Part shown: in pieces, positions 1 through 64,000 of the stretch
How the letters are laid out: every line of letters starts with the position of its first letter
Position numbering within the stretch: position 1 is the stretch's first letter
Source of the DNA: an uncultured Myxococcales bacterium
GTDB lineage: Bacteria; Myxococcota_A; Polyangia; Fen-1088
NCBI GenBank assembly: GCA_964589215.1
Contig: CAZPUH010000492.1
Location: 10,221 to 74,220, forward strand
DNA: 64,000 bases
Reading direction: 5' to 3'
Notes under the pieces: model-generated
Seen by the model: only the letters and a program-made list of their open reading frames with translations
What the model was told of the DNA's origin: nothing
Database searches by the model: none
Position numbers and translations under genes: made by a program

Positions 1-1049
1 AACCCGTGAGTGTTGCCGTCGATCGGATCGGGGTCGCAGGTGAAGACCGTGGGCGCCTCGTTGTTCCGGAAGAACACGCCCTGGCCGAAGTAGCCGAGCA
101 CCAGCGACTTGTAGTGCACGTAGTTCGGCAGCGACTGGTTGAGGCGCTGGAACTCGTTGTCGCCGAAGACCTGCATCTCGCTCTGCGGGTCGAGGTGCCA
201 GTGATACAGGCCGTCCTCGTGGGTCGGCACGTTGGTCGCGCGCAGCTGCGCGATCACGGTTCGGATGTCGCGCACCGAGAAGGTGTCGGTGGAGTCGATC
301 GAGTCGATGCCGTTGCCGCCGCCCGAGTAGACGATCTGGCTGCACTTGGCCGTCTGCACGACCGCGCGCGCGGCGACGTTGGAGGGCAGGGCCGGCGTGA
401 AGGTGATCACCCCGCCGTGGATCGGGTCACCCGCCACGTCGGGGGAGACCGCCGTGATCAATCCCGTGTAGCCGATCGACGGAATGCTGAACGGAATCGG
501 GTTCGAGGCCGAAACCGGCTGCTGGGAGCCGCCGAACAGGTTCGTGGTGAAGCCCGTGATGTTCACGAGGTGCAGGGTGGTGGCCGTGCTCGACCCGCCG
601 GTGTCCGTCACGGTGTTGCCGGCCACATAGGCGTTGTAGCCCTTGTCCCGGATCACGCGGTTCAGCGACTGGCCGGCCTGCAGGCCCAGCTGGTGGATGT
701 TCCGCATGAACTGCGAGGCGATCTGCAGGTAGCTCGTCGGCATGTTCGTGCTGATCGAGTCGTTCCACTTCTGAGCCGTGGCGCTCCACTGCTCGACGCC
801 CCAGGTCTTGCCCACCGGGTCGACGTTCGCCTGGGCGGGGCGCGTGCGCGGCTTCATGAGGCCGGGCCGCGAGAAGGTCGCCGTGCCGCCCAGGTGGATG
901 CCCCAGAGCTCGCGCATCGCCTCCATCCGGAACAGCAGGTTCGGGTAGAGCGCGTCGCGATACACGCGCTGGAGCGTGTTCTGCTGGATCGTCGCCGCGA
1001 TCGACGGGTTGAAAATTACTTGGAGCGAGCCGTCGGGGAAGTTCGCCAT
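1..1049 (-). CDS. major capsid protein (putative; C-terminus beyond window edge)
   Basis: Own minus-strand translation from ATG 1049: MANFPDGSLQVIFNPSIAATIQQNTLQRVYRDALYPNLLFRMEAMRELWG..., open to position 1 with high GC3. GAGGA lies 8 nt upstream. It directly follows the scaffold-like gene. It is absent from the ORF track because there is no stop in the window. The + ORF 6..1295 is its antisense shadow. Function is from position only. Confidence 0.55.
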   Translation of the reverse strand, partial: MANFPDGSLQVIFNPSIAATIQQNTLQRVYRDALYPNLLFRMEAMRELWGIHLGGTATFSRPGLMKPRTRPAQANVDPVGKTWGVEQWSATAQKWNDSISTNMPTSYLQIASQFMRNIHQLGLQAGQSLNRVIRDKGYNAYVAGNTVTDTGGSSTATTLHLVNITGFTTNLFGGSQQPVSASNPIPFSIPSIGYTGLITAVSPDVAGDPIHGGVITFTPALPSNVAARAVVQTAKCSQIVYSGGGNGIDSIDSTDTFSVRDIRTVIAQLRATNVPTHEDGLYHWHLDPQSEMQVFGDNEFQRLNQSLPNYVHYKSLVLGYFGQGVFFRNNEAPTVFTCDPDPIDGNTHG

Positions 1050-1107
1050 TGTGTCGTGTCCTCGTCGTTCAGCGTCTGGTGGGGCCCAGAATTCCTGGGT
1101 CCATTCG

Positions 1108-1137
1108 ACTGTCGGGCAGGTGACAGTCGCCCGTCAA
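1108..1137 (-). promoter_or_regulatory. class II promoter-like element TTGACG-N18-GACAGT
   Basis: CCCCTCTTGACGG (gene orientation) upstream of the capsid gene. The same TTGACG context recurs at 2625, 4205, 7638 and 51888. The transcript would be leadered, with a GAGGA SD. Confidence 0.35.
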
Positions 1138-1174
1138 GAGGGGCAGCCGGCGCTGAACGACGGGACACGAGCTG

Positions 1175-2026
1175 CTACGGCAGGCCGTTGGCCCGCTTGT
1201 ACTTCGCCCACTCCTCGTCGGAGAGTTCCATCGCGTTGAAGGGCTTCGGCTTGTCTCCGGGCTGCTTCACGGGCGGGGTGGTCTCGCCGGGCTGACGCGA
1301 GGCGGGCGGCGCGGTGGTGGGGCTGATCGGAACGACGGCCGGTGGCTGCTGGCCGATCATGGGGTGCTGGGCGCGGATGTAGGCAAAGACGGCCGCTCCG
1401 TCGACCTCCGGCTCACGCTGAAACGCCGCCTTCACCTCTGGCGCCACACCATCGGGGTTCGCGCTGAACGCCGCGAAGAGATTGCCGTACTCCGCCATCG
1501 CGAAGTCGACGTAGCGGTCGAGGACGCCGGCGGTCTTGGCCTCCATCCGCATCTCCATGCGGGTGGACTCGCGGACCTGGCGGCGCTTCAACTTCGTGAT
1601 CCGGCGGTTCTGCTTCGCGATCCGCGCGTCCCGCTCGGCGATTGCGGCATCTCGTGCGGCGATCTCGTCCAGCAGCTTCTTCTCCTTGCTGCCTGGCGCC
1701 TGGGGCTGGGTCGGCTGACCGGGGGCGGGCGCCGCGCCGGCGGCTGCCTTCTCGGCCAGGAGCTTCTTCACCTGCTCGAGGGTGACGTCCGCCCCGAGTT
1801 CCTTCCGGAGGATGCGTGACGCCTCCTGGCGGATCCGCTTCATCTCGGCGGGCCCGAAGGGCTTCGGCGTCGCCGCCTGCTGCTGGGCTGGCCTTCGCGC
1901 GGCCGGCGGCGTCGCCGGCGCCCCGGCGGGCGGCGCTCCCGCTGCGGGCGTTCCGCCCGTGCCGGGGTCCGTGTTGCCGCCCTCGCCCCCTGCCGGCGCG
2001 CCCGCGCCTGGATCTGCATCGCCCAT
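1175..2026 (-). CDS. scaffolding protein (putative)
   Basis: 283 aa. A/P/G-rich N-terminus, then a charged helical core (AARDAAIAERDARIAKQNRRITKLKRRQ). GGAG lies 8 nt upstream of ATG 2026. It sits immediately upstream of the capsid gene. Confidence 0.5.
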   Translation of the reverse strand: MGDADPGAGAPAGGEGGNTDPGTGGTPAAGAPPAGAPATPPAARRPAQQQAATPKPFGPAEMKRIRQEASRILRKELGADVTLEQVKKLLAEKAAAGAAPAPGQPTQPQAPGSKEKKLLDEIAARDAAIAERDARIAKQNRRITKLKRRQVRESTRMEMRMEAKTAGVLDRYVDFAMAEYGNLFAAFSANPDGVAPEVKAAFQREPEVDGAAVFAYIRAQHPMIGQQPPAVVPISPTTAPPASRQPGETTPPVKQPGDKPKPFNAMELSDEEWAKYKRANGLP

Positions 2027-2145
2027 GATCGATCTCCGTACCCGCCGCGTCTCAGCCCGGTGGTGCTGCCGCTCGCTCCGGATGTCGATTCGCGCGCCGG
2101 CCCCGGTGCGAGCGGGTCAGCCGGCCGGCGCGCGTCGAAGACCGC

Positions 2146-2565
2146 CTACGGCGCGCTGCGGATGCCGGGCGAGCGCTGAAGGACACCTGCCGTCGTGTCG
2201 GTGTCCTTCAGGTACAGGAAGCTCGCCGCCGTCACGGCGTCGGCGCTGTTGAACAGCACCTTCACGCCGCCGTCCCAGACACACACGCCCGCGGGCGGGA
2301 TGATGGCCTGGGCGCCGGTGATCGGCCCGATGATGACCTCCTTCTCGTGCACGGTGCCGGTTTCGGCCGTCGCCAGCGCGCGCAGCAGACCGAGCGAGCT
2401 CGGCTGGTTGGCCAACGTCGCCACGTTGGACGACGGAACCACGCCGGTCTCGGTGAAGGCCAGCCCCTTGATCAACGCGTTCAGGAGGCCCCCGAAGGGC
2501 ATCTCCCGCAGCAGGTCGAAAGTGCTGTTCGGGGGAACGGTGTCCAACTGGGTGCGGATGCTCAT
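2146..2565 (-). CDS. hypothetical head-module protein
   Basis: 139 aa, MSIRTQLDTVPPNSTF...; GGAG SD; high GC3. Confidence 0.6.
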   Translation of the reverse strand: MSIRTQLDTVPPNSTFDLLREMPFGGLLNALIKGLAFTETGVVPSSNVATLANQPSSLGLLRALATAETGTVHEKEVIIGPITGAQAIIPPAGVCVWDGGVKVLFNSADAVTAASFLYLKDTDTTAGVLQRSPGIRSAP

Positions 2566-2600
2566 CGCGATCTCCTGATCGGGTGGTGGTGCCCGAAACG

Positions 2601-2630
2601 ATTCAACGCGCCCGCGACCCCACCCGTCAA
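2601..2630 (-). promoter_or_regulatory. class II promoter-like element TTGACG-N18-TTGAAT
   Basis: GCCCTCTTGACGG context between 2644..3048 and 2146..2565. Leadered, with an SD downstream. Confidence 0.35.
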
Positions 2631-2643
2631 GAGGGCGGAGCGA

Positions 2644-3048
2644 TCAGGACACGTCGCCGAAGACCGCGTAGGCGATGTCGCACGCCTGGCTGCCCGTCGA
2701 GATCGACATCGACAGCACCTCGTCGCCGGGGTTGCGCACGCGCAGCAAGAACTGATCGGAGACCGGGATCGTGGCGGTGCCGAGCGCGGTCACGATGTTC
2801 AGCTTGAACGTGGCGCCAGCCAGCAACTTGAAGGCGATCACGCGCGCCTTGGTCACCGTGCCGAACGGCACCGCGTAGGGTGACACGTCGCTCGACACGA
2901 GGTTGGACAGCGTCCCGTCCTGCTGGCCCGTGTAGGTGTCGCAGAAGGCGATCGGCAGGACTTCGGTCAGCCCGCAGGAATAGAGCCCGGACGCGGCGGG
3001 ACCGCCGACCAGGACCCCCTGGAGCTGAACGCCGATCGCCTGAGACAC
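2644..3048 (-). CDS. hypothetical protein, paralog of 52119..52508
   Basis: 134 aa. The C-terminal IPVSDQFLLRVRNPGDEVLSMSI aligns with IPVSDLLLIRAQNAGDQLTAIKI of 52119..52508. Confidence 0.65.
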   Translation of the reverse strand: MSQAIGVQLQGVLVGGPAASGLYSCGLTEVLPIAFCDTYTGQQDGTLSNLVSSDVSPYAVPFGTVTKARVIAFKLLAGATFKLNIVTALGTATIPVSDQFLLRVRNPGDEVLSMSISTGSQACDIAYAVFGDVS

Positions 3049-3055
3049 CGCGGTG

Positions 3056-3226
3056 TCAGCCGGCGCCGGTGCCGCCGTCGTTCAGGTTCTTGAACGGCGT
3101 GGGTGTCTCGCGCACGGGATTCTGACCGGTTCCCCAGGCGTCCTCGTCGGACAGCTTCGGGGGAGCCGACCCCTTGGCGATCTCTTCGTCGTGCTTCGCG
3201 TTCGGGTTCTCGCCGTCGGTCGCCAT
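3056..3226 (-). CDS. small PxPFK-motif protein a
   Basis: Own translation, 56 aa: MATDGENPNAKHDEEIAKGSAPPKLSDEDAWGTGQNPVRETPTPFKNLNDGGTGAG. GGAGA SD. Below the track size cutoff. Confidence 0.5.
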   Translation of the reverse strand: MATDGENPNAKHDEEIAKGSAPPKLSDEDAWGTGQNPVRETPTPFKNLNDGGTGAG

Positions 3227-3235
3227 CTTGGTCTC

Positions 3236-3394
3236 CTACTCGCCGCTGCCGGTGTTCGTGATCTTGAAGGGCACCGGCTCCGCCTGATGCTCCTTGTCCG
3301 ACTTGATGTCCGCGAGCCGCGGATCCTCGCCGCGCGCGCGCTGCTGGTCATACGCCGCGTTCGGGTCTTGCCCCTTGCCGCCGTCGGTGTCCAC
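3236..3394 (-). CDS. small PxPFK-motif protein b
   Basis: Own translation, 52 aa, GTG start: VDTDGGKGQDPNAAYDQQRARGEDPRLADIKSDKEHQAEPVPFKITNTGSGE. GGGAGG SD. Confidence 0.5.
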   Translation of the reverse strand: MDTDGGKGQDPNAAYDQQRARGEDPRLADIKSDKEHQAEPVPFKITNTGSGE

Positions 3395-3395
3395 G

Positions 3396-3584
3396 TCAGC
3401 CTCCCTGGCTGCCGACCTTGAAGGGGGCAGGCCCCTCGCTGGTCGAGTTGGTGGGGTTCGCGCGGTAGTCCTGCTCCCGCGGCTGCTGGCACTGCGGCGG
3501 CAGTCCCTCGGGGACGCTGCGCGCCTCCCGGAACTTTCCGGCCTCGGTGCCGATGCTGATGGCCTGCTCTCGTGGACTGGGCAT
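3396..3584 (-). CDS. small PxPFK-motif protein c
   Basis: 62 aa, MPSPREQAISIGTEAGKF...EGPAPFKVGSQGG. AGGAGG SD. This is the 3' part of track ORF 3396..3734. Confidence 0.55.
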   Translation of the reverse strand: MPSPREQAISIGTEAGKFREARSVPEGLPPQCQQPREQDYRANPTNSTSEGPAPFKVGSQGG

Positions 3585-3597
3585 GCTGCGCCTCCTG

Positions 3598-3780
3598 TCA
3601 GGGCGTGGGCGTGATTCGAAAGGGCTCGTCGTCGCGGACGGGGTTCTCCTCCGAGCCGTCTTCCAACCCGCCCGAGTTCCGCCGCTGCTCCTCGAGCAGC
3701 CGCGAATTGCGCCCGAGGCCGGGGCTCGTCTCATCGAGCCAGGGCATCGGGTTTTCTCCGGGCGCGTTGTTGATCGGCAC
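3598..3780 (-). CDS. small PF[KR]-motif protein d
   Basis: 60-aa track ORF ending ...NPVRDDEPFRITPTP. GTG start, 6 nt after the upstream stop. Confidence 0.45.
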   Translation of the reverse strand: MPINNAPGENPMPWLDETSPGLGRNSRLLEEQRRNSGGLEDGSEENPVRDDEPFRITPTP

Positions 3781-3786
3781 GACGGT

Positions 3787-4173
3787 TCAGTCCTCGTCCT
3801 CTTCGTCGTCCTCTTCCTCGTCGTCCTCGTCCTCTTCCTCGGCCGCCTCTTCGTGATCTTCCTCGTGCTCGTCGAGAAGATCTTCGATCTCGTCGGCCGA
3901 CTTCTCGAGGCTGTCCTGGAGCTTCTCGAACTTCTTCGTGAAGCTCTTGTCCTCGTCGTCGGGCAGCGTCACGCCCTTGAGCCCCTCGATCGCATCCGCG
4001 GTCTTCTTCAGCGCCGCGCAGGACGCGCACCCGCCATCGCCACCCCCGCCCTCGTCCCCGTCGGGCTCCTCGTGTCCGCCGGTGCCGCCGCTGGTCTGGC
4101 TGCCGCCGTGCGCCTCGTCATCGGCGCCGCCGTCCTTGGTTGCGTTCCGCACGTCGTTGAGCGAGTAGCCCAT
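3787..4173 (-). CDS. extremely acidic protein with poly-D/E tail
   Basis: 128 aa from ATG 4173 (MGYSLNDVRNATKDGG...), ending EEEDEDDEEEDDEEDED. Alternative ATG at 4185. Confidence 0.6.
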   Translation of the reverse strand: MGYSLNDVRNATKDGGADDEAHGGSQTSGGTGGHEEPDGDEGGGGDGGCASCAALKKTADAIEGLKGVTLPDDEDKSFTKKFEKLQDSLEKSADEIEDLLDEHEEDHEEAAEEEDEDDEEEDDEEDED

Positions 4174-4180
4174 GCGCGCC

Positions 4181-4210
4181 AGCATGCGGCCCCGCCAGAG
4201 CACGCGTCAA
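4181..4210 (-). promoter_or_regulatory. class II promoter-like element TTGACG-N18-CATGCT, 7 nt before ATG 4173
   Basis: GCCCCCTTGACGC context. The spacing implies a leaderless start at 4173. Confidence 0.35.
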
Positions 4211-4378
4211 GGGGGCGAACTCCGCGCCGGTAATCCGCCGGCGCTCGGACCCCTGCACGGAACGCCACGCCAGGGTGGGCGGGGGATGTGTCCGGCGCTG
4301 ATCAGCCGAGCAGGAACCAGCGCCCCGCCTGCGGCTGGGTGACCGTGCATCCCAGGTCCGCCGACGGATGTCGTTTAC

Positions 4379-4389
4379 GATTCTACGCG
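4379..4389 (-). promoter_or_regulatory. class I motif variant (CGCGTAGAATC)
   Basis: One mismatch to the 11-mer. Its TAG is the stop codon of 4383..4607. No start codon lies within 10 nt downstream. Confidence 0.35.
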
Positions 4390-4607
4390 CCAGGAGATGC
4401 CGGCGACCACCACTCGACATCGTCTCTCGTCGCAACGAACCTGCAGCCGCGCGGCATCAGCGCCCGCGCGCCATCTGGTCCGGTGGTGAGCATTCGCGCG
4501 CGGCTCGGTCTCAGCGCGACATCGAAGCCCACGGTGCGCCACCCCCATGATCTGGTTTCCCAAAACCCATCTCGGCGGCGCCGGATGGTCCAGAACGACG
4601 GCGTCAT
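4383..4607 (-). CDS. hypothetical Trp/Arg-rich small protein
   Basis: 74 aa, MTPSFWTIRRRRDGFWETRSWGW... ATGA overlap with the upstream stop at 4604. GC3 is high. Confidence 0.45.
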   Translation of the reverse strand: MTPSFWTIRRRRDGFWETRSWGWRTVGFDVALRPSRARMLTTGPDGARALMPRGCRFVATRDDVEWWSPASPGA

Positions 4608-5239
4608 GCCGGCGCTGGATTGATCAGCGCCAGAATGGCGCCCGCGGCCTGAGCCCGTGTCGCGATCGCCGATGGCGACTGGTCGCCGCCGTTCGCCGCC
4701 CGGGCCAAGTCGACGCAATAGCGCACCAGGTCGACCATCGCGATCTCAATCAGATGCTGCGTTCCGCCCGCCGTGTAGGCGCGCGCGGAGAGCTCGCGCA
4801 GGAAGCGCGCGCGCGGACCCAGCGGACTGCCATTCCGCGCCTCTGCGCCGGGCCGAGCGAAATCCTCGACCTTCCAGGCGACCTGGATGCCGTACCGGGC
4901 ATAGATCACGGTCTTGATGGCCTCCAGCTTCCGTCCGTCGTACACCGCCGACGTGGACGCCATGGTGCTCTGCGACCCCTCCGGGCGCTTCACCTCCACC
5001 AGCTTGGTTTCGGCGTTGAACGACCAGACGATGTCGCGCGGCTCTGTCATCCAGCCCGCGTCGTAGGACAGCAGGCAAACGAAGGCCCGCAGATCAGGAT
5101 CGGCCTTCCAATCTTTCTCCGGCTCGGCGGGCGCCGCTGGGGTGGCACCCGGCTCGATCAGCGCGGCGGCGCGGCCCGTCGGCGCGGGCTCGTCGGTCAG
5201 CGGGGGTCGAAACTTGCCGCGTTTCTTCGGCACGGTCAC
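4604..5239 (-). CDS. hypothetical protein
   Basis: 211 aa from GTG 5239, with a GTGA overlap on the upstream stop at 5236. The 5' part of the track ORF overlaps the previous gene. Confidence 0.55.
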   Translation of the reverse strand: MTVPKKRGKFRPPLTDEPAPTGRAAALIEPGATPAAPAEPEKDWKADPDLRAFVCLLSYDAGWMTEPRDIVWSFNAETKLVEVKRPEGSQSTMASTSAVYDGRKLEAIKTVIYARYGIQVAWKVEDFARPGAEARNGSPLGPRARFLRELSARAYTAGGTQHLIEIAMVDLVRYCVDLARAANGGDQSPSAIATRAQAAGAILALINPAPA

Positions 5240-5577
5240 GAGGTGCCTCGAAAGCCTGCCCGGATGATTCGATTGATCGATTCGCCCGCTGCGTAGCCCA
5301 TCGCGCGCATGTGGGCTTTCGCCGCCTCGTTCGCATCGCGCGTCTTCGCTACCAGGTTGTTCACGACGAGAGGATCGGCACCATCGAGAATCGCCTGGGC
5401 CCGGAACGCCTCGAGCTCCGGCACGAAGTCCGCCGGCAACGGTCCCGGACCGATCCACGTCAGGGACGCGTGCCAGCGGTCGAGTCCTTTCAGATCTCGC
5501 CAGGCAACACAGGCCGCGGTGATGTCGTCGAAGACGCGCTCCTCCTGCGCGTAGCCGTAAATCAGCTTCCAGGCCAT
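5236..5577 (-). CDS. hypothetical protein
   Basis: 113 aa, MAWKLIYGYAQEE... The class I motif ends 7 nt upstream of the ATG. Confidence 0.65.
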   Translation of the reverse strand: MAWKLIYGYAQEERVFDDITAACVAWRDLKGLDRWHASLTWIGPGPLPADFVPELEAFRAQAILDGADPLVVNNLVAKTRDANEAAKAHMRAMGYAAGESINRIIRAGFRGTS

Positions 5578-5583
5578 GTCCGA

Positions 5584-5594
5584 GATACTACGCG
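5584..5594 (-). promoter_or_regulatory. class I promoter-like motif CGCGTAGTATC
   Basis: Exact 11-mer. TAGTAT ends 7 nt before ATG 5577. Its TAG is the stop codon of 5588..6529. Confidence 0.6.
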
Positions 5595-6529
5595 CCCAGC
5601 CCGGCCGTGGTCGGCTTGACCTCGCCGCCGCTCGCCACGGTCGCCGGCGCCCCCCATTCCGGCAGCCAGCTGACCATCACCTCGCGGTCGTGCGGACGGT
5701 TTGGCGGGTGCATGTACTCGACCGTTCGCACCACCTCGCCGGCGGCGTTCTTCACCTGCCAGATGAACGGCGCCAGGACGTCGACGGTCTGCCCGTCCAG
5801 ATCCTTCGAGTCGTCCCCCTCGCGCACGTCTCTGGTGGCGACCAGCCGTTTCATCAGCCGCGGCGTGGCGCGCCGTTTGAAATCGACCATCCCTCGCTGG
5901 GCGGCCGCGTTGGTGGCGTAGCTCATTTCGGTTCTGACGATGCGCTCCGCCCGCCAGCGCTGCCCCTCGAACAGGCCGTGCAGTGGGTTGGGATCGAGCA
6001 GGCGATCCACGGCCTCGTCCACGGTCTCGGCCTGCACCATCGACTGCGCGAGCCCGTTCCGGATCGCGTTCAGCGCCTGGGGCCCGTAGAGCTTGGAGCT
6101 GCGCCTGAAGCGATCGAGCAGGGTGGGCGCGATCTCCGGATAGACGCCGCGCACCACCGCCAGCTGGGTCGCCTGGATCACCGGCGTCATGCGGCCCATC
6201 GCACCCTCGACCTTGCCGATCATGTGCGCGACCTGGCGGGCGCCGGTGTTGGCGGCGAGCTCGCCCGTCTGTTCGATGTGCCGCCGGAGCGGTTCCTCCA
6301 TGTCCTTGATCGCGCTCGTCACCTGGGCCAGCACCGCCCGCAAATGCACCACGCTGAAGTTGTCGGCGCCCGCGGTCACCTGCAACAGGCGCAGGCGCTT
6401 GGCCAGCTCCTCGCGCGCCTGAACATAGATCGGCTTGAGCCGGCCCACCGCCCGGACGTCGGTCAGCCCAGCCAGTTGGGCGCGCTGCAAGTCAACAACC
6501 TGGCGGATGAGCGGGAGCGGAGACGGCAC
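5588..6529 (-). CDS. head morphogenesis protein, SPP1 gp7 / Mu F family
   Basis: 313 aa with the family-typical QRWRAERIVRTEMSYATNAA segment. Lies downstream of the portal. GTG start with AGGA upstream. Confidence 0.8.
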   Translation of the reverse strand: MPSPLPLIRQVVDLQRAQLAGLTDVRAVGRLKPIYVQAREELAKRLRLLQVTAGADNFSVVHLRAVLAQVTSAIKDMEEPLRRHIEQTGELAANTGARQVAHMIGKVEGAMGRMTPVIQATQLAVVRGVYPEIAPTLLDRFRRSSKLYGPQALNAIRNGLAQSMVQAETVDEAVDRLLDPNPLHGLFEGQRWRAERIVRTEMSYATNAAAQRGMVDFKRRATPRLMKRLVATRDVREGDDSKDLDGQTVDVLAPFIWQVKNAAGEVVRTVEYMHPPNRPHDREVMVSWLPEWGAPATVASGGEVKPTTAGLGA

Positions 6530-6538
6530 GCGCCGATC

Positions 6539-6685
6539 CTACATCGGAAGAAGTGCCAGCAGCCGCCGGCCCCTTTCCGTGACTTGGGCTCCGGAGATGC
6601 ACGGGCCTCCTGGAGGGGACGGAGCGCGGCGTCCCGCGCTCACGATGGCCTTTCGGCTCCACCCAATCCGGCTGGCTGCTGGCAC
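6539..6685 (-). CDS. possible 48-aa leaderless ORF, or the 5' UTR of the Mu-F-like gene
   Basis: GTG 6685 lies 7 nt after the TAGTAT of motif 6692..6702. The ORF is open to TAG 6539. Its composition is not convincing. Confidence 0.25.
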   Translation of the reverse strand: MPAASRIGWSRKAIVSAGRRAPSPPGGPCISGAQVTERGRRLLALLPM

Positions 6686-6691
6686 GCCGGA

Positions 6692-6702
6692 GATACTACG
6701 CG
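6692..6702 (-). promoter_or_regulatory. class I promoter-like motif CGCGTAGTATC
   Basis: Exact 11-mer, 7 nt before GTG 6685 and about 160 nt upstream of the Mu-F-like gene. Confidence 0.55.
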
Positions 6703-6712
6703 GCGGCGTTCG

Positions 6713-7606
6713 TTACTGCGCGCGCGGCGTGAATACCGCCCACTTATCCAGGTGGATCTCCTGGTTCGTGCTGCCCGCCGTGATCTCGGCGACCATGCGA
6801 GCCGACGCCGGCCCGTTGTTGAAGTTCGTCAGCGTCGTCATGGTCGGGCCAACCAGCGCACCGTCATAGATCAGCTGCAGCGCCGTGCCGTTGAAGTACA
6901 CGCCGACGTCGTGATACGCGCTGTCGAACGAGACCCCGGTGTCAACGACCGTCGTCGATCCTGCTGCCGCCTCGAGCAGGATGTGCGTCGTGGAGCGCAC
7001 GCCATCGATCATTGCGCCGACGTTCGCCGTCCCGCCCGTGAGCGCGGCGAGCTGGAAGAAGGTGTTGGCGTCCGGGGTAGTGGCGACCTTGACCCGGCTG
7101 ACGATTGCCCAGTGGGTCGTGGTGTCGTTCGCGACGAGAGCGTTCCCGTTGCTGTTGTTCAGGATGGCGACCGCAACGGAGGTAGCGCCGGTCTTGATCT
7201 GCAGCACCCCCCCCGTCTCGGAGGTCAGTACGTTGACCGCGCCCGTCGAGACGATCGTTCCAACCGTTGACGCCAGGGTCTTGGTCGCCAGCTCGTCCTG
7301 AAATGGAATCGAGTCGATAACGGAGTCGGTTCTGTTCAGGAAGGCCAGATACCGGCCGAACCAATCCGCGTATCTCGGCGTCTGCTGCCATTGATTGTTC
7401 CCGGCGCCGTACTTCTCCCACGCCTGCGTGCCAGCTCCATTGAGCACAACGAAGCCAAGCGGCGCAGCCAGACCGCCATCGGCGGTGCTCGGATCGAAAC
7501 TGACGTACTTTTCCGGCGGCGTGACGATGCCGACGCGTGCGTTGTTGCCGCTGCAGGCCGCGATCAGGGCCAGCGAGGCGAGAGTGGCCAGCAGGAGCTT
7601 TTTCAT
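6713..7606 (-). CDS. lipoprotein, beta-rich
   Basis: MKKLLLATLASLALIAAC lipobox. 297 aa from ATG 7606 (track start is 7618). Confidence 0.7.
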   Translation of the reverse strand: MKKLLLATLASLALIAACSGNNARVGIVTPPEKYVSFDPSTADGGLAAPLGFVVLNGAGTQAWEKYGAGNNQWQQTPRYADWFGRYLAFLNRTDSVIDSIPFQDELATKTLASTVGTIVSTGAVNVLTSETGGVLQIKTGATSVAVAILNNSNGNALVANDTTTHWAIVSRVKVATTPDANTFFQLAALTGGTANVGAMIDGVRSTTHILLEAAAGSTTVVDTGVSFDSAYHDVGVYFNGTALQLIYDGALVGPTMTTLTNFNNGPASARMVAEITAGSTNQEIHLDKWAVFTPRAQ

Positions 7607-7613
7607 ACGCAGA

Positions 7614-7643
7614 AGCATCCGCCTGAGCTGGCCCTGCCGTCAA
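7614..7643 (-). promoter_or_regulatory. class II promoter-like element TTGACG-N18-GATGCT, 7 nt before ATG 7606
   Basis: The spacing supports a leaderless MKKLLL start. Confidence 0.4.
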
Positions 7644-7649
7644 CCGGGC

Positions 7650-8114
7650 CTACGCGGCGCCGCGCATCGGTGACGGTTTCTTTCCGTCTTCGATCTGGTT
7701 CTCTCGCGCGTGCACGCCGCCCTTGCCCGTATGGCACTCCTCGCAGAGAACGTGGAGCGCGTCCACCTCGTTCACGTGCCCCAGTTCGACGCCCTTTTTC
7801 AGGTCGCCTCGCTTCCGGGCCTCTGGATCCTCTGCGATTTCCTTGGGATGGCCCGAGATGTGGTCGAGGGTGATGTCCTTCTTTGGGGTCGGGCAGTGGC
7901 TGTTGGTGCAGCGCCACTTGTCGCGGCGGAACACCTCGAGCGCGATCGCCGGGTCAACGCCCCCCTTTCCGTCCTGCGCCAGCGTGGCGCCGTGCTTCTT
8001 CGCCTCGCGTTGGATCTGCCGGACGATACGAGCGTTGCGGCGCGCCTTCAGCGCCTTGCGTCGGTCGCGCTCGCCCTTCTTCACGACTGAGGCGACAGCC
8101 TCGCGCGTCGCCAC
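7650..8114 (-). CDS. HNH endonuclease
   Basis: CTNSHCPTP...LTLDHISGHP...HVLCEECH metal-binding pattern. AGGAGG SD. Confidence 0.75.
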   Translation of the reverse strand: MATREAVASVVKKGERDRRKALKARRNARIVRQIQREAKKHGATLAQDGKGGVDPAIALEVFRRDKWRCTNSHCPTPKKDITLDHISGHPKEIAEDPEARKRGDLKKGVELGHVNEVDALHVLCEECHTGKGGVHARENQIEDGKKPSPMRGAA

Positions 8115-8117
8115 CGG

Positions 8118-8672
8118 CTATTCCTCCTTGGTCAGCGGCACGCTTCGCAGAGCAGGGGCGCCGCCGCGCCAGTGCGCGGCCTGGACCGGATCATGCGGGC
8201 TGACGCCCACCTGGGCGGCCGCCTCGGCGTCCGGCACCAGCGCATTGAAGAACTCCGGCGGCACGCGGTTGTCCTCCGGCATGATGTCGGCCAATCCGTC
8301 GAGCATGGTCTGGTAGGGATCGGCCAGGCTGCCATTCGCGTCCAGCCCCGGCCGCAGGAGCTGGGAGGAGCCGCGGCGGAGCGGCGCCAGCGCGTGTCCT
8401 GGCGGCAGGATGCCGGCCGGCACACCGGACGGAGCCGCGGGCAATCCGTGTGCGGGCCGGCCGCTGGCATCAACCAGCCGCGACGAGGGGGCCGGCGGTG
8501 CCGCGACCTGCACCATCCGGAACCCGTGAACGGAGTCCGGCACCCAGGCGTAGCCGTCAGGTGGCGCCGGGAGGCCCTGCTGCGGCTGTCGCGCTGGCTG
8601 CGTCGGCGCTGGGGACTGGCGCTGCGGCGGCCCCGACTTGAACATCCGCTGCAGGTCGGCTCGGCTCGGCAT
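8118..8672 (-). CDS. hypothetical Pro-rich protein
   Basis: 184 aa from ATG 8672 (MPSRADLQRMF...). The start is uncertain because it overlaps 8557..9129 by 116 nt. Confidence 0.45.
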   Translation of the reverse strand: MPSRADLQRMFKSGPPQRQSPAPTQPARQPQQGLPAPPDGYAWVPDSVHGFRMVQVAAPPAPSSRLVDASGRPAHGLPAAPSGVPAGILPPGHALAPLRRGSSQLLRPGLDANGSLADPYQTMLDGLADIMPEDNRVPPEFFNALVPDAEAAAQVGVSPHDPVQAAHWRGGAPALRSVPLTKEE

Positions 8673-9129
8673 GCACCGAGGATACACCCGGGCTTGGGTA
8701 GGCGGGAGCCAGGTGGATACCGAGTTCCGCTGCTAACCGCGTGAAATTAGGCTGCTCACTTTCATCGTCAATTATTGCGTCGACCAGTGGTTTGCCGGGC
8801 AGCGTCCAGGGCGTCATCAGGCTCCAGACCCCCTCCGCCTCAAGGAACGCGCGCATCTCCTCGAACAGCCGCCAGGCGAGCTCGGCGGCCTCCGGCGCGC
8901 GGCCGGTCTCCCAGAAATCCTCCGCCTCCCAGCCGCCCGGTCCTTCGGCGTTGGCCAGATGGCAGGCTGGCGCGCAGCGGCACGAGAACAGCCAAATCCG
9001 AACGCCGGCCGCTGCGCAGCCCAGCACGAACTCCTTGGCGCGCGGCCGCCAGCGCATGGGCGCGCCGCGCTCGACCATGGTGGCGTCGAAATCCAGCGCG
9101 ACGACGCGCGCGCCGTCAGCAGCCGGCAC
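8557..9129 (-). CDS. HAD-superfamily phosphatase-like protein
   Basis: VVALDFDATMV (DxDxT motif) and GKPLVDAIIDDES (C-terminal HAD motifs). The low-complexity tail may be over-extended. Confidence 0.55.
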   Translation of the reverse strand: MPAADGARVVALDFDATMVERGAPMRWRPRAKEFVLGCAAAGVRIWLFSCRCAPACHLANAEGPGGWEAEDFWETGRAPEAAELAWRLFEEMRAFLEAEGVWSLMTPWTLPGKPLVDAIIDDESEQPNFTRLAAELGIHLAPAYPSPGVSSVHAEPSRPAADVQVGAAAAPVPSADAASATAAAGPPGAT

Positions 9130-9222
9130 GACCCACCCTGGCGCAGGTGGCGTCGCAGGCGCTGCATCGCCACCAGGACGTCCTGGCCCGCCGCCACATC
9201 GGCGGCGTCAACCACTTCCGCT

Positions 9223-10944
9223 TCACGGCCGCCCGCCGACCGCGGCCGCCCGCTCCAACTCGCTTTCGTAGGTCCCCAGCTGGTCGGCTGCGGCCTGCTT
9301 CGCCTCGGCCTCCGCCTTCGCCACCTCACCCTCGACGTCCTGCACGCCGTAGAACGGCGCCACCCGGCGTGCCGCCGTCGCCCGGGTGATGAACAGCGCC
9401 GCCTGGGCCTTCGCCGCGTTCTGGATCACCTGGCCCTTGTCGGCCTCGGTCGGCGGGAACCATGGGCCCCACAGGATGCTGACGTAGCCCCCCTCGCCCA
9501 GCGTGTACGGCTCCAGAGATTCATCGCCGGTGTCGGGGTCCTTCTTGCGCCGGAGCGGCAGATCGAACTGGACCACACCGATCCGTGGGTTGCCGTCCTC
9601 GTCCGGCGGCAGCTGACGTGGCGGCTGGCTCAGGAACTTTTGCGCCATGAAGACCACGATCTCCATCAGCGCCTCGATCGCCTCGCCGTACTGCTCGCGC
9701 AGGTCACCGGCCTTGGCCAGCATCGGCGCAAACCGGAGCTCGAGCGCCTCCGCGCTCTGCGCGGCCGCCATTGTTTCGTCGTTCGGAATCACCACCCCCG
9801 TAATCGTGTCCGTGTTCGCCTGCAGCTTGGTCGACAGCTCCAGCCCGGTGGTGACGCCGGCGCCTGACATCTCCATGTACTTGGCGCTCCCCTGCAGGCC
9901 GGTCTCGATGCCGTAGCGGGAACCTTTCTGCAAACCCTGTTGCTGCGCGACCTGGTTCACCGCGTGCGGATCGGTCGACGTCACGACGGTGGGGTCCATG
10001 TTTCCGAGCGTCGAATAAGCCGCCTGCGACAGGATGCGGTCGTCGGTGTCGATCGACTGGTAGGCGCCGTCGCAATCCGACTGCCCGTCCTCGGTCCCCT
10101 CCTCTTCGACAGCAGTGTTCAGGATCCATACGCCAGGGAAGCGGCCGAGATTGTGTTGAACCGCCAGCCCTTCTTCCGGAACCCACGACGCTGCTGGGTT
10201 CGCGATCGCGTCGTCGAACGCGACCTCCTTGTAAATGATGTCGCTCTTCTCGGTGATGATCCGCCGACACAGGTAATCGACCATCTCCGTCCCGATGATC
10301 TCGCCCTTGTCGTTGACCTTGTTCCGCTCGCGCACCGTCCGATACATGATCAGCAGGCCCGCCAACGAGCGATCCCGCGGGTCCTTCCAGACGGGCGTGC
10401 AGAACTTCGAGTTGTGCACCTCAAACGACCAGCGCCCCTCCCGCAGGTGAACGGTCATCGCCACCGATCCGATGCCGCCACCCAGGTTCCGTGCCGCACG
10501 CATCTTCGACCAGAACTTCGCCTTCTTGCGCACCGCCTCGAGGAAGGACGTCGTGTCCTCGTCGCCGTCGACCACGATCTGCGGCTTGCTCCGTTCGTTG
10601 AAGAGCAGGTTGGTGAACCGCTCGGTGGTCACCTTCGCCCGCCGCGTCGGCGCCGTCGGCCGCTTGTCCCTGACGTCGAGTTCTGGCCCGCCGCCGGTGG
10701 GAACCGTGCCACTCGGGTAGACGGCTTCGGCGGAGATCGTCTCCTTCGCCCGGGCCGGCATGTCGAACCAGTCGGTCTCTTGGTGGTCGTACTCCCGGCA
10801 GGTCAGAAACGCGTGCTTCCGATCGAGCGCTTTGAATCGCTCGGTCTCGTGGAAGACCGCCGTCCTCTGCAGGTGCTGGATGACCTGGTCGTCGGTGGGC
10901 TTGAAGGGTGCCGGCGCCGGCCGGCCATCAACGGTGGTGCTCAC
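9223..10944 (-). CDS. portal protein (putative)
   Basis: 573 aa, upstream of the Mu-F-like, scaffold and capsid genes. GTG start lies 7 nt after a TAGGCT hexamer. The N-terminus carries RPAPAPFK. Confidence 0.6.
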   Translation of the reverse strand: MSTTVDGRPAPAPFKPTDDQVIQHLQRTAVFHETERFKALDRKHAFLTCREYDHQETDWFDMPARAKETISAEAVYPSGTVPTGGGPELDVRDKRPTAPTRRAKVTTERFTNLLFNERSKPQIVVDGDEDTTSFLEAVRKKAKFWSKMRAARNLGGGIGSVAMTVHLREGRWSFEVHNSKFCTPVWKDPRDRSLAGLLIMYRTVRERNKVNDKGEIIGTEMVDYLCRRIITEKSDIIYKEVAFDDAIANPAASWVPEEGLAVQHNLGRFPGVWILNTAVEEEGTEDGQSDCDGAYQSIDTDDRILSQAAYSTLGNMDPTVVTSTDPHAVNQVAQQQGLQKGSRYGIETGLQGSAKYMEMSGAGVTTGLELSTKLQANTDTITGVVIPNDETMAAAQSAEALELRFAPMLAKAGDLREQYGEAIEALMEIVVFMAQKFLSQPPRQLPPDEDGNPRIGVVQFDLPLRRKKDPDTGDESLEPYTLGEGGYVSILWGPWFPPTEADKGQVIQNAAKAQAALFITRATAARRVAPFYGVQDVEGEVAKAEAEAKQAAADQLGTYESELERAAAVGGRP

Positions 10945-11109
10945 GCGCTCCAGCCTACGCCGGGCGGCCCATGTACCTCAACACGACCCGTCCGAGCCAG
11001 CGCAGCGCGCGCCGCCAAGCCCGCGGCCGAACCGGTGGCGCCGCCTGCCCGGCGACCCATCGCTCCAGCGGCGTGGGCAGGGTCGGCGCCGTCGATGGGT
11101 AGATCGGGA

Positions 11110-11568
11110 CTACTTGCGCTCGCGGGACCGGATTAGATCCTGCTTCGAGATCTTGCCCGCGCGCAGCTTTGCCTGCAGCTTGTAGTCCCGCAAGTACCGG
11201 TCCAACGACTCGGGCCCCTCCGGAAAGCCCGTGGCCAGATCGCGCGGCGTGAACGCCAGCAGGGGTGTCGGATTCGGCCATCGCCACTCGCCCTCCGTCT
11301 TGAGCTCGACGCCCGGCAGCTGCAACGCCTGCAGCCGCGCCAGCGGCCACCACTGGAACCCGTGGTACTCCAGGCACTGCCGATAGGGCTCGTCAGTGCG
11401 GCCCTGGGCGTTGTCGTCCTGCCACTCCCTCGCCTGCTTCGGGTCGAAGATGGGCTTGGTGACCGTGTTCGTCGCGTCCTCGCCACGCCGGATGCGGTCG
11501 AGCGTCTCCGCGAACTCCTTGTCGCCACTTCGCGCGGCGTCGACCGCCGCCTGCTCGAGAAAGCCCAT
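11110..11568 (-). CDS. hypothetical protein
   Basis: 152 aa from ATG 11568 (MGFLEQAAVDAARSGDKEF...). Confidence 0.55.
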   Translation of the reverse strand: MGFLEQAAVDAARSGDKEFAETLDRIRRGEDATNTVTKPIFDPKQAREWQDDNAQGRTDEPYRQCLEYHGFQWWPLARLQALQLPGVELKTEGEWRWPNPTPLLAFTPRDLATGFPEGPESLDRYLRDYKLQAKLRAGKISKQDLIRSRERK

Positions 11569-11573
11569 CGCAG

Positions 11574-11864
11574 CTACTGGCCCCGCGTCACGAGCTTGTT
11601 GATCGCGTCGCGGATGTCCGTCCGCCCCATGTCGTGGGCGGTCATGGCGGCGTTGTCGATGGCCGCGTCGCGACCCTCGATGAAGGCCCGGCAGCGTCCG
11701 AACGCGCCCGCCCACCAATTCTTCAGCCAGACGGCTGCGCGCGCGGCAAGTGGCGGATGGTAGACCGGACCGTCCTTCTGTGGCCGCGCCAGCCCCCGCA
11801 GGCGCCGCGCGAACCGGTCCGGCGCTTCGTTGTCGAGCTGCTCACGGATGTCGTCGCCACGCAT
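11574..11864 (-). CDS. hypothetical protein
   Basis: 96-aa track ORF with GGAG upstream. Confidence 0.55.
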   Translation of the reverse strand: MRGDDIREQLDNEAPDRFARRLRGLARPQKDGPVYHPPLAARAAVWLKNWWAGAFGRCRAFIEGRDAAIDNAAMTAHDMGRTDIRDAINKLVTRGQ

Positions 11865-11867
11865 GGC

Positions 11868-12149
11868 TCAGGGGCTCCGGCGCGCGTTCCGAGCCGCGAT
11901 CTGCTCCTCTTCCGACGTCAGCCCCGGATTCGTCGCGAAGAGCGGCTCCAGGCCGTCGGTCTTGCAGCGCTCCAGCACCGTCTCGGCGGCCTGCGCCGCC
12001 TGCGTGCTCGACGCCCTGACCTCCAGCCTGACGTAGTCCTCCGGCTTGGCCTGCCAGGTCTCCACGCCCGCCTTCCGGCAAACGACGTGGAAGTCCTGCA
12101 TGTGCTCCACCCGAAACTCGGCGTTCTTGTCCTTGGGCTGCTCCGACAT
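11868..12149 (-). CDS. hypothetical protein
   Basis: 93 aa from ATG 12149 (MSEQPKDKNAEF...). A TAGCCT hexamer lies 7 nt upstream. Confidence 0.55.
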   Translation of the reverse strand: MSEQPKDKNAEFRVEHMQDFHVVCRKAGVETWQAKPEDYVRLEVRASSTQAAQAAETVLERCKTDGLEPLFATNPGLTSEEEQIAARNARRSP

Positions 12150-12192
12150 GCCGACAAGGCTACGCCGGCCGACCCAGGCGGGGAAGCGCGAT

Positions 12193-12717
12193 TTACGTCG
12201 GCTGCTGACAGACCTGCGAAGCCGGACAGTGCCCCGGCCGGCAACCGCCCAGACATTCGCGGCAGGAACAGTGAACGCCGTCGCCCGGCGGGCAGCGCTC
12301 GTCGTGACACGCCTGACCAGCATGCCAGTGCAGGTTGTCGCCGGTATCGATCTCGTCGTCCGGCAGCGTCCACAGACTCAACTTCCCCCGCACCGGCTTC
12401 GAGCTCGCCGGCCTGACGTCCGCCAGCTGCCATCCGAACGGACCGACAAAGTGGATGTTGTTCGCATCGGTCACGACCCCCACGACGCGAACGGTGCAGA
12501 CGATGACGCCGCGCGGGAAGTCCTTTCGGTCGAACTTCTGACCGGTCAGCTTCTCGACGCGCGCGGCTCCTTCAGCGTCCCAGCCCTGTCCAGCGTGAAT
12601 CGCGAAGCGCGTGCCGTCCGCAATGGCCCGCGGCGGAGGATAGCTCCGGTTCTCGAACGCCTTCACGCCGCGCGCGATGAGCGTCGCCCAGGGCTGTTTG
12701 ACTGTCAGAACTCTCAC
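12193..12717 (-). CDS. ASCH domain protein with Cys-rich C-terminus
   Basis: VRVLTVKQPWATLIARGVKAFENR. GTGA overlap with the upstream stop. Confidence 0.6.
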   Translation of the reverse strand: MRVLTVKQPWATLIARGVKAFENRSYPPPRAIADGTRFAIHAGQGWDAEGAARVEKLTGQKFDRKDFPRGVIVCTVRVVGVVTDANNIHFVGPFGWQLADVRPASSKPVRGKLSLWTLPDDEIDTGDNLHWHAGQACHDERCPPGDGVHCSCRECLGGCRPGHCPASQVCQQPT

Positions 12718-13040
12718 TGGCGCACCGCCCAGCGCACGAATGATGAGAACGACGCGCGCCGCTCGGCTTCCGGAGTCTTCTCGGGGAACCAAGCGGCCAC
12801 TTCGATCTCGCGTCCGAACGGGGCGCAGATCGCGACCGCTCGCACCTCGCCAGTCGGTCGGTAGAACGGCCCGACCGCGTGCGGCCCCCGCCTGACCTCG
12901 GCCTCAGCCTCGTCAAGCGCCTGCTCGCGCGTCGCGTTTCCGGGCACGTGCAGGATGCGCGTGCCGCCCACCCATGCCTCGCCGATCCAACTGGCCGCCG
13001 ACCGGTACGCGCGCAGATCGAATCCGCCAGACCACTTCAT
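12714..13040 (-). CDS. hypothetical protein
   Basis: 108 aa, MKWSGGFDLRAYRS... ATGA overlap. Confidence 0.55.
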   Translation of the reverse strand: MKWSGGFDLRAYRSAASWIGEAWVGGTRILHVPGNATREQALDEAEAEVRRGPHAVGPFYRPTGEVRAVAICAPFGREIEVAAWFPEKTPEAERRASFSSFVRWAVRQ

Positions 13041-13228
13041 CGTGCACCTCCGGACGTTCTGACGTTGGCGAGAATGCTGACCGGCCGCGACAGCAGCCGC
13101 GCGAAGTCGCGTTCCGGCCGCGCCTCCGGCCGGATGATCGCGAGCTCGAACGGCCTGGCCAGCAGCGCAGCAAAGACGCTGCTGGCTTCGGCCGCGCCGG
13201 CCGGCCGAGTCTGCACCGCGGCGTTCAC
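13037..13228 (-). CDS. hypothetical protein
   Basis: 63 aa. GTGA overlap. Confidence 0.45.
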   Translation of the reverse strand: MNAAVQTRPAGAAEASSVFAALLARPFELAIIRPEARPERDFARLLSRPVSILANVRTSGGAR

Positions 13229-13746
13229 GCTGCACCCCCGACCGATTCACGGGTGTCGCACGGCGCGCTGGCGGCGTTGCCGCGCGCATGACCGGCGCAG
13301 AGACAGCCCATCGACGCGGCGCACGGCGGGATCGCGCGCTCCGGCACGCGCGCGACGTACTTCGATCGCGACCGGAACGACACGATCGCGGTCAGCGACG
13401 GCCGCGCGGACGGGGCTGCAACGGGCGCAGCCTGCGCCGGTTTGACGATCGCCGGCGGCGGAGACAGCCGGCGCGCCGGACCGGCCTTGAGTCCGAACAT
13501 GATGGCCAGGTCGTCGTACGTCACGATCTCCGAGCCGGTTCGGTGCACGACGCGGAAACTGGCCCCCTTGAACAGCTTCTGGTCCGACCACTTCCGGACG
13601 ATGCGCGTGGCCTTCGCGGTATCGTTCGCGTCGGCGTTCACCGACATCTCGAACGTTCCGAGCTTGCAGACAACGCGCGTGACGGTCTCTGGGATGTTCA
13701 GCACGGGACGGCGTTCCTTGGCCGGTCTCCAATTCAGTCGCGACAT
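13225..13746 (-). CDS. hypothetical protein
   Basis: ATG 13746 has AGAGG 7 nt upstream (track start is GTG 13752). Confidence 0.55.
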   Translation of the reverse strand: MSRLNWRPAKERRPVLNIPETVTRVVCKLGTFEMSVNADANDTAKATRIVRKWSDQKLFKGASFRVVHRTGSEIVTYDDLAIMFGLKAGPARRLSPPPAIVKPAQAAPVAAPSARPSLTAIVSFRSRSKYVARVPERAIPPCAASMGCLCAGHARGNAASAPCDTRESVGGAA

Positions 13747-13862
13747 GGACACACCTCTGACGTTGAAGTTGCCGCGCGCGTCGTGCGCGCGGCTGGAGTC
13801 GAGCTACATGGCTTCGTGGGCTCCGTGCGGGCCCCGACCGGAGTCAGGGCCCGAGGCGGAAA

Positions 13863-14906
13863 CTACGAAGCGAGGAACGTCTGGGCGGCCGCCGCCAGCG
13901 TCCGGTCGCTGACGTCGCCGAACCACGCGTTGCTGAGGCGCGTGTCGTTGTCGTTGCCGCGCTGCCAGGTCAGATACTCCGTCGCCGCGTTGTAGGCGGC
14001 CCAGGCCGTGCCGCGAACGCCGGGGGCATCGTTGCCGCGACCGGACTCGAACAGCTGGGAGACCGTCTCGAACACGCGCGATTCGCGCTCCTTGGTCGTC
14101 GTGAGCGTCGAGCCGGCCGAGACGAAGTCACGCGACATGAGCGCGTCGAAGCTGTCGCCCTCGACGGCCGACTGAGCGGCCGCGATCGCCGCGTCGCGCT
14201 TCGCCTTGACGCGCCGGAACACGCGGTCGACGAAGGTCCGGAGCGAAGCCTCGGTGACGTTGACACTGGCCAGTGCGCGGAACACCTCGGCCGCTTTCTC
14301 GAAGTCGTGGTCAACGCGATCGATCGTCTCTTGCACGAGCTTCAGTGCGTCGCCGCTCTTCGCGGTGTGCCGGATCTTGATCGTCGCGGTGCGACGGTCG
14401 GCGATCGACGCGCTCAGCGTGTTCTGGCAGACGACGCGAATCGGAGTCAGACCGACGTGCAGGGCAAGCGAGCCGTCGTGACCGTTCGCGACCAGCAGGT
14501 ACTTGGCGACGCGGTCACCAGCCTTCGGAACGATGACGGAGTCCTCGCGAGCGATCTTCGCGAGCATCCAGACGCGCGCGCCCTTGCGAAGAGAACCGGC
14601 CGTCTCGATGCTCACGGCGCGTTGCTCGACGAACGGCGCGAAGAACTGAAACGCGTCGGCGTTCTGGACCGGACGGTAACCGCAACCGACCGTGCCGAGC
14701 ACGCGGTTATCCGAGCTCCGGATCGTCGCGTAGCGGTCGACCGCGGTGCCGTCCGCCAGCTGCAGCTGTTCGAGCCGGACCGACCAGTCGAGACCGGCGA
14801 GCTTGAGCGCCTCGGCGATCGACTCCGGCGCGGTCTGCAAAGCAGTGCCGAGACCGTGCCAGGGGGTCTCGCCGACAAACATCATGTTCTCGATCTCGTG
14901 TGCCAT
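13863..14906 (-). CDS. DUF932 / phage-plasmid TIGR03299-like protein
   Basis: The N-terminus MAHEIENMMFVGETPWHGLG is characteristic of the family. 347 aa. GAGGAG SD. Confidence 0.75.
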   Translation of the reverse strand: MAHEIENMMFVGETPWHGLGTALQTAPESIAEALKLAGLDWSVRLEQLQLADGTAVDRYATIRSSDNRVLGTVGCGYRPVQNADAFQFFAPFVEQRAVSIETAGSLRKGARVWMLAKIAREDSVIVPKAGDRVAKYLLVANGHDGSLALHVGLTPIRVVCQNTLSASIADRRTATIKIRHTAKSGDALKLVQETIDRVDHDFEKAAEVFRALASVNVTEASLRTFVDRVFRRVKAKRDAAIAAAQSAVEGDSFDALMSRDFVSAGSTLTTTKERESRVFETVSQLFESGRGNDAPGVRGTAWAAYNAATEYLTWQRGNDNDTRLSNAWFGDVSDRTLAAAAQTFLAS

Positions 14907-14972
14907 TTGACGTCTCCTCGGTTCGGTGGCGGTGGGGTTCCGGCTCTTCGTTTCGTGCCGGCTACACGAGAC

Positions 14973-15000
14973 AGTCTAGCTTCTCCGTAATTGTTGTAAA
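14973..15000 (-). promoter_or_regulatory. class III sigma70-like promoter TTTACA-N16-TAGACT
   Basis: AT-rich island. Shares ATTTACAACAaTTACGGA with the copies at 24027 and 49710. An approximately 65-nt leader runs to the SD of the DUF932 gene. Confidence 0.6.
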
Positions 15001-15040
15001 TGTCTTTTCCCCGTCAGCCAGGGAATGGTGACGCCGGGCG

Positions 15041-15415
15041 CTACCAGCTGGCTAAGTCCGCAATACGCGCGGGGATAGCCACCGTCAATCCGGCTGGCTG
15101 CGGCCGGCATTCGCGCATCTGCAGCATTTCAATGAGCTCGGCCAGCGGCACGTTCCGGACGCCGAGCGGCCGGTTACCGTGGTAGAGAACCGCTTCCGGT
15201 CGCCGCAGCGCCGCGATCCCGTTTTCGATTGCTTTCGGTGACGTGACCGTCCACCAGCCGACGATGACCAACAGGTCGCAGCCGTCGACCAGCCGCAGGA
15301 AAAATTCCTTTTCGCGGTCGCCGAGACCGACGGCATCGAAGTCGACGCACCAGCGCAGGCACGGTGCCTGATCCATCAGCGACAGCATCAGCCCCGTCCC
15401 GCAAGCGACCAGCAC
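15041..15415 (-). CDS. hypothetical protein
   Basis: GTG 15415 is the first in-frame start after the upstream stop. Alternative ATGs at 15388 and 15376. Confidence 0.5.
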   Translation of the reverse strand: MLVACGTGLMLSLMDQAPCLRWCVDFDAVGLGDREKEFFLRLVDGCDLLVIVGWWTVTSPKAIENGIAALRRPEAVLYHGNRPLGVRNVPLAELIEMLQMRECRPQPAGLTVAIPARIADLASW

Positions 15416-15495
15416 GCCGGAGCTTCCGCGGCGCCCGTAGTCGACGATCGGGACGTCCGCGATCCGCGCTGCGGTGCCCGGATCGATCCAACGAC

Positions 15496-16647
15496 CTACG
15501 TGGCCGGCATCTCGGCGCAGGTCTCGAGTAGCTCCTGCGCCGCCAGCGCGGGCATCGCCGGACCCACGTACTCGAAGCTGGCCGTCATCCGGAGCGCGGC
15601 CCGCGTGCCCTTCATGCGCTGCCGCAGATCCGCCGTTCCGCCACCCGTCGGGTTCAGGGACGGCGCGCGCCGCAGGACGTAGTTCTTGTTCTTGAGATTC
15701 GCCGCGATCTCCGCCGGGTGGGCCGTGTTGCAAAACGCCCTGTATCCTAACCCGACCCACATCGCCGACGTGAACTCCCGCAGCGCGGCGCCGATGCCGA
15801 CGCCCTGAAAGTCGGGCAGGCACACCGTGCGGTGCCCGCGCCGGATCTTCCGCTCGTCACGCGTGCGTCCGACGAACGGCAGCCACGAGTGCCAGGCGAC
15901 CGGCTGACCGCGCCAGAAGGCGACGAAGCACACCGCCGCGGCGCTGTGGGCGCCGGTCAGATAGTGATGCGGCTTGAAGAGCCCCCACGCGGAATGATGG
16001 ACGCGGTTGATCGTGAGCTCGATGGGCGGTCGCCGTCGAACCGACCTCCATGTGAAGCGCCGCTCAGCCGGACGGTAAACCCAATCCGGTTGAAGCCAGC
16101 GTTCCACGTCGTCGTGACAGGTCACGGCGACCAGCTTCTGGTTGCGGCGGCGCACGGTCTTCGCCAGAGCGGCGCTCCCGATCTGCGCCACCGTGCGGTC
16201 GACCACCGAGGTGAACTCGTCGATCACGGCCAGCTCCGGAAGCTCCGCCAGAAGGCGCGCCAGCGACACACGGAACTGCTCACCGTTCGACAGAACGTGA
16301 AAGGGACGCACCCACGCCGGCGGCGAGCTGAAACCCACCGAAGACATCAGCGCGGTCACGTCCTTGATCGACATCGCGGCGGGGAAGGCGTCGAGGACGC
16401 TGCGGTCCTTCGGCCAGCGCATCTCGCGTCCCACCAGCTTTGGCCAAAAGTGGCGCGCCACGCTCGACTTGCCGCAGCCGCTCGGCCCCGTGATCAGCCC
16501 GATGTTCCAGGACTTCTTTTCGATCGGCAGGTCGGCCTCTAGCACCACCTCCGAGCGCTCCGCCGCGGGCACGTCGAAGATCCCTGACATCTGCTGGACC
16601 CGCGGCGACACGATGATCGGCGCGCTCAGCTTGATCGTCGCCTTCAT
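15496..16647 (-). CDS. ABC-type ATPase fused to a GNAT-like domain
   Basis: Walker A GPSGCGKSS, signature LSNGEQFR, Walker B LAVIDEFTS. The C-terminal half has HHYL... and LPDFQGVGIG (acyl-CoA-binding-type motif). Confidence 0.65.
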   Translation of the reverse strand: MKATIKLSAPIIVSPRVQQMSGIFDVPAAERSEVVLEADLPIEKKSWNIGLITGPSGCGKSSVARHFWPKLVGREMRWPKDRSVLDAFPAAMSIKDVTALMSSVGFSSPPAWVRPFHVLSNGEQFRVSLARLLAELPELAVIDEFTSVVDRTVAQIGSAALAKTVRRRNQKLVAVTCHDDVERWLQPDWVYRPAERRFTWRSVRRRPPIELTINRVHHSAWGLFKPHHYLTGAHSAAAVCFVAFWRGQPVAWHSWLPFVGRTRDERKIRRGHRTVCLPDFQGVGIGAALREFTSAMWVGLGYRAFCNTAHPAEIAANLKNKNYVLRRAPSLNPTGGGTADLRQRMKGTRAALRMTASFEYVGPAMPALAAQELLETCAEMPAT

Positions 16648-17261
16648 CAGGTCACGATCGCCCGGGTCTTCAGCCCCATCGCCTGGAACCGCTTGAGCAG
16701 CTGCACCTGCTGCTTTTCTCCCTTGCACTCGACCACGATCGAGTAGGTCGACTTGATCTCCGGGATCGCCGGCTCTCCCACCTTTGCCAGGAAGCTGACC
16801 AGCTCCTTCTCGCGCACGCCTGTGCCCACCAGATCGCCGTCCAGCTCGGCTAAAATCTTCCCCATCGCGGCGTTGTCGTACCCGCCGATCTCGCCGATCC
16901 GCTGGGTCAGGACGTACTTCTTCAGCTGGCGCAGGTTCTTGAACGACATCCCGCGCATCGTCCAGACGAACCACTCGCCATCCTTGTCCAGCACGCGCGC
17001 TGGCGGTGGCTCGCCTGCCTCCTTCATCGCCGCCAGCTCCTCGACCCGCCCGTGCCCGGCGAACAGGAAGCCGCTTTTTTCGTCGATGCCAGGCGTCTCC
17101 ACGGCGCCGTGTTCGCGGTAGCTGTCGCCGATCAGATCCAGCGCGTGCTTCTTCGGATTCCACGGCGCGCGCCGCTTGAGGAGCTCGGTCAGCGCCACGC
17201 GCTCGAGGCGAGGTTCGCCAACCGGTTCGATCTTCGCCGCCTTCTTCTTCGCGGCCGCCAT
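16647..17261 (-). CDS. ParB-like nuclease domain protein
   Basis: LTELLKRRAPWNPKKH...FAGHGRVEE resembles ParB/Srx N-terminal motifs. Confidence 0.5.
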   Translation of the reverse strand: MAAAKKKAAKIEPVGEPRLERVALTELLKRRAPWNPKKHALDLIGDSYREHGAVETPGIDEKSGFLFAGHGRVEELAAMKEAGEPPPARVLDKDGEWFVWTMRGMSFKNLRQLKKYVLTQRIGEIGGYDNAAMGKILAELDGDLVGTGVREKELVSFLAKVGEPAIPEIKSTYSIVVECKGEKQQVQLLKRFQAMGLKTRAIVT

Positions 17262-17674
17262 CAGGCTTCGCCGATTTCGTACGCGTGCAGCTCCTCGCCG
17301 TCCGGCAGCACCACCAGGGTGGCCGGGTGGGGGTGCACGAGGTTGCCCAGGATCTGGCCGACCTGCTGCAGCCAGCCCTTTTCGGCCGCGTCGACCGACT
17401 TGCGGTGGATCGTGAAGATGACCCCCTTGCGGTCGCCGCCCAGGTTCACATCGATCCGCTTGACCGGCAGCGCGTCGCCGGCGATCGCCTCGACATCGAC
17501 CGGCGCCACTTCGACCACCCGCACGTGCTTGGTCGGCCGGTCGGCGTCCTTCGCGCGCTGTTCACAGACTGTGCAGCCATTCTTCACGGTGCGCGTGGGC
17601 TTGCCCAGGGTGGGGCAGCGACATTGGGCGATCACGCGCCCGCAGGAACAAATGACCGTCGCGTGTTCGTGCAT
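17261..17674 (-). CDS. hypothetical Cys-rich protein
   Basis: 137 aa, MHEHATVICSCGRVIAQCRC... A class I motif lies upstream. Confidence 0.6.
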   Translation of the reverse strand: MHEHATVICSCGRVIAQCRCPTLGKPTRTVKNGCTVCEQRAKDADRPTKHVRVVEVAPVDVEAIAGDALPVKRIDVNLGGDRKGVIFTIHRKSVDAAEKGWLQQVGQILGNLVHPHPATLVVLPDGEELHAYEIGEA

Positions 17675-17682
17675 CTGCCCCG

Positions 17683-17693
17683 GATACTACGCG
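17683..17693 (-). promoter_or_regulatory. class I promoter-like motif CGCGTAGTATC
   Basis: Exact 11-mer. TAGTAT ends 9 nt before ATG 17674. Confidence 0.6.
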
Positions 17694-17700
17694 CGGTCGC

Positions 17701-18453
17701 CTACCGGCGGGTGAAGTTCCGGCGCAGCGGCACCCCGCCCCCCTTAGGTGACCACTTCGCCAGCGCATCGCGACTAAACCACCACGCCATCACGCCGTCG
17801 CTCGTGGCGAAGACGGGGTAGTTCTTCACCTCCTCCTTGAACCGGCACCAGTGGCACGGGCAGGTCGACTCGTGCCCCTCCCATTCGCCGCCCGGAAAGA
17901 TCCAGGCGCCGTTGTTCATTTCGACCTCGAGCACCGGCAGGCCGACGTCCGGATCCGCCTTGTTCGAACCGGTCGTGAAGGACTCGACCTTCGGCCAGTA
18001 GGGCAGGTCGGCCTCCTTCACCCAATCGACCAGCGCCTCCTGGTATCCGTTGTTCTCGACCTGAATCCACTGCGGACCCAGCTCCTGATCGACGATGCCG
18101 ATCTGGCGTGCGGTCTCGGGCGAGCTCCAGGCGCCGAACCGGACATCCAGCAGCCCGCGCCGGTTGTTCGCCATCAGCCCCACGGTGACGATCGCCACGC
18201 CGGGCCGGCGCTTGCCGGACAGGTCGACCCCCGTGTAACAGAGCGGCTTGCGGGCCCGGAGCTCGCCGGCCGTCAGGCCGTGCTGGATGCATTTCTCGAA
18301 GCTGGGGAACTTCAGGTCGCCCGGCGCGACCGCCTGCATCAGGTAGCCCTTTTGGAAGGTCGCCATGTCGATCATGGCGTCCTGGAGCTTCTGCTTTCCG
18401 TGCTTCAACTCCCAGATCGGAAGAGACGGCAGCCGGATCGAGTGGTTCGGCAC
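17701..18453 (-). CDS. terL: terminase large subunit, nuclease (C-terminal) half
   Basis: RNase-H-like terminase nuclease pattern: YTGVDLSGKRRPGVAIVTV, IQVENNGYQEALVDWV, FTTGSNKADPDVGLPVLEVEM, TSDGVMAWWFSRDA. There is no ATPase domain in this ORF. Confidence 0.7.
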   Translation of the reverse strand: MPNHSIRLPSLPIWELKHGKQKLQDAMIDMATFQKGYLMQAVAPGDLKFPSFEKCIQHGLTAGELRARKPLCYTGVDLSGKRRPGVAIVTVGLMANNRRGLLDVRFGAWSSPETARQIGIVDQELGPQWIQVENNGYQEALVDWVKEADLPYWPKVESFTTGSNKADPDVGLPVLEVEMNNGAWIFPGGEWEGHESTCPCHWCRFKEEVKNYPVFATSDGVMAWWFSRDALAKWSPKGGGVPLRRNFTRR

Positions 18454-18456
18454 CGG

Positions 18457-19956
18457 CTACCCCGTCGTGAACGCGGGCGGCATCGGTGCCAAGGAATCGG
18501 CCAGCGCAATCGGCGGCACCACCGCGCCCGCCACGCCCGCGGGGACCGCCAGCGGCGAGACCGGCAGCAGCAATGGCGGGACCCGCGCCTCCACGACGCC
18601 CCACGCCACGTTGCGCCACCACGCGGCAACGTAGGCATCCTTTCTGAGCCCGTAGTCGGGCATCCAGGCGTGCTCGGCAGCGTCCAGGGCGACGATTACA
18701 GGCGCGTTCGCCGGCGCCCCGCTGTCATCCCCCTCGAGGACCATGTTCCGCAGCCTGCCGCCCCGGCCATCGCGAACCGCGAGCACCCAGCTGGCGGCCG
18801 CGCGCGCCGCCTGGCGGAAGTCCGCCGCCCAGGCGTCGACCGACCCGAAGGCTTCGACCGCCGCGGCCGTGAACGCCGGGCCAGGTCCGGCGGCGCCCGC
18901 GCCGCGCGCCAGCCCCTCGAAGTAGAGTTCGTGCAGGACGACCGCGTTGTGGACGGCCGGCAGGCGCCGGCGGGCGGCATCCGCGGGGCTGGGCCCCGCC
19001 TCCCGGCCCAGGAATTCGCCCACGGTGAAGTCCAGCGCAGTGAACGGCACTCGGCGGCCCACCCGTTTGATCGGCGCGGGTCCGTAGGCCATCCCCTGGC
19101 CCACCAGCATGTCCTCAACCGCCAGGAGCTTGGCCAGCGCGGCGGGCCGGTCGGCGTAGGTCTCCCGCCACCGCGAGCCGGGGTCCAGCCAGCAGGCGAA
19201 CGTCTCCGCCCAGTCCTCGTCGGGGTGCTTCTGGCCGTAGTGCGCCAACGGCGCGCTGGCGTTCTGCGCGATGTAGGACACGTAGGCATCGCTGGCGGCC
19301 GGGTCGGGCGTGAAGTCGTCCTGGTAGGGCGCCGCGAAGTTCCCGAAGGTCTCCCCCCACTTGATCCGCTGGTACAGCAGGTAGGCGTAGCCCAGGGCGT
19401 GTCCGAGCTCGTGACGCAGGATGCGCAGGACGTCGTCGACCGAGTACCGCAGGAAGTTGTCGTTCACCAGCGCCCAAAGGGCGTCGCTCGCCAGGTACCA
19501 GGGCAGGTTGATCGAGACCGCCTGATCGGCCGTCCAGAAGTCGGAGTCGCCCACGTACCAGGACGGCCGCCAGGTGATGCCGCGATCCTGCAGCTCCCCC
19601 TCCACCTGGGCGATGGCTTCGGCCAGCTTTCCGGTCGGCTCGAGCAACGGCAGGTCCCGCACCGGGGTGACCAGCAGCTGGTGGGCTTCCGCCGCTGGCA
19701 GCCCGCCGGTTGACCGCGCGCTGGCGCCAGCCACCGCGTCGAGCTCGGCCATCTCAACGACGTAGCGCCGATAGAGCTCCAGATGGTCGGCTAGCACCCG
19801 GTCGGAGATCCCGACCAGACCGCCCGTCAGGAGCGCCGTGAAATCACGCGGCGCGGCCGGTGCCGGCGCCTGCTTTTCCTCGGCGGCCCAGCGGCGCGCC
19901 ATCGCGGGGTGTGTCGCCCACATCCATCTTCGTTGCTTGGCGCTCTGCCATGGCAT
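18457..19956 (-). CDS. zinc metallopeptidase-like (HELGH) domain fused to a Fe/Mn-SOD-like domain
   Basis: RHELGHALGY. C-terminal FGSVDAWAADF...ASWVLAV...LDAAEHAWMPDYGLRKDAYVAAWWRNVAWGVV parallels the SOD pattern FGS.D..F..GSGW.WL..D.WEHAYY..R..Y...W.vvNW. Confidence 0.6.
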   Translation of the reverse strand: MPWQSAKQRRWMWATHPAMARRWAAEEKQAPAPAAPRDFTALLTGGLVGISDRVLADHLELYRRYVVEMAELDAVAGASARSTGGLPAAEAHQLLVTPVRDLPLLEPTGKLAEAIAQVEGELQDRGITWRPSWYVGDSDFWTADQAVSINLPWYLASDALWALVNDNFLRYSVDDVLRILRHELGHALGYAYLLYQRIKWGETFGNFAAPYQDDFTPDPAASDAYVSYIAQNASAPLAHYGQKHPDEDWAETFACWLDPGSRWRETYADRPAALAKLLAVEDMLVGQGMAYGPAPIKRVGRRVPFTALDFTVGEFLGREAGPSPADAARRRLPAVHNAVVLHELYFEGLARGAGAAGPGPAFTAAAVEAFGSVDAWAADFRQAARAAASWVLAVRDGRGGRLRNMVLEGDDSGAPANAPVIVALDAAEHAWMPDYGLRKDAYVAAWWRNVAWGVVEARVPPLLLPVSPLAVPAGVAGAVVPPIALADSLAPMPPAFTTG

Positions 19957-19965
19957 GCGCCCCAG

Positions 19966-19976
19966 GATACTACCGT
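19966..19976 (-). promoter_or_regulatory. class I motif variant (ACGGTAGTATC)
   Basis: Two mismatches in the GC-rich extension. TAGTAT ends 10 nt before ATG 19956. Confidence 0.45.
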
Positions 19977-20194
19977 CGTGTCGCCCGCCGTTGAAGCCGG
20001 TCGCGCTGGCCGATGACCAGACACTCCGGACAGGTCACCATCGACAGCTCCACCGTCAACGGCGCGGCCGGAGACCAATCCGCACCGCACCGCGCCCGGA
20101 AGTTCGGCCCCAGCAGGTGCATCACGCGCGCTGGCCTGTGGTCCGGCTTTTCCCTGCGGCCGAACAGGCGCCGCGCCCAGCTGAACAAGCCCAT
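19970..20194 (-). CDS. hypothetical protein
   Basis: 74 aa. A class I motif lies 6 nt upstream. Confidence 0.5.
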   Translation of the reverse strand: MGLFSWARRLFGRREKPDHRPARVMHLLGPNFRARCGADWSPAAPLTVELSMVTCPECLVIGQRDRLQRRATRR

Positions 20195-20199
20195 GCCCA

Positions 20200-20210
20200 G
20201 ATACTACGCG
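20200..20210 (-). promoter_or_regulatory. class I promoter-like motif CGCGTAGTATC
   Basis: Exact 11-mer. TAGTAT ends 6 nt before ATG 20194. Confidence 0.6.
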
Positions 20211-20237
20211 CTCACAGGAGCGTCAGCTGCGGCGGCA

Positions 20238-20735
20238 TCACGACGACCTCGTGACCGCGGTCAAGCCGACGCTCCTCGAGCGGCGTCTGCCGCAGCAGAC
20301 GGATCCGCCCTTCGGTCCGCTCCCAGTCTGCCGGCCACAGCATCCACGCGTAATCGGCGCTGTCGCCGCCGGACGCTTCGATTGACGCAGGAACTCGAAC
20401 GCCCACGTGTACGGCGGGTTGCTCAGCACCACCGCGACGTCAGGATCGGGCGCGTCGGTGACGTGCAGGAAATTCTCGATCCGCGCGTTGGCGCCGCACA
20501 GCCTGACTAACTCCGACCGTTCCTCCTCCCGAATCTCGAACGCGCGCCACTCCGGTGGCCGGTTGCCGGGCGACGCGTCCACGGTACGGATGATCGCGCC
20601 ATTGCCCGCGGCCGGCTCGACCCACGGGCCATGACGCGTCGGTCGCCATGCCTCGAGCAGACGTCGCACGCACCAGCTGGGCGTCGTGTAGAAGTCCTCT
20701 GGCTCTCGCGGGCCACCGCGGCCGGCGGCGCTCAC
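20238..20735 (-). CDS. DNA methyltransferase (NPPY class), apparently frame-disrupted after motif IV
   Basis: DFYTTP, VEPAAGNGAI (motif I), LSNPPY (motif IV). After AFEFLRQS this frame becomes R/C/G-rich nonsense, while the -1 frame (track ORF 20212..20406) reads protein-like. GTGA overlap at 20735. Confidence 0.55.
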   Translation of the reverse strand: MSAAGRGGPREPEDFYTTPSWCVRRLLEAWRPTRHGPWVEPAAGNGAIIRTVDASPGNRPPEWRAFEIREEERSELVRLCGANARIENFLHVTDAPDPDVAVVLSNPPYTWAFEFLRQSKRPAATAPITRGCCGRQTGSGPKGGSVCCGRRRSRSVGLTAVTRSS

Positions 20736-21457
20736 GAGTTGGCGACCTCGATCAGGACGCGTGCGTGGCAGACATCCGGCTCTCCCGGCGCCGGCAACGG
20801 GCACCAGCAGGCAAGGCTCCGACCCCTGAGCTCGCGCCGCGCCTGCGCGACCAGGTCCGGCATCCCTTCGAGCAATGCCCGGAACGCCTCCACGGCCGCC
20901 TCGCGCGTCGGATACCGCTCACAGACCCGGAACGGGTTGCCCCAGCGTCCCGGCCGGCTGACCACAATCGTGCCTTCAGGCTTCCGCCAGCCCTTCGCGC
21001 GCGAGAGCTGGATGCGCTTCGGCGGCGGCAACTGTGGGATCTCGACGGTCGCCCACGCCAGCATCCGCTTCCAGTAGGCGCCGTTCAGCGCGGGCGGGTC
21101 GAGCACCTGCGACCGACCGATCCACTTGTACCAGCGCACGCGCACCGGCGGACCGCCGCCGAGCAACTGCGGCTTGATCTCGAACTGCCAGCCGGTCTCG
21201 TTGCCGTCGTCGTCGACGTTGCAGTGCGGACAGCCGCCGTCACTGTCGTAGCAGTAGACGTGCATTCGAAAGCGGTCATTCTCAAAGTCGACGCCGTAGC
21301 CGTACCTCCCGCCAAGCGCACCGCCGCCCAGCTCGCCCAGACCAGCGCGCGCGAGTCGTTCCGTCAGGTCGCGCAGGTCGCGGGCGACGACGCCTTCCAG
21401 ATCTTCGCCCAGATCATCCGCGGTTGGCGCCGTGATGATGCGCAGGTCGTCCGGCAT
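20732..21457 (-). CDS. DUF4326 domain protein with N-terminal extension
   Basis: SRPGRWGNPF...LRGRSLACWCP...CHARVL is the DUF4326 pattern. Confidence 0.7.
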   Translation of the reverse strand: MPDDLRIITAPTADDLGEDLEGVVARDLRDLTERLARAGLGELGGGALGGRYGYGVDFENDRFRMHVYCYDSDGGCPHCNVDDDGNETGWQFEIKPQLLGGGPPVRVRWYKWIGRSQVLDPPALNGAYWKRMLAWATVEIPQLPPPKRIQLSRAKGWRKPEGTIVVSRPGRWGNPFRVCERYPTREAAVEAFRALLEGMPDLVAQARRELRGRSLACWCPLPAPGEPDVCHARVLIEVANS

Positions 21458-21463
21458 TCCGGA

Positions 21464-21474
21464 GATACTACGCG
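21464..21474 (-). promoter_or_regulatory. class I promoter-like motif CGCGTAGTATC
   Basis: Exact 11-mer. TAGTAT ends 7 nt before ATG 21457. Its TAG is the stop codon of 21468..22223. Confidence 0.6.
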
Positions 21475-22223
21475 GCGAGCTTCGGGTACGGCAGGCTCTT
21501 CGGCAGACAGCGGCGCAAGCTGCGGTCGAGAGCCCAGGCGTATTTGAGGTTTCCCGGGTGGCGCACCGGTCGCGTCAGGCGGTCGATGTCGCCGAGTTCG
21601 CCAGTCCCCCCGTAGCCGCGCAGCAGGCGAGAGACGTACTCGTGCCCGCGCTGCCGGTGCACCAGCTTCTGAATCGCCCGCCTCGGCAACACGCGCCCGT
21701 CCGGCAGCAAGCGCACGATCTCAGCCTTGCTCCGGCCGAGATAGACGCCATTCGTGGCCTGGTACACCGTGCCGACGTGGCCCGGGTGCACGAGCTCGCC
21801 CACGGCTGTCAGACGCGGCATGGGGTCCGAGAACGACACGATCCCCGCGACCTCGCGCCGGAGTTCTTCGAAGCATCGCGCGATAAACCAGGACTCCCCG
21901 TTTGCCGGCACATCGTCGAGCAACACGAGCCGGCCGAGTTCGGTGGCCTCGGTCGCCTTGACCGGAAAGACCTTCGTCAGCGTGACGTCATTCACCGGAT
22001 GAGAGAACACCGCCACACCCACCAGCTGTCCCGCGCGATAGAGCCCGAACCGGAACCGCGCGGCCGGAAAGCTACCAGAGTAGTGATGCCGGATGACGAA
22101 CGCCTTGGGCGTGTCGTCGTCTTCGATGCGGCCCACCTCATAGCGCCGCGTTTCGATCGGCTCACCGGCCGGACGGTACGACCCGCGCCGATCGCGCCAG
22201 CGCTGATTTACCGGTGTAATCAC
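21468..22223 (-). CDS. GNAT-fold, Mom-like protein (putative base-modification enzyme)
   Basis: FVIRHHYSGSFP, LVGVAVFSHP, ELGRLVLLDDVPANGESWF, SFSDP...GHVGTVYQATNGVYLG. This recalls the Mom-family/GNAT pattern from memory and is not verified. GTGA overlap start at 22223. Confidence 0.45.
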   Translation of the reverse strand: MITPVNQRWRDRRGSYRPAGEPIETRRYEVGRIEDDDTPKAFVIRHHYSGSFPAARFRFGLYRAGQLVGVAVFSHPVNDVTLTKVFPVKATEATELGRLVLLDDVPANGESWFIARCFEELRREVAGIVSFSDPMPRLTAVGELVHPGHVGTVYQATNGVYLGRSKAEIVRLLPDGRVLPRRAIQKLVHRQRGHEYVSRLLRGYGGTGELGDIDRLTRPVRHPGNLKYAWALDRSLRRCLPKSLPYPKLAA

Positions 22224-22426
22224 GGCGGCGCGGCGGTCTCCGTACCGCACTCGCCGCAGATGAATACGATCCGGATCAGATCGAGCGCCATCGGCTTGCG
22301 GCAACGTGGACACGGGCGCGGCGCTGGCGCCTTCGGACGTCCAACCCAGCCGGAGGGCAGAACCGGCGGCACATCATCGAGCTCACGCAGCCCTTCGCAA
22401 TCGCTGCATTCTCCCGTCGCGCACAT
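22220..22426 (-). CDS. zinc-ribbon small protein
   Basis: CSDC...CPRC...CGEC Cys pairs. 68 aa. Confidence 0.55.
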   Translation of the reverse strand: MCATGECSDCEGLRELDDVPPVLPSGWVGRPKAPAPRPCPRCRKPMALDLIRIVFICGECGTETAAPP

Positions 22427-22710
22427 CAGATGTTCCTCCGGCGGTAGGCTGCGCGCGCGAAATCCTCGGGACAGACGGTTGCCGTGTAGTCGGTCGGGAT
22501 CGCTCGCAGCCAGGCATCAGCGAAGCTCTCGAACCGTTCCGGCGCTGATTGCTCCAGCTCCCCCGTCTCGGTCTTGAACCAGCGGAACACCAGAATGCGG
22601 CCGGTCAGCAGGTCATCGTGGATGGTGATCAGCTCCGGCAGGATCGGCAGCGCTCCGGGCGTGACGTAGCCGGGGAAGCGGGAGACCAGGACGCGGGCGA
22701 TGGCGGTCAT
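22426..22710 (-). CDS. hypothetical protein
   Basis: 94 aa, MTAIARVLVSRFPGYV... ATGA overlap. Confidence 0.55.
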   Translation of the reverse strand: MTAIARVLVSRFPGYVTPGALPILPELITIHDDLLTGRILVFRWFKTETGELEQSAPERFESFADAWLRAIPTDYTATVCPEDFARAAYRRRNI

Positions 22711-22937
22711 CGCGGACCCCCGGAGTCCTGATCTGTCGTCTTCGGGATGGCTGTCGGAAGACGATCGGCGAGTTCCTGAAGCACGTGATACGCGCAGCGC
22801 GGCTGCTGCGGACACGGTTCATAGAGAGGTCGCCTACACATGCCTGATGCGACTCCAAATGCGCGCAGGACGAAACCTGCGGCTACGCTGGCCTCCCGCA
22901 ATAATTCGGCGTCGGCGCCGCTCGTTTCAGAATCCAT
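22707..22937 (-). CDS. hypothetical protein
   Basis: 76 aa from ATG 22937. Confidence 0.45.
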   Translation of the reverse strand: MDSETSGADAELLREASVAAGFVLRAFGVASGMCRRPLYEPCPQQPRCAYHVLQELADRLPTAIPKTTDQDSGGPR

Positions 22938-23097
22938 GGGCCGCCTTTTCCGCGCCGTCCGGCGTTCCCGCATTCCGAGCGACTCGGCGGCTTCCGTTCA
23001 CGCAGGCCGCGCACAGCTGACCGACGTCGGGCCCTACGATGACCACGCGCCCGGTGACGCCGCACGCGGTGCAGAATCCGCTGTTCGTCGTCTTCAT
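22927..23097 (-). CDS. zinc-ribbon small protein
   Basis: 56 aa, MKTTNSGFCTACGVTGR...CAAC. ATGA overlap. Confidence 0.5.
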   Translation of the reverse strand: MKTTNSGFCTACGVTGRVVIVGPDVGQLCAACVNGSRRVARNAGTPDGAEKAAHGF

Positions 23098-23384
23098 CGG
23101 GCGCCTCCATCCGGAGATCGCCACAGGATCGTGTTGGTACCGGAGAACACGAACGCCCTTTCGCCCAACCTGACGACCAGGTAACCCCGCAAGAAGCCAT
23201 CGCCGCGCGACGCATTCTCGATTCGCGTCGCCTGCCCGGCGGCCACGCGATGGTCCGTGTACGTCTTGTCGTGCAGCCAGGTCCGCCCCTTGCCGTCCAT
23301 GATGACGATCGCGAATTCGCGCTCTGCGGCGACCTTGGTCAGCCCAAGCGTCGCGATATCCCCGAGCCAATTCTCAGAAGCCAT
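23094..23384 (-). CDS. hypothetical protein
   Basis: 96 aa, MASENWLGDIATLGLTK... GAGGAG SD. Confidence 0.55.
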   Translation of the reverse strand: MASENWLGDIATLGLTKVAAEREFAIVIMDGKGRTWLHDKTYTDHRVAAGQATRIENASRGDGFLRGYLVVRLGERAFVFSGTNTILWRSPDGGAR

Positions 23385-23658
23385 GGGCGTTCTTCTCCTC
23401 AATGGCGGGCGCCGCGTCCGGCCCCGCGTCCGCCGCCGTGACAACCGGCGCCGCGTCGTCGTCGTCCGCCGAGCCGGCGATCTCGAAGCTGGGCGGCGGG
23501 GTCGTCTCGTGCACCGGCGCCGTCCAGATCGACGACCCAGCGCTGAGCGTTCCGACCGTCTCGACTGGCACCGGTGCATGCGCCGCACAGCCGGCCAGCC
23601 CCAGAAAGATTCCGAGCGCCAGCGCGAGCCGCATCACTCCGTGTTCCTGCCGGTTCAC
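23374..23658 (-). CDS. lipoprotein
   Basis: MRLALALGIFLGLAGC lipobox. Start is GTG 23658 (GTGA overlap) or ATG 23634. Confidence 0.6.
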   Translation of the reverse strand: MNRQEHGVMRLALALGIFLGLAGCAAHAPVPVETVGTLSAGSSIWTAPVHETTPPPSFEIAGSADDDDAAPVVTAADAGPDAAPAIEEKNAHGF

Positions 23659-24020
23659 AGCGCACCGTCCTGCTGTCGCTGCGCGCGATACTTCCGCATG
23701 AGCTCCTCGCCGGTCTCATGCTCGATCGGCGTCGTCTCCTCTTCGTCCGTCGCGACCGGAACGGCTTCGACCTCGGCGATCGGTGTACGTGCGCGGACGG
23801 CCGACAGCACCAGATCCCATGTCTCTTTACTCGGGGCGTTAACCTTCGCCTTCTTCGCAAAGATCGCTCGCTCCGGCACCGATAACGCGGCAAGAAACTC
23901 CGCGATGATCCGGTTTTGCTCGCTGGTCTCGCCGGTCGGAACGACCGACAAAATGGCCAGCACCTTGCGGCTGCGGGCCGCCTCTTCGTGCGGATTGCGT
24001 TTGCTGTTCGTCATCATCAT
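23655..24020 (-). CDS. hypothetical protein (candidate early gene)
   Basis: 121 aa, MMMTNSKRNPHEE... ATG lies 6 nt after the class III -10. Confidence 0.65.
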   Translation of the reverse strand: MMMTNSKRNPHEEAARSRKVLAILSVVPTGETSEQNRIIAEFLAALSVPERAIFAKKAKVNAPSKETWDLVLSAVRARTPIAEVEAVPVATDEEETTPIEHETGEELMRKYRAQRQQDGAL

Positions 24021-24026
24021 GAGACG

Positions 24027-24055
24027 AGCTTAGCGCCGTCCGTAAGTGTTGTAAA
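24027..24055 (-). promoter_or_regulatory. class III sigma70-like promoter TTTACA-N17-TAAGCT, leaderless
   Basis: The -10 ends 6 nt before ATG 24020. Shares a 19-nt block with the other two copies. Confidence 0.65.
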
Positions 24056-24074
24056 TGTTTTTTCGGGCGGCCGG

Positions 24075-24281
24075 TCAGGAAAGCTGGTTCCTTGCGATTT
24101 CTCGCTGCTTTCCAGCGACAGACGCCTGACACTTGCTGCAATTGGGACTGACATTGAATACGTGCTGACCGAGTTCGTGCGCGTCCTCGGCGATAGCTTC
24201 CGCGATCCGTCGTTCGAGCGCCACACGGTCTTCCTCCGCGCGGATCCGCTTGTCCATGCTGCGGCGCCAGCGGCGACTCAC
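24075..24281 (-). CDS. hypothetical protein
   Basis: 68 aa. GTGA overlap. Confidence 0.5.
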   Translation of the reverse strand: MSRRWRRSMDKRIRAEEDRVALERRIAEAIAEDAHELGQHVFNVSPNCSKCQASVAGKQREIARNQLS

Positions 24282-24454
24282 TCGTCCGGCTCCGGTTCAG
24301 ACGGCGCGATCTCGGCACTGCCGTACACGCGCGCGCCGTCCGGAGCCTGATGAAGAACGACCGTCACAGGCACCCCGTGTTTGGGGATCACGATGTCGTG
24401 CGCGTGCTGGACATCGTCGGCCGCGAAGTGAACGAAGAACCTCGGCGCGCTCAT
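24278..24454 (-). CDS. hypothetical small protein
   Basis: Own translation, 58 aa: MSAPRFFVHFAADDVQHAHDIVIPKHGVPVTVVLHQ... ATGA overlap. Below the track cutoff. Confidence 0.45.
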   Translation of the reverse strand: MSAPRFFVHFAADDVQHAHDIVIPKHGVPVTVVLHQAPDGARVYGSAEIAPSEPEPDE

Positions 24455-24978
24455 GTATGCGCGGCCTCCTGCTGTTCGCCCGCGTGCAGATCAGACCACG
24501 ACTTCCACCCGGCGGCCGTGAAGTCGCGCGAGTACACCTCGCTGCGCGGGAGCAGCGGCGTCTTGAAATCTGGCGCCGTAAAGACGCGGTAGTGCCACAC
24601 GTCGAAACGCTTTCCGTCCGGAGAGAACGGAGGCTCTGCCCAAATGAGCCGAGTCATTCCGTCGAAGAAGATCTCACACCAACGTTTCGCTTTAGCGTGG
24701 TCGTGCGGCGCCGACTGCATCGTCTCCCTGTCGAAGAACGACAGCGACAGATGAAGGCACTGATTGTAGTCGGGGTTTTTCCACCATCCCATCGCATGCA
24801 TGCCGGCGTCGCGCGTGTAGAGCAGCGTGCATCCGAACGCTGGCTCGACGCGGCGGCACCGATCGATGTACCTCGCCATGCGCCGGTCGCGATGGGCCAT
24901 CCCGTCGTAATAACCGTACTGCGCCACCCGTCGCATGTCGGAGGCAATCTCCTCCATCGTCTGGACGGGTCCGCTCAT
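24451..24978 (-). CDS. hypothetical protein
   Basis: 175-aa track ORF. ATGA overlap. Confidence 0.6.
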   Translation of the reverse strand: MSGPVQTMEEIASDMRRVAQYGYYDGMAHRDRRMARYIDRCRRVEPAFGCTLLYTRDAGMHAMGWWKNPDYNQCLHLSLSFFDRETMQSAPHDHAKAKRWCEIFFDGMTRLIWAEPPFSPDGKRFDVWHYRVFTAPDFKTPLLPRSEVYSRDFTAAGWKSWSDLHAGEQQEAAHT

Positions 24979-25247
24979 GTTCCACTGTACGGGCCCGCGA
25001 CCCGTCCCTTTCGCTCGGCGAAGAACTGCAGGATCTTCTCCGCTCGGTCAGCTGCGCGTCGTTCCGGATCTGCCTGCGCGATTTTCAGGATGCCGAGCAC
25101 CGCGTGGAACAGCGCCTCGCCCAGATTCTCCGGCGACGGCTCGGTCAGCAGCGCGGACGCGCGCGCGAAGCTGTGCTGGGCGGTTTCTAGCGCGTGCCGG
25201 AGTCGCTCGCCTGCTCGCCTGGTGTCGGCCGCCTTCGTTCCGTTCAC
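24975..25247 (-). CDS. hypothetical protein
   Basis: 90 aa. GTGA overlap with the Gp37/Gp68 stop. Confidence 0.5.
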   Translation of the reverse strand: MNGTKAADTRRAGERLRHALETAQHSFARASALLTEPSPENLGEALFHAVLGILKIAQADPERRAADRAEKILQFFAERKGRVAGPYSGT

Positions 25248-26386
25248 GGCGTCCTCGGCGTCGGAAACTCGCGCACGCGGAGTCCGCGAGGCCACTCGCG
25301 CAGATCGCCACCGTGACTGTCCATGAGTCTGATGCGCACCGGCGCACCCTGATGCTCCTCGCGAAAGCCGTTGATGTTCTCGTCGATCTGGTACATCTGT
25401 CCGTCCGGGCGTTCCGGTGGCCAGCCGTTCTCCTCGCCGTCCTCGAAGGCGCACGGCGCCAGCCGCCCGTCGTTCGGCACGACCACGTTGGCGCCCATCT
25501 GCTTCACGAACACCGCCACGCCGGCCGCCTTGCACTGCGCGACCAGCAGCTCCGCCCACGCTGGCTCGAAGCGGCGCGCGCGCTGACCGCTCTCGCCGCC
25601 CACGACCACCCAGTCGAGTTCGGGAGCGAAGCCCGAGCGAATCCACTTCGGGTTACCGCGCTCGCGGTCAATCTCAAGCCAGCTTCGCAGGTCCAGCTTG
25701 CCCAGCAGAGGTTCGGCGCTCACCCAGCGCACTGCCGCCGGCGTCGCCAGCAGGGCGGGGATGCGATCGTTTGCGGTCTCCTGGTTCTCGGCGGAGACGC
25801 CTAGGTGCACGTTCGGGAGCGGCCACTCCGGCGGATCCTCGATGAGAGGGTCCCCTCTTCCGGGCTCGAACCCGTCCTTGCTGTCGTGCTTCGTCAGGAA
25901 GGCGTTGACCTCGGGAACGCCGAACATCTCGGTTACGCAGGCGTGAATGCCGTCTCCGACCATGTCCACGCGCGACGCCCACTCGAACCACTTCCGCATC
26001 CGCTCCGCCCGCTTCGTCAGGATCTGATGCGTGTGCTGCTGCGTCGCCGCCATCACTCCGAAGCAGGCCGCGATCCATTCGTTCGACACCCAGTCGCCGA
26101 ACAGGTCCGTCATGTCGCACCAGAAGATTTTCGCTGGCCGCTTGCGTGCGAGCACTGACACCAGCTTCTTCGGATTCAGCGATAGGACAGGCATGTGCTC
26201 GCCTCGCTGCTCCTGGAACTGCGGCAGCCCGAAGCGAGGTTGCATGCGCGACGCGTAGCAGTTCTTGCAGCCGGGCGAGATCTTCTCGCAGTAGTGCCCC
26301 GATCGCGCAGCGCCCGGCGCGCTCGCGGGTCTCGCCTCGATGGGGTTGACGGTGAAATTGGTCCACTCGATGAGGGTGCGATTCAT
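25244..26386 (-). CDS. phage Gp37/Gp68 family protein
   Basis: MNRTLIEWTNFTVNP...CEKISPGCKNCYA is the family N-terminal signature. 380 aa. Confidence 0.75.
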   Translation of the reverse strand: MNRTLIEWTNFTVNPIEARPASAPGAARSGHYCEKISPGCKNCYASRMQPRFGLPQFQEQRGEHMPVLSLNPKKLVSVLARKRPAKIFWCDMTDLFGDWVSNEWIAACFGVMAATQQHTHQILTKRAERMRKWFEWASRVDMVGDGIHACVTEMFGVPEVNAFLTKHDSKDGFEPGRGDPLIEDPPEWPLPNVHLGVSAENQETANDRIPALLATPAAVRWVSAEPLLGKLDLRSWLEIDRERGNPKWIRSGFAPELDWVVVGGESGQRARRFEPAWAELLVAQCKAAGVAVFVKQMGANVVVPNDGRLAPCAFEDGEENGWPPERPDGQMYQIDENINGFREEHQGAPVRIRLMDSHGGDLREWPRGLRVREFPTPRTP

Positions 26387-26617
26387 TCAGGCTGGCCTCA
26401 GGTCAAGGAACGGGCATTCCGGTCCGCACGGTGTTGGATCTCCGGCCGAGGTGAACACCAGTCCGGTCTCGTCGCAGGTCTCGCAGCCCTCAGGCTGCAG
26501 ATTCAGGCACTCCGGGCAAAGATCGACCTCCAGCCCATGTCGCTCGTGCGCGTGCGAAAGCCGCGCGAGCTGCTGCGCCTCCGTTCCGATCCCCAGTCGG
26601 TCACCGCTCGTTTTCAC
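26387..26617 (-). CDS. Cys-rich small protein
   Basis: 76 aa with CPEC and CETC pairs. GTGA overlap. Confidence 0.5.
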   Translation of the reverse strand: MKTSGDRLGIGTEAQQLARLSHAHERHGLEVDLCPECLNLQPEGCETCDETGLVFTSAGDPTPCGPECPFLDLRPA

Positions 26618-26898
26618 GGCCCAATCGCTCCCTCCGCCCGCTGCCGCTGCGCGGGTCCAAACTGCGCTTCGATCGCCGCCAGCACCTGCTCGACATCGCC
26701 AAACGGCGCCCCCCAGGTCGTGCCCAGCCGCGGCACCTCGACCACCACCTGGCCGGTCTCCTCGACCACGCCCCAGGTCGACTGGTTGATCGGCCAGCCG
26801 GACCGGATCGCCAGCCAGCAGGCGTAGGCGCGCTGGACACGGTCCATCCGCGCGTGACCGGCGCGTCGCTGTTCGTCTGGCGGATTCAGATCGAGCAT
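26614..26898 (-). CDS. hypothetical protein
   Basis: 94 aa from ATG 26898 (MLDLNPPDEQ...). Confidence 0.5.
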   Translation of the reverse strand: MLDLNPPDEQRRAGHARMDRVQRAYACWLAIRSGWPINQSTWGVVEETGQVVVEVPRLGTTWGAPFGDVEQVLAAIEAQFGPAQRQRAEGAIGP

Positions 26899-27089
26899 CA
26901 ACGCCTGACCTTTTTGCACCGCTTGCAGGTGGCGCATCGCGGATCGAGCGTCCAGAGCAGCCCCCGCCGGCCGCCCGCCAAGCGCTTGGTCCAGTCGCCG
27001 ATCGGGCGCGCGCGGCGCTCGTGCCGGATGTAGTCCCGGCAGATGGTGCAGCCGCGTGGGCTGTGCTTCGTGGCGCCGGCGGGAATCAT
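26898..27089 (-). CDS. zinc-ribbon small protein
   Basis: MIPAGATKHSPRGCTICRD...CATCKRC. A class I motif lies upstream. Confidence 0.5.
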   Translation of the reverse strand: MIPAGATKHSPRGCTICRDYIRHERRARPIGDWTKRLAGGRRGLLWTLDPRCATCKRCKKVRR

Positions 27090-27100
27090 TTGACCCACCG

Positions 27101-27111
27101 GATACTACGCG
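27101..27111 (-). promoter_or_regulatory. class I promoter-like motif CGCGTAGTATC
   Basis: Exact 11-mer. ATG 27089 is 12 nt downstream (GTG 27098 is 3 nt downstream). Confidence 0.55.
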
Positions 27112-27129
27112 CGCTGGCGCGCGGCGCGC

Positions 27130-27381
27130 TCAGGTCCGGATCGGTTCGAGCCGCAGCCGAGCCACCGCGATTTCGTTCGTGGGCTTCACGTGCTGGATCG
27201 GCACCAGCGTCACCCGTCCGACCGGCACGTCCTCGTCCCCCGCCGTCACCTCGAGCTCGACCAGCTTGGGCTCGCCCAACACCTTCGTCGGGTAGCCCAG
27301 CATGATCGCCTGCACCGTAACGTCCCGCCCGCGGTGCTGGACGGTGGCGCGGACCTCAGCTCTCCGGTCGATCAGCGTCAT
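27130..27381 (-). CDS. hypothetical protein
   Basis: 83 aa, MTLIDRRAEVRATVQH... ATGA overlap. Confidence 0.5.
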   Translation of the reverse strand: MTLIDRRAEVRATVQHRGRDVTVQAIMLGYPTKVLGEPKLVELEVTAGDEDVPVGRVTLVPIQHVKPTNEIAVARLRLEPIRT

Positions 27382-27491
27382 CGCCCGTGCGATGCCGGAT
27401 GCGCGCCGCCCGCGTGCGCCAGGCCGATGACCGTCAGGCCGGCGAACGCCAGTGCGCCGGCCAGGATGATGGCGGACCAGACGCGCGACAT
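27378..27491 (-). CDS. small single-pass membrane peptide
   Basis: 37 aa, MSRVWSAIILAGALAFAGLTVIGLAHAGG... 1-nt TGATG junction. Confidence 0.45.
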   Translation of the reverse strand: MSRVWSAIILAGALAFAGLTVIGLAHAGGAHPASHGR

Positions 27492-27784
27492 CAGCGGCAC
27501 GCGTCGATCGCCGCGCAGCTGGATGCGGCGCTGCGGCAGCCAAGATCCCAGGTGGCGATCCCGGTGCCCTGCACGTTGGAGCACACCTCTTCGCATGACG
27601 CGCCCTGCGGCGTCGGCTGCGCGAAGGGGCAGCCGAGACGGCGCCCGTTCTGGCAGACGGCGGCGCAGGTGCCGGGCGCGGCGGCGGCATCGCTCGCATC
27701 TGGCGTCACCGGCGGGGGCGCGGGCGGGCAGCCGGGGCAGCTGGCCAGCACGAGGAATGCCAGCAAACCGATCGCGCGGATCAC
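27491..27784 (-). CDS. Pro/Cys-rich lipoprotein
   Basis: VIRAIGLLAFLVLASCPGCPPAPPPV lipobox. GTGA overlap with the peptidase stop. Confidence 0.6.
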   Translation of the reverse strand: MIRAIGLLAFLVLASCPGCPPAPPPVTPDASDAAAAPGTCAAVCQNGRRLGCPFAQPTPQGASCEEVCSNVQGTGIATWDLGCRSAASSCAAIDACR

Positions 27785-28647
27785 GGCGTCACCCCCTGGT
27801 AGTCGGCGAACCACAGATCGTTGGTCGACTCGTCCATCAGGTACTTCGGTGTCATCCAGAACATCCCCCGGTCGCCCCAGCCCTCGGACCAGGAATTGAC
27901 GACCCTGAATTTCACGCCGCCCACCACACCCGGGTCGAAGACGGCGCGGACGATCCGCATGCAGTGCCCCCCGTCGATGTCACCCGGATCGGGCGCGTCG
28001 ACCAGGAACCCCGGCGGGAGCCGGTTCGACGCGAAGGCGTTGGTGACGTTCGTTCCGAAGACGACCGGGCAGGGCTTTCCGCCTTTGCCTGCGGCCGAGA
28101 GGGCGCGCAGCACATCGTCTACCCGCCTCGTTCCCGTGCTCATGATCCGCCCGTAGTCGATTGGCGCGCGCTGGTCGTACGCCAACCGAAAGACGTCCGC
28201 CGGCGGCTTGCTCATCGCCGGGCTCGGGTTCGCGTCGGTGTATGGCAGCGCGCTCTCGGGAGGCAGTCCAAGGCGCTCCAACACCTCCGCCCCATCGCCG
28301 ACGTAGGCCCCTTCAAACCGGCTGATGTCGCCCTCGATGGCATGCATCAGGTACATCAGCCAGAGCCGCGACCCGAGCGTCGGGGACGGGTTCCCGTTGC
28401 GCTGAACGCAGTCACGGACCGCGCCGGCCCAGCCGTGGGATACGCAGTAGGGCGCTCCGCCCTGGTCGAGGATCCCGGCGGCCCGGATCGCGTCTTCATC
28501 GAGGCCGCAGTCGGTCGTCGGCACGGGGATGCCGGCCAGCGTCGTCGCCGCGTCCCGTCGCGGCGGCACGCCGAGAAGATGCCGCAGGTCGGGCTTGTAG
28601 CCGTGGCCCGCCTCGGGATGGCCGCGCTTCTGAAAGTCCTCGACCAT
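27781..28647 (-). CDS. papain-like (C1 family) cysteine peptidase
   Basis: QGGAPYC (Q-x5-C as in papain Q19/C25), DGGHCMRIV (His), VVNSWSEGWGDRGMFWM (NSWG..WG..G). Confidence 0.65.
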   Translation of the reverse strand: MVEDFQKRGHPEAGHGYKPDLRHLLGVPPRRDAATTLAGIPVPTTDCGLDEDAIRAAGILDQGGAPYCVSHGWAGAVRDCVQRNGNPSPTLGSRLWLMYLMHAIEGDISRFEGAYVGDGAEVLERLGLPPESALPYTDANPSPAMSKPPADVFRLAYDQRAPIDYGRIMSTGTRRVDDVLRALSAAGKGGKPCPVVFGTNVTNAFASNRLPPGFLVDAPDPGDIDGGHCMRIVRAVFDPGVVGGVKFRVVNSWSEGWGDRGMFWMTPKYLMDESTNDLWFADYQGVTP

Positions 28648-28649
28648 GA

Positions 28650-29186
28650 TCAGGTGCTCTTCTTCATGCCGAAGCTGAACACCCAGTGCAGCTCGCTCGG
28701 CAGTGACGAGACGCCAATGAACTCCTCGGCGCCGAACCCGACGCTCACCCAGTCGATGATCGTCAGGATCGGCAGCGCCTCGATCGCGAAGTATTTCGCG
28801 CCAGGGACGGAGCTCGAATTGTCTATCAGGCTCGCCTGGACGAAGACGTCGAAGGCGATCACGGCGTTGGTCATCGTCCAGCCCGCGGGCTTGTACTTCA
28901 GCCCATAGCCGATGCCCGGCACGATCCCCGTCACGTACTGGCGGCTCTTCAGGTCGATCTGGAAGACGTCGAAGCCGACGGACGGACCGAGCCAGAGGTC
29001 TCCCGTTGCACCGACCTTGACGTCCCCCGTTGCCCCGTCTGTCGGCAGCGGCTGGACGGGCTCCGCGTGCGGTCCGCTCAGGTAGGTGCGGCCAAATTCA
29101 GCGCGCGCCGGCGGCGCGCCACACAAGATCAATAGGGCCGCAATGGCCGGGAGCAAAAGGCGGGCGGCGTTCTTCATGCCGTCCAT
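28650..29186 (-). CDS. secreted beta-rich protein (possible outer-membrane protein)
   Basis: Signal peptide MKNAARLLLPAIAALLILCGAPPARA/EF, then alternating aromatic/Gly beta-like segments. Confidence 0.55.
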   Translation of the reverse strand: MDGMKNAARLLLPAIAALLILCGAPPARAEFGRTYLSGPHAEPVQPLPTDGATGDVKVGATGDLWLGPSVGFDVFQIDLKSRQYVTGIVPGIGYGLKYKPAGWTMTNAVIAFDVFVQASLIDNSSSVPGAKYFAIEALPILTIIDWVSVGFGAEEFIGVSSLPSELHWVFSFGMKKST

Positions 29187-29222
29187 CGTGCTCCCGGCCA
29201 GGATCGGGTGTCAACGCGTGGT

Positions 29223-29636
29223 TCAGTTCGGCTCTTCCTCGTCGTCGCCCTTGGGGCCCCGCTCCAAACCGGTGACGGGCATGAACTCCTGCAGCTCCTC
29301 GGCCGTCATCGCGCGCTCCTCGACCACCTCGTCGTTATCGTCGCGCCGGACCAGCACCTTCTTGTTTGCGAAGTGGAACTCATTGACCACGTACATGGTC
29401 CGGTTCTCCTTCTCCTCCTCGCAGTCGATCCGAAGCTGGGCGTTCTCCGCCTTCAGCGTCTTCACCTTGTCCTTGAGGGGGCGCATGTCCTCCTCGAGAT
29501 TCACGATCTTGGTGAGGTTCTTTCGGATCTGTGTCTGCTTTTCGGCGACCTCCTCCGGCGTGATGTCGACCTGAATCTCTTTCTTAAACCGCTTGCTTCG
29601 CTCGACGTCTCCGCTGCTGCTGCTCTTCTTCCCCAT
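29223..29636 (-). CDS. hypothetical coiled-coil protein
   Basis: 137 aa, K/E-rich, in a locally lower-GC region. Confidence 0.6.
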   Translation of the reverse strand: MGKKSSSSGDVERSKRFKKEIQVDITPEEVAEKQTQIRKNLTKIVNLEEDMRPLKDKVKTLKAENAQLRIDCEEEKENRTMYVVNEFHFANKKVLVRRDDNDEVVEERAMTAEELQEFMPVTGLERGPKGDDEEEPN

Positions 29637-29639
29637 CGG

Positions 29640-29999
29640 TCAGTTTCCCTTTCCGCTCTTTTTCTCGAGCTTGTCCCTCACCATCTCGCCGTACTTTGCG
29701 GCGAGCATCTTGCCGAGTTCGCGGCCGGCCGCCACGAGCTCGCGCCGATCGTCGGTGATCGGCAAGTCCTCGACGATGGCCACGATCGCCCCGTAGTGCA
29801 TGAAGACGGTCGCAACGTCGCCCGGGATCAGGCCGGCCTCTTCGATCCGGTCCTCGATCGCCTTGTTCGTGGTCAGGGTCTCGGTGACCACCTTCGAAAC
29901 CAGGGCCTCGACCATCTTGGGTTGCATGCCCCGGATGCCGCGGCACACCTTCTTGACGTCTTCCATTGCCTTCTCGACGTCTTCGGGGCTGAAGTTCAT
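29640..29999 (-). CDS. hypothetical protein
   Basis: 119 aa from ATG 29999 (MNFSPEDVEKAM...). The class I motif ends 7 nt upstream. Confidence 0.6.
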   Translation of the reverse strand: MNFSPEDVEKAMEDVKKVCRGIRGMQPKMVEALVSKVVTETLTTNKAIEDRIEEAGLIPGDVATVFMHYGAIVAIVEDLPITDDRRELVAAGRELGKMLAAKYGEMVRDKLEKKSGKGN

Positions 30000-30005
30000 C
30001 CCCGG

Positions 30006-30016
30006 GATACTACGCG
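30006..30016 (-). promoter_or_regulatory. class I promoter-like motif CGCGTAGTATC
   Basis: Exact 11-mer. TAGTAT ends 7 nt before ATG 29999. Confidence 0.6.
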
Positions 30017-30029
30017 GCAACGGACGATT

Positions 30030-32036
30030 TCAGACCGGAGAACCGACCGGATAGTCTTCGAGCTCGGTCCCAAAGACCTCCTGGTCGTAAAAATCCAGGC
30101 TCGGCATCTGAATTCGCTGGATCAGGGTCAACCAACGGCGATCATTCTTGATGTCGTTCGAGTAGTCGTCGGATGACCATGCCGTGGCGAACGCCAGCGC
30201 ACGGGCCTCGGGGCCATCGAGCCGCGACATCCAGGTGCCGGTCGCCATCTTCTTGATCTTCGCCCGGACGGCTGCCTCTTCGCTGTTCTTCTGAGTGCAG
30301 ACGTCGTCCATGAACAGATAGTCCGCCTTTGACCCGATGCCCTCGGTCAGCACCCCGCGCGCCTGGATCGTCGGATCGGTGCCGTGCCCCTGGCGCTCGA
30401 CGAAGGCGTCTTGGGTGTCCCACTTTTGGCCGCGCCGGATGTGAGGGAACACCCGGCGGTATTCGTAGCTCTCGATCAGGCTCTTGATGGACGCCACGCG
30501 CAGCTTGGCCATGTCGTCGTTCGCGCAGACGACTTTGATGCGGACCTGTGGGTTCCGGCCCACGAGATAGGCGGCCAGCGGCACCAGAAAGCCGGTGTTG
30601 TGCACGATCACGTCGCTGGTCAGATACGTGTGATGCCCGTCGACTTCCATCCCAAAGGTCGGTTGGACCCCCATGTCACGGATGGTGACGATTTCGTCCC
30701 AGAAGATCTCAGGAGCCGTCAGCTTCAAGAGATAGGCGTTGCCCTCTGCTTCCGCCGCCAAGCGGACAACGCCGCGCGCCGTGCCCATCTGACGGTGGTT
30801 TTTCGTTTTGGCCTGATCGAGCGATACGCCCGTGTTGACCTTGTGCCAATGCGCCGTCCGCTTCAGGTATTTGCGGTACCCCAGCGGGATGATGTCGTTG
30901 TTCGTCAGGCGTCCGGTAGTTCGCGGCCCGAAGGTGGCCAGCTTCTGTCCCTTTTCTCCAGGCACGGGAACACGTTCGCGGAACAGGTCGAGCCACGGCC
31001 GACGTACTCGAAGTCGCCACGACGCGTGATGTCGCCCCAGGTACTTTCCGTTCTTCGGGAAAACGACGGAAACAATGCCCAGCCGCAACAGCAGCGACTG
31101 GACATCATCGAGGAGACCACGATTCACCGAATAGAGTTCGACGTTCCCCTTTGCGTCCACGTGCCCATCGCAGGCCACGTACGCGCCGATGTATCTGGCG
31201 ATCTGGTCAACGGGGGCAGAGAAGATTTTCGGGGGCGTTACCTTCGTCCAGGCGGTGCAGTGTTCGTGGGCTTGTTGCTCCATGAACCAGCTCCTGCATC
31301 CGCCGAGAACTCTCACGCCAGGCGTTCTCGGAGGATAGTTGAAGCGGGTGCTTCTGAAGCCTGCTCTCTCTGCCGCCGCTGCAATCGCATCGAGGAGATG
31401 GGGATCGCCATTCGCGACTTCGATTCCGGTTTGCTTTACCGATCCATCTCCGACGATGAATCCGAACAACTCCGGCTCGCCATCTCGTAGGCGATGCGTC
31501 CCCATATTCGGCAGGTTGTTGGCTACCGCGACGCTTCTTCCAATGGCGAGATCGGCTGCCTTCACCCAGCCGTTCACCGTCAGGAATGGATGCTCTTCCG
31601 TGACGTCTATCTCGCGCCCGCTGCGCAGCCCGATGCGGATGACCCGTCTATCTCCGTTGCCGAATACGCGCGCCCAGGCCGGCGCAAATCGGCCGGTCTC
31701 AGCGTCATAGGCGACGACGCTGACCATCAGCCCACATAGGTTGCCGATCGCGGCCGTCGTTCCGTCAGAAAGTTGGACCTTCGAGTGCGCGGGCTGGCAT
31801 TTACCGGAACTGAACGGCGCCATGATCATCGCGTGCTTTCCGCGGTTCCAGGCGTGGTTGACGTGCACGATCCAGGCGCGGTGCAGGTAGTGCAGTTCGA
31901 CGGGCCCACCGTCCTCGTCCTTGGCGCAAAACTCGATGAAGGCAGCGAGATTCACCCGCGCCTTCCGGATCTGTTCTTGGACCAGGCGCTTGGCGACGAT
32001 CAGGTCTTCGATGTTCGCGACGGCGGTAGTGGCCAT
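30030..32036 (-). CDS. terL: terminase large subunit, ATPase (N-terminal) half, interrupted by an intein
   Basis: From ATG 32036. Extein: Walker A MAPFSSGK|T (split by the intein), Walker B ADYLFMDDV, then ATAWSS. Extein total is 267 aa with no nuclease domain. Confidence 0.75.
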   Translation of the reverse strand: MATTAVANIEDLIVAKRLVQEQIRKARVNLAAFIEFCAKDEDGGPVELHYLHRAWIVHVNHAWNRGKHAMIMAPFSSGKCQPAHSKVQLSDGTTAAIGNLCGLMVSVVAYDAETGRFAPAWARVFGNGDRRVIRIGLRSGREIDVTEEHPFLTVNGWVKAADLAIGRSVAVANNLPNMGTHRLRDGEPELFGFIVGDGSVKQTGIEVANGDPHLLDAIAAAAERAGFRSTRFNYPPRTPGVRVLGGCRSWFMEQQAHEHCTAWTKVTPPKIFSAPVDQIARYIGAYVACDGHVDAKGNVELYSVNRGLLDDVQSLLLRLGIVSVVFPKNGKYLGRHHASWRLRVRRPWLDLFRERVPVPGEKGQKLATFGPRTTGRLTNNDIIPLGYRKYLKRTAHWHKVNTGVSLDQAKTKNHRQMGTARGVVRLAAEAEGNAYLLKLTAPEIFWDEIVTIRDMGVQPTFGMEVDGHHTYLTSDVIVHNTGFLVPLAAYLVGRNPQVRIKVVCANDDMAKLRVASIKSLIESYEYRRVFPHIRRGQKWDTQDAFVERQGHGTDPTIQARGVLTEGIGSKADYLFMDDVCTQKNSEEAAVRAKIKKMATGTWMSRLDGPEARALAFATAWSSDDYSNDIKNDRRWLTLIQRIQMPSLDFYDQEVFGTELEDYPVGSPV
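30597..31799 (-). mobile_element. intein with LAGLIDADG homing endonuclease in the TerL P-loop
   Basis: 401 aa. Starts at Cys (codon 31799..31797) right after GK and ends HN, followed by Thr (30596..30594). Block B is VTEEHPF. LAGLIDADG motifs are LFGFIVGDGSV and IGAYVACDGHV. C-terminal end is SDVIVHN. Confidence 0.8.
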
Positions 32037-32058
32037 CTCGGCCCATGGTAGACGATCC

Positions 32059-32069
32059 CGCGTAGTATC
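32059..32069 (+). promoter_or_regulatory. class I promoter-like motif CGCGTAGTATC (only + strand copy)
   Basis: Exact 11-mer on the top strand. TAGTAT ends 7 nt before ATG 32076. Confidence 0.6.
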
Positions 32070-32075
32070 GAGCAC

Positions 32076-32441
32076 ATGACGTATGTGACCCTGACGCCGA
32101 AGACCAACCGGATCACGGTCCGCACGACGCTCCGCCCCAGCGCCGCCTACGCCCACCGCGACTTCGCCGTCAGCATCCAACCGGTGCACGCCGGCCTGAC
32201 GTTCACCGTGTGGGGTCGGACCGAGCCTGGACGGGCGAAGTTCAGGCCATGCACCGAGCTCGGCGACGACTTCCTCAGCCGGGTCGAGGAGGTCGTGGTT
32301 GGCGCGGGACTGGATGAACTATCCAAGCTGGCGCTCGGTCGGACCCAGGACGACGCCACCGTGAAGCGGATCATTGACGTGGTCCGCGATCTGCTCGAGT
32401 GCACGGCGGCGCCCGAGCAGAAGCTGGCGGACGCCGCCTAG
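32076..32441 (+). CDS. hypothetical protein (plus strand)
   Basis: 121 aa with very high GC3. Divergent from TerL across a 39-bp gap. Confidence 0.65.
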   Translation: MTYVTLTPKTNRITVRTTLRPSAAYAHRDFAVSIQPVHAGLTFTVWGRTEPGRAKFRPCTELGDDFLSRVEEVVVGAGLDELSKLALGRTQDDATVKRIIDVVRDLLECTAAPEQKLADAA

Positions 32442-32995
32442 GCCACCAGCGGCGGGCGAGCCGCCACCAGCGGCGGTGCGCCCGGCATCACGATCCCGCT
32501 GACCGTCTTCGGCGCCCGGCCCCAGGCCACGATCGCAGCCTCGATGTTCTCCTCCCAGCTGTCGTCGCCACCAGACGGATACGGCACCGCGCCAGAGAGA
32601 ATGTCGCGCGCGCTGATGCCCTGGAGCTGGATGTGCGGCTGTTCGAAGTTGAGATAGGTCAGCCCCACCTGGGCGGCCAACAGATGGAACTCGTCCCAGC
32701 TGTGGCCCGCCGGCGGCGTCCAGGACCACGCTCCGTTGAAGTACCAGACCCAGTCGCAGGCCAGGCCGTACTGGTGCAGCGACTGCCAGGCCATCTCGTA
32801 GGTGACCTTTCGACCGGGCGTCCCGACGCCCTCCACGCGCCCCTCGGTGTAAAGCAGCGCCTGCCGATCGGGCGAGCGCCACATCTCGAACGGCTCGATC
32901 GGAAGCCCCTTGCCCTGCACCAGCGCCAGAAGATCGGCGTTGAGCTTTCGGAAGGTCGGGTGCAGGTGGCTCGGGTCGACGTCGCGCGCGCTCAT
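32438..32995 (-). CDS. endolysin, peptidase M15 (VanY / L-Ala-D-Glu peptidase-like)
   Basis: RSPDRQ, SLHQYGLACD (SxHxxGxAxD), EQPH motifs. Confidence 0.75.
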   Translation of the reverse strand: MSARDVDPSHLHPTFRKLNADLLALVQGKGLPIEPFEMWRSPDRQALLYTEGRVEGVGTPGRKVTYEMAWQSLHQYGLACDWVWYFNGAWSWTPPAGHSWDEFHLLAAQVGLTYLNFEQPHIQLQGISARDILSGAVPYPSGGDDSWEENIEAAIVAWGRAPKTVSGIVMPGAPPLVAARPPLVA

Positions 32996-33005
32996 GCGCC
33001 GAATG

Positions 33006-33335
33006 CTACCCGAGCTTCGGCGTCACCTGGTAGCGGAAGAAGTCGCCAGGCGGATAGGTCACCATGCCGTCGTTGAACGTGACCAGCAGCAGGCCCGGGC
33101 GCGCGGTCTCGGTCGCCAGCCAACGATGCTGCACGTAGGCCCCTTTCCGATCGATGTAGTCCTGGGCGGGGTCCAGGGTCGTTTTGCTGGCGCCGCCGCA
33201 GCCATCGGCCGGCCGGACCGTGCAGGTGACTGTCTTGCCGGTCAGGTCGGGCGCCGTGCCGTCAGCGCCCAGCAGCTGGACCTGCGCCGGCGGCGCCGTG
33301 TCGCCCTGCCTGACCTCGCCGTCCGGGACCCGCAT
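33006..33335 (-). CDS. beta-sandwich (BppU_N/Ig-like?) small protein
   Basis: 109 aa, MRVPDGEVRQGDTAPP...DLTGKTVTCTVRP... The fold call is tentative. Confidence 0.5.
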   Translation of the reverse strand: MRVPDGEVRQGDTAPPAQVQLLGADGTAPDLTGKTVTCTVRPADGCGGASKTTLDPAQDYIDRKGAYVQHRWLATETARPGLLLVTFNDGMVTYPPGDFFRYQVTPKLG

Positions 33336-33679
33336 CACAAGTCCTCGGCGCCAACGGCGTCCCGGGCCTTGCGCTCCTGGATCACTCGCTGCTTTCGCGC
33401 CTGCTCGGCGTCTCCGGTCACGTGGATCGGCATCGGGATCACGGCCACGCTCATCACCACCAGGCCGCGCGGCAGCTCCCAATCTGGTCCGCGCACGATG
33501 TGGGAGACGCGGAGCATCACCTCGTCACCGGTATAGCACTGCTCGACGGGGTCCCACTCCTGCAGGAGCAGGCGGTGACCGTCCATGAACCCCCGGTCGT
33601 CCCGGCGGATTTCGCAGCGCTTGTCACCGCGCTTGACCGCCCGGAAAGCCCCTGGGTGCGCCTTCAGGCGGTGGGTCAC
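33335..33679 (-). CDS. DUF3850 (ASCH-like) protein
   Basis: VTHRLKAHPGAFRAVKRGDKRCEIRRDDRGFMDGHRLLLQEW matches the DUF3850 pattern. GTGA overlap start. Confidence 0.65.
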   Translation of the reverse strand: MTHRLKAHPGAFRAVKRGDKRCEIRRDDRGFMDGHRLLLQEWDPVEQCYTGDEVMLRVSHIVRGPDWELPRGLVVMSVAVIPMPIHVTGDAEQARKQRVIQERKARDAVGAEDL

Positions 33680-33900
33680 CGGCGAGCGGTCTGACGCTGA
33701 TGCGGGGGACAGTTCACCGTCTTCCCGTTGCCCGCGCACCTCCGACACAGCCTCCGCCCGCAGAGCTCGCCCGCTTTTCTTCCGCTGAGCGGGTACCTGC
33801 AGGTCGTGGTTGCCGGGTTCTGGCATCCGGGTTCACTGCATGATGCCTCACTTGCTCGAGGCGGGCAAAAGAAGATCGACGCCTGGTCAGCCTTGTTCAT
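33676..33900 (-). CDS. Cys-rich small protein
   Basis: 74 aa from ATG 33900, with multiple Cys pairs. Confidence 0.45.
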   Translation of the reverse strand: MNKADQASIFFCPPRASEASCSEPGCQNPATTTCRYPLSGRKAGELCGRRLCRRCAGNGKTVNCPPHQRQTARR

Positions 33901-34183
33901 GTTGCGGCCCCTCCTGCTGTCGCTTCGCACTCAACGCCTGCTGGGCGAGCGACGCGACATACCGCTTCGCCGCCTGGTCCCAGTAGAGCGCCATCGACTG
34001 AATGAACGCGTCGCGCCTCTGGCCCATTTGCAGCGACCGAACCGCCATCGCGCAGGCGGCCGCGTCGAATTCCAGCGCCGCCAACGCCTGGGCCTGCGGA
34101 TCTGCGTTCCAACTGGCGGCGCGCGCGGCCGCCCCCGGCAGCTCCTGGCCTTCCCCCTGTGATCCGTCGTCGTCTAAAAACAT
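33887..34183 (-). CDS. hypothetical protein
   Basis: 98 aa. A TAGGAT hexamer lies 8 nt upstream of the ATG. Confidence 0.55.
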   Translation of the reverse strand: MFLDDDGSQGEGQELPGAAARAASWNADPQAQALAALEFDAAACAMAVRSLQMGQRRDAFIQSMALYWDQAAKRYVASLAQQALSAKRQQEGPQHEQG

Positions 34184-34203
34184 CGGTGACTATCCTACAC
34201 CGC

Positions 34204-34659
34204 TCACCCGCGGCGCCGAATGAACGTCATGATCTCCTCGGCGCGCTGGCCGAAGGCGGCTCGAACGGCCATGACGGAATCATCCGCGGTGCGTGGCACA
34301 GGTCGAGTAGCGACCTTCCGGTTGGCGTCTTTGACGTACGGGTCCTCCCGAATCACGAAGACGATCCGCGCCCGCCGGTCGTAGCGCATGTGTTCCGGTC
34401 CGACCATGGACCGCAGACGATCTGGATCGTCGTCGCCTGCCCGCCTGTCCCGAACCTTCTCGGGGATGAATCTCCATCCCGCAAAGATCGCCGCCGCGGC
34501 CGCCGCCGCCCGCGCCTCCGGCGGCATGTCGAGCCAGCCCACGAGCTCCGGCGCGTCGACATCAAATGGACCCACTGAGGTGCGGCGCCGCATCTCCTCC
34601 AACTTGCGGGCCCTGGCAGCCGCGTCGGTCTCGACAGGCTCAGGCAGGGGTTTCGGCAT
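34204..34659 (-). CDS. hypothetical protein
   Basis: 151-aa track ORF. Confidence 0.55.
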   Translation of the reverse strand: MPKPLPEPVETDAAARARKLEEMRRRTSVGPFDVDAPELVGWLDMPPEARAAAAAAAIFAGWRFIPEKVRDRRAGDDDPDRLRSMVGPEHMRYDRRARIVFVIREDPYVKDANRKVATRPVPRTADDSVMAVRAAFGQRAEEIMTFIRRRG

Positions 34660-35038
34660 CTGACGCTGGCGCCTCCATCACCTCGACGTGATCGGCCGGC
34701 CACCACGCGCGCCCCTCTCGATCGATGATCACTTTCTTACCGTGCCGCTTGAAGAACCTGCTGGTGGCGCATTTGCACGGCTCGACGCCCTGAGCTTCTC
34801 CGGCTAGGCGCAGCCCCACGATCCCCTTGCCCCGGCAGGTGCCGCACTTCGGCCGGGCGAAAGGCGTGATGTCGGACGCCGTGACGATCCGGCCCCGTTC
34901 GACATGCAGGTTGCGGCTAGGATCAAGCGCGGCCGCTTCCTTCTCGGCGCGGCGAGTTCGGCGAGCGGTGACCTTGGCGCGTGCGCGGGCGCTGCGGGCC
35001 GCTTTCTTCGCGAGCTTTCGTTTCGAGGGCTTGCTCAT
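34640..35038 (-). CDS. hypothetical basic protein
   Basis: 132 aa, MSKPSKRKLAKKAARSARARAK... ATGA overlap. Confidence 0.55.
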   Translation of the reverse strand: MSKPSKRKLAKKAARSARARAKVTARRTRRAEKEAAALDPSRNLHVERGRIVTASDITPFARPKCGTCRGKGIVGLRLAGEAQGVEPCKCATSRFFKRHGKKVIIDREGRAWWPADHVEVMEAPASDAETPA

Positions 35039-35310
35039 CGTCCCTGGTCCCAGGTTTTGGTCGCCGGATTCCAACGTCGACCGCACCGTCGTGCGTTGCG
35101 CAGAACGATGTCGGCGATCTCACCCAGCAGCACACCACCCGGTTCATCCCAGCGTATGCGGACCATGTCGATGGCCTGCTGGCTCCGCTCGTCGAAGATC
35201 GGCCGGGCCGCTCGGTTCAATTTCACCAGCAGGGCCAGCAGCTTCTGGGTGTCCGTGAAGAAGTCCTGATCCTCGCGATGGCTTGTCGCGACCGTGATGG
35301 GATTCGGCAT
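35035..35310 (-). CDS. hypothetical protein
   Basis: 91 aa from ATG 35310 (MPNPITVATSHRE...). The class I motif ends 8 nt upstream. Confidence 0.6.
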   Translation of the reverse strand: MPNPITVATSHREDQDFFTDTQKLLALLVKLNRAARPIFDERSQQAIDMVRIRWDEPGGVLLGEIADIVLRNARRCGRRWNPATKTWDQGR

Positions 35311-35317
35311 GCCCGCT

Positions 35318-35328
35318 GATACTACGCG
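35318..35328 (-). promoter_or_regulatory. class I promoter-like motif CGCGTAGTATC
   Basis: Exact 11-mer. TAGTAT ends 8 nt before ATG 35310. Confidence 0.6.
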
Positions 35329-35348
35329 CGCCACGTCGTTCCCGGATT

Positions 35349-35897
35349 TCAGGTCACGTGTTCGAGCTCTTCCAACGTGCGCCCCGGCGGGAGCTTGCCC
35401 GGGTTTTGGCGCATGTAGGCGAGTTCGTCGTCGGTCAAGCTGTCCCAGCCACGCTTCGTCAGGGTTTCGACCTGAATGGGCGCAAAGTTGCCTTCGATCT
35501 GGGCGACCAGACGTTCGAACTGGGCCGTGTCCGCGTGCTTTCCCTTGGCGATGAGCGACCGTATCGTTCGGTGCAGGCGCGACAACTGTCGGGCCTTCAG
35601 AAATAGGCGCTCCGACGAATACTCCTCCTCGAGCTGCTTTCGGGCTCGAGCCATGTAGTCGTCGATGGTCCGGAGCGGAATCTCCCCGTAGCCCATCTCC
35701 TTGAGCGCCTCTTGGATCTGTGCACGGGCAGCGCCCGACACCACGGACGCGTAGACGGCGTTGCTGATTTGCATCCGCTCGGCCTCGGTCCCTTTCGTTC
35801 CCCAGGGGAGGCCGGTCTTGCCGATGCCGCTACGTTTTGCTGCCGCTTTGGCTTGTCGCGTCTTTGCTGCTACGACCACGGCGACCGATGCTACCAC
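35349..35897 (-). CDS. hypothetical protein (helical, possibly DNA-binding)
   Basis: 182-aa track ORF with an uncertain start. A small-terminase-like role is only a guess. Confidence 0.5.
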   Translation of the reverse strand: MVASVAVVVAAKTRQAKAAAKRSGIGKTGLPWGTKGTEAERMQISNAVYASVVSGAARAQIQEALKEMGYGEIPLRTIDDYMARARKQLEEEYSSERLFLKARQLSRLHRTIRSLIAKGKHADTAQFERLVAQIEGNFAPIQVETLTKRGWDSLTDDELAYMRQNPGKLPPGRTLEELEHVT

Positions 35898-35913
35898 CGA
35901 CGGCCGACGCTGC

Positions 35914-36225
35914 TCAAACCGGCGTCAGTCTCGATCGCACCCTGGCCACCGTGTGGCGCAGAACTGGGTCGTACCCGAAATGCTCGGTGATGACCGCAAT
36001 CAGGGCATCCATCGCGTCCTTTTGGCCAGCCACGAACCCGTCGTGATATCCCTGGCGCCGCCCGTTCTCAAATGCCGCCGCGACGTCCCCTGCGATGGGA
36101 TGGGGCGCGGTCACGGGATCGCGCGTCGTTACCGGGACCGGTAGCCGGGGGGCGTCGGTCTCCGTCGGCGCGGCGAACCACTCGGGGGACGCATCTTCGT
36201 CGTCGTCTGGTGGCAGACCGGGCAC
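35914..36225 (-). CDS. hypothetical protein
   Basis: 103 aa, GTG start. Confidence 0.5.
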   Translation of the reverse strand: MPGLPPDDDEDASPEWFAAPTETDAPRLPVPVTTRDPVTAPHPIAGDVAAAFENGRRQGYHDGFVAGQKDAMDALIAVITEHFGYDPVLRHTVARVRSRLTPV

Positions 36226-36336
36226 GTGCCCAGCGTACGCTCGCCGGCGCCGCCCGTCAGCGGGCCAGGCGCGCGCGCCCCATCTCGTCCCATCGAGCGC
36301 GCTCCTTCCAGCGCTTCCAGGCGAGGCGCAGCCAGG

Positions 36337-36534
36337 TCATGGGCGGACCCATCTTCGACATCGCTTGCAGCGTCGCCAGCAATCCCGGTAACACGCCTCG
36401 TTGCCACAGAAGGGCTCGCCGGGGATGTGCCCGCGATACCAGCAGGTCAGTGACAGAGCCGAAAGGCGAACGATCGCAGACGCCACGAGCGCCAACCAGG
36501 AATAGAGAACGACACGAACCGCGCACCAGATCAC
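36337..36534 (-). CDS. small membrane protein with Cys-rich tail
   Basis: 65 aa from GTG 36534 (GTGA overlap): VIWCAVRVVLYSWLALVASAIV... Confidence 0.45.
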   Translation of the reverse strand: MIWCAVRVVLYSWLALVASAIVRLSALSLTCWYRGHIPGEPFCGNEACYRDCWRRCKRCRRWVRP

Positions 36535-36752
36535 GGGCGGGCTCCATATACCGATGCCCGCCAGATCAGTCGAGCGCACCGAGCCACAAGCGGATCAATC
36601 GTCCTGTCGGGATGCCCTTCGCACCTGCCGAGTACCCGAGCGGCCCTAGGATGCGTAATGCGCTTGGCCGCTGGCTCGCGAAGGTCGAAAAGAAAGGCGC
36701 CGCAACCGTCATTCACGCAATCCCAGTATCGGCTTCCGTTGCGCTGGCGCAT
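36531..36752 (-). CDS. hypothetical small protein
   Basis: 73 aa from ATG 36752, with lower GC3 than its neighbours. Confidence 0.35.
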   Translation of the reverse strand: MRQRNGSRYWDCVNDGCGAFLFDLREPAAKRITHPRAARVLGRCEGHPDRTIDPLVARCARLIWRASVYGARP

Positions 36753-36768
36753 CCGATGCCGTCCCTGG

Positions 36769-37785
36769 TCAGCCCCCACGCTTCACCTCCCCTTCGCCGA
36801 GCAGCTCGACGGCAGCGGCGTCCATGGCGGCGTCAAGCCCGTAAGGCACGTAGGGTTCGACGTGGCGCCTGACGCAGGCGATGGCTTCGCGGGCGACGGC
36901 GTTGGCGAGGACGACCGCGTCGTCGGTCGTGACGAATCCGGCTGGCTCCCGCGTCGGCTCCTTCATCCACGCGTCCACGATTTGTTCCAGCTTCCCCGGC
37001 TTGGGGGCGGGCGGCGCTGGCTTGAGGCGATAGCGGGCCACCGACCAGCCGTCGCGCACGACGTGCCACGAACACGCAACGTCGCCGCTCCGGGGCATCC
37101 ACTCACCCCACGAGGACCAGTTGCCATCCTTGAGCCGCGAGGAAATTTCCACCGTGCGGCCCTTGCGATGAACCGCACACGCCTCCGCGAACGTCAGCTC
37201 TCCCGGCTCTCGTACGGGCGCCGCGGGGGCGGCGTGCATCTTCGCCAAGCAGTCAGGGCACGTGACGTCGTCTCGATCGTCCGTCCACGAACAGCGATTG
37301 GACGCCGACCACTTAACCCCGCACGGAGCGGTGGCACTCGGCGGCGGCCCCTCGGGGCAATACAACTCCAGGCCGGGAATGAAGTGGACCGGCTCGGGCG
37401 GCGGCTCTCTTACTGGGGCGGCGGCAAGCGCGCACTCCACGGAGCACAGCGTTGCGTCCGGGTTGGCCTGGGGATTAAACGCCTTGCCGCACTGACTGCA
37501 CGTCCGCATCCAAACGACATTCGCCTTCGCGGGCTCTCTTACTGGGGAGGCGGCGGGGGCGGGACCGACGTAGACCGCACCGCCAATATCGTCGGCGAAC
37601 CATTCCCTTTCCCGGTCCGCAGGGTCCTTCTCGCAGTGGACAATCACCATGTCTCGCCGGCTTCGCCGCAGGACCGTGAACTGCTCCCCGTCGGCCAATC
37701 GCCACACGTGACCAGGTTCAAACTGCGTCGGTCGCGCCCCTTCTACGGGAGCGGCTGGGGTGGGGCGGTTCGGGTGGTCGGTCAT
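36769..37785 (-). CDS. hypothetical multi-zinc-ribbon protein with AAPVREP linkers
   Basis: 338 aa from ATG 37785, with a class I motif 7 nt upstream. A(A/S)PVREP occurs three times. Confidence 0.6.
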   Translation of the reverse strand: MTDHPNRPTPAAPVEGARPTQFEPGHVWRLADGEQFTVLRRSRRDMVIVHCEKDPADREREWFADDIGGAVYVGPAPAASPVREPAKANVVWMRTCSQCGKAFNPQANPDATLCSVECALAAAPVREPPPEPVHFIPGLELYCPEGPPPSATAPCGVKWSASNRCSWTDDRDDVTCPDCLAKMHAAPAAPVREPGELTFAEACAVHRKGRTVEISSRLKDGNWSSWGEWMPRSGDVACSWHVVRDGWSVARYRLKPAPPAPKPGKLEQIVDAWMKEPTREPAGFVTTDDAVVLANAVAREAIACVRRHVEPYVPYGLDAAMDAAAVELLGEGEVKRGG

Positions 37786-38336
37786 GCCTCCGATACTACG
37801 CGGCGCCCGCGCCAGGATACCCTCTCGGCGGCAGCACGTTCCTCCCAGCCAGCGCGCTCCTCCGGCGACAGTGCATCCCAGGCGGCCCGCGCCCGGTTCG
37901 CGAGCCGCATCCTGACCATGTTCTGGCCGGTCCAATCGAGCTCCACGTACCACCAGCTCTTGCCTCCCTCCCGGCCGTCGATCCCCTTGTGGATTTGCTC
38001 GCACAGGCAGGCACCAACGTCGCCCACGTCGTAGCGCTTTCGGTCCGACAGGTGGGCGAACTCCCGTCGCCCGCGGCATCGCCGGTGTTCAATCCCCAGG
38101 AGCCGCTGCAGGTCGGCGTCCAGCTTCATCTCGCATCCGCGCGCGTGGCAGAACGCCATGAACCCCGCCTCCCGCGGGCGGCGTTCGTGCTTCGTTTTCT
38201 TTTCGCGAACGGGCTTGGGGTGGGCGAAGTCAGCCGTCAGTGCGGCCGACTTCTTCAGTTGGCGCCGCTGAACGCCCCACTCCTTTCGCCGGAGCGGCTT
38301 CGGCTCCTTCTTCCGTCGCTCCGGCTTCTGGATCAC
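37782..38336 (-). CDS. hypothetical Cys/His-rich basic protein (NinG/DUF968-like?)
   Basis: 184 aa with FMAFCHARGC...C.GRREFAHL. The family call is tentative. Confidence 0.5.
   Translation of the reverse strand: MIQKPERRKKEPKPLRRKEWGVQRRQLKKSAALTADFAHPKPVREKKTKHERRPREAGFMAFCHARGCEMKLDADLQRLLGIEHRRCRGRREFAHLSDRKRYDVGDVGACLCEQIHKGIDGREGGKSWWYVELDWTGQNMVRMRLANRARAAWDALSPEERAGWEERAAAERVSWRGRRVVSEA
37792..37802 (-). promoter_or_regulatory. class I promoter-like motif CGCGTAGTATC
   Basis: Exact 11-mer inside the 3' end of 37782..38336 (coding RRVVSEA). TAGTAT ends 7 nt before ATG 37785. Confidence 0.6.
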
Positions 38337-39142
38337 AGGATTAGACTGCCAAGTTGGAAGCCGGCCGCTTGGGCGTGCCCCCCTCCTCCGTACTTCTTTG
38401 CGATCGCCGAGACGTCGACATCGCCACGCGACCGCAATCCGTAACTGATAAGACCATCAGCGCGCCGCCACCAGCCGATCGAAATCGGGGCCGCCATGGC
38501 CAAATGCTCGAGCAGTTCAGAGATGTCGACCTGGGGCGCGTTGACAACCAGTGCCTGGTGCCCCTCAAACTCCGTGCGGTACGCGTTCTTCGCCACCTCC
38601 CGCACGTACTGCCCCGTCTTCGACTCGACCACTGCGCCGAGCCGGGTGGCAGTGTCGATGTCTCCGTCTCTGGCCTCGACGTCCCAGACGGTGAAGTCGA
38701 ACGCGAGCACGGACAGGTAAGCGTTCACCGATCGACTGTCCGGAAGCCGGTAGCGCCACAGGTCGCGGTCCTCTACGTAATCGACCATCCACGGCCGGCT
38801 GCGCCCGGGGAAGAAAAAGTCCCAGGCCATGCCAGCGCCGCTGCGGTTCATGTCGAACGTCGCGTACGGCGCACCGCGCAGCGCCTCCTCGGCCGTCTTG
38901 TGATGATCGATCACGGTCAGAGAGTTCGCTTCCTCGGCCATCCGATCCATCGTCGACCGCGGATAGCTGAAGTCGAGCACGTAGACCTCGCGGCCAGCTA
39001 CATCTGGCGGCGTCTGGCCGTGGGCGGCCGGGTAGAACTCCGCCTCGGCCAGCGCGCGCCGCGCCACCCATGCGGCGCAAAATCCGTCGCGGCACTGTCC
39101 GTGGTAGATGACCAGCGGGATCGGATTCGTCTGTTCGGTCAT
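38333..39142 (-). CDS. DHH-family phosphoesterase
   Basis: YHGQCRDGFCAAW, VLDFS, VIDHHKT (DHH), GGGHAQAAGF (DHHA1 GGGH). AGGAGGAG SD. Confidence 0.75.
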   Translation of the reverse strand: MTEQTNPIPLVIYHGQCRDGFCAAWVARRALAEAEFYPAAHGQTPPDVAGREVYVLDFSYPRSTMDRMAEEANSLTVIDHHKTAEEALRGAPYATFDMNRSGAGMAWDFFFPGRSRPWMVDYVEDRDLWRYRLPDSRSVNAYLSVLAFDFTVWDVEARDGDIDTATRLGAVVESKTGQYVREVAKNAYRTEFEGHQALVVNAPQVDISELLEHLAMAAPISIGWWRRADGLISYGLRSRGDVDVSAIAKKYGGGGHAQAAGFQLGSLIL

Positions 39143-39157
39143 GATCTTCTTCTCCTC

Positions 39158-39358
39158 CTAGTTCCAGATGTTGTGGCGCGCTCCGAACCAGATCGCGAGC
39201 GCGCCTGGAACCGACAGCAGAAGCGAGAACACAGCCGCCTTTGCCAGGCGCTGCCACTTTTCCTGTTCCCAGCCGGCCCTGCGCCAAGTGAACCAGTCGA
39301 GCCCGGCAACGATGACGAACCAGATCGTGATGTTGATGACCAGCACCTGGAGCAGCAC
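39158..39358 (-). CDS. small two-TM membrane protein
   Basis: 66 aa, VLVINITIWFVIVAGLDWF...AAVFSLLLSVPGALAIWF. Confidence 0.55.
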   Translation of the reverse strand: MLLQVLVINITIWFVIVAGLDWFTWRRAGWEQEKWQRLAKAAVFSLLLSVPGALAIWFGARHNIWN

Positions 39359-39361
39359 GGC

Positions 39362-39598
39362 CTACTCCTCCCCTCGAACGATGCGCCCGATCTTTACCTG
39401 CCAGGGCTCGACCGGCGGCATCGGCAGATCATCCTCGAGCACACGCTGCAGTTGCTGCCAGCGGACTCCCATGCCTTCCGGCGGCGTGAATTGCGCCGAC
39501 TCGGTGATGGCGGCGAGCCTGTGACGCATTTCCTCGTGCTTGCCGGCCGGAATCTCGGCCACAATTCGTTCGATAACCTTGCTGATGTCGCGTCCCAT
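39362..39598 (-). CDS. hypothetical protein
   Basis: 78 aa. The class I motif ends 6 nt upstream. Confidence 0.6.
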   Translation of the reverse strand: MGRDISKVIERIVAEIPAGKHEEMRHRLAAITESAQFTPPEGMGVRWQQLQRVLEDDLPMPPVEPWQVKIGRIVRGEE

Positions 39599-39603
39599 GG
39601 TCG

Positions 39604-39614
39604 GATACTACGCG
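39604..39614 (-). promoter_or_regulatory. class I promoter-like motif CGCGTAGTATC
   Basis: Exact 11-mer. TAGTAT ends 6 nt before ATG 39598. Confidence 0.6.
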
Positions 39615-39621
39615 GGCGCCA

Positions 39622-41208
39622 TCAGCGTTCGACGACGACCTTTACGTCCGGCTGGGCGCTGTAGGCGTTGTCCTCGACGAAGAACAGCCCCAGCGTGGCC
39701 ATCTCCTTCATCGCCTCCCACACACGCGGGTTCGCGGTCTTGTGACCCAGACGGGTGAGCTCCTTGAACACGTCGCCTGCCTTCCGTGGCTCTTTGAACC
39801 AGCCGCGCATGTACAGCGCCGCGATCTTGGCCTTCAGCGACCCGTCCTCGAAGCTGACCTCGCGACGTTCCTCGCGCACGTGTAGCTCTGGCTTGGTCGT
39901 GACGAGTTTGATCAATGTCGGCGCCTCCTTCATCAAGCGGGCGCGAACTTCGCGGTAGATTGCGTCCATATCGACGTTGCCCGCTGGCGCGTCAACGCGC
40001 GCGGTGGGCGGCGTGCTGACCGTTCCCTGGCGTTCGAGAATCTGCTCCATCCCGTCTAGCAGCCGGTCGAGCTTGTCTTCCTGTTCCTGCGTCATGTCGT
40101 CGTCCTTTGGTTCTGACCGCCGGAGCTCCGGCAGCTGTTCGGTTTGTTCCGTGGCGAGCATCGGGCGCGGGTCGAGATCTTCGAATCGTCCGGCGGCGGG
40201 CAGGCTCCGGCCGTAGTCGCCGCGGCTCGCGCCGTCGGCATCGCCACGCCCCAGCGCGATCTCTCGCGCCACATGCGCGTCCAACCAAGACGGCCGCACG
40301 TAGACCAGCCGCGCGCCGGCGGACGTGCATGCGAAGAACTGGCCCCGGCGAAGGCCGGCAACATCGTCCGGTTTCGGTTTCCGCACGCCGCCCGGGATCT
40401 GTTCGATCGCCCGCTTGACCTCGTTGCGCTCGCGCTGCGCGCCCAGCAGCCATACGGTCGCCGAGCGGAGCAAGGTCTTATCCACGCCGGCGATGTCCTG
40501 CGAATCAAACCAGACGAAGTTGCGCAGGTTGGCGCCCTTGCGCACCAGCGCCTCGGCGGCCGCCCGGACCGGCGTGCTCCTGCCCTGTGGCACAAATTCC
40601 CACGCCTCCGGGATCACCGTGATCACCCCGCTCTCCTTCTCGTAAATCTGCTCCAGCACGGTCCGGATGATCAGCGACTGAACCTCGGTCGAATACTTCT
40701 CCAGATCCATCACCCGCAGCCCCACCGCGCCCTTGAAATCGAACTGCTGTCGCGTCGGCAGTTTCGACAGCTGCGGAAGCACCCGATCCAGATACTCGCC
40801 CAGCAGCATGAAAATGTCGGCGTCCATCGAGCGCCGGGATCGGTCCTGCAGCTCCCGCGCGTTGCGCCGCACGTCAGCCAACGTCTTGGCGTTCTTCGCC
40901 GCCTTGATCAGCCAGGCGCGTTCGAACTTCATGCGCTGCCGCTGGGATGCCTCGAGCAGCGCCTCGACGAACGGCCAGTCAGCCTGGTCCTTGAAGTACG
41001 GCAGCACGCGGCGCGCGCTGGCGAACGACGCCTCACCGCGCTTGGTGACGAAGGCGATCGCCGGGGCCCCGGAGCGCTCGACCAGCGCCTCCAGCGTGGT
41101 GGTCTTTCCGGCCAGCTGGCTCTGTCCGGTGACGACCATGTGTCCGAGCGGGATCGAAACCTCCTCGCCGGTTCCAACCTCGAAGCCCAGGTGGACGCTC
41201 TTCTTCAT
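39622..41208 (-). CDS. HerA/FtsK-like P-loop ATPase with C-terminal winged-helix-like region
   Basis: Walker A GQSQLAGKTTT, Walker-B-like ITVIPEAWEF. 528 aa. Confidence 0.55.
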   Translation of the reverse strand: MKKSVHLGFEVGTGEEVSIPLGHMVVTGQSQLAGKTTTLEALVERSGAPAIAFVTKRGEASFASARRVLPYFKDQADWPFVEALLEASQRQRMKFERAWLIKAAKNAKTLADVRRNARELQDRSRRSMDADIFMLLGEYLDRVLPQLSKLPTRQQFDFKGAVGLRVMDLEKYSTEVQSLIIRTVLEQIYEKESGVITVIPEAWEFVPQGRSTPVRAAAEALVRKGANLRNFVWFDSQDIAGVDKTLLRSATVWLLGAQRERNEVKRAIEQIPGGVRKPKPDDVAGLRRGQFFACTSAGARLVYVRPSWLDAHVAREIALGRGDADGASRGDYGRSLPAAGRFEDLDPRPMLATEQTEQLPELRRSEPKDDDMTQEQEDKLDRLLDGMEQILERQGTVSTPPTARVDAPAGNVDMDAIYREVRARLMKEAPTLIKLVTTKPELHVREERREVSFEDGSLKAKIAALYMRGWFKEPRKAGDVFKELTRLGHKTANPRVWEAMKEMATLGLFFVEDNAYSAQPDVKVVVER

Positions 41209-41217
41209 CGCGAACCG

Positions 41218-41228
41218 GATACTACGCG
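41218..41228 (-). promoter_or_regulatory. class I promoter-like motif CGCGTAGTATC
   Basis: Exact 11-mer. TAGTAT ends 10 nt before ATG 41208. Confidence 0.55.
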
Positions 41229-41243
41229 CGCCCGGCTCGTGCG

Positions 41244-41444
41244 ATGCTGGAGCCCATGCGGATCATCCTGTCCCTGCTGGGCGGCCTGCTGACCATCGGC
41301 ACCGGGTGCTATGCCGGTCACGACTGCAAGCCCGGGCAGGCGTGCTGGACTAACTGCGCGACCGATCCGAACGGGCCCGGGTGTGCTGACCCCTGGCAGC
41401 CGGTCCCGATCGGCGCGCGGCCCGACGGCGGCGCCCGAGACTGA
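41244..41444 (+). CDS. small secreted/lipoprotein-like Cys-rich protein (plus strand)
   Basis: MLEPMRIILSLLGGLLTIGTGC... 66 aa with very high GC3. Convergent with dnaB. Confidence 0.5.
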   Translation: MLEPMRIILSLLGGLLTIGTGCYAGHDCKPGQACWTNCATDPNGPGCADPWQPVPIGARPDGGARD

Positions 41445-42866
41445 TCACCAGCGCAGGTCTTCCTGGGGATCTGGCTCGTGATCCTCGCGCTCCTCGAAGA
41501 CCGTGTATTCGGGCAGCCAGTCGACCTGGATCGTTCCAGGGTGACCGCCGCGGTACTTGCCGAAGATCAGCTTGGCGGGGTGCCGCCCCACCGCAGGCGG
41601 CGCGCTGTCCCACCAAGGAAAGACCACGACGTCCGCGTCCTGCTCGACGGCGCCTGACTCGCGCAGGTCGGTCAGGTTTGGCGCCCGCATCTTGCCGTCC
41701 TTGCCCACCATGTTCCGATTGAGCTGGCTGCAGAGCACCACTGGGCAGCCGAGTTGTTTGGCCAGCTTCTTCATCGCGCGCGTGATCTTGGCGACCTCGC
41801 GCTCGCGCGTGCGCTCGTCCTTGTCGGCCTCCACCAACCCCAGGTAGTCGACGATCACCAGCGCGCGCCCCTCCGGTGCGTGCCGCGCGCGCCAGCGCCG
41901 CGCCTCAGCGCAGATCTGCTGGGTGCGCAGGACGCGTTCGTCGACCCACAACGGGATTTCGTACAGCTTGCCCATCGCGCCCGTGAGGCGCACCCATTCG
42001 GGTCCGGTGAGCCGCCCGAGTCCGATCGCGTGACCGTTCACCTTGGCCGCGTTGGCCATGGCGCGCTCGATCAGTTCGTCTCGGCTCATCTCCAGCGAAA
42101 ACACCAGCGTGGGCACGCCCGCTCGAGCAGCCGCCACCGCCACCGTGTTGACCGCCCAGGCGGTCTTCCCGCCGCCCGGACGCGCGGCGACGATGATCAG
42201 GTGCTTGGCCCGAAGGCCGCCCACTTTGCGATCCACCGACGCGATCCCGGTCGGCACCAGGAAGTCCTCCGGCGCGCTGGCCCGTCGTTCGATCCGCTCG
42301 GTGACGTCGACCAGCACCTCGCCGATTCGCCGCGGGCCATCGTCGCCGCGCAGCTCGAGTCCCGCCACCGATCCCCGTAGGTCGTTCAGGAACGCCTCGA
42401 CGTCGGTTGGCCCCCCGTAGGCCACCGACACCGCCTCCAGGCATGTCGCGATCGCCCGCCGCAACGTTGCCTTGGCCGCGATCACCCTGGCGTAGTGCCG
42501 AACGTTCTCCGCCGTCGGCGTGTCATTCGCCAGCGAGACCAAGAACGCCTCGCCCCCGTCCAGCCGCTGCAGCCGCCCGCGAGCGCGGAGTTCGTCGGCA
42601 ACCGCCAAAATCTCCACCGGCCGACCCGCTGCGGCGACGTCCCGCATCACCTCGAAGATCTCCCGGTGCACGGGGAAGAAGAAATCGTCCACCCCGAGAT
42701 CGGTCAGGTCGTCGAGCGACGCAGGCCGGATGAACACCGACCCCAGCGCCCCCCGCTCCGCCCGTTCGCTGTGCGGCGGCACCTTCCCAACCAGGTCGAG
42801 CGTGGCATTTTTCCCCACGCCGTCAGACCGCCTGGCTTCGCTTCTGCTGCGCGCGTTCTCGTCCAA
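41445..42866 (-). CDS. dnaB: replicative DNA helicase DnaB
   Basis: PPHSERAERGALGSVF N-terminal motif, Walker A ARPGGGKT, FSLEMS, IVDYLGL. The start (TTG 42866) is uncertain. Confidence 0.85.
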   Translation of the reverse strand: MDENARSRSEARRSDGVGKNATLDLVGKVPPHSERAERGALGSVFIRPASLDDLTDLGVDDFFFPVHREIFEVMRDVAAAGRPVEILAVADELRARGRLQRLDGGEAFLVSLANDTPTAENVRHYARVIAAKATLRRAIATCLEAVSVAYGGPTDVEAFLNDLRGSVAGLELRGDDGPRRIGEVLVDVTERIERRASAPEDFLVPTGIASVDRKVGGLRAKHLIIVAARPGGGKTAWAVNTVAVAAARAGVPTLVFSLEMSRDELIERAMANAAKVNGHAIGLGRLTGPEWVRLTGAMGKLYEIPLWVDERVLRTQQICAEARRWRARHAPEGRALVIVDYLGLVEADKDERTREREVAKITRAMKKLAKQLGCPVVLCSQLNRNMVGKDGKMRAPNLTDLRESGAVEQDADVVVFPWWDSAPPAVGRHPAKLIFGKYRGGHPGTIQVDWLPEYTVFEEREDHEPDPQEDLRW

Positions 42867-42874
42867 GCCGTTCC

Positions 42875-42885
42875 GATACTACGCG
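42875..42885 (-). promoter_or_regulatory. class I promoter-like motif CGCGTAGTATC
   Basis: Exact 11-mer. TAGTAT ends 9 nt before TTG 42866. Confidence 0.55.
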
Positions 42886-42889
42886 CGCC

Positions 42890-43582
42890 CTAGGAACGCT
42901 TCGCAGGGCCAGGCTGGGCGGCGCCACGCATGCTGGCTCCGGCGATCGAGATGAACCGCCCGCTTTCACGGATGCGATCGGAGATCCGCTCCCGGTAGCG
43001 GTCCTTGAACTCGATCGCGCTCAGACCGGTGGTCATGACTGTCGGCAGCGCCCGGTCGTACCGGGTGTCCAGCACCTCGGTCAGCACCGACAGGAACCTC
43101 CCCTTCTGGTCGGCGTACTCGACGCCCAGGTCGTCGATCACCATGCGCGGCGCGTCCAGCAGCAGGTCCATCTGCTCCCGGTCGTAGCAGTCCCAGCGCG
43201 ACAGTGTGGCCGCCTTCACGAACAGGCAGCCCGGCTGCCAGCCGCCGATCAGCCAGAGCGCGGCGGCCGTCGTCTTGCCCACGCCGGGGTTTCCAGACAG
43301 CACCACCAGCGCGGCGCCGTCCTGCTGGGCCAGCAGCCTGGTCGCGTTCGTCTCGATTTTGCCGCCGCGCGCCAGCCGCACGTCTTTGGGCGGCACGCCG
43401 GCCAGCGCCATCTCGCGGTCCCGATCGTCGGCTGATGCCGTGGCGTCTTCGGCCGCCGCCCGCGCGCGCTCGGCCAAGATCCGCTCCTCCTGTTCCTTCC
43501 CCTCCGGCGTGCGCAACCAATCGGCCATCGCCGCCGCGAATGCCTCGGGCGTCGTGAACTCCCAGATTCGAGGCTTTTTCAC
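42890..43582 (-). CDS. DnaC/IstB-like AAA+ helicase loader
   Basis: LSGNPGVGKT, MVIDDLG, TVMTTG. GTGA overlap. Confidence 0.75.
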   Translation of the reverse strand: MKKPRIWEFTTPEAFAAAMADWLRTPEGKEQEERILAERARAAAEDATASADDRDREMALAGVPPKDVRLARGGKIETNATRLLAQQDGAALVVLSGNPGVGKTTAAALWLIGGWQPGCLFVKAATLSRWDCYDREQMDLLLDAPRMVIDDLGVEYADQKGRFLSVLTEVLDTRYDRALPTVMTTGLSAIEFKDRYRERISDRIRESGRFISIAGASMRGAAQPGPAKRS

Positions 43583-44475
43583 AGCGGCACGACCCCATTC
43601 GGCCGGTCGTAGACCCGTTGGTCGACGTGCCCGACCCGCTCACCCGCCGCAGCCGGCGCCGCCGGCTCCTTGGCCGGCACCAGCAGGCCGTTGAAGGCGG
43701 TGACGAACCAGGCCCATGGGTGTCTGGCCTTGACCATCCGCGGTGACCGGTCAGCCAGAAACTCCGCGAACATCACGGGAGCTCGGTCCTGCGCCGCCAG
43801 CCGCTGGCCGGGGGTCATGTGCCCCAGCAGGTCGCCGAGGGCGGCCGTGGCCTTCGTCGCCGCCTCCCCCCCACCAGGAAGCGTCAGCGTCTGATAGGCC
43901 GCCGACCATGCCGTGCCGAACTTTCGTTGCCAGACGAACTCGTTCCAGATTCTGGCATCCGGTGTGCTACGCGCGCCCGCCGGAGCCCCAGATCCAAGAG
44001 AAAGAGGATCAGATCCTGATCGCAGATCTGCTTCTGCTTGGGCAGACAGAGCGGGACTTTCGGGACTTGTCCCGGACTGTCCCGGACAAGGTGGGACATC
44101 CGCCGACGCACGCGCACGTTGGTCTCTCTTCCGCAACCGCTCGTATTCACGCCTGACCTCTTCGTCTCTGGCCTCACGGAAGCGTTGGTAGTTCAGGAGC
44201 AGCCAGCCCCGTTCAACCTCGCGAATCCGGCGCCCCTCGTGTTCTTTGCTGCGCGAGAACGGGTCAGGTGACGACAGCTTCTGAAGAGCCGCGAGCGTCT
44301 CCTCGATCGAGATCCTTGCGCGACCGGCCAGACCAGGAACGCTGGCTCCCACATAGCCGTGCTGATCGGCCATGGCCAACATTGTCACCCACACGATTCG
44401 GGTGGCGTTGTCCTCCGTCCAAATGCTGGAGTCCACGATCGACGAAAACAGTTTCGTAAAGCTTCGTTCGTTCAT
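43579..44475 (-). CDS. replication initiation protein (winged-helix N-terminus)
   Basis: From ATG 44475: MNERSFTKLFSSIVDSSIWTEDNATRIVWVTMLAMADQHGYV... Lies upstream of the loader and helicase. Confidence 0.55.
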   Translation of the reverse strand: MNERSFTKLFSSIVDSSIWTEDNATRIVWVTMLAMADQHGYVGASVPGLAGRARISIEETLAALQKLSSPDPFSRSKEHEGRRIREVERGWLLLNYQRFREARDEEVRREYERLRKRDQRARASADVPPCPGQSGTSPESPALSAQAEADLRSGSDPLSLGSGAPAGARSTPDARIWNEFVWQRKFGTAWSAAYQTLTLPGGGEAATKATAALGDLLGHMTPGQRLAAQDRAPVMFAEFLADRSPRMVKARHPWAWFVTAFNGLLVPAKEPAAPAAAGERVGHVDQRVYDRPNGVVPL

Positions 44476-44479
44476 TGCA

Positions 44480-44620
44480 TCAGCTCCCGCATGACGCGAT
44501 GGGCCTCGCGGTGACATCGCCGTCGGCGAGCAGAAGCAGCGTCAACCACACCCAGCGTGTAACCACTGGTCGACTGGGCAAGCTCGAGTCGAGTACAGCT
44601 TTCTGAACGCGAACATCCAT
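44480..44620 (-). CDS. 46-aa fragment paralogous to the initiator N-terminus
   Basis: MDVRVQKAVLDSSLPSRPVVTRWVWLTLLLLADGDV aligns with IVDSSIWTEDNATRIVWVTMLAMADQHGYV. Confidence 0.35.
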   Translation of the reverse strand: MDVRVQKAVLDSSLPSRPVVTRWVWLTLLLLADGDVTARPIASCGS

Positions 44621-44854
44621 TCCGATGCCTCTCGTGCTGCCCGGCCCCTGCGCCAACCTGCCCTTTTCTTCGATGTTTGCGCGCACCTCCGTCAGAGCGT
44701 GACTGGTGCAGGGACCGGGCAATACGAAAACACCGGAGGGCGCGCCTCGACCATATGCGTGGATCTGGGACAGCGGATCCAGATCTTTTTTTCGACTTCG
44801 TGACTTGCGTTTCGAACGCGTGGACTTACGCGCTGGCGTCCACAGCCTGTGGAT

Positions 44855-45568
44855 TCAGAACGTCGGATCGTCGTCGGCTGGCGTCGGTGGCTCCGGCGCG
44901 GGCGCCTGCTGATCCAGATCCTCCCACTCCGGCGCGCGTGGGTCGACCTCGCGCACCAGAGCGGCGATCCCATCGTTCGTCGCCTGGTCGCCGCCCGCCG
45001 CACCGACCAGCGCCTGCACGACCTTGGTCACCTGGAACGCGCTCGCGCGGTAGCCGCGCGCCGCGAACTTCTGCAGGCGCAGCAACGTCCCGCCGGCGGT
45101 GTTGTCGACCGGATCCATGTAGACCAGACGTCGGGCGGCCAGGTCGACGTAGAACCGCGGATCGCAGACCGACGCCCAGCCAACACCGTTCCGGCGCCAC
45201 CAGACCGCCGCCCGCGCCACGGAGAAGTCGAACGAACGGATCAGCTGCTCCGGCGTGCTGTATGACCAGCGGGTGATGAACTGCACGGTCCGCCGGTCGC
45301 GCGCGACGACCGTGATGGCGTTGGAGCTGTCGACCTGGCGGGCGGAGCAGAACGGCGGCAGCTTGGACTTGTAGGCGGCCGCTGCCTCCCGACATGCCGC
45401 CTCGTCGGCGCCGAAGACATCGATGTCGGAAATCTTCTCCCCCGTCACCGCCGCACGCACGACGCCGCCCGCCACCACGACGTCGTGCGTCTTTGCGATC
45501 TCGACGAGTTCGCCCGGCAGCTTCCGAACCACCCGCGCGACATCCCGATCGTCGAGCGTTGTCGTCAT
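44855..45568 (-). CDS. Pol-beta-fold nucleotidyltransferase (CCA-adding / poly(A) polymerase head-like)
   Basis: VVAGGVVRAAVTGEKISDIDVF resembles GGxVRDxxLGxxxxDxD. ATGA overlap start at 45568. Confidence 0.5.
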   Translation of the reverse strand: MTTTLDDRDVARVVRKLPGELVEIAKTHDVVVAGGVVRAAVTGEKISDIDVFGADEAACREAAAAYKSKLPPFCSARQVDSSNAITVVARDRRTVQFITRWSYSTPEQLIRSFDFSVARAAVWWRRNGVGWASVCDPRFYVDLAARRLVYMDPVDNTAGGTLLRLQKFAARGYRASAFQVTKVVQALVGAAGGDQATNDGIAALVREVDPRAPEWEDLDQQAPAPEPPTPADDDPTF

Positions 45569-46437
45569 GGCTTGAACGCTTCGATCTGGTCCGCCAACTT
45601 GCGCAGACGCCCCTGCGCCCATTCGATGGCGTCAGCGCACGGCTCCGCGAGCGCGGGCGCTGCCTCGGCCAGGGCGCGGATCCGGCCCGCGTAGACCCTG
45701 ACCTTCTCGACGTCCGGCGCCAGCGCCGCAAGGCGCGCCTCCTCCGCGCGGGCCCGCTCCTCGGCTTCAGCCGCCTCGCGCCGCGCGCGCTCAGCCGCCT
45801 CGCGCTGCTCCTGTTCCAGCCGTGCGGCCGCCTCCCGCTCCCGCAGCTCGCGCTCCCGCGCCTCCTGCTCGCGCCGCTGGGCCGCCAGTCGGTCACGTTC
45901 GGCCTGGGCGGCCGCCTCTTCCTGGCGGCGCCGCTCGGCGAGCTTGGCCTCCTCTTCGGCCAGCCTCCGGCGTTCTTCGGCGAGCCGCGCCTCTTCCTCC
46001 GCGCGCTTCTTCTTCGCCTCGGCCTCGTCGGCCTCGCGCTTGACCCGGAGCTCCTCCTCGAGCTTGATCAGCTCCGCTCGCTCCTCGTCCCGCTTGCGCT
46101 TGGCCTCGGCCTCGTCGACCGCGTCCTTGGCCGCCTGCAGCGGATCTTCGATGTCGGAGATGAGCTTCGTCAGCTCCTTCGCCGCGGCGTCGACCCGCCT
46201 GCCGTACTCCAGCGAATCGGCCTTGAGCTCCTTGCGCCGCTTCTCGACCTTGCCCCGCAGATCCCGCAGCGTCCCGATCGCCTTTCGGCCGACCTCATAG
46301 TTCGCTGGCGTGTCGAACGTGACGCCCTGAAATCGAGCTCGCAGCTCTGCGATCGCCTCTCCGGACACCCCGTACCTGGCGACCAGCTGGGTCGCCGTCG
46401 GGATGTCCGTGTTCGTCGTCGTCACTTCTTCAGCCAC
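45565..46437 (-). CDS. E/R/A-rich coiled-coil protein
   Basis: 290 aa with a long charged helical repeat region. Alternative GTGA-coupled start at 46425. Confidence 0.6.
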   Translation of the reverse strand: MAEEVTTTNTDIPTATQLVARYGVSGEAIAELRARFQGVTFDTPANYEVGRKAIGTLRDLRGKVEKRRKELKADSLEYGRRVDAAAKELTKLISDIEDPLQAAKDAVDEAEAKRKRDEERAELIKLEEELRVKREADEAEAKKKRAEEEARLAEERRRLAEEEAKLAERRRQEEAAAQAERDRLAAQRREQEARERELREREAAARLEQEQREAAERARREAAEAEERARAEEARLAALAPDVEKVRVYAGRIRALAEAAPALAEPCADAIEWAQGRLRKLADQIEAFKP

Positions 46438-47483
46438 GGCGGCGTCTCCTCGTCCGTCTGCGGGTTGCCCTTGGCCGGCTTGCGCGTCTTCTTCTCGCGC
46501 TCCAGCGCTTCGATCTCCTCCTGCGTCGGCGCCGCCGCCGCGCGGTCAGCCGCGTCGGGGTCGTCACCTGCGGGCTGGCTTTTGACCTCCGGCTTGGGGG
46601 CCGGCTCCTTGGTCTCCGGCTTCGCGTTCGCCGCGGACTCCGGGCGCTTGATCGGCTCGCGCTTGCCGACCTCTCCGGGGATCGGGGTGGCCGTCATGAT
46701 CTGGGGGAACACCTCGTCGACCGGCTCGCCGTCCTTCACGCGCGTGCCAAGACCGATCAGCACCTCGATGTCCTCGATCGTGACGTCGTCCAGATGCTCA
46801 CGCTCGACCACCGCCAACATACGCTCGACCGACACACCCATCCGCTGGCAGGCCGCGGCGATGTCCTTCCGCTTCTCCGGCATCGATTTGCCCTCGCCGG
46901 CGGCCATCTGTCGGACGCGCACGAAGATCTGATCCACCAGGGCCCGCGGCACGACTCGGAAGATCGCGTTTCGGAGCGCGATCGAGCTGGCCGCATTCTG
47001 GGTGAGGATGATCATGTCCTCGCTGTAGCGGTGACCTTCGGATGTCGTGATCCGGCGCTTCACCTCGGAGATCATGCGGACGTTCCGCTGGACGTCCCAG
47101 CAGATGCCCTGGCACGTCACCGTCGTTTCATCGACGTCCACCGGGCGCGCGGCGGCATGCAGGTTGGTGTACGTCGACGCCACGATTTCGGCCAGACGGA
47201 TCGACGGTCCGATGATGTACTTGATCTTGCCCTTCTCCCGCCGCTTGAGCGTGTACATGCAGCTCTTCGCGACCTCCTGACTGGTGATCGCGATCGAAGT
47301 GGCTTCGCGCACGAACGTGCCGACGCTACGCGGATACCGATGGGCCGCGTCCAGCTGGGCGTCGACCTCGCTCCGATTGAGGGCTGACAGCGTCTGGGTG
47401 TCTGGTCGGATCAGCTGCGCCTCCTCGTCCATCCGCATCAAGTCCGTGTTCACGTCGTCTTCATCGTTCGTCGCCATCGTCAC
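46422..47483 (-). CDS. putative single-strand annealing recombinase
   Basis: 353 aa, immediately downstream of the Cas4-like exonuclease, the classic exo/annealase pairing. I did not recognise a family. Confidence 0.4.
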   Translation of the reverse strand: MTMATNDEDDVNTDLMRMDEEAQLIRPDTQTLSALNRSEVDAQLDAAHRYPRSVGTFVREATSIAITSQEVAKSCMYTLKRREKGKIKYIIGPSIRLAEIVASTYTNLHAAARPVDVDETTVTCQGICWDVQRNVRMISEVKRRITTSEGHRYSEDMIILTQNAASSIALRNAIFRVVPRALVDQIFVRVRQMAAGEGKSMPEKRKDIAAACQRMGVSVERMLAVVEREHLDDVTIEDIEVLIGLGTRVKDGEPVDEVFPQIMTATPIPGEVGKREPIKRPESAANAKPETKEPAPKPEVKSQPAGDDPDAADRAAAAPTQEEIEALEREKKTRKPAKGNPQTDEETPPWLKK

Positions 47484-48640
47484 TCCTTGACCCGCAGGTC
47501 CATCAGCTTTTCGTTGGTCTCGGTCGTCACCGCTCCGGCCGCCTCAAGGGCCTCGGCAACAGCTTCGATCGCTTTCTTCTTCCCACCCTTTGGCGTCTTC
47601 GCCGCCACCGCGTCGTCGACCGCCGACATCCCGATCTTCATGCAGCCCAGGATTTCGTCTTCTGTCAGGTGCTCGCGAAGCACTGGCAGCCCCAGCTTCG
47701 GTGATACTACGCGCCGGGGGCTGTCAATGAAGCGCAGCTCCCGGCCGTCACCGTCCGGCAGCGCGCCGCCGGCCGCGCGCACCCGCTTCTGGACGGCCTC
47801 GTGCAGGCTCTTGCCCAGCCGCTCGACCGACTTCCAGCGCCGCCAGATAGAGACCACCTCGCTGTCCGACAGGTCGCCCAAGCCAGCCTCGACCTTCGCC
47901 GCCATGGCCTCGCCGCCGAACACCAGGACGTCCCGCCGCGCGGTCGTCGCGAGCGCCGGGCAGGCCGCCGCGCGCGGGCAGATCGAGCAGTGGCCCCCCG
48001 GGTGGTAGACGCCGTCCCACTGCACGACGCGCTCCCGAACCTCGTCCAGCCACTGCCAAAGATTCTCTCGCGTCATCCGCTCTACGCGCTCGGTCTGGCC
48101 GGACCGCATCCAGCCGACGAACCCGTCCACCTTCTCGACTGACGGGTAGTTTCCCAGCACCAGCGCCGAGTACGCGTGCACTTGATGCTGGTAGTCCCGG
48201 TCCATCCGGCCGAACTTCCAGTCACCGTGGGCCGCCATCAGCCGCGCCACCGCCAGCGCGTCGATGTGCCCGCTCAGCTCCAGGACGACTCCGGGCGCGA
48301 TCTCGAAGCTCGCCTCCAGGTAGACCTCGCTCTGGGCCGGCCGCAGCCACTCGCGCACGGACTTCCAGACCTTCAGCCCGATGAATGCCGTGATCTTTAG
48401 GTCATCGACATCCACCGACCAGCGACGCGCGATCGGTTCCAGATCGACCTCGTAGAGCGTGGTGGCGTCGGCGTCCACCAGCGCCGCCATGACAGCGTGC
48501 CCGGCTGACCCGCCGTCGCCGGCGTCGCTCACCGGGTCGACCAGAACGCCGCCCTCTTGCACCGGACGAGCCGAGCCGGGGCAGGTAAAGGCCGCCGGCA
48601 TCGAGCTCGCCCGAATCCGGAAAACGACGCGCTCGCTCAC
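47480..48640 (-). CDS. PD-(D/E)XK (Cas4/RecB-like) nuclease with 4-Cys cluster
   Basis: GHIDAL...DWKFG, QHQVHAY (QxxxY). Cys pattern is C(19)...C-x2-C-x5-C (HCSICPRAAAC). Confidence 0.65.
   Translation of the reverse strand: MSERVVFRIRASSMPAAFTCPGSARPVQEGGVLVDPVSDAGDGGSAGHAVMAALVDADATTLYEVDLEPIARRWSVDVDDLKITAFIGLKVWKSVREWLRPAQSEVYLEASFEIAPGVVLELSGHIDALAVARLMAAHGDWKFGRMDRDYQHQVHAYSALVLGNYPSVEKVDGFVGWMRSGQTERVERMTRENLWQWLDEVRERVVQWDGVYHPGGHCSICPRAAACPALATTARRDVLVFGGEAMAAKVEAGLGDLSDSEVVSIWRRWKSVERLGKSLHEAVQKRVRAAGGALPDGDGRELRFIDSPRRVVSPKLGLPVLREHLTEDEILGCMKIGMSAVDDAVAAKTPKGGKKKAIEAVAEALEAAGAVTTETNEKLMDLRVKE
47703..47713 (-). promoter_or_regulatory. class I motif copy internal to the nuclease gene
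   Basis: Exact 11-mer (coding SPRRVVSP), 220 nt upstream of recombinase start 47483. No start codon lies within 10 nt. Confidence 0.4.
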
Positions 48641-48957
48641 GACGCCGCCGGGATCTCGAACGCCTTCTGGAGAGTCGCCAGGTGGATCCAGACGTTGCCG
48701 CTGGGTCCCTTCTTTACGGGCGCGGGCCCGCCAACCAACTGCGGAATCGCCACCGTGTCGCCGTCCAGGTGCCGGCGCACGCGGTCATAGATGCTGGTGG
48801 CAGCTCGATTGACGGCGCGGGCGGCGGCGGCCACAGACACGTAACCGTCGCCGTCCATCTTGGCCGCCTCCGCCGCGTCGGGCTTTCGCCCGCGTGGGTT
48901 ACCGCCGCCGTGCTTCTTCTTCCTGATCTTCTTCGGTTTCTTCTGGGGCTTCGCCAT
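48637..48957 (-). CDS. HTH DNA-binding protein with Lys-rich N-terminus
   Basis: MAKPQKKPKKIRKKKHGG...YVSVAAAARAVNRAATSIYDRVRR. The class I motif ends 7 nt upstream. Confidence 0.6.
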   Translation of the reverse strand: MAKPQKKPKKIRKKKHGGGNPRGRKPDAAEAAKMDGDGYVSVAAAARAVNRAATSIYDRVRRHLDGDTVAIPQLVGGPAPVKKGPSGNVWIHLATLQKAFEIPAAS

Positions 48958-48963
48958 GCGGCA

Positions 48964-48974
48964 GATACTACGCG
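48964..48974 (-). promoter_or_regulatory. class I promoter-like motif CGCGTAGTATC
   Basis: Exact 11-mer. TAGTAT ends 7 nt before ATG 48957. Its TAG is the stop codon of 48968..49630. Confidence 0.6.
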
Positions 48975-49630
48975 CGCCGCCCCTCCGAGCCCTCGCCGAG
49001 CATGATGCGGATGTGCGAGACCACCGGATCGCGGCCGACAGCCTCCACGAACTGCCGCAGGATCGAGCGAGCCGTGAGCGGTGGCAGCTTGGCGCGGCGG
49101 GCCAGCGCGGACAAATCGGCGTTCCGCGCCGGGCCCATCGCCGCGCGCACCAGCTTCTGCCCGCGAGGCTCGAGCTTCTTCAGCAGCATGGCCGTGCGGA
49201 TCACGCGCTCTCGCTCGCCGCGCATCCCGATCTCTGGCGCGTCATCAGCGGACGCCGCGAACCGCTCCTCGCTCCGCTCGCCCTCCCCGCCCGTCCACGT
49301 CAGGGACTTCGTCCGGAACAGGTTGCTCGTGTCCTCCTTCGTCCTGCCACCGATCGCTCCGTCTGAAATCGTCAGCACCGTCGCCTGACGACGAAGCGCA
49401 AGCTTCGTCCGGCGGAACGCCGCCGTGCAGGCGACGCTGAACGGCTTGTCGAACGTCCGGTGACCGTACCGCTCCCGCCAATCTGCAGCCACCACGTACG
49501 CGACCTGCAGCGCCTCCTCGCGGTGTTCCCGGCGATATTTGGAGCTCACGTACCTGGCCACCTCGAGCGGCTCGACGGTGATGCCCCTCTTTACGGCCGA
49601 CTTCGAATCGACGACAGTTTCTGACTGCAT
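48968..49630 (-). CDS. sigma-70-family-like (ECF-sized) factor, putative
   Basis: Region-2-like EEALQVAYVVAADWRERYG...FSVACTAAFRRTKLALRRQ. Region-4-like LEPRGQKLVRAAMGPARNADLSALARRAKLPPLTARSILRQ. GAGGAGG SD. Confidence 0.45.
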   Translation of the reverse strand: MQSETVVDSKSAVKRGITVEPLEVARYVSSKYRREHREEALQVAYVVAADWRERYGHRTFDKPFSVACTAAFRRTKLALRRQATVLTISDGAIGGRTKEDTSNLFRTKSLTWTGGEGERSEERFAASADDAPEIGMRGERERVIRTAMLLKKLEPRGQKLVRAAMGPARNADLSALARRAKLPPLTARSILRQFVEAVGRDPVVSHIRIMLGEGSEGRRA

Positions 49631-49659
49631 GCGGACCTCCTCTTGGCGGTGGGGGTTCT

Positions 49660-49701
49660 GAAGAGGAGCGGGGTCGGATTCGTCCGGCCCCGCTCCTCTT
49701 C
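49660..49701 (-). promoter_or_regulatory. 19-bp stem-loop at the predicted 5' end of the sigma-like mRNA
   Basis: GAAGAGGAGCGGGGTCGGA-TTCG-TCCGGCCCCGCTCCTCTTC on the top strand. There is one non-Watson-Crick position. It starts about 8 nt after the class III -10. Confidence 0.5.
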
Positions 49702-49709
49702 TCTCCCGG

Positions 49710-49738
49710 AGCCTAGCGGCGTCCGTAAGTGTTGTAAA
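49710..49738 (-). promoter_or_regulatory. class III sigma70-like promoter TTTACA-N17-TAGGCT
   Basis: AT-rich island upstream of the sigma-like gene. Shares a 19-nt block with 14973 and 24027. Confidence 0.6.
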
Positions 49739-49744
49739 TAAAAT

Positions 49745-50275
49745 TCAACCGGGGGCCGCGATTCTCGCGTAATGCGCGAGCAACAGAGCGTCGGCCCTGC
49801 CCAGCAGCAGCGCGCCGCGCGGTGTTCGCAGCTGGCCAGCCACAGAAGGATAAAGCTCAGTGGCGCGCACCAAGGCGGACTCGTCTCTCTTCGGCAGATC
49901 GCGTAGCAGCGCGCGCGTCCAGGTGACCGGGCTGACGAGTCGATGAGTCACCATCTTCGCCTCCAGAATCCCCAGCCACACGCCGTAATCGCGCCCGAAG
50001 CCGAAGGCGCCGGATATTCCCTGCTTCGGCATGGCATGCACGTCCTCGATCACGGCATCCAGGCCGCCCTCGCCGAGGACGATGGCCGCGGAGATGATGC
50101 TCACCATGCCGGCTCGATTGCAGCGGCGTCTGATCTTTGGGTTGCCGCCCTTCGTCTTGGCGCCCTTGCGGTCGACCGTCGTCGTGAACGGCGTGTCCCA
50201 AAACGTCACCCTGTCGCCTGGACGAATCAGCGCCACCGCCCCCGTCAGCCCAGGGTCGATCCCCAGCCAGCTCAC
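49745..50275 (-). CDS. RuvC-like Holliday junction resolvase
   Basis: VSWLGIDPGLTGAVALI... and VIEDVHAMPKQG...FGFGRDYG. GTGA overlap start at 50275. Confidence 0.65.
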   Translation of the reverse strand: MSWLGIDPGLTGAVALIRPGDRVTFWDTPFTTTVDRKGAKTKGGNPKIRRRCNRAGMVSIISAAIVLGEGGLDAVIEDVHAMPKQGISGAFGFGRDYGVWLGILEAKMVTHRLVSPVTWTRALLRDLPKRDESALVRATELYPSVAGQLRTPRGALLLGRADALLLAHYARIAAPG

Positions 50276-50583
50276 AGAGGCCACCAGCGCGGCGTGAGTT
50301 CCCGGCGCTCTTCGACCAGCCCGAGGATCGTGCCGTCCAGGAACGACGCCGCTACGTTCGCGATGATGCTGTCGCCGGCCGTCCAGATCCCGGTCAGCTC
50401 TCGATGCCTCAGCATCATGTCGAGCGAGACCGCCATCTCGTGCCGGCGCAGCTTTCGCACGTAGTCGTTCCAAAGCCAGACCGCCTCGTCCCACTGCTGA
50501 CGCGCGCTTGCCTCGACCGGAGGCGTTGCTTGTGGCTGTGGCGGCTGCGCGCCGGGATGATGGTTCCGTGCTGCCCAGGTCAT
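50272..50583 (-). CDS. hypothetical protein
   Basis: 103 aa. The class I motif ends 7 nt upstream. Confidence 0.6.
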   Translation of the reverse strand: MTWAARNHHPGAQPPQPQATPPVEASARQQWDEAVWLWNDYVRKLRRHEMAVSLDMMLRHRELTGIWTAGDSIIANVAASFLDGTILGLVEERRELTPRWWPL

Positions 50584-50589
50584 GCCCGG

Positions 50590-50600
50590 GATACTACGCG
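50590..50600 (-). promoter_or_regulatory. class I promoter-like motif CGCGTAGTATC
   Basis: Exact 11-mer. TAGTAT ends 7 nt before ATG 50583. It is preceded by the hairpin GCCGGGC-AGT-GCCCGGC. Confidence 0.6.
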
Positions 50601-50652
50601 CCGGGCACTGCCCGGCCTCAAGCGTTACGGCTCGTCGGCCATCGCCAGAGCA

Positions 50653-50970
50653 TCAACCTCGATCGGTCTCTGCCTGACGACGCCGCGCGAAGTCCTCGAG
50701 CTGACGAGCGAGTTCGTGGGCCGTGTCGCCGAAGTCCCTGAAAGCGGCCGCGGCACCGAAGACGTACGAGGCCCGACGCTCCTGGTCAAGCGACTCCCAT
50801 TCTCTTCGAACCGCGCGGACGCGATCGAGAGTGCGCAGAACAGTCCGCTCAAGCCCTCCCCAGGCTGATCCAACAGGGGAGTCAGGACGTCGTGCATCGA
50901 GGTCGATGGGGGTTGAGGTGTCATCGGCAGCATCTCCGCCAGGGGGCCGCGTTGTTTGATTCGTCGCCAT
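50653..50970 (-). CDS. hypothetical protein
   Basis: 105 aa. I chose this over the overlapping frame 50625..51071 because its sequence is protein-like, although its GC3 is lower. Confidence 0.4.
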   Translation of the reverse strand: MATNQTTRPPGGDAADDTSTPIDLDARRPDSPVGSAWGGLERTVLRTLDRVRAVRREWESLDQERRASYVFGAAAAFRDFGDTAHELARQLEDFARRRQAETDRG

Positions 50971-50973
50971 GGA

Positions 50974-51414
50974 TCAGCGAAGTGGCAAGCGCGACCGTTC
51001 GACTCGATCTGGCGCGAGTCGTTCCCCATCGCGTGCAGGCGAAGCTGGAGCTTCCACGCCGCGGTCCGCATAAAACGACCACGCGCGCCGCACGGTGTGC
51101 CAGATGGCTCCTGCGTTTTGCACGGCCTTCACCGTGCCGGTCACAATCACGCCGACGCTGCCCGCCACGGTGGCCGCGGTCTTCAGCTCGCTCGCGCGCC
51201 GTTCCCACCAGGCTGTCCAGCGCGGCCAGGCCGCCTGCCGACGCTCCCGGCGCGCGGCGGCCAGTATCGCCTTCTGCTGGGCCCTCTCCTCGCGCTCGCG
51301 CCGGCGGATGTCCGCCTGCTCGAGACGCTTCAGGTCCAGGAAGTCTTTCACCAGATGCCCGACCGGCGCCAGCGCGGACCACGGTCCGAGGGGGGCCGAA
51401 GCTGCGAGCGCCAT
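50974..51414 (-). CDS. hypothetical protein
   Basis: 146 aa. GC3 is high over the first ~110 codons. Confidence 0.5.
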   Translation of the reverse strand: MALAASAPLGPWSALAPVGHLVKDFLDLKRLEQADIRRREREERAQQKAILAAARRERRQAAWPRWTAWWERRASELKTAATVAGSVGVIVTGTVKAVQNAGAIWHTVRRAWSFYADRGVEAPASPARDGERLAPDRVERSRLPLR

Positions 51415-51446
51415 ACGCCATCATGCGTTCCGTTCTGGATCGCTGT

Positions 51447-51857
51447 CTAGACCTGCGGGGCCGCCTGACGGTCGAGCTTCGCCTGGAACTTCTCGTTTGA
51501 AGGCACGGGGTTGCGCGCCAGGAAGCCCATGACGATGCCCGCCAGGCCGACCAGATGGAACAGCACCGTCACGTGCGGGTGGGACAGCATCAGGGCGTTG
51601 AGCCAGACGCCGTGCACGGTCTGGGTGGCCGCGATCAGGAGTGACAGGTAACCGAGCTTCTGGGCGGTCGCGACCGATACCACGACGGGCTGGAACCCGA
51701 ACGTCATCAGCACGCCCCCAAGGGCCTCCAAGCACGAAATCCCGCCGGGAGACATCGCCAGCTGACCCGCCATCGCGGCGCCCGCGACGGCGCCGACCAG
51801 CAGCGCGACCAGCGACATGAAGACCTTGAACACCTTGGCCAGGAGCGTGAGGTTCAT
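51447..51857 (-). CDS. multi-pass membrane protein (holin candidate)
   Basis: 136 aa from ATG 51857, with 3-4 hydrophobic spans (VFMSLVALLVGAVAGAAMAG, GVLMTFGFQPVVV, LGYLSLLIAA, LFHLVGLAGIVMGFLA). Confidence 0.5.
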   Translation of the reverse strand: MNLTLLAKVFKVFMSLVALLVGAVAGAAMAGQLAMSPGGISCLEALGGVLMTFGFQPVVVSVATAQKLGYLSLLIAATQTVHGVWLNALMLSHPHVTVLFHLVGLAGIVMGFLARNPVPSNEKFQAKLDRQAAPQV

Positions 51858-51863
51858 GACGTC

Positions 51864-51893
51864 ATCGTGGCAGGCAAAAAAAGACTTCGTCAA
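51864..51893 (-). promoter_or_regulatory. class II promoter-like element TTGACG-N18-CACGAT, 6 nt before ATG 51857
   Basis: Lies in a 260-nt non-coding gap. The spacing implies a leaderless start. Confidence 0.35.
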
Positions 51894-52118
51894 GATGCCT
51901 GCGCCTTGCGTTTTGTTTCGGCGTGCTTATGGGGGCCGCCGCGCCTTGACGATGTCGGAGCGAGGCCCACGTTGGCGGAACGATGGAAACCGCGGCGTTC
52001 GACAGCATTCCGGATGAGCATCCCACCGTCCTGGAGCCGGACGAATTCGAGTGGGTCGGCTGCGGGCCAGCCCGCGGCGCCTACGAAGAGGCGGTCCGCG
52101 ACCGCCAGGTCGAGCTCC

Positions 52119-52508
52119 TCAGGTCAGATTGCCGGCCAGCAGGTACTCGATTCGCCCCTGGCCGATGATCTTGATGGCGGTCAGCTGATCGCCGGCGTTT
52201 TGCGCGCGAATCAGCAGGAGATCGGAGACGGGGATCACTTGGTCGGTGCCTGCGCCGGAGGTGAGCTTCACCACCAGGCTCTGCCCATCGACCGCGCGAA
52301 CCGCGAACACGCGGATCGCGGTGATCTGCTGACCTAGGTTCGGCAGGAAAGGTGAGCCGGTCGTGCCGTTGATGCTGGCCGCGCCCGCGTAGGCGGCGTC
52401 GTAGGTGCCCCGGAACGCCAGGTCCAGGGTCTGCATGAGCGCGGCGGCGTCCGTCGGCGGCGCGGGCGTCGAGTTGACGGTCCCGCTCATCGACACGTCA
52501 TACGACAT
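52119..52508 (-). CDS. hypothetical protein, paralog of 2644..3048
   Basis: 129 aa, MSYDVSMSGTVNSTPAPP...IPVSDLLLIRAQNAGDQLTAIKIIGQGRIEYLLAGNLT. Confidence 0.6.
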   Translation of the reverse strand: MSYDVSMSGTVNSTPAPPTDAAALMQTLDLAFRGTYDAAYAGAASINGTTGSPFLPNLGQQITAIRVFAVRAVDGQSLVVKLTSGAGTDQVIPVSDLLLIRAQNAGDQLTAIKIIGQGRIEYLLAGNLT

Positions 52509-52960
52509 CAGGACGGGCCCTTGGCCTGCAGGACGATCGTCGCGACTCCCGTGCCACCGGAGCCCGTGAACTTGATGCGAATGTACTTGAATTCGTAGAA
52601 GTCGATCGGGATCGGGAATGTCTGCGGCGAACCGGAGGCCGCCGGGGGGCTGGTCCCCAAGGTGTAGGTGCCCCACTTCGCATCCGAAGTCGGATCGTCT
52701 ACCCCCGGCGAGTAGTCGTTGCTGTACTGGATCGACCACGTCCCGCTTGCCGTTCCGGTGGTGCGGACGGCGTACCCGATGACGGTGAGCGTATCGACGC
52801 GGTAGGCGGTGCTCCTGACCGTCCCTCCGATCGTGATCTGCTCTTTGGCGTTGACGCTCGAGACATCGCCGGACCCGACCAGATGGGAAGCATGACCACC
52901 ACCGGTCGCGCACCCGAGCGCTGCGGCCAGACACCACGTGAGAACGGCGACACGGTTCAT
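52508..52960 (-). CDS. lipoprotein-like secreted beta-rich protein
   Basis: MNRVAVLTWCLAAALGCATGG. ATGA overlap with the Skp-like stop. Confidence 0.6.
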   Translation of the reverse strand: MNRVAVLTWCLAAALGCATGGGHASHLVGSGDVSSVNAKEQITIGGTVRSTAYRVDTLTVIGYAVRTTGTASGTWSIQYSNDYSPGVDDPTSDAKWGTYTLGTSPPAASGSPQTFPIPIDFYEFKYIRIKFTGSGGTGVATIVLQAKGPS

Positions 52961-53580
52961 TTCTTCGTCCCTTCCTTGGTGCCCATCTTCGCCGCATCCA
53001 GAGCGGCCTTCAACCTGGCCTCCGCCTCACCCTTTTCCTTCTGCAGCTTGGCGTTTTCCGCACGCAGCTGCTCCTCGTCTTTGCCTTCTCCTGCGTCGAG
53101 TCGGCGAACGATGTCCGCCGTGACGTCCAGCGCAGGAGATACGAACGCCGCCGCCCCACCGACAGGAACGATGGCGGACAGATGTCGCGCTCGTGCAATC
53201 ACCGGGAGGATGCGTTTTACACGGGCGTCGATTTGCTGGTAGTTCGCGTTCGCTCGCTGCTGATCCAGTTGCTGGTACTGCGCCAGAATCTGCTGCTGGT
53301 AGCGCTCCTTTGCCTCAGCTTCCTGGCACGCCTGAGTCTTACCTGCGATCGGCTGTCCCGCTGTCTTGGCGCATGCATCAGCGGCTTTCTTCGCGTCGTC
53401 CGCAGCGCGCCCGATCTCGCCGTTCCATTTGGCCTCGTCAGTCTTCAAAGCATCGGCAGCGGCCTTGCTGTCGGCGCAGTCTGCATGGACCTTCGCGAGA
53501 TCGTAGTAGACGCCCTCCGCTCGAGCGGCAACGGGCAGCAACAGCATGGCGGTGATGAGGAACACGACGATGCGCGGCAT
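52957..53580 (-). CDS. Skp/OmpH-like periplasmic chaperone
   Basis: Signal peptide MPRIVVFLITAMLLLPVAARA/EG, a Q-rich coiled-coil arm, and C-terminal ILPVIARARHLSAIVPVGG...DVTADIVRRLD typical of OmpH. GGAGA SD. Confidence 0.5.
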   Translation of the reverse strand: MPRIVVFLITAMLLLPVAARAEGVYYDLAKVHADCADSKAAADALKTDEAKWNGEIGRAADDAKKAADACAKTAGQPIAGKTQACQEAEAKERYQQQILAQYQQLDQQRANANYQQIDARVKRILPVIARARHLSAIVPVGGAAAFVSPALDVTADIVRRLDAGEGKDEEQLRAENAKLQKEKGEAEARLKAALDAAKMGTKEGTKK

Positions 53581-53593
53581 TGATGGTCTCCGT

Positions 53594-56500
53594 TCAGGGT
53601 ACGAGCAGGATAGAACACATCATATCCGGACAGTTCGACGTCGAGGGGTCGCAGTTGTTGGCGCTTCCGAGCCCAGTCAGATCCAGCCCCCACGTGTCAG
53701 AAGTAGATGAACCAGCGACTGAGACCGTTGAGAAATACGTCCCGTCCGGAGTACCGGACGCGAACGACAGATTCGCGCCCGTGTCGACACCGTTCCTCGC
53801 GGCCTTGAAGGTGTAGTTGCCACCCGTGATCGTGGCGTGCTCGTATTTGCACGACAGCGTGACCTTCGACGCCGCGACGCCAGTCGGATACTCGACCTGT
53901 GTGAAGCTGATGGAACCGAGGGGATTTAGAGAGTAGCCGCCCTGAACCAGCTCGCCGGCGTTCAGCAGCGTATAGAGCCGCGTCGTGTAGTACAGGCTCG
54001 CGACGAGAGCCGGAGAGACGCGAAGGAATCCTGTACCTGTCGCAGCCGTCACCACGCCACCCGCCGCCAGGTCGCCGAACGCGACCCCACCGCTGGCTAT
54101 GTGCAGGGCGTAGAGACCGAGCCCGTGAACGTTAGACGATGTCGGCGCACCGTCGATGTACAGGGTCGTCGCTTCGGTCAGTGCCGGAAGGCTGACGCCT
54201 GTGTAGAGCGGCGCGCCGATGCGCAGCGTTGACCAGATGCCGGAGGTCCGGCCAGCCGGGACGGTCGTGTTCGCAGGGCTGATCAAGAACAGCGTGTTGT
54301 CCGGTCCGTCCTCGAGACCACCACCACCGACAAAGAACTGCGCGTGGTCGAAGTTCGCGTTGTTCGTGTGGCCGACGACAAACGCTGCGTTCGTCGGCAG
54401 ACCGACGCCATTGATCCCTACCTGGTTCGCCAACGCGAGCTGGTTCGACCCGTTCACGGTGTGGTTCGCGTCGATCAGCAACGATGCGTTGGTCCGGAAT
54501 GGGCCGCCGCCGCTGTCGGCCGCGTGGAGCGGCGCCTGGAAGTTCAGCGTCGCCTCGTTCGTGACCGGTACGCCGTCGGACTCGACGACCTGGATCGTGT
54601 TCGTAAACGACGCCGCCGTGACACGTCCGTAGATGTCGACGGTTATGGTTGGCGTGACGTAGGTCCCGGCGGTGACACCGGAAGTGACCAGGCTCAGAAG
54701 CGGGTCCGCTGTCGTTCCGATGTTCACGATGCCGTTCGTTGCCGAGACCGAATGCACGTAGTCTGTCCCTGCCGAGGCAGGCACCAGGACGTGGCTGCCA
54801 TTGGTCTTGACGATGCTGTTCACCGCCACGCCGTCGTCTTCGATGTTCGTCGTGGCGAAGGTGGAACCGTCGTAGATCAGACCAGCGGATTCAGTGAACC
54901 CGCCGTTCGAGCCGCTGCCACGCGGGATTCGGTTGATCGACGCTGAGAAGATCCCCGGCGTAGATTGCCCACCGGATACGACGTTCATGAGTACGCCGTT
55001 CCCGATCAGACCGAGGTTGAACGCGCTGGTGCTGGTGCTACCGGTGACGATAGCTCCCTGGATCGTGATGTTGGGCGCCGTGCCGCCGGAAGAAAATATC
55101 GGCGCCGTCGCCGTCACGGCGGTTACCGTTCCGCCGCCCCCGCCCGATCCGTTTGTCGCTACGGTGATTCGACCGTGAGCGTCCCAAGTGATGTTGCAAT
55201 TCGTGCAGCTGCCGACGCCGATGATGTTGGAGAGCCGGGCATCTGGCAGGGTACCGGTTCCGAGATCAGATGCCGATCCGGACTGGGCCACGGCTGCCAG
55301 CGCCGCCCATCCATCCTCGCGCAGGAAGCGCGTGGTGCCGGCTATCGAACCAGGATCTGGCACCGCGCCGCGGGCATGCGATGGTCCGCTGGCGACGAAA
55401 TCGCTGATCCCCAGCGTGCGGTCGGCGGAAAGATCTCCGCCGCCGGTCAAAGGCGGAGCCGTCGCGATCGTCCTCGTGGCGGGGACCTTGCTGGCCAGAT
55501 CGCTAACGAGATTCTGGACGACGCTTTCGGTGATGGTGCCGAATCCCAGCGACGATCCGGACTCACGCAGGACGCCGCCAGAACCGGCCGCGACGGGGAT
55601 GTCCGCCCAGTTCCCCGTGCTGTTGCTTGAGCGACCCGGGATGGACAGGGGTCCGCCCTGCTGAAGGAACGGATAGGTGACGCCGTTGGCGTCCAAAGCC
55701 CATGTGCGGTTCGCAGACAGGTCATGGGGCGCGTGGTCACCGCCGATGCTGATGGGTGCCGTACCCTGCACCGTGCGCGAGCTCGGCGTGAGCCCCGTCG
55801 TGTTGATGATGGGGTTTCCGGCAACGCCATCGGGATTCGTGATCGTGATGGTGCCATCGGTGTTGGTCAGGGTGCGGTTGGTTGTGGTGCCGACACCGGT
55901 TCGGATCACGAAGCCGTTCCCCCCTGTGTCCGGGAGATAGGTCGTTGTGTCGACCACCAGGCGGTCGCTGGTCGCGTTCACGTGTCCGGTTCCGAGCCCC
56001 GTAATCGACGTCCCCGCGGTGGAGACCGTCAGGGGCGCCCACGTCGAGCTGCCGACCTTGTTACCGCAGGCGTCGACGATGCCGGCCGATGCCTGCGCCC
56101 ACGTCACGATCGTCCCCGTGCAGAGGCGGAGGTCACCAAGGGTGCCGGTGACGGTCGGCTGCGTGACCAGCACGATCGTCGTGCTGAACGCCCCCGTGAG
56201 GTCGACGCCGACGTCGGTGTTTCCGGCGCTGCCGCTGACGAGGTTCAGCATCGTGACCCAGGACTGCCCGGAGATCTTGATCGCCGGATGCGCGCCGGCC
56301 TGGGTCGCGACGATCGCGCCGAGCGTGCCGTTCATGGAGTTCATTGACAGGGCGGCCGGCTGTGCCCCATCGCTGATGATGCGCAACGGCCGCTCGCCGA
56401 TCGCGGATGCGCCGCCGAGGGTCACGCCTGCAAAGCTGCCAGCTTGTTTGCCGCCGATCGCGAGCCTAGGGTAAACGACCGCGCCGTCGCCAACGTAGAA

Positions 56501-58429
56501 CGATTGCGAGTCGCTGACGGCAACCGGGGGCGAGCTCGTCCCGTTCAGCACGTATGCCGGCAGAGAGATAGCGTTGTCGCCGAAGTCGAAGTTGATGAAG
56601 CCATCGATCCGCCCCGCACCGCCCACGCGCGGAAACGACACGCCGTCGACATAGACGTAAAGGCCCTGGGTGTGCCCGGTCGAGTCGATCGAGAGGGGGA
56701 CGCCGTTGCCGGCGGACAGCCCACCGAGGTTCGAGAAGGCGAGGAACATGTCCCCCTGCGGGTACAGGAGGCCGGTCATGTTGATGCCGACGAAGAAGTT
56801 CGACATGAACCCCGTCAGTCCGTTGCCGGTGATCCTGAACCCCTGCGGAGACGTCGGCACCGGCGTCACGACCCCCGGCGCCTCGATGTAGAACACGTCG
56901 CCCGTTCCCGGCGTGGCCGGCAGGGCGGTGTTGTTGCTCAGCGTGAGCGTCGCGCCGGACGCTCCGACAATCGCCGCGGTCACATTGCGAAGTGCCGCAG
57001 TCGCCGTGCTCGAGGAGAACCGGATCCGGTACCCGACCGGGCTGCCCGGCTCGGCGGGGAAGGTGACCGTCCCGCCGCCGTTGATGCGGCACGGGATCAC
57101 CGTTGTCGTCGCGCCGGCAGTGGGGTTGTACCCGCCCGCGTTCATGCTCGGCGCCGTCACCGCACCGACGTAGATCAGGTCGGCCGCCGACCCGTCGAAC
57201 GCCGTCACGCCCGCGGTGGCGTTGGTTCCGGTGCCGCGCGCGACGAACTGCGCGTACCCCTGCATGCCGTTGATTGCGGCGAGGAGCGAGTCCGAATAGG
57301 TCCCCTGGTTCGAAACGACGGCCGCCCTCCGGCCCGCGCCCTGCAGCGGGAAGATGCTGCCGAACCCCGTGTACGTCTTCTTTGCGACGAGCCCGGCTGC
57401 CTGCGTCGCCGCCGCGACGTCGGCCGCCGAGGACGAGACCGGATCGGCGTACCCCTTGTTTGCGTCGTTGCCGTTCACGGTGTCCACCGCGTAGATGCGG
57501 GGAATGCCGATCGGCCAGTTGGCGACGATGCCGGAAGTCGCAGCCGGGCCGATGGGGCGGAACGCCACGGTGGTTCCATCGAAGGTTGCCGCGGTGTTGG
57601 CGGTGAGCGCCAGGATCGGTCCCGGGATGGCGGTGCCCGCGGCGGCGACGCCGAACAGCGAGGGACCGGTCTGCGTTCCGAATGCCGTGACGTTGCTTCC
57701 CGCGGCGGCCGTGACGGCGCCGCTCAGCGCGTTCCGCTGCAGGAGGCCACCAGCCACAGCGAGGGTGGCATCGAAGTTGAGCTGCAGGTTTGTGCCGGAG
57801 AGGGAGAGCGGCGCGGAAACTCCGATCTCCGACGGTGGCGCAGGGCTGCCCGTGGGGTTGCCGAGCAGCTTGTTCGCCCCCACGTTCTGGATCTTCTGGT
57901 AGGTGACCGCGCCGTCGGCGACCTTCACTGTCGTGACAGCACCGTCGGCCAACTTGGCGGTCGTGATGCCGCCGGTAGCGATCGACAACGTCCCCGTGTT
58001 CAGCGCGAATTCTGGCGCGAGCGTCAGGCTGTTGAGCAGGCCGGAGCCGTTGAAGTAGGCCGCGGTGTTCGGTGTTCCAGACACGCTGGTGCCCGGCACG
58101 ACGCCGACCTTGATAGTGCTCGGGGTCGGCATGACGATCGATCCATCAGCTGGCGCCAGCGGCGCCTGGACGTCTGCCCCGCTGGCCGCGTTCCCCAGAA
58201 CGCCGCAGCGGAACAGCGGCGATCCCCCAGTGAACCAGATGCCGCATGGCAGTCCCGATCCTGGCATGTCTCCCAGGCGGATCGAGTTGCCGCTCGTCGT
58301 CGGGACACCCTGGTTCTTCGCCACGTGCCCCTGATAGTCCTGGTCCGTGTACAGAAGTTGGTCGGCGTGAGCGGCGCCGCCCACGACCACGCACACCAGA
58401 ATGGCGACGATGATCTTGATGTTCTTCAT
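53594..58429 (-). CDS. giant fibre-like protein with N-terminal signal peptide
   Basis: 1611 aa from ATG 58429 (ATGA overlap with the upstream stop). N-terminus is MKNIKIIVAILVCVVVGGAAHA/DQ. Tail-fibre-type repeat ITTAKLADGAVTTVKVADGAVTYQKIQN. G/T/S/A/N-rich throughout. The track extension to 58615 overlaps the previous gene. Confidence 0.7.
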   Translation of the reverse strand: MKNIKIIVAILVCVVVGGAAHADQLLYTDQDYQGHVAKNQGVPTTSGNSIRLGDMPGSGLPCGIWFTGGSPLFRCGVLGNAASGADVQAPLAPADGSIVMPTPSTIKVGVVPGTSVSGTPNTAAYFNGSGLLNSLTLAPEFALNTGTLSIATGGITTAKLADGAVTTVKVADGAVTYQKIQNVGANKLLGNPTGSPAPPSEIGVSAPLSLSGTNLQLNFDATLAVAGGLLQRNALSGAVTAAAGSNVTAFGTQTGPSLFGVAAAGTAIPGPILALTANTAATFDGTTVAFRPIGPAATSGIVANWPIGIPRIYAVDTVNGNDANKGYADPVSSSAADVAAATQAAGLVAKKTYTGFGSIFPLQGAGRRAAVVSNQGTYSDSLLAAINGMQGYAQFVARGTGTNATAGVTAFDGSAADLIYVGAVTAPSMNAGGYNPTAGATTTVIPCRINGGGTVTFPAEPGSPVGYRIRFSSSTATAALRNVTAAIVGASGATLTLSNNTALPATPGTGDVFYIEAPGVVTPVPTSPQGFRITGNGLTGFMSNFFVGINMTGLLYPQGDMFLAFSNLGGLSAGNGVPLSIDSTGHTQGLYVYVDGVSFPRVGGAGRIDGFINFDFGDNAISLPAYVLNGTSSPPVAVSDSQSFYVGDGAVVYPRLAIGGKQAGSFAGVTLGGASAIGERPLRIISDGAQPAALSMNSMNGTLGAIVATQAGAHPAIKISGQSWVTMLNLVSGSAGNTDVGVDLTGAFSTTIVLVTQPTVTGTLGDLRLCTGTIVTWAQASAGIVDACGNKVGSSTWAPLTVSTAGTSITGLGTGHVNATSDRLVVDTTTYLPDTGGNGFVIRTGVGTTTNRTLTNTDGTITITNPDGVAGNPIINTTGLTPSSRTVQGTAPISIGGDHAPHDLSANRTWALDANGVTYPFLQQGGPLSIPGRSSNSTGNWADIPVAAGSGGVLRESGSSLGFGTITESVVQNLVSDLASKVPATRTIATAPPLTGGGDLSADRTLGISDFVASGPSHARGAVPDPGSIAGTTRFLREDGWAALAAVAQSGSASDLGTGTLPDARLSNIIGVGSCTNCNITWDAHGRITVATNGSGGGGGTVTAVTATAPIFSSGGTAPNITIQGAIVTGSTSTSAFNLGLIGNGVLMNVVSGGQSTPGIFSASINRIPRGSGSNGGFTESAGLIYDGSTFATTNIEDDGVAVNSIVKTNGSHVLVPASAGTDYVHSVSATNGIVNIGTTADPLLSLVTSGVTAGTYVTPTITVDIYGRVTAASFTNTIQVVESDGVPVTNEATLNFQAPLHAADSGGGPFRTNASLLIDANHTVNGSNQLALANQVGINGVGLPTNAAFVVGHTNNANFDHAQFFVGGGGLEDGPDNTLFLISPANTTVPAGRTSGIWSTLRIGAPLYTGVSLPALTEATTLYIDGAPTSSNVHGLGLYALHIASGGVAFGDLAAGGVVTAATGTGFLRVSPALVASLYYTTRLYTLLNAGELVQGGYSLNPLGSISFTQVEYPTGVAASKVTLSCKYEHATITGGNYTFKAARNGVDTGANLSFASGTPDGTYFSTVSVAGSSTSDTWGLDLTGLGSANNCDPSTSNCPDMMCSILLVP

Positions 58430-59316
58430 GGGGTGATGGTTCCGTTGCATTCGCGCGCGTAAGCCGTCTGCCCTACCGGGGACTTCATCGTGATCTGGAT
58501 GGGCACTGCCGTTCCGGGGTTCGTGAACGAAGCCGTGAATCCAGTCTTCGCGTAGGTCGCTGACGAGGTGACCGCAGGCGATCCGACTGCTGTTCCGCCC
58601 CCCGGCGCCGTCCACCGGTCGACAAAGTTTCCGCCCACGTACAGCTTGAAGGTCGTGGCGCCACTGGGGCTCTTGGCTTGGAAAGCGAAGTTCGCGGTCA
58701 GGATGCCAGCTGGACGAACGGCACCGTCGAAAGTGAACTGCCAGATCACGACCTCGTTGCCGCTGGCGTCATCGGGAGAATCGTTCGCGCTGAATGACTC
58801 GCCCCCCGTACCCCCACCGCCACCACCGCCCGCTACGAGCCCCCGCACGGCCTCGAGCCAGCGATTCAGCTGGGTCGCCCAGCCGAGCAGAATGGTGATG
58901 ACGCTGGTGTCCTCGAGCTGCTCGAAGCCTCCCAGCTTGCGCAGCGTGCGCACCCCTCCACCTGGTCCCGGGATGGCGATGCCGGCCAACCGGCAGAGGA
59001 TGACCCGGACCCTGGTCTCGCCCGGCGATCCGGGGTTGATGGTCGCCTGGACGACGTAGGTGCCGTCCGTCTTGAAGCTGCCAGCGTCGCTGTCGACCGT
59101 GAAGCTGGCCGTCGTGGCCACGGACAGCAGGACGGGCTCCGGTCCGGCGCCGCCCGCCGCGCTGCCCTCCGGGCGTCCGACGAGCTCCCAGCGCACGTTG
59201 GTGACCCCGACCAGGCTGGACAGAGAGAGGGCCACGAGGTCCCCGCTGACCAGATCCTCGCGGTAGCCGGAGGTAGAGCCGGTTCCGTTGCGGGTTGAAA
59301 CAATCGCGAGCGGCAC
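58426..59316 (-). CDS. tail/baseplate-associated structural protein (putative)
   Basis: 296 aa with a poly-Gly linker GGGGGGGTGG. GTG start lies 6 nt after a TAACAT hexamer. Confidence 0.55.
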   Translation of the reverse strand: MPLAIVSTRNGTGSTSGYREDLVSGDLVALSLSSLVGVTNVRWELVGRPEGSAAGGAGPEPVLLSVATTASFTVDSDAGSFKTDGTYVVQATINPGSPGETRVRVILCRLAGIAIPGPGGGVRTLRKLGGFEQLEDTSVITILLGWATQLNRWLEAVRGLVAGGGGGGGTGGESFSANDSPDDASGNEVVIWQFTFDGAVRPAGILTANFAFQAKSPSGATTFKLYVGGNFVDRWTAPGGGTAVGSPAVTSSATYAKTGFTASFTNPGTAVPIQITMKSPVGQTAYARECNGTITP

Positions 59317-59360
59317 CCCGCCATGTTAGGCGGGGGCCCGACGAGCCCGCCAGAGGGGGG

Positions 59361-60917
59361 CTACGTCAGGGTGGTCATCCCGATCATCCGAACCCGATGG
59401 GCGTAGCCCTTGACGCTGATGTTCACGGTGTCCCCCGTTGTGCCACCCTTGAGCCACAGCGCCCCCTGCCCCGGAGCCGGCCATGGAAGGCGGCCGTTCG
59501 TCAGGCCGCCGACCGCGACCGCGGGAATTGATGCCACGAGCTCCATCGGCCCATAGCCGCTGCTGAACTGCGGCGAGATCCCGCCAGCCGTGGTGTCCGG
59601 ATGGACGTTGTAGTAGCCGGGGGTGGAGCCGACCAGCGCCGCACTGAGGGACACCGAGGCCGTCGTGGGAAAGCCGATCTGGGCCGCCGACGGCGGCGTG
59701 CTGAACGGATCGGCTGCGGCACCCGTGCGGACGACGAAAATGCTGTTTCCGCCCGCGACCGCTGATCCGAAGTAGGTGACGTCGTCCTCCATGATGAGAC
59801 CGGCCCGACGCGTGGTGTTGGCGACGACCATGCCGAAGCCGATGTAGACGGCGCCGGCGGGCGCGACCGTCTGACCGTTCACGGTCATGTTGGCCGTCGG
59901 TTTCCCGGTCGAGAGATTCGGCGGCGTCAGGCTCTCGACGATCGTGATCGGAGACAGAATGCCCGACGTGGAGTTCAAGCTCGGCAGCCTGTTGTGGCGA
60001 CCGCCGACCGCGTAGACGTAATAGATCTTGTTCCACTGGGCAGGTGCCGCCACGGTGAACGGATTCGCTGCGGTGTCTTGAACAACGCCTCCGTTGACGG
60101 AATCCAAGACGCCGTAGAACTCGTGCAGCTCGCCGTCGATCAGCACTCGGTGGAGGCCCGATACTGACATCGTCGAGCTGGCCGAGGCGGGATTCGCGGC
60201 CAGGTCCCACTTGAGTCCGAGTCCCGACACGACGCCGCTCATCGCGGCGAACGGGTACTCCACGCGCCGCCAGGATGCACGCGCCTGCGCGAACGAAGCG
60301 GCGGAGCCGGCCCCCGGTGGCACCCACACGTAGAACAGCGCCAAGGCGCCGACAGGAATCGCCGGCACCACCGGATTCCCCGAAGGTGTGCCCGCGATGA
60401 CCGACAGCGTGGCGGTCGGGGCTGACGTCTTGAAAACGTTCTGCGGCGTGATCGTGCGCGCCACGGGATCGACGAGAATGTTGCGGCTCTGCAGGTCGGT
60501 GTCGACCATCGCGGCCGTCGCCACAATGACGTCGATCCGAGGATTGGTTCCGTCCGGATTCGTGTGGGTGACCGTGCCCACCGGCCAGCGAACCTGCAGA
60601 TATCCGCTGTCGTCAGCGGTCAGCGTGGAATATCCGGGGTACCAAAGCAGGCCGGATCCGGCGCCGATCGTCACCGAGAATCCAGAGGCGCCGGTCAGCG
60701 TGGGTGCCTCTTCGATGCCTGAGATCGGCGTCCCGTTGAACTGAAGCAGATCCGCCGGCCCGCCAGGATTCGGAACATCGGAGTCGAACGATCTCGCCCG
60801 AGACGCTTCCAGGTCCTGACGAGCCTTTGCGGCAAGGTACTGGGCGCGCATCAGGTCGCTCGAGGCCAAGACCTCTCGGGCGTTCCACTTCTCGATTCTC
60901 TCGGTCACTCCGGCCAT
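59361..60917 (-). CDS. tail fibre / receptor-binding-type structural protein (putative)
   Basis: 518 aa, within the baseplate module. A TAGCAT hexamer lies 6 nt upstream of the ATG. Confidence 0.55.
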   Translation of the reverse strand: MAGVTERIEKWNAREVLASSDLMRAQYLAAKARQDLEASRARSFDSDVPNPGGPADLLQFNGTPISGIEEAPTLTGASGFSVTIGAGSGLLWYPGYSTLTADDSGYLQVRWPVGTVTHTNPDGTNPRIDVIVATAAMVDTDLQSRNILVDPVARTITPQNVFKTSAPTATLSVIAGTPSGNPVVPAIPVGALALFYVWVPPGAGSAASFAQARASWRRVEYPFAAMSGVVSGLGLKWDLAANPASASSTMSVSGLHRVLIDGELHEFYGVLDSVNGGVVQDTAANPFTVAAPAQWNKIYYVYAVGGRHNRLPSLNSTSGILSPITIVESLTPPNLSTGKPTANMTVNGQTVAPAGAVYIGFGMVVANTTRRAGLIMEDDVTYFGSAVAGGNSIFVVRTGAAADPFSTPPSAAQIGFPTTASVSLSAALVGSTPGYYNVHPDTTAGGISPQFSSGYGPMELVASIPAVAVGGLTNGRLPWPAPGQGALWLKGGTTGDTVNISVKGYAHRVRMIGMTTLT

Positions 60918-60950
60918 GGGCCGATGCTACAGTGACCCCGCCGCGCGCGT

Positions 60951-61382
60951 CTATCTGGCGGCGCCCGCCACGTTCCCCGTGCCGGAGCCGCCGCATGTCG
61001 TGACCGGAATGCACACCGGGTCGAAGACGTTCCCATCCGGGTTGGGCGCGATGCGACATGGACACCCGGCCGCCTCTCCGCCACGGCCTCCCTCGCCACC
61101 GCTTCCAGCTGCCTGGGCGCCACCGGCGCCGGCATCCATGCCCGACGGCGCGCTCCCGCTGCTCCCGGCACCGCCAGCGCTGAGACTCAGCCCGCGACGT
61201 CCACCGGCAGCTTCGGCGCCCGCTCCGCCGGCCGCCGAGCGACCGGCATCCGAGGAGGACGCGCTAACGTCTCCGCAGCCAGCCGCGCTCAGCGCCAAGA
61301 CCGCCAGGGCCGCCAGAAGCACCACCAGCGCCACCCCCGTACGATTCGGGTTCTTTCGGATCAAATGGTCGATGTCGAGCAT
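60951..61382 (-). CDS. Gly/Ala-rich lipoprotein
   Basis: From ATG 61382: MLDIDHLIRKNPNRTGVALVVLLAALAVLALSAAGC. The class I motif ends 7 nt upstream. Confidence 0.6.
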   Translation of the reverse strand: MLDIDHLIRKNPNRTGVALVVLLAALAVLALSAAGCGDVSASSSDAGRSAAGGAGAEAAGGRRGLSLSAGGAGSSGSAPSGMDAGAGGAQAAGSGGEGGRGGEAAGCPCRIAPNPDGNVFDPVCIPVTTCGGSGTGNVAGAAR

Positions 61383-61388
61383 GGTCGA

Positions 61389-61399
61389 GATACTACGCG
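61389..61399 (-). promoter_or_regulatory. class I promoter-like motif CGCGTAGTATC
   Basis: Exact 11-mer. TAGTAT ends 7 nt before ATG 61382. It lies inside the tail module. Confidence 0.6.
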
Positions 61400-61418
61400 T
61401 CCCCGCCAATGCCTGAAG

Positions 61419-63056
61419 TCACAGCGCCATTTCGACCACCTCGACAGCAACGACGAGGTGCACAAGGTGCGTGCCGTCGCTGGTGATGTAGCCGCGAATT
61501 TGCGTGACGCGCTGGCTCGGTGGCGGAATGGACTGGGTGTCAGTGCCGCCGTATGGGCTCGTAATCAGCTGATGCCCGTCCTCGAGATCGGCATGCACCT
61601 CGTGAGTGGCACCTGCCACAGGCGACGCCGAGTCGTGACCAGCCCAGATTGCGTTCACGTACCAGATCTTTCCCGCCGGCGGAGTCAACGTGATGACGAG
61701 CGTGGTGCTGGCGGAGCTGCTGGACCCGGAGCCGATCTCAAGTTGATTCGGCTCCAGGAAGACGTCGAAGTTCACGCCTCCCGCGTGTTTGACGGTGACG
61801 TCCTGGATCATCGCCATCAGCGCCGCCGTGGTCTGCGGAGGGAAGACGTCGGTCGCTTCGACATACCCAAGGACGGGATCGTCACAGAACGCGTCGTCGT
61901 CCAGGAACATCGCGAACTGACCCGGATCGCCGACGAGCCCCTGCGCCTGAATCAGGAGGTAGGCGGTCATCGTTCGCCGATCGAGGATCGTGACGCCGGA
62001 CGCCGGGTCGTCGAGGAAGTCCACGTCGACCGCCATGCCGTCGAAGCTGCCGAGACCGTAGAAGCTTTTCAGGGCCGGCGTGGCCTGATCGCGGAATGGC
62101 TCCAGAACCATGAACGGCGGCAGCCCGTACTTTTGAACGGCCTGCTGAACAGTCAACGCGATCGCGATGGGGCTGACCGCGTCCGGGATGTTGCGGATGC
62201 GCGCGCGGTAGGCGTCGGTCTGCTCGCCCGGCTGGCGCAGCACGCCGCGCTCCTTGCCGTGCACCGACAGGTAATCGGCCGCCCCGCCTAGAATCTGGGT
62301 GCTCGACGCCACCTCAAACGTCGTGCCATCCACCCCCGCGGTCTGCGTCATAACCCCGCTGCCGTTGACCGCCGCCGTCACGGTGCCGTCGGCGTTGACC
62401 GTCCAGGTGTCGCCGACATCGTAAGTGCCGGACGCGAAGGTCAGGACGATCAGCGTCCCTGGGACGGGGAATGCGTAGCTGACGACGTTTGGGGTCAACA
62501 CCGGCGCGGAAGGGGGGCCGTTGTTGATGGCCCAGGTGAAGGACATGAAGCCGAGGTTCGCCCCCGCCGTCACGACGATCGTCACGACTGCCACCGGAGC
62601 CATCAGGACGCCGCCGGCGCCGCTCGATGCGATCGGCGGGCTGCTGGGGTCGACCGCGAACCCCGGGTCGTCCTCGGTGTTGACGAGCTCGGTCTGGCGG
62701 AGCGTCTGGACCGGAAGAACCAGGGTCGTCTGGGTGGTGACCGCCACCGCCAGCTGCAGGATCGCCTGGCAACCGCGCGCATCGCGAAATACGTAGCCCT
62801 GGGGGATGGTCCCAGTGGTGCTGCCGGAACTCCGCTTGATGGTGATCGAGGCCGTGCCCGGCGAGCCGCCGGACGCCTGTGATAGCGTCCCCTGGGCGAT
62901 GTTGTGGGGGATCGAGATCCCAAGCCGGGCGAATATCTGGACGTAGGCGCCCAGCACGGCGGCGCTGTCCGGATCGGCGAGCAGCGGCTGGAGCCAGCCG
63001 TCGTTGTCGGTGGTTCGCCGGAGCAGCGCCAGGAGGCTGTTGAAGTCCTCGGCCAC
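61419..63056 (-). CDS. baseplate protein (J-like / wedge, putative)
   Basis: 545 aa. GTG lies 4 nt after the upstream stop. Follows the baseplate J-like gene. Confidence 0.5.
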   Translation of the reverse strand: MAEDFNSLLALLRRTTDNDGWLQPLLADPDSAAVLGAYVQIFARLGISIPHNIAQGTLSQASGGSPGTASITIKRSSGSTTGTIPQGYVFRDARGCQAILQLAVAVTTQTTLVLPVQTLRQTELVNTEDDPGFAVDPSSPPIASSGAGGVLMAPVAVVTIVVTAGANLGFMSFTWAINNGPPSAPVLTPNVVSYAFPVPGTLIVLTFASGTYDVGDTWTVNADGTVTAAVNGSGVMTQTAGVDGTTFEVASSTQILGGAADYLSVHGKERGVLRQPGEQTDAYRARIRNIPDAVSPIAIALTVQQAVQKYGLPPFMVLEPFRDQATPALKSFYGLGSFDGMAVDVDFLDDPASGVTILDRRTMTAYLLIQAQGLVGDPGQFAMFLDDDAFCDDPVLGYVEATDVFPPQTTAALMAMIQDVTVKHAGGVNFDVFLEPNQLEIGSGSSSSASTTLVITLTPPAGKIWYVNAIWAGHDSASPVAGATHEVHADLEDGHQLITSPYGGTDTQSIPPPSQRVTQIRGYITSDGTHLVHLVVAVEVVEMAL

Positions 63057-63060
63057 CGGG

Positions 63061-64000
63061 CTACCCGAAGCTGATGTCCTGCAGCCGCAGTCGGATGATC
63101 GTGCTGTTGGTGGCGGGCACGATGTCGCCGACCGGAACGGGCAGGCTCGCGTCGGTCACGATAACGCCGGGCACCGCGCGCGCGGCCGCGATCAGGTCGG
63201 AGCGGCGCAGCGGCTGGCCCGGCTGATTGAACTGACTCATGGCCACGGCGGTCGCGGCCACCGCGGCGCTGGCGGCCTTGGTGTCGATCCCGGACTCGAA
63301 GTCGAGATCGTACTGAACCGCCTCGAACACCACCGTCCCGCCCGACACGAAGACCGGGATACCGGCCGAGCGATACCAGAGCAGGTTGTCCTTCACTGCC
63401 TGAATCATCAGCGAGGACGCGTTGCCGTTGGCGTCGCCGATCACGAGCTCGACCGCGCCAGCCGGCAGCGCGGTGCCGGGATTCACGATCTCGAACGCTG
63501 TCGCCACCGCCACCCCGGACAGGTACTGCTTTGTCTGGCTGGTGTTGGCGGGGTCCGACGTCTGGGCCGCCAGCTGGATCGCCGCCAGGATGCCGCGCCG
63601 GATGGACAGGAAGAAGACCAGCGCGCGCCCCCGGAACTGCGCGTCGCTCTCGGCCAGCGTGCCGCCAGCGGCGGGCGCGGGGTTGGTGACCGTGATCGTC
63701 GGGTCGAAGGTGCTGTCCACGAAGGCGGTCAGCGTGTTCACCTGGATGTTCTGGTCCGGGCCCACGACGGCCGCGAAGGCGGAGATCGGCGTGGTCACAC
63801 CCTTCACCAGGTCGGTGGGCCCGAACGGCACGTCGGTCTGGAGGGAGAAGATCGAGCCGCTGGCCGTGCTCATCCGCGTGCCCGCCGCGATCGTGCCACC
63901 GCCCGCGCCGAATGTCGGGCGCCGCAGGACGACATCCACCGTGGCGGCCGCGGCCGGGTTCCTTGTGATCCCAAAGTTGTCGTACACCTTCCGGTCGAGC
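63061..64000 (-). CDS. baseplate J-like protein (N-terminus beyond window edge)
   Basis: The frame stays open to position 64000 (..LDRKVYDNFGITRNPAAAATVDVVLRR...AESDAQFRGRALVFFLSIRRG). The architecture resembles gpJ/gp47-family proteins. Confidence 0.55.
   Translation of the reverse strand, partial: LDRKVYDNFGITRNPAAAATVDVVLRRPTFGAGGGTIAAGTRMSTASGSIFSLQTDVPFGPTDLVKGVTTPISAFAAVVGPDQNIQVNTLTAFVDSTFDPTITVTNPAPAAGGTLAESDAQFRGRALVFFLSIRRGILAAIQLAAQTSDPANTSQTKQYLSGVAVATAFEIVNPGTALPAGAVELVIGDANGNASSLMIQAVKDNLLWYRSAGIPVFVSGGTVVFEAVQYDLDFESGIDTKAASAAVAATAVAMSQFNQPGQPLRRSDLIAAARAVPGVIVTDASLPVPVGDIVPATNSTIIRLRLQDISFG

Follow-up and report, generated by a model that had tools for sequence, protein, structure and literature searches.

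Why would a phage carry, among its head genes, four consecutive tiny genes whose products share a short motif near the C-terminus? These genes, t1 to t4, lie on the minus strand of the window (the whole stretch of DNA that was analysed, 64,000 nucleotides). The initial annotation suggested that the motif is a docking or targeting peptide and compared it to the peptides that direct cargo into capsids or encapsulins. The relevant features, from upstream to downstream, are:

9223..10944, minus strand: portal gene, SPP1-type
5588..6529, minus strand: head morphogenesis protein similar to MuF/SPP1 gp7
3787..4203, minus strand: acidic protein, 138 amino acids, net charge -35, with a poly-D/E tail
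3598..3780, minus strand: t1, 60 amino acids, GTG start
3396..3584, minus strand: t2, 62 amino acids, ATG start
3236..3394, minus strand: t3, 52 amino acids, GTG start; paralog of t4
3056..3226, minus strand: t4, 56 amino acids, ATG start
2644..3048, minus strand: p134, beta-rich and conserved, always directly after t4
2146..2565, minus strand: p139, conserved and folded (AlphaFold2 pLDDT 91.8); duplicated in some relatives
1175..2026, minus strand: scaffold-like protein p283, 283 amino acids; its positional counterpart in the related loci L038/L039 and L050 matches Phage_scaffold (PF06810)
1..1049, minus strand: major capsid protein (first 349 amino acids; it continues past the edge of the window); matches phrog_1357

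The array does lie between an acidic protein and the scaffold and capsid genes, as originally described, with p134 and p139 intervening before the scaffold.

The tiny ORFs are real genes. Their GC content by codon position (GC3 of 0.87-0.92 and GC2 of 0.43-0.59) is the same as for the capsid, MuF, and portal genes, and the alternative ORFs that overlap them have atypical profiles. As reported in the initial annotation, each has its own Shine-Dalgarno site and they are separated by 1-13 nt. Direct reading of the sequence gives strong sites for t2 (AGGAGG, 6 nt upstream of the start), t3 (GGGAGG, 5 nt), and t4 (AGGAG, 6 nt), and a weaker one for t1 (GAGGA, 10 nt). (One gene caller picked another start for t1, the ATG at 3747, which gives a 49-amino-acid form.) The spacers are 6 nt between the acidic protein and t1, 13 nt between t1 and t2, 1 nt between t2 and t3, 9 nt between t3 and t4, and 7 nt between t4 and p134. 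We found no promoter-like sites and no minus-strand terminator-like sites within positions 1000-7000. Because the t genes are packed together with Shine-Dalgarno sites, short spacers, and no such signals, we counted them as coding and tightly coupled. An Rfam scan of the array region found no RNA family, and a repeat scan found only residual repeats between the paralogous genes and the codon repeat of the poly-acidic tract. We rejected the idea that t1-t4 are spurious ORFs. We also rejected a single gene broken by frameshifts, as every lineage has separate ORFs with their own Shine-Dalgarno sites.

The array is conserved in relatives, as the initial annotation's reading would have it. In 15 lineages with 52-71% GC, its position is fixed between MuF/acidic protein and p134/p139/scaffold/capsid. 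Four genes are present in 13 of these lineages, and t3 is missing from the other two. t1, t2, t3, and t4 each form a separate family of orthologs. By hhalign, t3 and t4 are paralogs (probability 95.8%, E = 7e-9), and t1/t2 have only the C-terminal module in common with t3/t4 (E = 0.005-0.04). The residual DNA repeats between neighboring t genes are compatible with tandem duplication. The acidic protein always adjoins the tiny genes, and in L039, L045, and L050 the order is t1-t2-acid-t3-t4. This interleaving places the acidic protein in the same cassette and argues for one functional unit. From gene order, t1-t4 and the poly-acidic protein appear to make up an accessory cassette that is conserved in the head-assembly operon across a large clade of uncultured phages with MuF and an SPP1-type portal.

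Profile searches identified 79 clusters of t1 and 133 clusters of t4, and all members are 35-90 amino acids long. Outside the motifs, the t proteins evolve faster than the capsid protein. (By the Nei-Gojobori method, dN/dS is 0.17-0.68 for the closest pair and near 1 for distant pairs, but these values are weakly informative because GC3 is near saturation.) By sequence comparison, t1-t4 are apparently new families that belong to no described family: scans of Pfam-A and PHROGs v4 gave no match for any of them at E <= 1. Domain fusions of their homologs were absent from both sequence collections searched (5.8 billion and 1.84 billion sequences), and the Pfam column was empty for all 79 + 133 clusters.

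We found no cultured phage with t proteins among 50,697 phage records. Searching 12 kb of the locus against these records for near-identical DNA gave no match, and tblastn gave nothing for p139 and one match for t4 (the virion RNA polymerase of Erwinia phage S6, E = 0.06), which lacks NPVRETP and which we judged to be due to chance. The related-locus scan of viral contigs with p134 alone as the query also found nothing. A capsid profile scan of species-representative genomes found no relative and thus gave no host assignment. The phage itself is present in the runs SRR12170510-18.

We then examined the motif itself. Its copies in the window are:

3616..3645, minus strand: C-terminal module of t1, NPVRDDEPFR
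3417..3431, minus strand: motif of t2, PAPFK
3263..3277, minus strand: motif of t3, PVPFK
3083..3121, minus strand: C-terminal module of t4, NPVRETPTPFKNL
10900..10914, minus strand: PAPFK in the portal, residues 11-15; not conserved in portal orthologs

The initial annotation quoted the C-termini correctly, as well as the N-terminal TDG..(D/N)PNA that is common to two of the proteins. PF[KR] lies within the last 20 residues of all four, which occurred in 0 of 100,000 composition-preserving shuffles; each t protein has only one or two phenylalanines. The strict form P.PF[KR] fits the portal and every t protein except t1, which has DEPFR, and there are 4 instances in 14,155 amino acids of minus-strand coding sequence, versus 0.19 expected. 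Since the t proteins are related, the four copies of PF[KR] reflect shared ancestry and retention, not four independent events.

Among relatives, the motif is looser. In 16 array sequences from the 15 lineages, PF[KR] is retained in 8/16 t1, 3/16 t2, 9/14 t3, and 2/16 t4 proteins. In 119 clusters of t4, the position of the phenylalanine is F in 49, A in 31, and G in 27, and it is LNPVRETP and [NG]L[KR] that hardly vary. In the 79 clusters of t1, GGLSDD..PV[RK]..[PS][FIY][RK] is near-invariant. Judging from these alignments, we regard the strict PxPF[KR] as the version that one lineage has of a wider C-terminal module, which reads approximately (N)PV[RK][DE]-x3-5-[P/S/A]-[F/A/G/I]-[K/R/T]-[N/G/I]-[L/T]-[K/R]-G. 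So the claim of a common C-terminal motif is real and beyond chance, but the exact string is not the conserved core.

In all four families, the conserved C-terminal module follows a Pro/Gly-rich stretch. The conserved core of t1 is PGLGR..QR..SGGL.D...NPVRDDEPFR. t2 has a conserved N-terminus (MPSPRE) and C-terminus (RE.DYRANPTN...PAPFK), t3 has an N-terminal DPN(A/E) and a C-terminal PVPFKIT, and t4 has an N-terminal (D/N)PN..HD and then AWG..NPVRETPTPFKNL..GG. The N-terminal motifs are family-specific, and DPN.. is common only to the paralogs t3 and t4. Two conserved ends with a variable linker fit small bivalent tethers better than tags on cargo. (We also considered Pup-like tags, which we rejected because the C-terminal GG is not conserved, and RiPPs or signalling peptides, which we rejected because the proteins lack a signal peptide and there is no modifying enzyme close by.)

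Does any other protein carry the module? None of the 887 ORFs from about 15 related loci is a larger protein with the tag; at the C-terminus, the module otherwise matched only two short ORFs on the minus strand, which we judged to be spurious. Using position matrices and shuffles, we found no significant match in orthologs of the scaffold, MuF, p134, p139, or capsid proteins. The matrices were significant only for the portal of the window, and for a conserved [DE]K[SA]F[TK]K site in some of the acidic proteins. (The N-terminal regions of 5 of 11 scaffolds show PF[DGH], but it is not significant by the matrices.) A literature search for the motif strings, or for motif-based recruitment in phage heads, found nothing relevant.

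The portal's N-terminus reads (V/M)STTVDGRPAPAPFKPTDD, so the motif noticed by the initial annotation is indeed present in the window. But it is missing from all four portal orthologs, which read AFV, AVQ, AAQ, and SFQ. (These orthologs were found via the HNH gene; a scan with the window's portal alone gave nothing.) The portal copy therefore seems to be lineage-specific or coincidental. Given its absence from the orthologs and the lack of a larger tagged protein, the reading of the module as a cargo tag that the portal also bears does not hold. The analogy to cargo targeting is likewise not supported, as we found no cargo: in the related loci the tag is on no larger protein, and the homologs have no fusions. 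As a caution, the neat pattern of PxPF[KR] and a portal copy in a single genome dissolves into a looser motif across relatives.

The proteins do seem to be otherwise unstructured, as first suggested. All four are on the disordered side of the charge-hydropathy boundary, with 75-78% disorder-promoting residues and a pI of 4.3-6.2. An AlphaFold2 prediction for t4 from a 119-sequence alignment has a pTM of 0.25, a mean pLDDT of 72, and only two short helices. In their disorder and acidity, the t proteins resemble scaffold or core proteins. Several core or internal proteins of phage T4 (gp67, gp68, and the IPI-III group) are acidic.

We tentatively propose that t1-t4 are accessory proteins of the procapsid, small and acidic, and that they dock via short motifs. 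We give this reading a probability of roughly 40%, and we infer the location, the docking, and the role. A short C-terminal motif that is kept across a large and deeply diverged clade is what a docking motif would look like, so this part of the original idea stands, without the portal copy, which is not conserved. t1-t4 would be produced together with the scaffold and capsid proteins and would join the procapsid while it assembles, as minor components of its core or as auxiliary scaffold. Docking would use two short linear motifs, the family-specific N-terminal one and the common C-terminal module. Afterwards, the proteins might be expelled when DNA is packaged, as acidic scaffolds are, or they might be retained and ejected. 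Points that weigh against this proposal are the lack of significant motif matches in the scaffold, MuF, p134, p139, and capsid orthologs, the unconserved portal copy, the fast evolution of the t proteins outside their motifs, and the non-structural morons that SPP1 has at the same junction.

Several known systems offer comparisons. In T4, a conserved capsid targeting sequence brings the internal proteins into the scaffolding core, and a short conserved peptide suffices for encapsidation (PMC3012670). T4's gp67, gp68, and IPI-III are, like t1-t4, small proteins encoded in or near the head module, and they are built into the scaffolding core, where t1-t4 would be their putative counterparts. PHROG and Pfam scans (E <= 1) gave t1-t4 no match to gp67, gp68, or the internal proteins. 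Also, T4 has its targeting sequence at the N-terminus, where the gp21 protease cleaves it off, whereas the t module is C-terminal and our scans of the ORFs between portal and capsid matched no protease. The cargo-loading peptide of family 1 encapsulins has about 10 residues, is C-terminal, follows a flexible Pro/Gly/Ala-rich linker, and is encoded beside the shell gene (PMC8229669). Such peptides bind in a pocket of the shell protein on its luminal face. The likeness lies in the HK97-fold shell and in a short conserved C-terminal peptide after a flexible linker, but the consensus of the t module differs. Encapsulin peptides tag folded enzymes and recur on unrelated cargos, whereas the t homologs are 35-90 amino acids without a cargo domain, and no other protein is tagged. 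(The ..NLKGG part of the t module superficially resembles the GSL[KR]G type of encapsulin peptide.) Scaffolds of the PF06810 type are helical or coiled-coil proteins of 150-300 amino acids that bind the capsid through a C-terminal region, whereas t1-t4 have 50-62 amino acids and almost no predicted helix, and p283 fills the scaffold role.

The procapsid reading could be extended. The four microproteins and the acidic protein might form a network of disordered, motif-anchored staples inside the HK97-fold procapsid. The C-terminal module would bind one site on the shell or core, and each N-terminal motif would bind a separate partner (portal, MuF, scaffold, or p134/p139). This would be a cargo-less counterpart of the encapsulin loading peptides, and it might help to set the size or organisation of a capsid for a genome of about 88 kb. 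We consider this full version to be improbable.

Another idea is that t1-t4 lie extended on the capsid lattice as cement or tether peptides, between capsomers or tying p134/p139 to the shell, that stabilise a large capsid and are not part of the procapsid core. p134 and p139 always directly follow the array, and quasi-equivalent sites would be well served by four distinct proteins that are alike in their anchor and differ in their second motif. In size, the p139 family is also comparable to the t families (185 clusters versus 79-133 in profile searches). Furthermore, t1-t4, p134, and p139 are all specific to the clade. The nearest cultured phages by capsid are Streptomyces phage Kromp (32% identity) and Ralstonia phage Raharianne (29.5%), whose major capsid protein is of the same family as the window's and whose genes follow the same overall order (portal, (MuF), scaffold, capsid), but both lack the acidic protein, t1-t4, p134, and p139. 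(Kromp instead has a small Prp-like protease gene before its capsid gene, which is absent from the window.) However, no decoration-protein fold could be assigned to p134 or p139: the best PDB match in the fold search was a podovirus portal-tail chain (E = 0.047, TM 0.36), and when the p139 model was compared to PDB and BFVD with Foldseek, all matches (podovirus adaptor or tail chains) were weak and of low TM. The acidic protein, p134, p139, and the scaffold had no match in Pfam or PHROGs, and a PDB sequence search with the p134, p139, and capsid profiles gave no meaningful match (and no solved homolog of the capsid protein). Genes upstream of scaffold and capsid and beside MuF more typically encode internal or assembly proteins. 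Overall, cement or tether peptides seem unlikely.

Could t1-t4 instead be packaged and ejected with the DNA, as small effectors that act in the new host cell (for instance, on host defence or physiology), with the C-terminal module as a packaging signal only? T4 internal proteins and MuF-fused toxins are delivered from the head with a conserved targeting element (PMC3012670, PMC6316719), and the t proteins are encoded near MuF. But such families are usually variable and patchy, and here four orthologous families keep their N-terminal motifs across the clade, with no arms-race type of diversification at the conserved motifs. We doubt that they are effectors.

We have similar doubts about the proposal that t1-t4 are late-expressed morons, unrelated to capsid assembly, at a permissive junction between MuF and scaffold. 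SPP1 has the same architecture (SPP1-type portal, MuF, small ORFs, scaffold, capsid); its gp7 (MuF) is targeted to the interior of the procapsid through the portal, and exactly this junction holds non-structural moron genes, ORFs 8-10 (PMC6316719). The head module in the window has evident insertions, the HNH gene and a lipoprotein gene. But unlike the SPP1 morons, the t genes lack flanking transcription signals, are translationally packed, and are conserved clade-wide. They are in the head module in 15 of 15 sampled lineages, in conserved order across 52-71% GC. In contrast, real morons differ between relatives, and those of this very module (the 301-amino-acid lipoprotein and p113) have no counterpart in relatives.

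The SSB tail reads ..DDEPPF, the C-terminal peptide of FtsZ reads ..PxFL[KR], and lambda-type portals are trimmed near the N-terminus. The idea that a maturation protease recognises or cuts the motif, or that the motif mimics such host docking peptides, is a matter of resemblance (t1 has DDEPF and the window's portal copy is near the N-terminus) and is very unlikely: the Pfam/PHROG scans from portal to capsid matched only portal, MuF, and capsid, and no protease (the HNH ORF and the ORFs at 8118-8687 and 8557-9129 were not all compared to both libraries), Kromp's protease gene has no equivalent here, the portal copy is not conserved in orthologs, the motif's Phe is never the C-terminal residue, which recognition of the SSB tail requires, and the order is Phe-basic-hydrophobic versus FtsZ's Phe-hydrophobic-basic.

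Phage annotation routinely skips small disordered proteins. Yet t1-t4 are among the most stably positioned head-module genes of a widespread clade of soil phages without a cultured member. If they are motif-anchored components of the procapsid, then the capsids of tailed phages would recruit several minor proteins via a common linear peptide, and the module of 8-12 residues would be a candidate, ready for use, for a tag that brings foreign peptides into HK97-fold shells. If they have no structural role, then t1-t4 would be a conserved family of late-gene microproteins. In both cases, they are new families for PHROGs and Pfam.

The window is phage DNA with nearly all genes on the minus strand and about 67% GC. 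The head genes, in the direction of transcription, are:

10944..9223, minus strand: SPP1-type portal (PF05133, 8e-10; phrog_64)
between portal and MuF, minus strand: several small genes, among them one for an HNH endonuclease and one lipoprotein-like ORF
6529..5588, minus strand: MuF-like head morphogenesis protein
between MuF and the acidic protein, minus strand: two unassigned ORFs
4203..3787, minus strand: poly-acidic protein, 138 aa
3780..3598, minus strand: t1, 60 aa
3584..3396, minus strand: t2, 62 aa
3394..3236, minus strand: t3, 52 aa
3226..3056, minus strand: t4, 56 aa
3048..2644, minus strand: p134
2565..2146, minus strand: p139
2026..1175, minus strand: scaffold-like protein, 283 aa, Pro/Ala-rich
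from 1049, minus strand: major capsid gene, running off the window edge (phrog_1357, 5e-11)

The HNH gene (7650-8114, minus strand) is kept in relatives L002 and L006 (58-67% identity) and served as an anchor for reaching portal orthologs. A tblastn search of the related loci gave no counterpart for the lipoprotein-like ORF (6713-7618, minus strand; 301 aa; lipoprotein-type signal MKKLLLATLASLALIAAC), and it therefore resembles a moron specific to this lineage, located among the head genes. The window's p113 also lacks a counterpart in every related locus. The non-structural part of the genome encodes a DUF932 protein (13863-14906, minus strand; PF06067, 1e-50). A 499-aa protein (18457-19956, minus strand) has the domain family "Fe/Mn superoxide dismutase, C-terminal" (PF02777, 3.5e-15) and also weakly matches a putative zinc metallopeptidase family (PF15887, below the cut-off); such a protein is unusual cargo for a phage.

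The initial annotation described t1-t4 as four consecutive ORFs, 1-13 nt apart, each with its own Shine-Dalgarno site, and this held up. The spacers from the acidic gene through t1-t4 to p134 are 6, 13, 1, 9, and 7 nt. The Shine-Dalgarno sites are strong for t2 (AGGAGG), t3 (GGGAGG), and t4 (AGGAG), and weaker for t1 (GAGGA). GC content at third positions (0.87-0.92) and second positions (0.43-0.59) is the signature of the known neighboring genes. The longer overlapping ORFs in a mechanical ORF list (112 and 136 aa, plus-strand shadows) lack this signature. Independent assemblies of the phage (an 87,962-bp contig; SRR121705xx-series runs) carry gene calls for all four as well. Between 1000 and 7000 in the window, we found no promoter-like sites and no minus-strand terminator-like sites, and an Rfam scan of the region gave no family matches. 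There is a tandem-repeat signal at the array's edge because the acidic protein's poly-D/E tail (3787-3886, minus strand) is encoded by 7 imperfect copies of a 9-15-nt codon repeat.

The proteins were expected to be disordered, and the predictions agree. The charge-hydropathy boundary places all four among disordered proteins (75-78% disorder-promoting and 12-20% hydrophobic residues, net charge 0 to -6, pI 4.3-6.2). The AlphaFold2 model of t4, with 119 homologs, has a pTM of 0.25 and a mean pLDDT of 72. In it, residues 10-18 and 27-31 form short helices, and a globular fold is lacking.

We then examined the shared C-terminal motif, PxPF[KR]. The minus-strand coding sequence (14,155 aa) contains P.PF[KR] 4 times, where 0.19 would be expected. 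In each of the four tiny proteins, which have only 1-2 Phe, PF[KR] falls within the final 20 residues, and 0 of 100,000 composition-preserving shuffles reproduced this placement. The motif is beyond chance. Strictly, t1 reads DEPFR and not PxPF[KR].

Related contigs were recruited from IMG/VR and JGI metagenomes with the capsid protein (52-96% identity), and the gene neighborhoods around remote t1 and t4 homologs were collected in a separate step. The array's position is constant in 15 distinct lineages (GC 52% to 71%): downstream of MuF and the acidic protein, and upstream of p134, p139, scaffold, and capsid. Four t genes are present in 13 of the 15 (L040 and L049 lack t3). In L039, L045, and L050, the acidic protein is inside the array (t1-t2-acid-t3-t4), and L051 has an additional 101-aa ORF inserted. 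In a distant relative (L046), the MuF homolog (3412-5211; 599 aa) has an insertion of about 290 aa, starting C-LPGETVV and ending ..YYHAN, that looks like an intein. Each array position is a separate ortholog family, and each family conserves linear motifs in addition to the one originally noticed:

t1: PGLGR..QR..SGGLSDD..(N)PV[RK][DN]..[PS][FIY][RK]
t2: MPSPRE...RE.DYRANP.NP...P.P.K(NLKG)
t3: DPNE...NL.EA.NK...PFKIT
t4: DP.[DE].YD..HG...[AE][WYF]G..LNPVRETP....[NG]L[KR].[VG]G

By profile-profile comparison, t3 is a paralog of t4 (probability 95.8%, E 7e-9). The pairs t1/t3, t1/t4, and t2/t4 align over the C-terminal module only (E 0.005-0.04), and t1 and t2 do not align. Residual DNA repeats between t4 and t3 (N-terminal region) and between t3 and t2 (PFK codons) are what tandem duplication would leave behind. 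Given this relatedness, the motif pattern is a retained ancestral element and not convergence.

We also checked the motif's conservation in related phages. A conserved module is real, but it is broader than PxPF[KR]. Across 119 t4 clusters, LNPVRETP and [NG]-L-[KR] are near-invariant, and the Phe position is F in 49, A in 31, and G in 27. Across 79 t1 clusters, the near-invariant elements are GGL.D...P-V-[RK] and [P62/S17]-[F56/I12/Y4/L3]-[R36/K26]. In 16 array sequences from the 15 lineages, PF[KR] is retained in the last 22 residues of t1 in 8/16, t2 in 3/16, t3 in 9/14, and t4 in 2/16 (strict P.PF[KR]: 0, 1, 5, and 2). Given this patchiness, the window's phage, with PF[KR] in all four, is unusual. 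The general form of the module is about (N)PV[RK][DE]-x3-5-[P/S/A]-[F/A/G/I]-[K/R/T]-[N/G/I]-[L/T]-[K/R]-..G.

The portal N-terminus had been linked to the array by the same motif, but this is not conserved. The N-termini of four portal orthologs (46-51% identity) are ATTIKGAPAPTAFVPTD, VSTTIEGRPADTAVQPN, VSTTLKGTPAVRAAQPD, and MSTTPAGLPAARSFQPQ; none has PF[KR]. The window's portal matches 2 of 3 t-family position matrices (p <= 0.04). No ortholog scores at this site, and the sole other nominal match (L031, t4 matrix, p = 0.02) is at residue 96, away from it. The scaffold's disordered N-terminal region has PF[DGH] in 5 of 11 lineages, and the window's scaffold has two PKPF sites. Scaffolds do not score above shuffles with these matrices. 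In several acidic proteins a [DE]K[SA]F[TK]K site is conserved; two of these reach p = 0.003. The L046 acidic protein (5251-6429; 392 aa) has three internal repeats (KKAPPFGKDK, KKAPPFGKDK, GKAAPFSPGK) before the usual helical and poly-D/E part, and their Pro-Phe-x-Lys recalls the tiny-protein motif. These Phe-Lys peptides hint at, and do not prove, recurrence within the cassette (the array plus the acidic protein).

These results show that t1-t4 are conserved, disordered microproteins that form a paralogous set and a stable part of the head-assembly operon. This confirms the original observation; the interpretation built on it is partly supported, with docking a candidate role. The most economical mechanism (probability roughly 0.4) is that t1-t4 are minor procapsid components, which would be recruited by linear motifs as auxiliary scaffold or core proteins. 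In line with this, they are acidic, lie beside MuF and scaffold, are inherited together with the acidic protein, and are conserved at both ends. There are precedents: SPP1 gp7 is targeted via the portal to the procapsid interior (PMC6316719), and T4 internal proteins enter by a conserved targeting sequence (PMC3012670). The suggested analogy to encapsulin cargo is apt in its logic, as encapsulin cargo also has a flexible linker leading to a short C-terminal peptide and a gene adjoining that of an HK97-fold shell (PMC8229669). But it fails on its defining point, as those peptides tag folded cargo. Among 887 ORFs scanned, none had the module at the C-terminus of a larger protein. (Two short minus-strand ORFs, the only matches outside t1-t4, were judged spurious.)

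Alternatively, t1-t4 could cement the capsid or tether p134 and p139, which we consider unlikely. The model of p139 is confident (pLDDT 91.8, pTM 0.78), with N-terminal helices and a beta sandwich. Its top PDB match is weak (a cyanophage portal-tail chain; E 0.047, TM 0.36), and its top viral-model match is uncharacterised. As no solved or predicted viral structure exceeds TM 0.45, p139 may be an undescribed head-associated fold. The family is duplicated in L003 (7970-8993) and L015 (1311-2347) and enlarged in L049 (3447-4241) and L051 (4027-4560); the longer copies (177-264 aa) have an Ala-rich insertion. Somewhat less likely still, t1-t4 could be ejected effectors, or, about equally improbable, conserved late morons; the same junction in SPP1 is known to accept morons. 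That the motif is a protease site or mimics a host peptide is very improbable.

We also asked how widespread these families are. Searching 5.8 billion proteins with the t1 profile gave 79 clusters at 90% identity, every one 49-90 aa, and the t4 profile gave 133, every one 35-62 aa. When HMMER was run exhaustively against 1.84 billion representatives, it returned 62 proteins, none outside 50-87 aa. None of these homologs has a Pfam domain, a fusion partner, or a name beyond "hypothetical protein", and t1-t4 have no match at E <= 1 in PHROGs or Pfam. Neither p139 nor a credible t4 occurs in any of 50,697 cultured-phage genome records. By capsid, the closest cultured phages are Streptomyces phage Kromp (32% identity) and Ralstonia phage Raharianne (29.5%); the entire cassette is missing from each. 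Between scaffold and capsid, Kromp instead has gene 6 (L036 5680-5868; 62 aa), which resembles a Prp-type cysteine protease (MIHVR..DGHEG..VCAAVSA) and has no equivalent in the window. As sequence families, t1-t4 are new and uncharacterised; their likely function is of a known kind.

Follow-up and report, generated by a model that had tools for sequence, protein, structure and literature searches.

What is an 11-bp element doing when it recurs 17 times in exact form along one stretch of phage DNA? The stretch analysed here (the window, 64,000 nucleotides) comes from an uncultured myovirus-like, 'soil-type' phage, whose TerL carries a LAGLIDADG intein, and the element is CGCGTAGTATC. A preliminary description proposed that its copies form a phage-specific class of -10-like promoters for leaderless genes. 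The spacing to start codons, the lack of SD sequences, the narrow gap in front of the one + strand gene and the frozen sequence of the element all support that proposal. On balance we consider it probable that the element is a phage-specific promoter made up of a single -10-like element, which gives rise to leaderless mRNAs and is read by way of a sigma-like protein of the phage. Below, we describe the evidence for this and the other explanations that have to be weighed against it.

The element and its copies

No copy of the 11-mer is expected in the window, and none occurred in any of 100 dinucleotide-preserving shuffles. All 17 exact copies reported in the preliminary description are present, as are its variants at 4379 (one mismatch) and 19966 (ACGGTAGTATC) (Table 1). 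Sixteen copies read GATACTACGCG on the top strand and a single reverse-complement copy lies at 32059; all 17 follow the direction of the local genes, as had been noted. Exact and variant copies together account for every GTAnTATC in the window. Matches with two mismatches occur at chance level, which makes the motif family almost all-or-none. Conservation ends sharply at 11 bp, beyond which the flanks carry neither conservation nor information. The pentamer GCGCG had been thought nearly invariant, but the base preceding CGCG varies (10 copies have G, six C and one A), so that only CGCG is invariant. It was also correctly seen that there is no conserved -35; the same outcome is obtained from the 17 window copies and from 61 unique sites compared across the family.

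Table 1. Positions of the element, the host-type promoters and the sigma-like gene in the window, with the distance (nt) to the start codon in brackets.
Feature	Position	Strand	Start codon	Gene or context
Element	61389..61399	-	ATG 61382 (6)	143-codon ORF, then gene for 518-aa virion protein
Element	50590..50600	-	ATG 50583 (6)	103-aa gene
Host-type (class I) promoter, TTTACA-N17-TAGGCT	49710..49738	-		upstream of sigma-like gene
Leader of sigma-like gene	49636..49701	-		14-bp hairpin 49660-49701; SD AAGAGGAGG 49636-49644
Sigma-70-family-like (ECF-like) protein, 220 aa	48968..49630	-		AF2 model, Foldseek, weak HMM hits; proposed reader of the element
Element	48964..48974	-	ATG 48957 (6)	106-aa basic protein
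Element	47703..47713	-	none adjacent	inside PD-(D/E)XK exonuclease ORF 47480-48640; codes RRVVS
Element	42875..42885	-	TTG 42866 (8)	DnaB helicase
Element	41218..41228	-	ATG 41208 (9)	528-aa P-loop ATPase
Element	39604..39614	-	ATG 39598 (5)	78 aa
Element	37792..37802	-	ATG 37785 (6)	338 aa
Element	35318..35328	-	ATG 35310 (7)	91 aa
Element (sole + strand copy)	32059..32069	+	ATG 32076 (6)	121-aa gene
Element	30006..30016	-	ATG 29999 (6)	119 aa; in orthologous alignment
Element	27101..27111	-	ambiguous: GTG (2) or ATG (11)	63-66 aa
Class I promoter, TTTACAACACTTACGG-N7-TAAGCT	24027..24055	-	ATG 24020 (6)	
Element	21464..21474	-	ATG 21457 (6)	DUF4326 protein
Element	20200..20210	-	ATG 20194 (5)	74 aa
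Degenerate copy, ACGGTAGTATC	19966..19976	-	ATG 19956 (9)	499 aa
Element	17683..17693	-	ATG 17674 (8)	137 aa
Class I promoter, TTTACAACAATTACGG-N6-TAGACT	14973..15000	-	ATG 14906	DUF932 gene; leader SD GAGGAG
Element	6692..6702	-		structured leader of ~156 nt, then MuF-like gene (GTG 6529)
Element	5584..5594	-	ATG 5577 (6)	113 aa
One-mismatch variant, CGCGTAGAATC	4379..4389	-	none adjacent	next gene GTG 4203

Start codons and translation signals

In 14 of the 17 copies the element is followed, after 5-9 nt, by the start codon of a coding-like ORF. This is most, but not all, of what the preliminary description had claimed: its 'always' does not extend to the copies at 47703 and 6692, and at 27101 the start is ambiguous. 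The ORF opened by the GTG that follows the 6692 copy has only 48 codons, and its coding statistics are poor. With distances counted from the last base of the motif (C), nine copies have their start codon 6 nt away (the nine cases given earlier as 7 nt after TAGTAT), two have it at 5 nt, one at 7, two at 8 and one at 9. TAnTAT ends 6-10 nt 5' of the start codon, and transcription would therefore begin at the ATG or within a few nt of it. In the family as a whole the start codon is 5-9 nt downstream at 56 of the 61 unique sites, although the IMG/VR loci in one search were picked with a pattern that demanded N5-9 ATG after the motif. Among the relatives the commonest distance from TAnTAT to ATG is 8 nt, one nt longer than in the window, which could mean a leader of 1-2 nt instead of none.

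The genes behind the motif differ from their neighbours in how translation is signalled. Amongst independently called genes in nine loci fetched by protein, an SD is found at 0 of 19 motif genes, as first suspected, against 38 of 112 others (p=0.002), and 18 of the 19 begin with ATG against 81 of the 112 (p=0.04). Structural genes in the window had been said to carry SDs; of the 18 non-motif genes called between 38.8 and 59.6 kb roughly 8 do so, a count that includes structural genes and does not separate them as a class.

The motif stands where an SD would be expected, at a distance of 5-9 nt from the start codon; it lies on the sense strand throughout, and the genes concerned have no SD. It might on these grounds act in RNA, either as an SD-independent initiation signal, as in cluster K phages (see below), or as a processing site at which polycistronic RNA is cut into leaderless mRNAs. 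We regard this as very improbable. The motif has no GGAG-like core and so no anti-SD complementarity, and its copies at 47703, 6692 and 4379, together with two in the relative L081, have no start codon at the usual spacing. A role in RNA would account neither for the likeness to a -10 nor for the sigma-like protein that occurs along with the motif, and the + strand gene would be left in need of a promoter. That gene is separated from the start of TerL-N (ATG 32036) by a divergent gap of 39 nt in which the motif is the only element; gene and motif are both kept in L118 and L035. The intragenic copy at 47703 probably serves as an internal promoter from which the following gene (46422-47477), one with an SD, would be transcribed. 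It is conserved in L123 (at 7982), again with no adjacent start codon, which argues for a role at the level of DNA and not of translation.

Conservation among relatives

Relatives share the family consensus, CGC[G/C]TA[G/A/C]TATC, although their proteins are no more than 30-47% identical. Where orthologous sites are aligned, the motif does not vary and the flanks diverge. L163 has a copy at the position orthologous to 61389. This (class II) element varies at most at position 7, to which one lineage adds position 4: in L163 a change of G4 to C is common to all three copies. Position 7 is mixed within the genomes L164, L166 and L081/L035, and strict co-evolution at this position is therefore not supported.

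Several copies are embedded in upstream genes. The TAG of the motif serves as the stop codon of the sigma-like gene (the 48964 copy, which overlaps the 3' end of that gene), of a Mom-like gene (21464), of the 74-aa gene (the degenerate copy at 19966) and of the MuF-like gene (5584), and the 37792 copy lies in the 3' end of a gene with an ATGA stop/start overlap. The position of the 48964 copy is kept in all loci with the sigma-like gene, and its DNA is preserved despite a change of frame, such that the relatives encode RVIS where this phage has RRA-stop.

High copy number alone, along with the TerL intein, might suggest a dispersed repeat, the end of a mobile element or a homing site, unrelated to expression. 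The preliminary description had itself named a longer repeat as a finding that would count against its reading. No longer repeat is present around the copies, there is no excess of flanking inverted repeats or hairpins, and the sites hold stable, orthologous positions in the relatives. Taken with the sharp limit at 11 bp, the flank analysis effectively refutes this explanation.

The sigma-like protein and the host-type promoters

By sequence, the product of 48968-49630 (P0001) matches nothing in Pfam or PDB at a significant level, and it gave no relatives among GenBank phages. Its AF2 model has a sigma-70/ECF-like fold. When the model was compared with PDB and BFVD using Foldseek, the top hits were almost only sigma factors, with weak E-values (0.005-1) and low TM-scores (0.2-0.35) but of uniform kind, and Sigma70_r2 and TIGR02937 give weak hits in 4-5 of 13 homologues. 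The C-terminal domain is modelled as sigma-4-like, with an HTH, yet the motif has no conserved -35. Neither an RNAP catalytic motif nor an RNAP Pfam hit was found in the window. The motif is present in all 13 lineages examined that encode the sigma-like protein, an association that is partly built in because one copy lies inside the 3' end of that very gene. Amongst 30 loci with a syntenic 528-aa ATPase, motif and sigma-like gene occur together in two; the other 28, which are more distant relatives viewed only within +/-10 kb, have neither. The preliminary description had already singled out this protein, and the fold, the HMM hits and the co-occurrence strengthen the suspicion; the co-occurrence in particular suggests that it is the reader of the motif.

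The sigma-like gene does not itself directly follow a copy of the motif; what precedes it is a conserved bipartite promoter and a strong SD. The class I promoter at 49710 is conserved in eight relatives with a variable -10 interior, and the leader with its hairpin and SD is conserved in relatives as well. The class I -10 hexamers of the relatives are free at three interior positions (TAGGCT, TAACGT, TAGCGT, TACCGT, TAGGGT, TACGCT, TAAGGT and TAGTGT). Two further promoters of this class occur in the window, and the one at 24027-24055 is so close to its ATG that the gene behind it would be leaderless, which suggests that the host probably copes with leaderless mRNAs. The motif copy at 50590 lies upstream of the sigma-like gene, and read-through from it could give positive feedback.

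It is at this point that the housekeeping sigma of the host has to be considered, because the motif could be a strong -10-only promoter for that factor, with the phage protein having another job or none here. TAnTAT fits TAnnnT, ORF-adjacent TANNNT sequences drive leaderless genes in some phyla (PMC12340547), and the 24027-24055 promoter shows the same 6-nt distance. A motif that stays nearly identical from lineage to lineage, where the sigma-like proteins share no more than 30-47% identity, would also suit a slowly evolving host reader. Nevertheless, we consider this explanation unlikely. A housekeeping sigma needs no exact 11-mer, whereas the 61 sites show no variation in CGCG (apart from G/C at position 4 in the consensus), in the interior T-A or in the final C, and host-type -10 interiors vary. 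Degenerate copies are almost lacking, the motif is missing from the 28 related loci that have no sigma-like gene, and the G4 to C change in L163 is common to all its copies.

Comparison with known systems

The closest analogue of the proposed system is gp36 of phiEco32, a highly divergent phage sigma that directs the host RNAP core to a single element, tAATGTAtA, with no -35; the TSSs of its middle/late promoters are 6-8 bp downstream, and the sites are found upstream of phage genes genome-wide (PMC8948821). In phage 7-11, a relative of phiEco32, a hairpin precedes the sigma gene (PMC8948821), as one precedes the sigma-like gene here. Both phiEco32 and the present phage have a single, highly conserved -10-region element upstream of phage genes and no -35, with the sigma role being a prediction in our case. 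There are differences. The element here is CGCGTAnTATC, in 17 or more copies as opposed to six, and the protein families are unrelated at the sequence level; gp36 is reported to have no region 4, whereas the present protein models with a sigma-4-like domain; and the element here is fused to the start codon, which would make the genes leaderless, an arrangement that has not been described in phiEco32.

T4 late promoters (TATAAATA) are likewise -10-only and near-invariant, and are read by gp55, a sigma-family protein on the host core, as we predict for the reader here. A truncated sigma, gp55 depends on gp33 and on the sliding clamp, and no counterpart of gp33 or gp45 was identified in this phage. 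T4 late mRNAs are leadered and have SDs, unlike the motif genes.

In Deinococcus-Thermus and Actinobacteria, a -10-like TANNNT lies a few nt before the ATG of genes that have no SD, and the -35 is often dispensable (PMC12340547; see also PMC3160421). The motif genes share this arrangement of hexamer, ATG and absent SD. However, TANNNT promoters are degenerate host promoters for the housekeeping sigma, in contrast to an exact 11-mer with invariant CGCG and C flanks in one phage clade only.

Two repeats of mycobacteriophages also resemble the motif. The SAS of cluster K, reportedly described by Pope et al. in 2011, is a repeat of 13 bp that each genome carries many times, placed a few nt before start codons. 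It is oriented with the genes, as is the motif. Its core, GGAG, resembles an SD and it is presumed to work in translation, whereas the motif has a -10-like core and no SD core, and is conserved at some places away from any start codon. In cluster A, the stoperators, said to have been described by Brown et al. in 1997, are dozens of identical asymmetric sites at gene boundaries, oriented with transcription. They bind the repressors of temperate phages, at no fixed distance from start codons. This likeness, and the HTH in the C-terminal domain of the sigma-like protein, would allow the copies to be sites for a DNA-binding regulator of the phage (operator/stoperator-like, or activator boxes) and not core promoters, which we think quite improbable. 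An operator needs neither the tight spacing to start codons nor a -10-like core, a separate promoter would not fit in front of the + strand gene, neither a repressor nor an integrase turned up among the ORFs scanned, and the fold hits are to sigma factors, not repressors.

Proposed mechanism

Returning to a promoter read through the phage protein, we propose the following order of events. Host RNAP with its normal sigma would first transcribe a few genes from -35/-10 promoters (TTTACA-N17-TAnnnT), one of which would encode the divergent, ECF-like member of the sigma-70 family. This protein would then join the RNAP core in place of the host sigma and direct it to the 11-bp element, no -35 being needed. 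Transcripts would start at the ATG or very near to it and, having no SD, would be translated as leaderless messages, while the minority copies (47703, 6692, 4379 and the two in L081) would drive leadered transcripts. The motif most likely adds one more case to a strategy already known from phages.

Sequence and extent of the element

In the window, the 11-mer GATACTACGCG occurs in 16 copies on the plus strand and once as the reverse complement, reading CGCGTAGTATC in gene orientation. All 17 exact copies listed in the preliminary description are present, against none in 100 dinucleotide-preserving shuffles. When up to two mismatches are allowed there are 29 matches, 17 of them exact, compared with 13 ± 3 expected, and only the variant at 4379 is added above chance. 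No GTAnTATC in the window lies outside the set, to which the degenerate ACGGTAGTATC at 19966 also belongs. The near absence of degenerate copies makes the family essentially all-or-none.

At the 17 sites, information content is at background right outside the 11-mer on both sides. The preliminary description had included a nearly invariant GCGCG, but the first of these bases, immediately 5' of CGCG, is G in ten copies, C in six and A in one. It had also seen no conserved -35, which is borne out both at the 17 window sites and at 61 sites pooled across the phage family; the latter set shows C and G slightly favoured at motif positions -21 to -17, an effect of orthologous coding sequence. A longer repeat or mobile element was rejected, since the flanks carry about zero information and nothing extends beyond 11 bp; the proposal that the copies are a dispersed repeat or homing site is excluded on the same grounds and has negligible probability. 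N4-like hairpin promoters were also rejected, the flanking stems showing no excess of length over permuted controls (p=0.29, 0.69). A string search of the literature for the element matched only unrelated primer sequences.

Position relative to genes

The start codon follows the final C of the element by 6 nt in nine copies, 5 nt in two, 7 nt in one, 8 nt in two and 9 nt in one, and in 14–15 of the 17 TAGTAT ends 6–10 nt ahead of the start codon's first base. Judged from sequence, a -10 hexamer at this distance would start its transcript at or beside the ATG. The initial claim that the element always lies just upstream of a start codon stands for most copies; it does not for the intragenic copy 47703 or for copy 6692, which precedes a leader, and copy 27101 is ambiguous (see the table). 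The leader after copy 6692 folds as a closed multi-stem structure (MFE -85 kcal/mol, z=-2.8, closing stem of ~17 bp). This structured RNA of ~135 nt (6550-6685, minus strand), which matches no Rfam family, begins at the predicted start site of that copy; with the MuF-like head gene lying downstream, it could act as a regulatory leader or be a small RNA.

In the exact copies 5584, 21464 and 48964 and in both variants, the upstream ORF terminates at the TAG of the element, and copy 37792 overlaps the last part of the gene before it; the element can therefore be accommodated within coding sequence. The single plus-strand copy is instructive. The ATG of the large terminase (TerL) at 32036 is in frame with the ORF at 30030, and is most likely the true start; the 39-nt divergent gap between it and the ATG at 32076 holds the element. 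The gene beginning at 32076 is the only one on the plus strand, has good coding statistics and is kept, with its element, in two relatives. As it cannot be co-transcribed with its neighbours, it needs a promoter of its own exactly where the element lies.

There is a corresponding difference in translation signals. GGAG-type Shine-Dalgarno (SD) sequences precede about 8 of the 18 called non-motif genes between 38.8 and 59.6 kb and none of the motif genes. Across nine loci, which were fetched by protein so that the motif search pattern introduces no bias, an SD was found at 0/19 motif-preceded genes compared with 38/112 others (p=0.002), and an ATG start at 18/19 compared with 81/112 (p=0.04). 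The sequence hallmarks of leaderless promoters, namely a TAnnnT about 6–9 nt before the start, absence of an SD and a strong preference for AUG, are all present.

Two readings other than a promoter have to be weighed here. One is that the copies are operators or stoperator-like sites. Cluster A stoperators occur in temperate phages with a repressor and are not tied to start spacing; the tight spacing found here, together with the lack of integrase or repressor families among the scanned ORFs of the window, sets the element apart from them. The operator reading is contradicted also by the plus-strand gene, by the copies without start codons and by the sigma-like fold described below, and is improbable. 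The other is an RNA-level signal, which is at odds with the same spacing, plus-strand gene, copies without start codons and fold, and is best regarded as quite improbable. The SAS of cluster K phages, moreover, have an SD-like core complementary to 16S rRNA, while on direct reading CGCGTAGTATC holds no GGAG, GAGG or AGGA.

Coordinates of features in the window (copies of the element are named by their start)
Feature	Position	Strand	Remarks
Major head protein	3-1133		
MuF-like head protein	5588-6529		
Portal	9223-10944		
DUF932	13863-14906		
499-aa protein	18457-19956		Fe/Mn-SOD C-terminal domain and metallopeptidase-like region
Mom-like protein	21468-22313		DNA modification
DUF5131	25244-26386		
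Large terminase, ATPase part	30030-32036	minus	Interrupted by LAGLIDADG intein
DnaB helicase	41445-42866		
PD-(D/E)XK exonuclease	47480-48640		
OmpH/Skp-like periplasmic chaperone	52957-53580		
Baseplate J	63061-63987		
Fibre-like protein			1673 aa
Class I promoter	49710-49738	minus	Before sigma-like gene
Class I promoter	14973-15000	minus	Before DUF932 gene
Class I promoter	24027-24055	minus	Before 121-aa gene; ATG 6 nt after TAAGCT
Element copy	47703		Within exonuclease ORF; encodes RRVVS
Element copy	6692		GTG opening a 48-codon ORF without coding signature, then 156-nt leader
Element copy	27101		Start codon ambiguous
Element variant	4379		Leader of ~175 nt
Stop in copy 5584	5588-5590		TAG
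Stop in copy 21464	21468-21470		TAG
Stop in copy 48964	48968-48970		TAG
Stop in variant 19966	19970-19972		TAG
Stop in variant 4379	4383-4385		TAG

The sigma-like protein

The candidate reader of the element is the 220-aa product of 48968-49630 (P0001). An AlphaFold2 model built from 13 sequences has a pLDDT of 76, exceeding 90 over residues 20-85, and contains two confident helical domains. In a structure search of the PDB nearly all of the top 50 matches were sigma factors (SigB, sigma-32, sigma-E, SigH, AlgU and sigma-70), and in BFVD most of the named matches were phage sigma or ECF factors. The probabilities reach 0.97-1.0, but the E-values are only 0.005-1 and the TM-scores low, the latter as expected because the two domains are joined by a flexible linker. 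The first domain is modelled with a sigma-2 fold. It carries a conserved DDxxQEAAL, which fits the core-binding signature of region 2.1-2.2 (D-x-x-Q-E-a-f-l) and aligns with that region of RpoE. Residues 139-210 are modelled as a helical, HTH-like domain at the C-terminus, and yet no -35 is conserved at any of the 61 sites.

In profile searches, Sigma70_r2 matches 4/13 homologues weakly (best E=0.002) and TIGR02937 5/13 (E 1e-4 or weaker); P0001 itself matches no Pfam family and no NCBIfam sigma family and does not pass the threshold of a curated family HMM. The homologue profile found no match among PDB sequences, tblastn of the protein none in 50,697 GenBank phage records, and a word-indexed protein search only the protein itself. 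The family has 13 representatives among 1.8 billion clusters and none in cultured phages.

There is further evidence from co-occurrence. A 528-aa ATPase of the window, itself without a tblastn match in GenBank phages, was used as bait and gave 30 loci from IMG/VR and GTDB MAGs; the element was found only in the two that encode a sigma-like homologue (6 and 3 copies), and the remaining 28 have neither gene nor element. Promoters of a phage-encoded RNA polymerase (T7-like, N4-like or crAss/YonO-like) were considered and rejected: no RNAP Pfam family matched in ~60 ORFs, with ~24 kb of the genome, probably tail genes, lying outside the window; DxDGD is absent from every real ORF in the window; and there is no excess of flanking inverted repeats. 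We infer from these sequence data that the element has promoter activity. If an ECF-like protein were to read GCGTA as the -10, transcripts would have a leader of 3–6 nt.

The sigma-like gene is always followed by that of a ~100-aa protein with a Lys/Arg-rich N-terminus (48637-48957, minus strand), which matches no family and always starts 6–7 nt after a copy of the element embedded in the 3' end of the sigma-like gene. It is a candidate co-factor or anti-sigma.

Conservation among related phages

A scan of IMG/VR with the pattern motif-N5-9-ATG gave mostly single chance matches, along with several multi-copy contigs that share 65–80% DNA identity with the window, one of them an 87.7-kb genome. 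A full HMMER search with the sigma-like protein yielded 12 homologues of 31–47% identity. Their contigs share the order sigma-like gene, ~100-aa basic protein, exonuclease, (further genes), DnaB and 528-aa ATPase, and the element is present in all of them. It takes the form CGCGTAGTATC in the window, L123, L134 and other IMG/VR relatives; CGCGTAATATC in L125, L128, L129 (five copies and one CACGTAATATC), L130, L132 and L167; CGCGTACTATC in L131; and CGCCTACTATC in all three copies of L163. L164, L166 and L081/L035 have mixed variants, and strict co-variation of position 7 with the lineage of the sigma-like protein is not upheld in view of these three genomes. Two CGCGTACTATC copies, at 8449 and 9073, occur in L081, where the other copies are of the G variant; each precedes a leader of ~25 nt that is alike in the two (CCACnTCCGA...AAGGA), and they are possibly a leadered sub-class of the same promoter.

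Among the 61 unique pooled sites, which are partly orthologous and not independent, positions 1-3, 5, 6 and 8-11 are invariant except for two T1 copies, and the start codon lies 5–9 nt downstream in 56. In orthologous alignments the element is the sole invariant block amid diverged DNA. One copy is always found within the 3' end of the sigma-like gene, where the same DNA encodes RVIS in relatives and RRA-stop in the window, so that it is the DNA and not the peptide that is conserved; in the exonuclease gene the element encodes RVVS. The intragenic copy 47703 is kept in L123, and its equivalent in L129 lies directly before the next gene, a pattern that fits a transcriptional role independent of an adjacent start codon. 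Some homologues, P0010, P0012 and P0013 (from L131, L163 and L164), have an extra C-terminal DUF2924 domain. Their called ORFs extend beyond the embedded element into Arg/Ser/Pro-rich sequence, which looks like out-of-frame read-through by the gene caller of the next, leaderless gene.

The main alternative to a phage-specific reader is that the host sigma alone recognizes the element. This would account for the resemblance to a -10, but not for the fact that the 11-mer is exact, confined to one clade and lacking in degenerate copies, nor for the L163 variant, and we regard it as unlikely, though the strongest of the competing explanations.

Host-type promoters and a proposed two-step model

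The sigma-like gene has no element upstream. Instead, it is preceded by a host-type (class I) promoter, TTTACA-N17-TAGGCT, a 14-bp hairpin and a strong SD, AAGAGGAGG, an arrangement that eight relatives share. They retain the -35 with part of the spacer (TTTACAACNNTTACGG), and the interior of the -10 varies freely among them; this is the way in which a promoter of a housekeeping sigma evolves, in sharp contrast to the frozen 11-mer of the same genomes. The 16-mer TTTACAACNNTTACGG has three exact copies in the window, all on the minus strand, each completing TTTACA-N16/17-TAnnCT. Its conserved spacer half, TTACGG, may be an operator. The position of the ATG in the 121-aa gene suggests that the host can use leaderless mRNAs. 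In the leader of the sigma-like gene (49636-49701, minus strand) the 14-bp hairpin is GAAGAGGAGCGGGG...CCCCGCTCCTCTTC, the 3' arm of which is complementary to the SD, hinting at a translational switch; relatives keep a hairpin and the SD, and in theirs an A-run precedes the hairpin.

In the simplest scheme proposed, the host holoenzyme would first transcribe from the class I promoters, among them the one before the sigma-like gene, and ~20 promoters of the 11-mer type (class II) across the replication, packaging, head and tail-fibre modules would then be fired by the phage sigma; copy 50590 could add positive feedback. A more far-reaching version holds that this is a new phage sigma family with an almost wholly leaderless regulon, in which a sigma switch is coupled to a switch in translation initiation, middle and late mRNAs bypass SD-dependent initiation, and the 11-mer doubles as RVIS coding sequence or an upstream stop. 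We consider it rather doubtful in this full form.

The phage and its host

Its predicted genes (see the table) mark the window as that of a tailed phage, with a GC content of 0.63–0.69 and coding-like ORFs nearly all on the minus strand. The 50,697 GenBank phage records contain no close relative, megablast of 16 kb against known phages gave nothing, and neither tRNAs nor Rfam families were found anywhere in the window. TerL appears to be encoded in two pieces on the minus strand, the ATPase part at 30030-32036 and, 11.6 kb away, a separate 250-aa ORF at 17701-18453 that matches positions 486-697 of the same PHROG profile, its nuclease part; the intein is absent from the relative L118. No host can be named from the DnaB and portal matches, which are too remote. 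A Gram-negative one is suggested by the OmpH-like gene and by the portal and fibre, which have distant matches in phages of Pseudomonadota; distant relatives of the ATPase occur in MAGs of Pseudomonadota, Acidobacteriota, Myxococcota and Planctomycetota.

Relation to known systems and significance

Among known systems, the element resembles the T4 gp55 late promoters and, by analogy, seems to work most like the phiEco32 gp36 promoters. The latter consist of a single element, tAATGTAtA, with the transcription start 6–8 bp downstream, read by a divergent phage sigma (PMC8948821). Common to both are one highly conserved element in the -10 region, the lack of a -35 and many copies upstream of phage genes; they differ in that the element here is not tAATGTAtA and that its candidate reader has no match in the phage records. 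In Deinococcus-Thermus and Actinobacteria, leaderless promoters with TANNNT next to the ORF have the same geometry (PMC12340547). In sequence, the system belongs to none of the three. It is unusual for a phage-sigma regulon to be fused almost completely to start codons.

Using the element and the class I promoter, the transcription units of this phage family could be annotated from sequence alone, and gene starts corrected, as for TerL at 32036 and possibly DnaB at 42866. If confirmed, the system would join a sigma factor of ~200 aa to an 11-bp promoter with no need of a -35, as a compact orthogonal pair from a clade of uncultured high-GC phages probably infecting Gram-negative soil bacteria; it bears on how a sigma-2/sigma-4 protein functions without a -35 element. 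In addition, it would show a phage in nature whose transcription programme yields leaderless mRNAs almost throughout, which bears on the spread of efficient leaderless translation beyond Actinobacteria and Deinococcus-Thermus. Were the coupled switch to prove true, phage mRNAs could be translated selectively while SD-dependent translation in the host is shut down.
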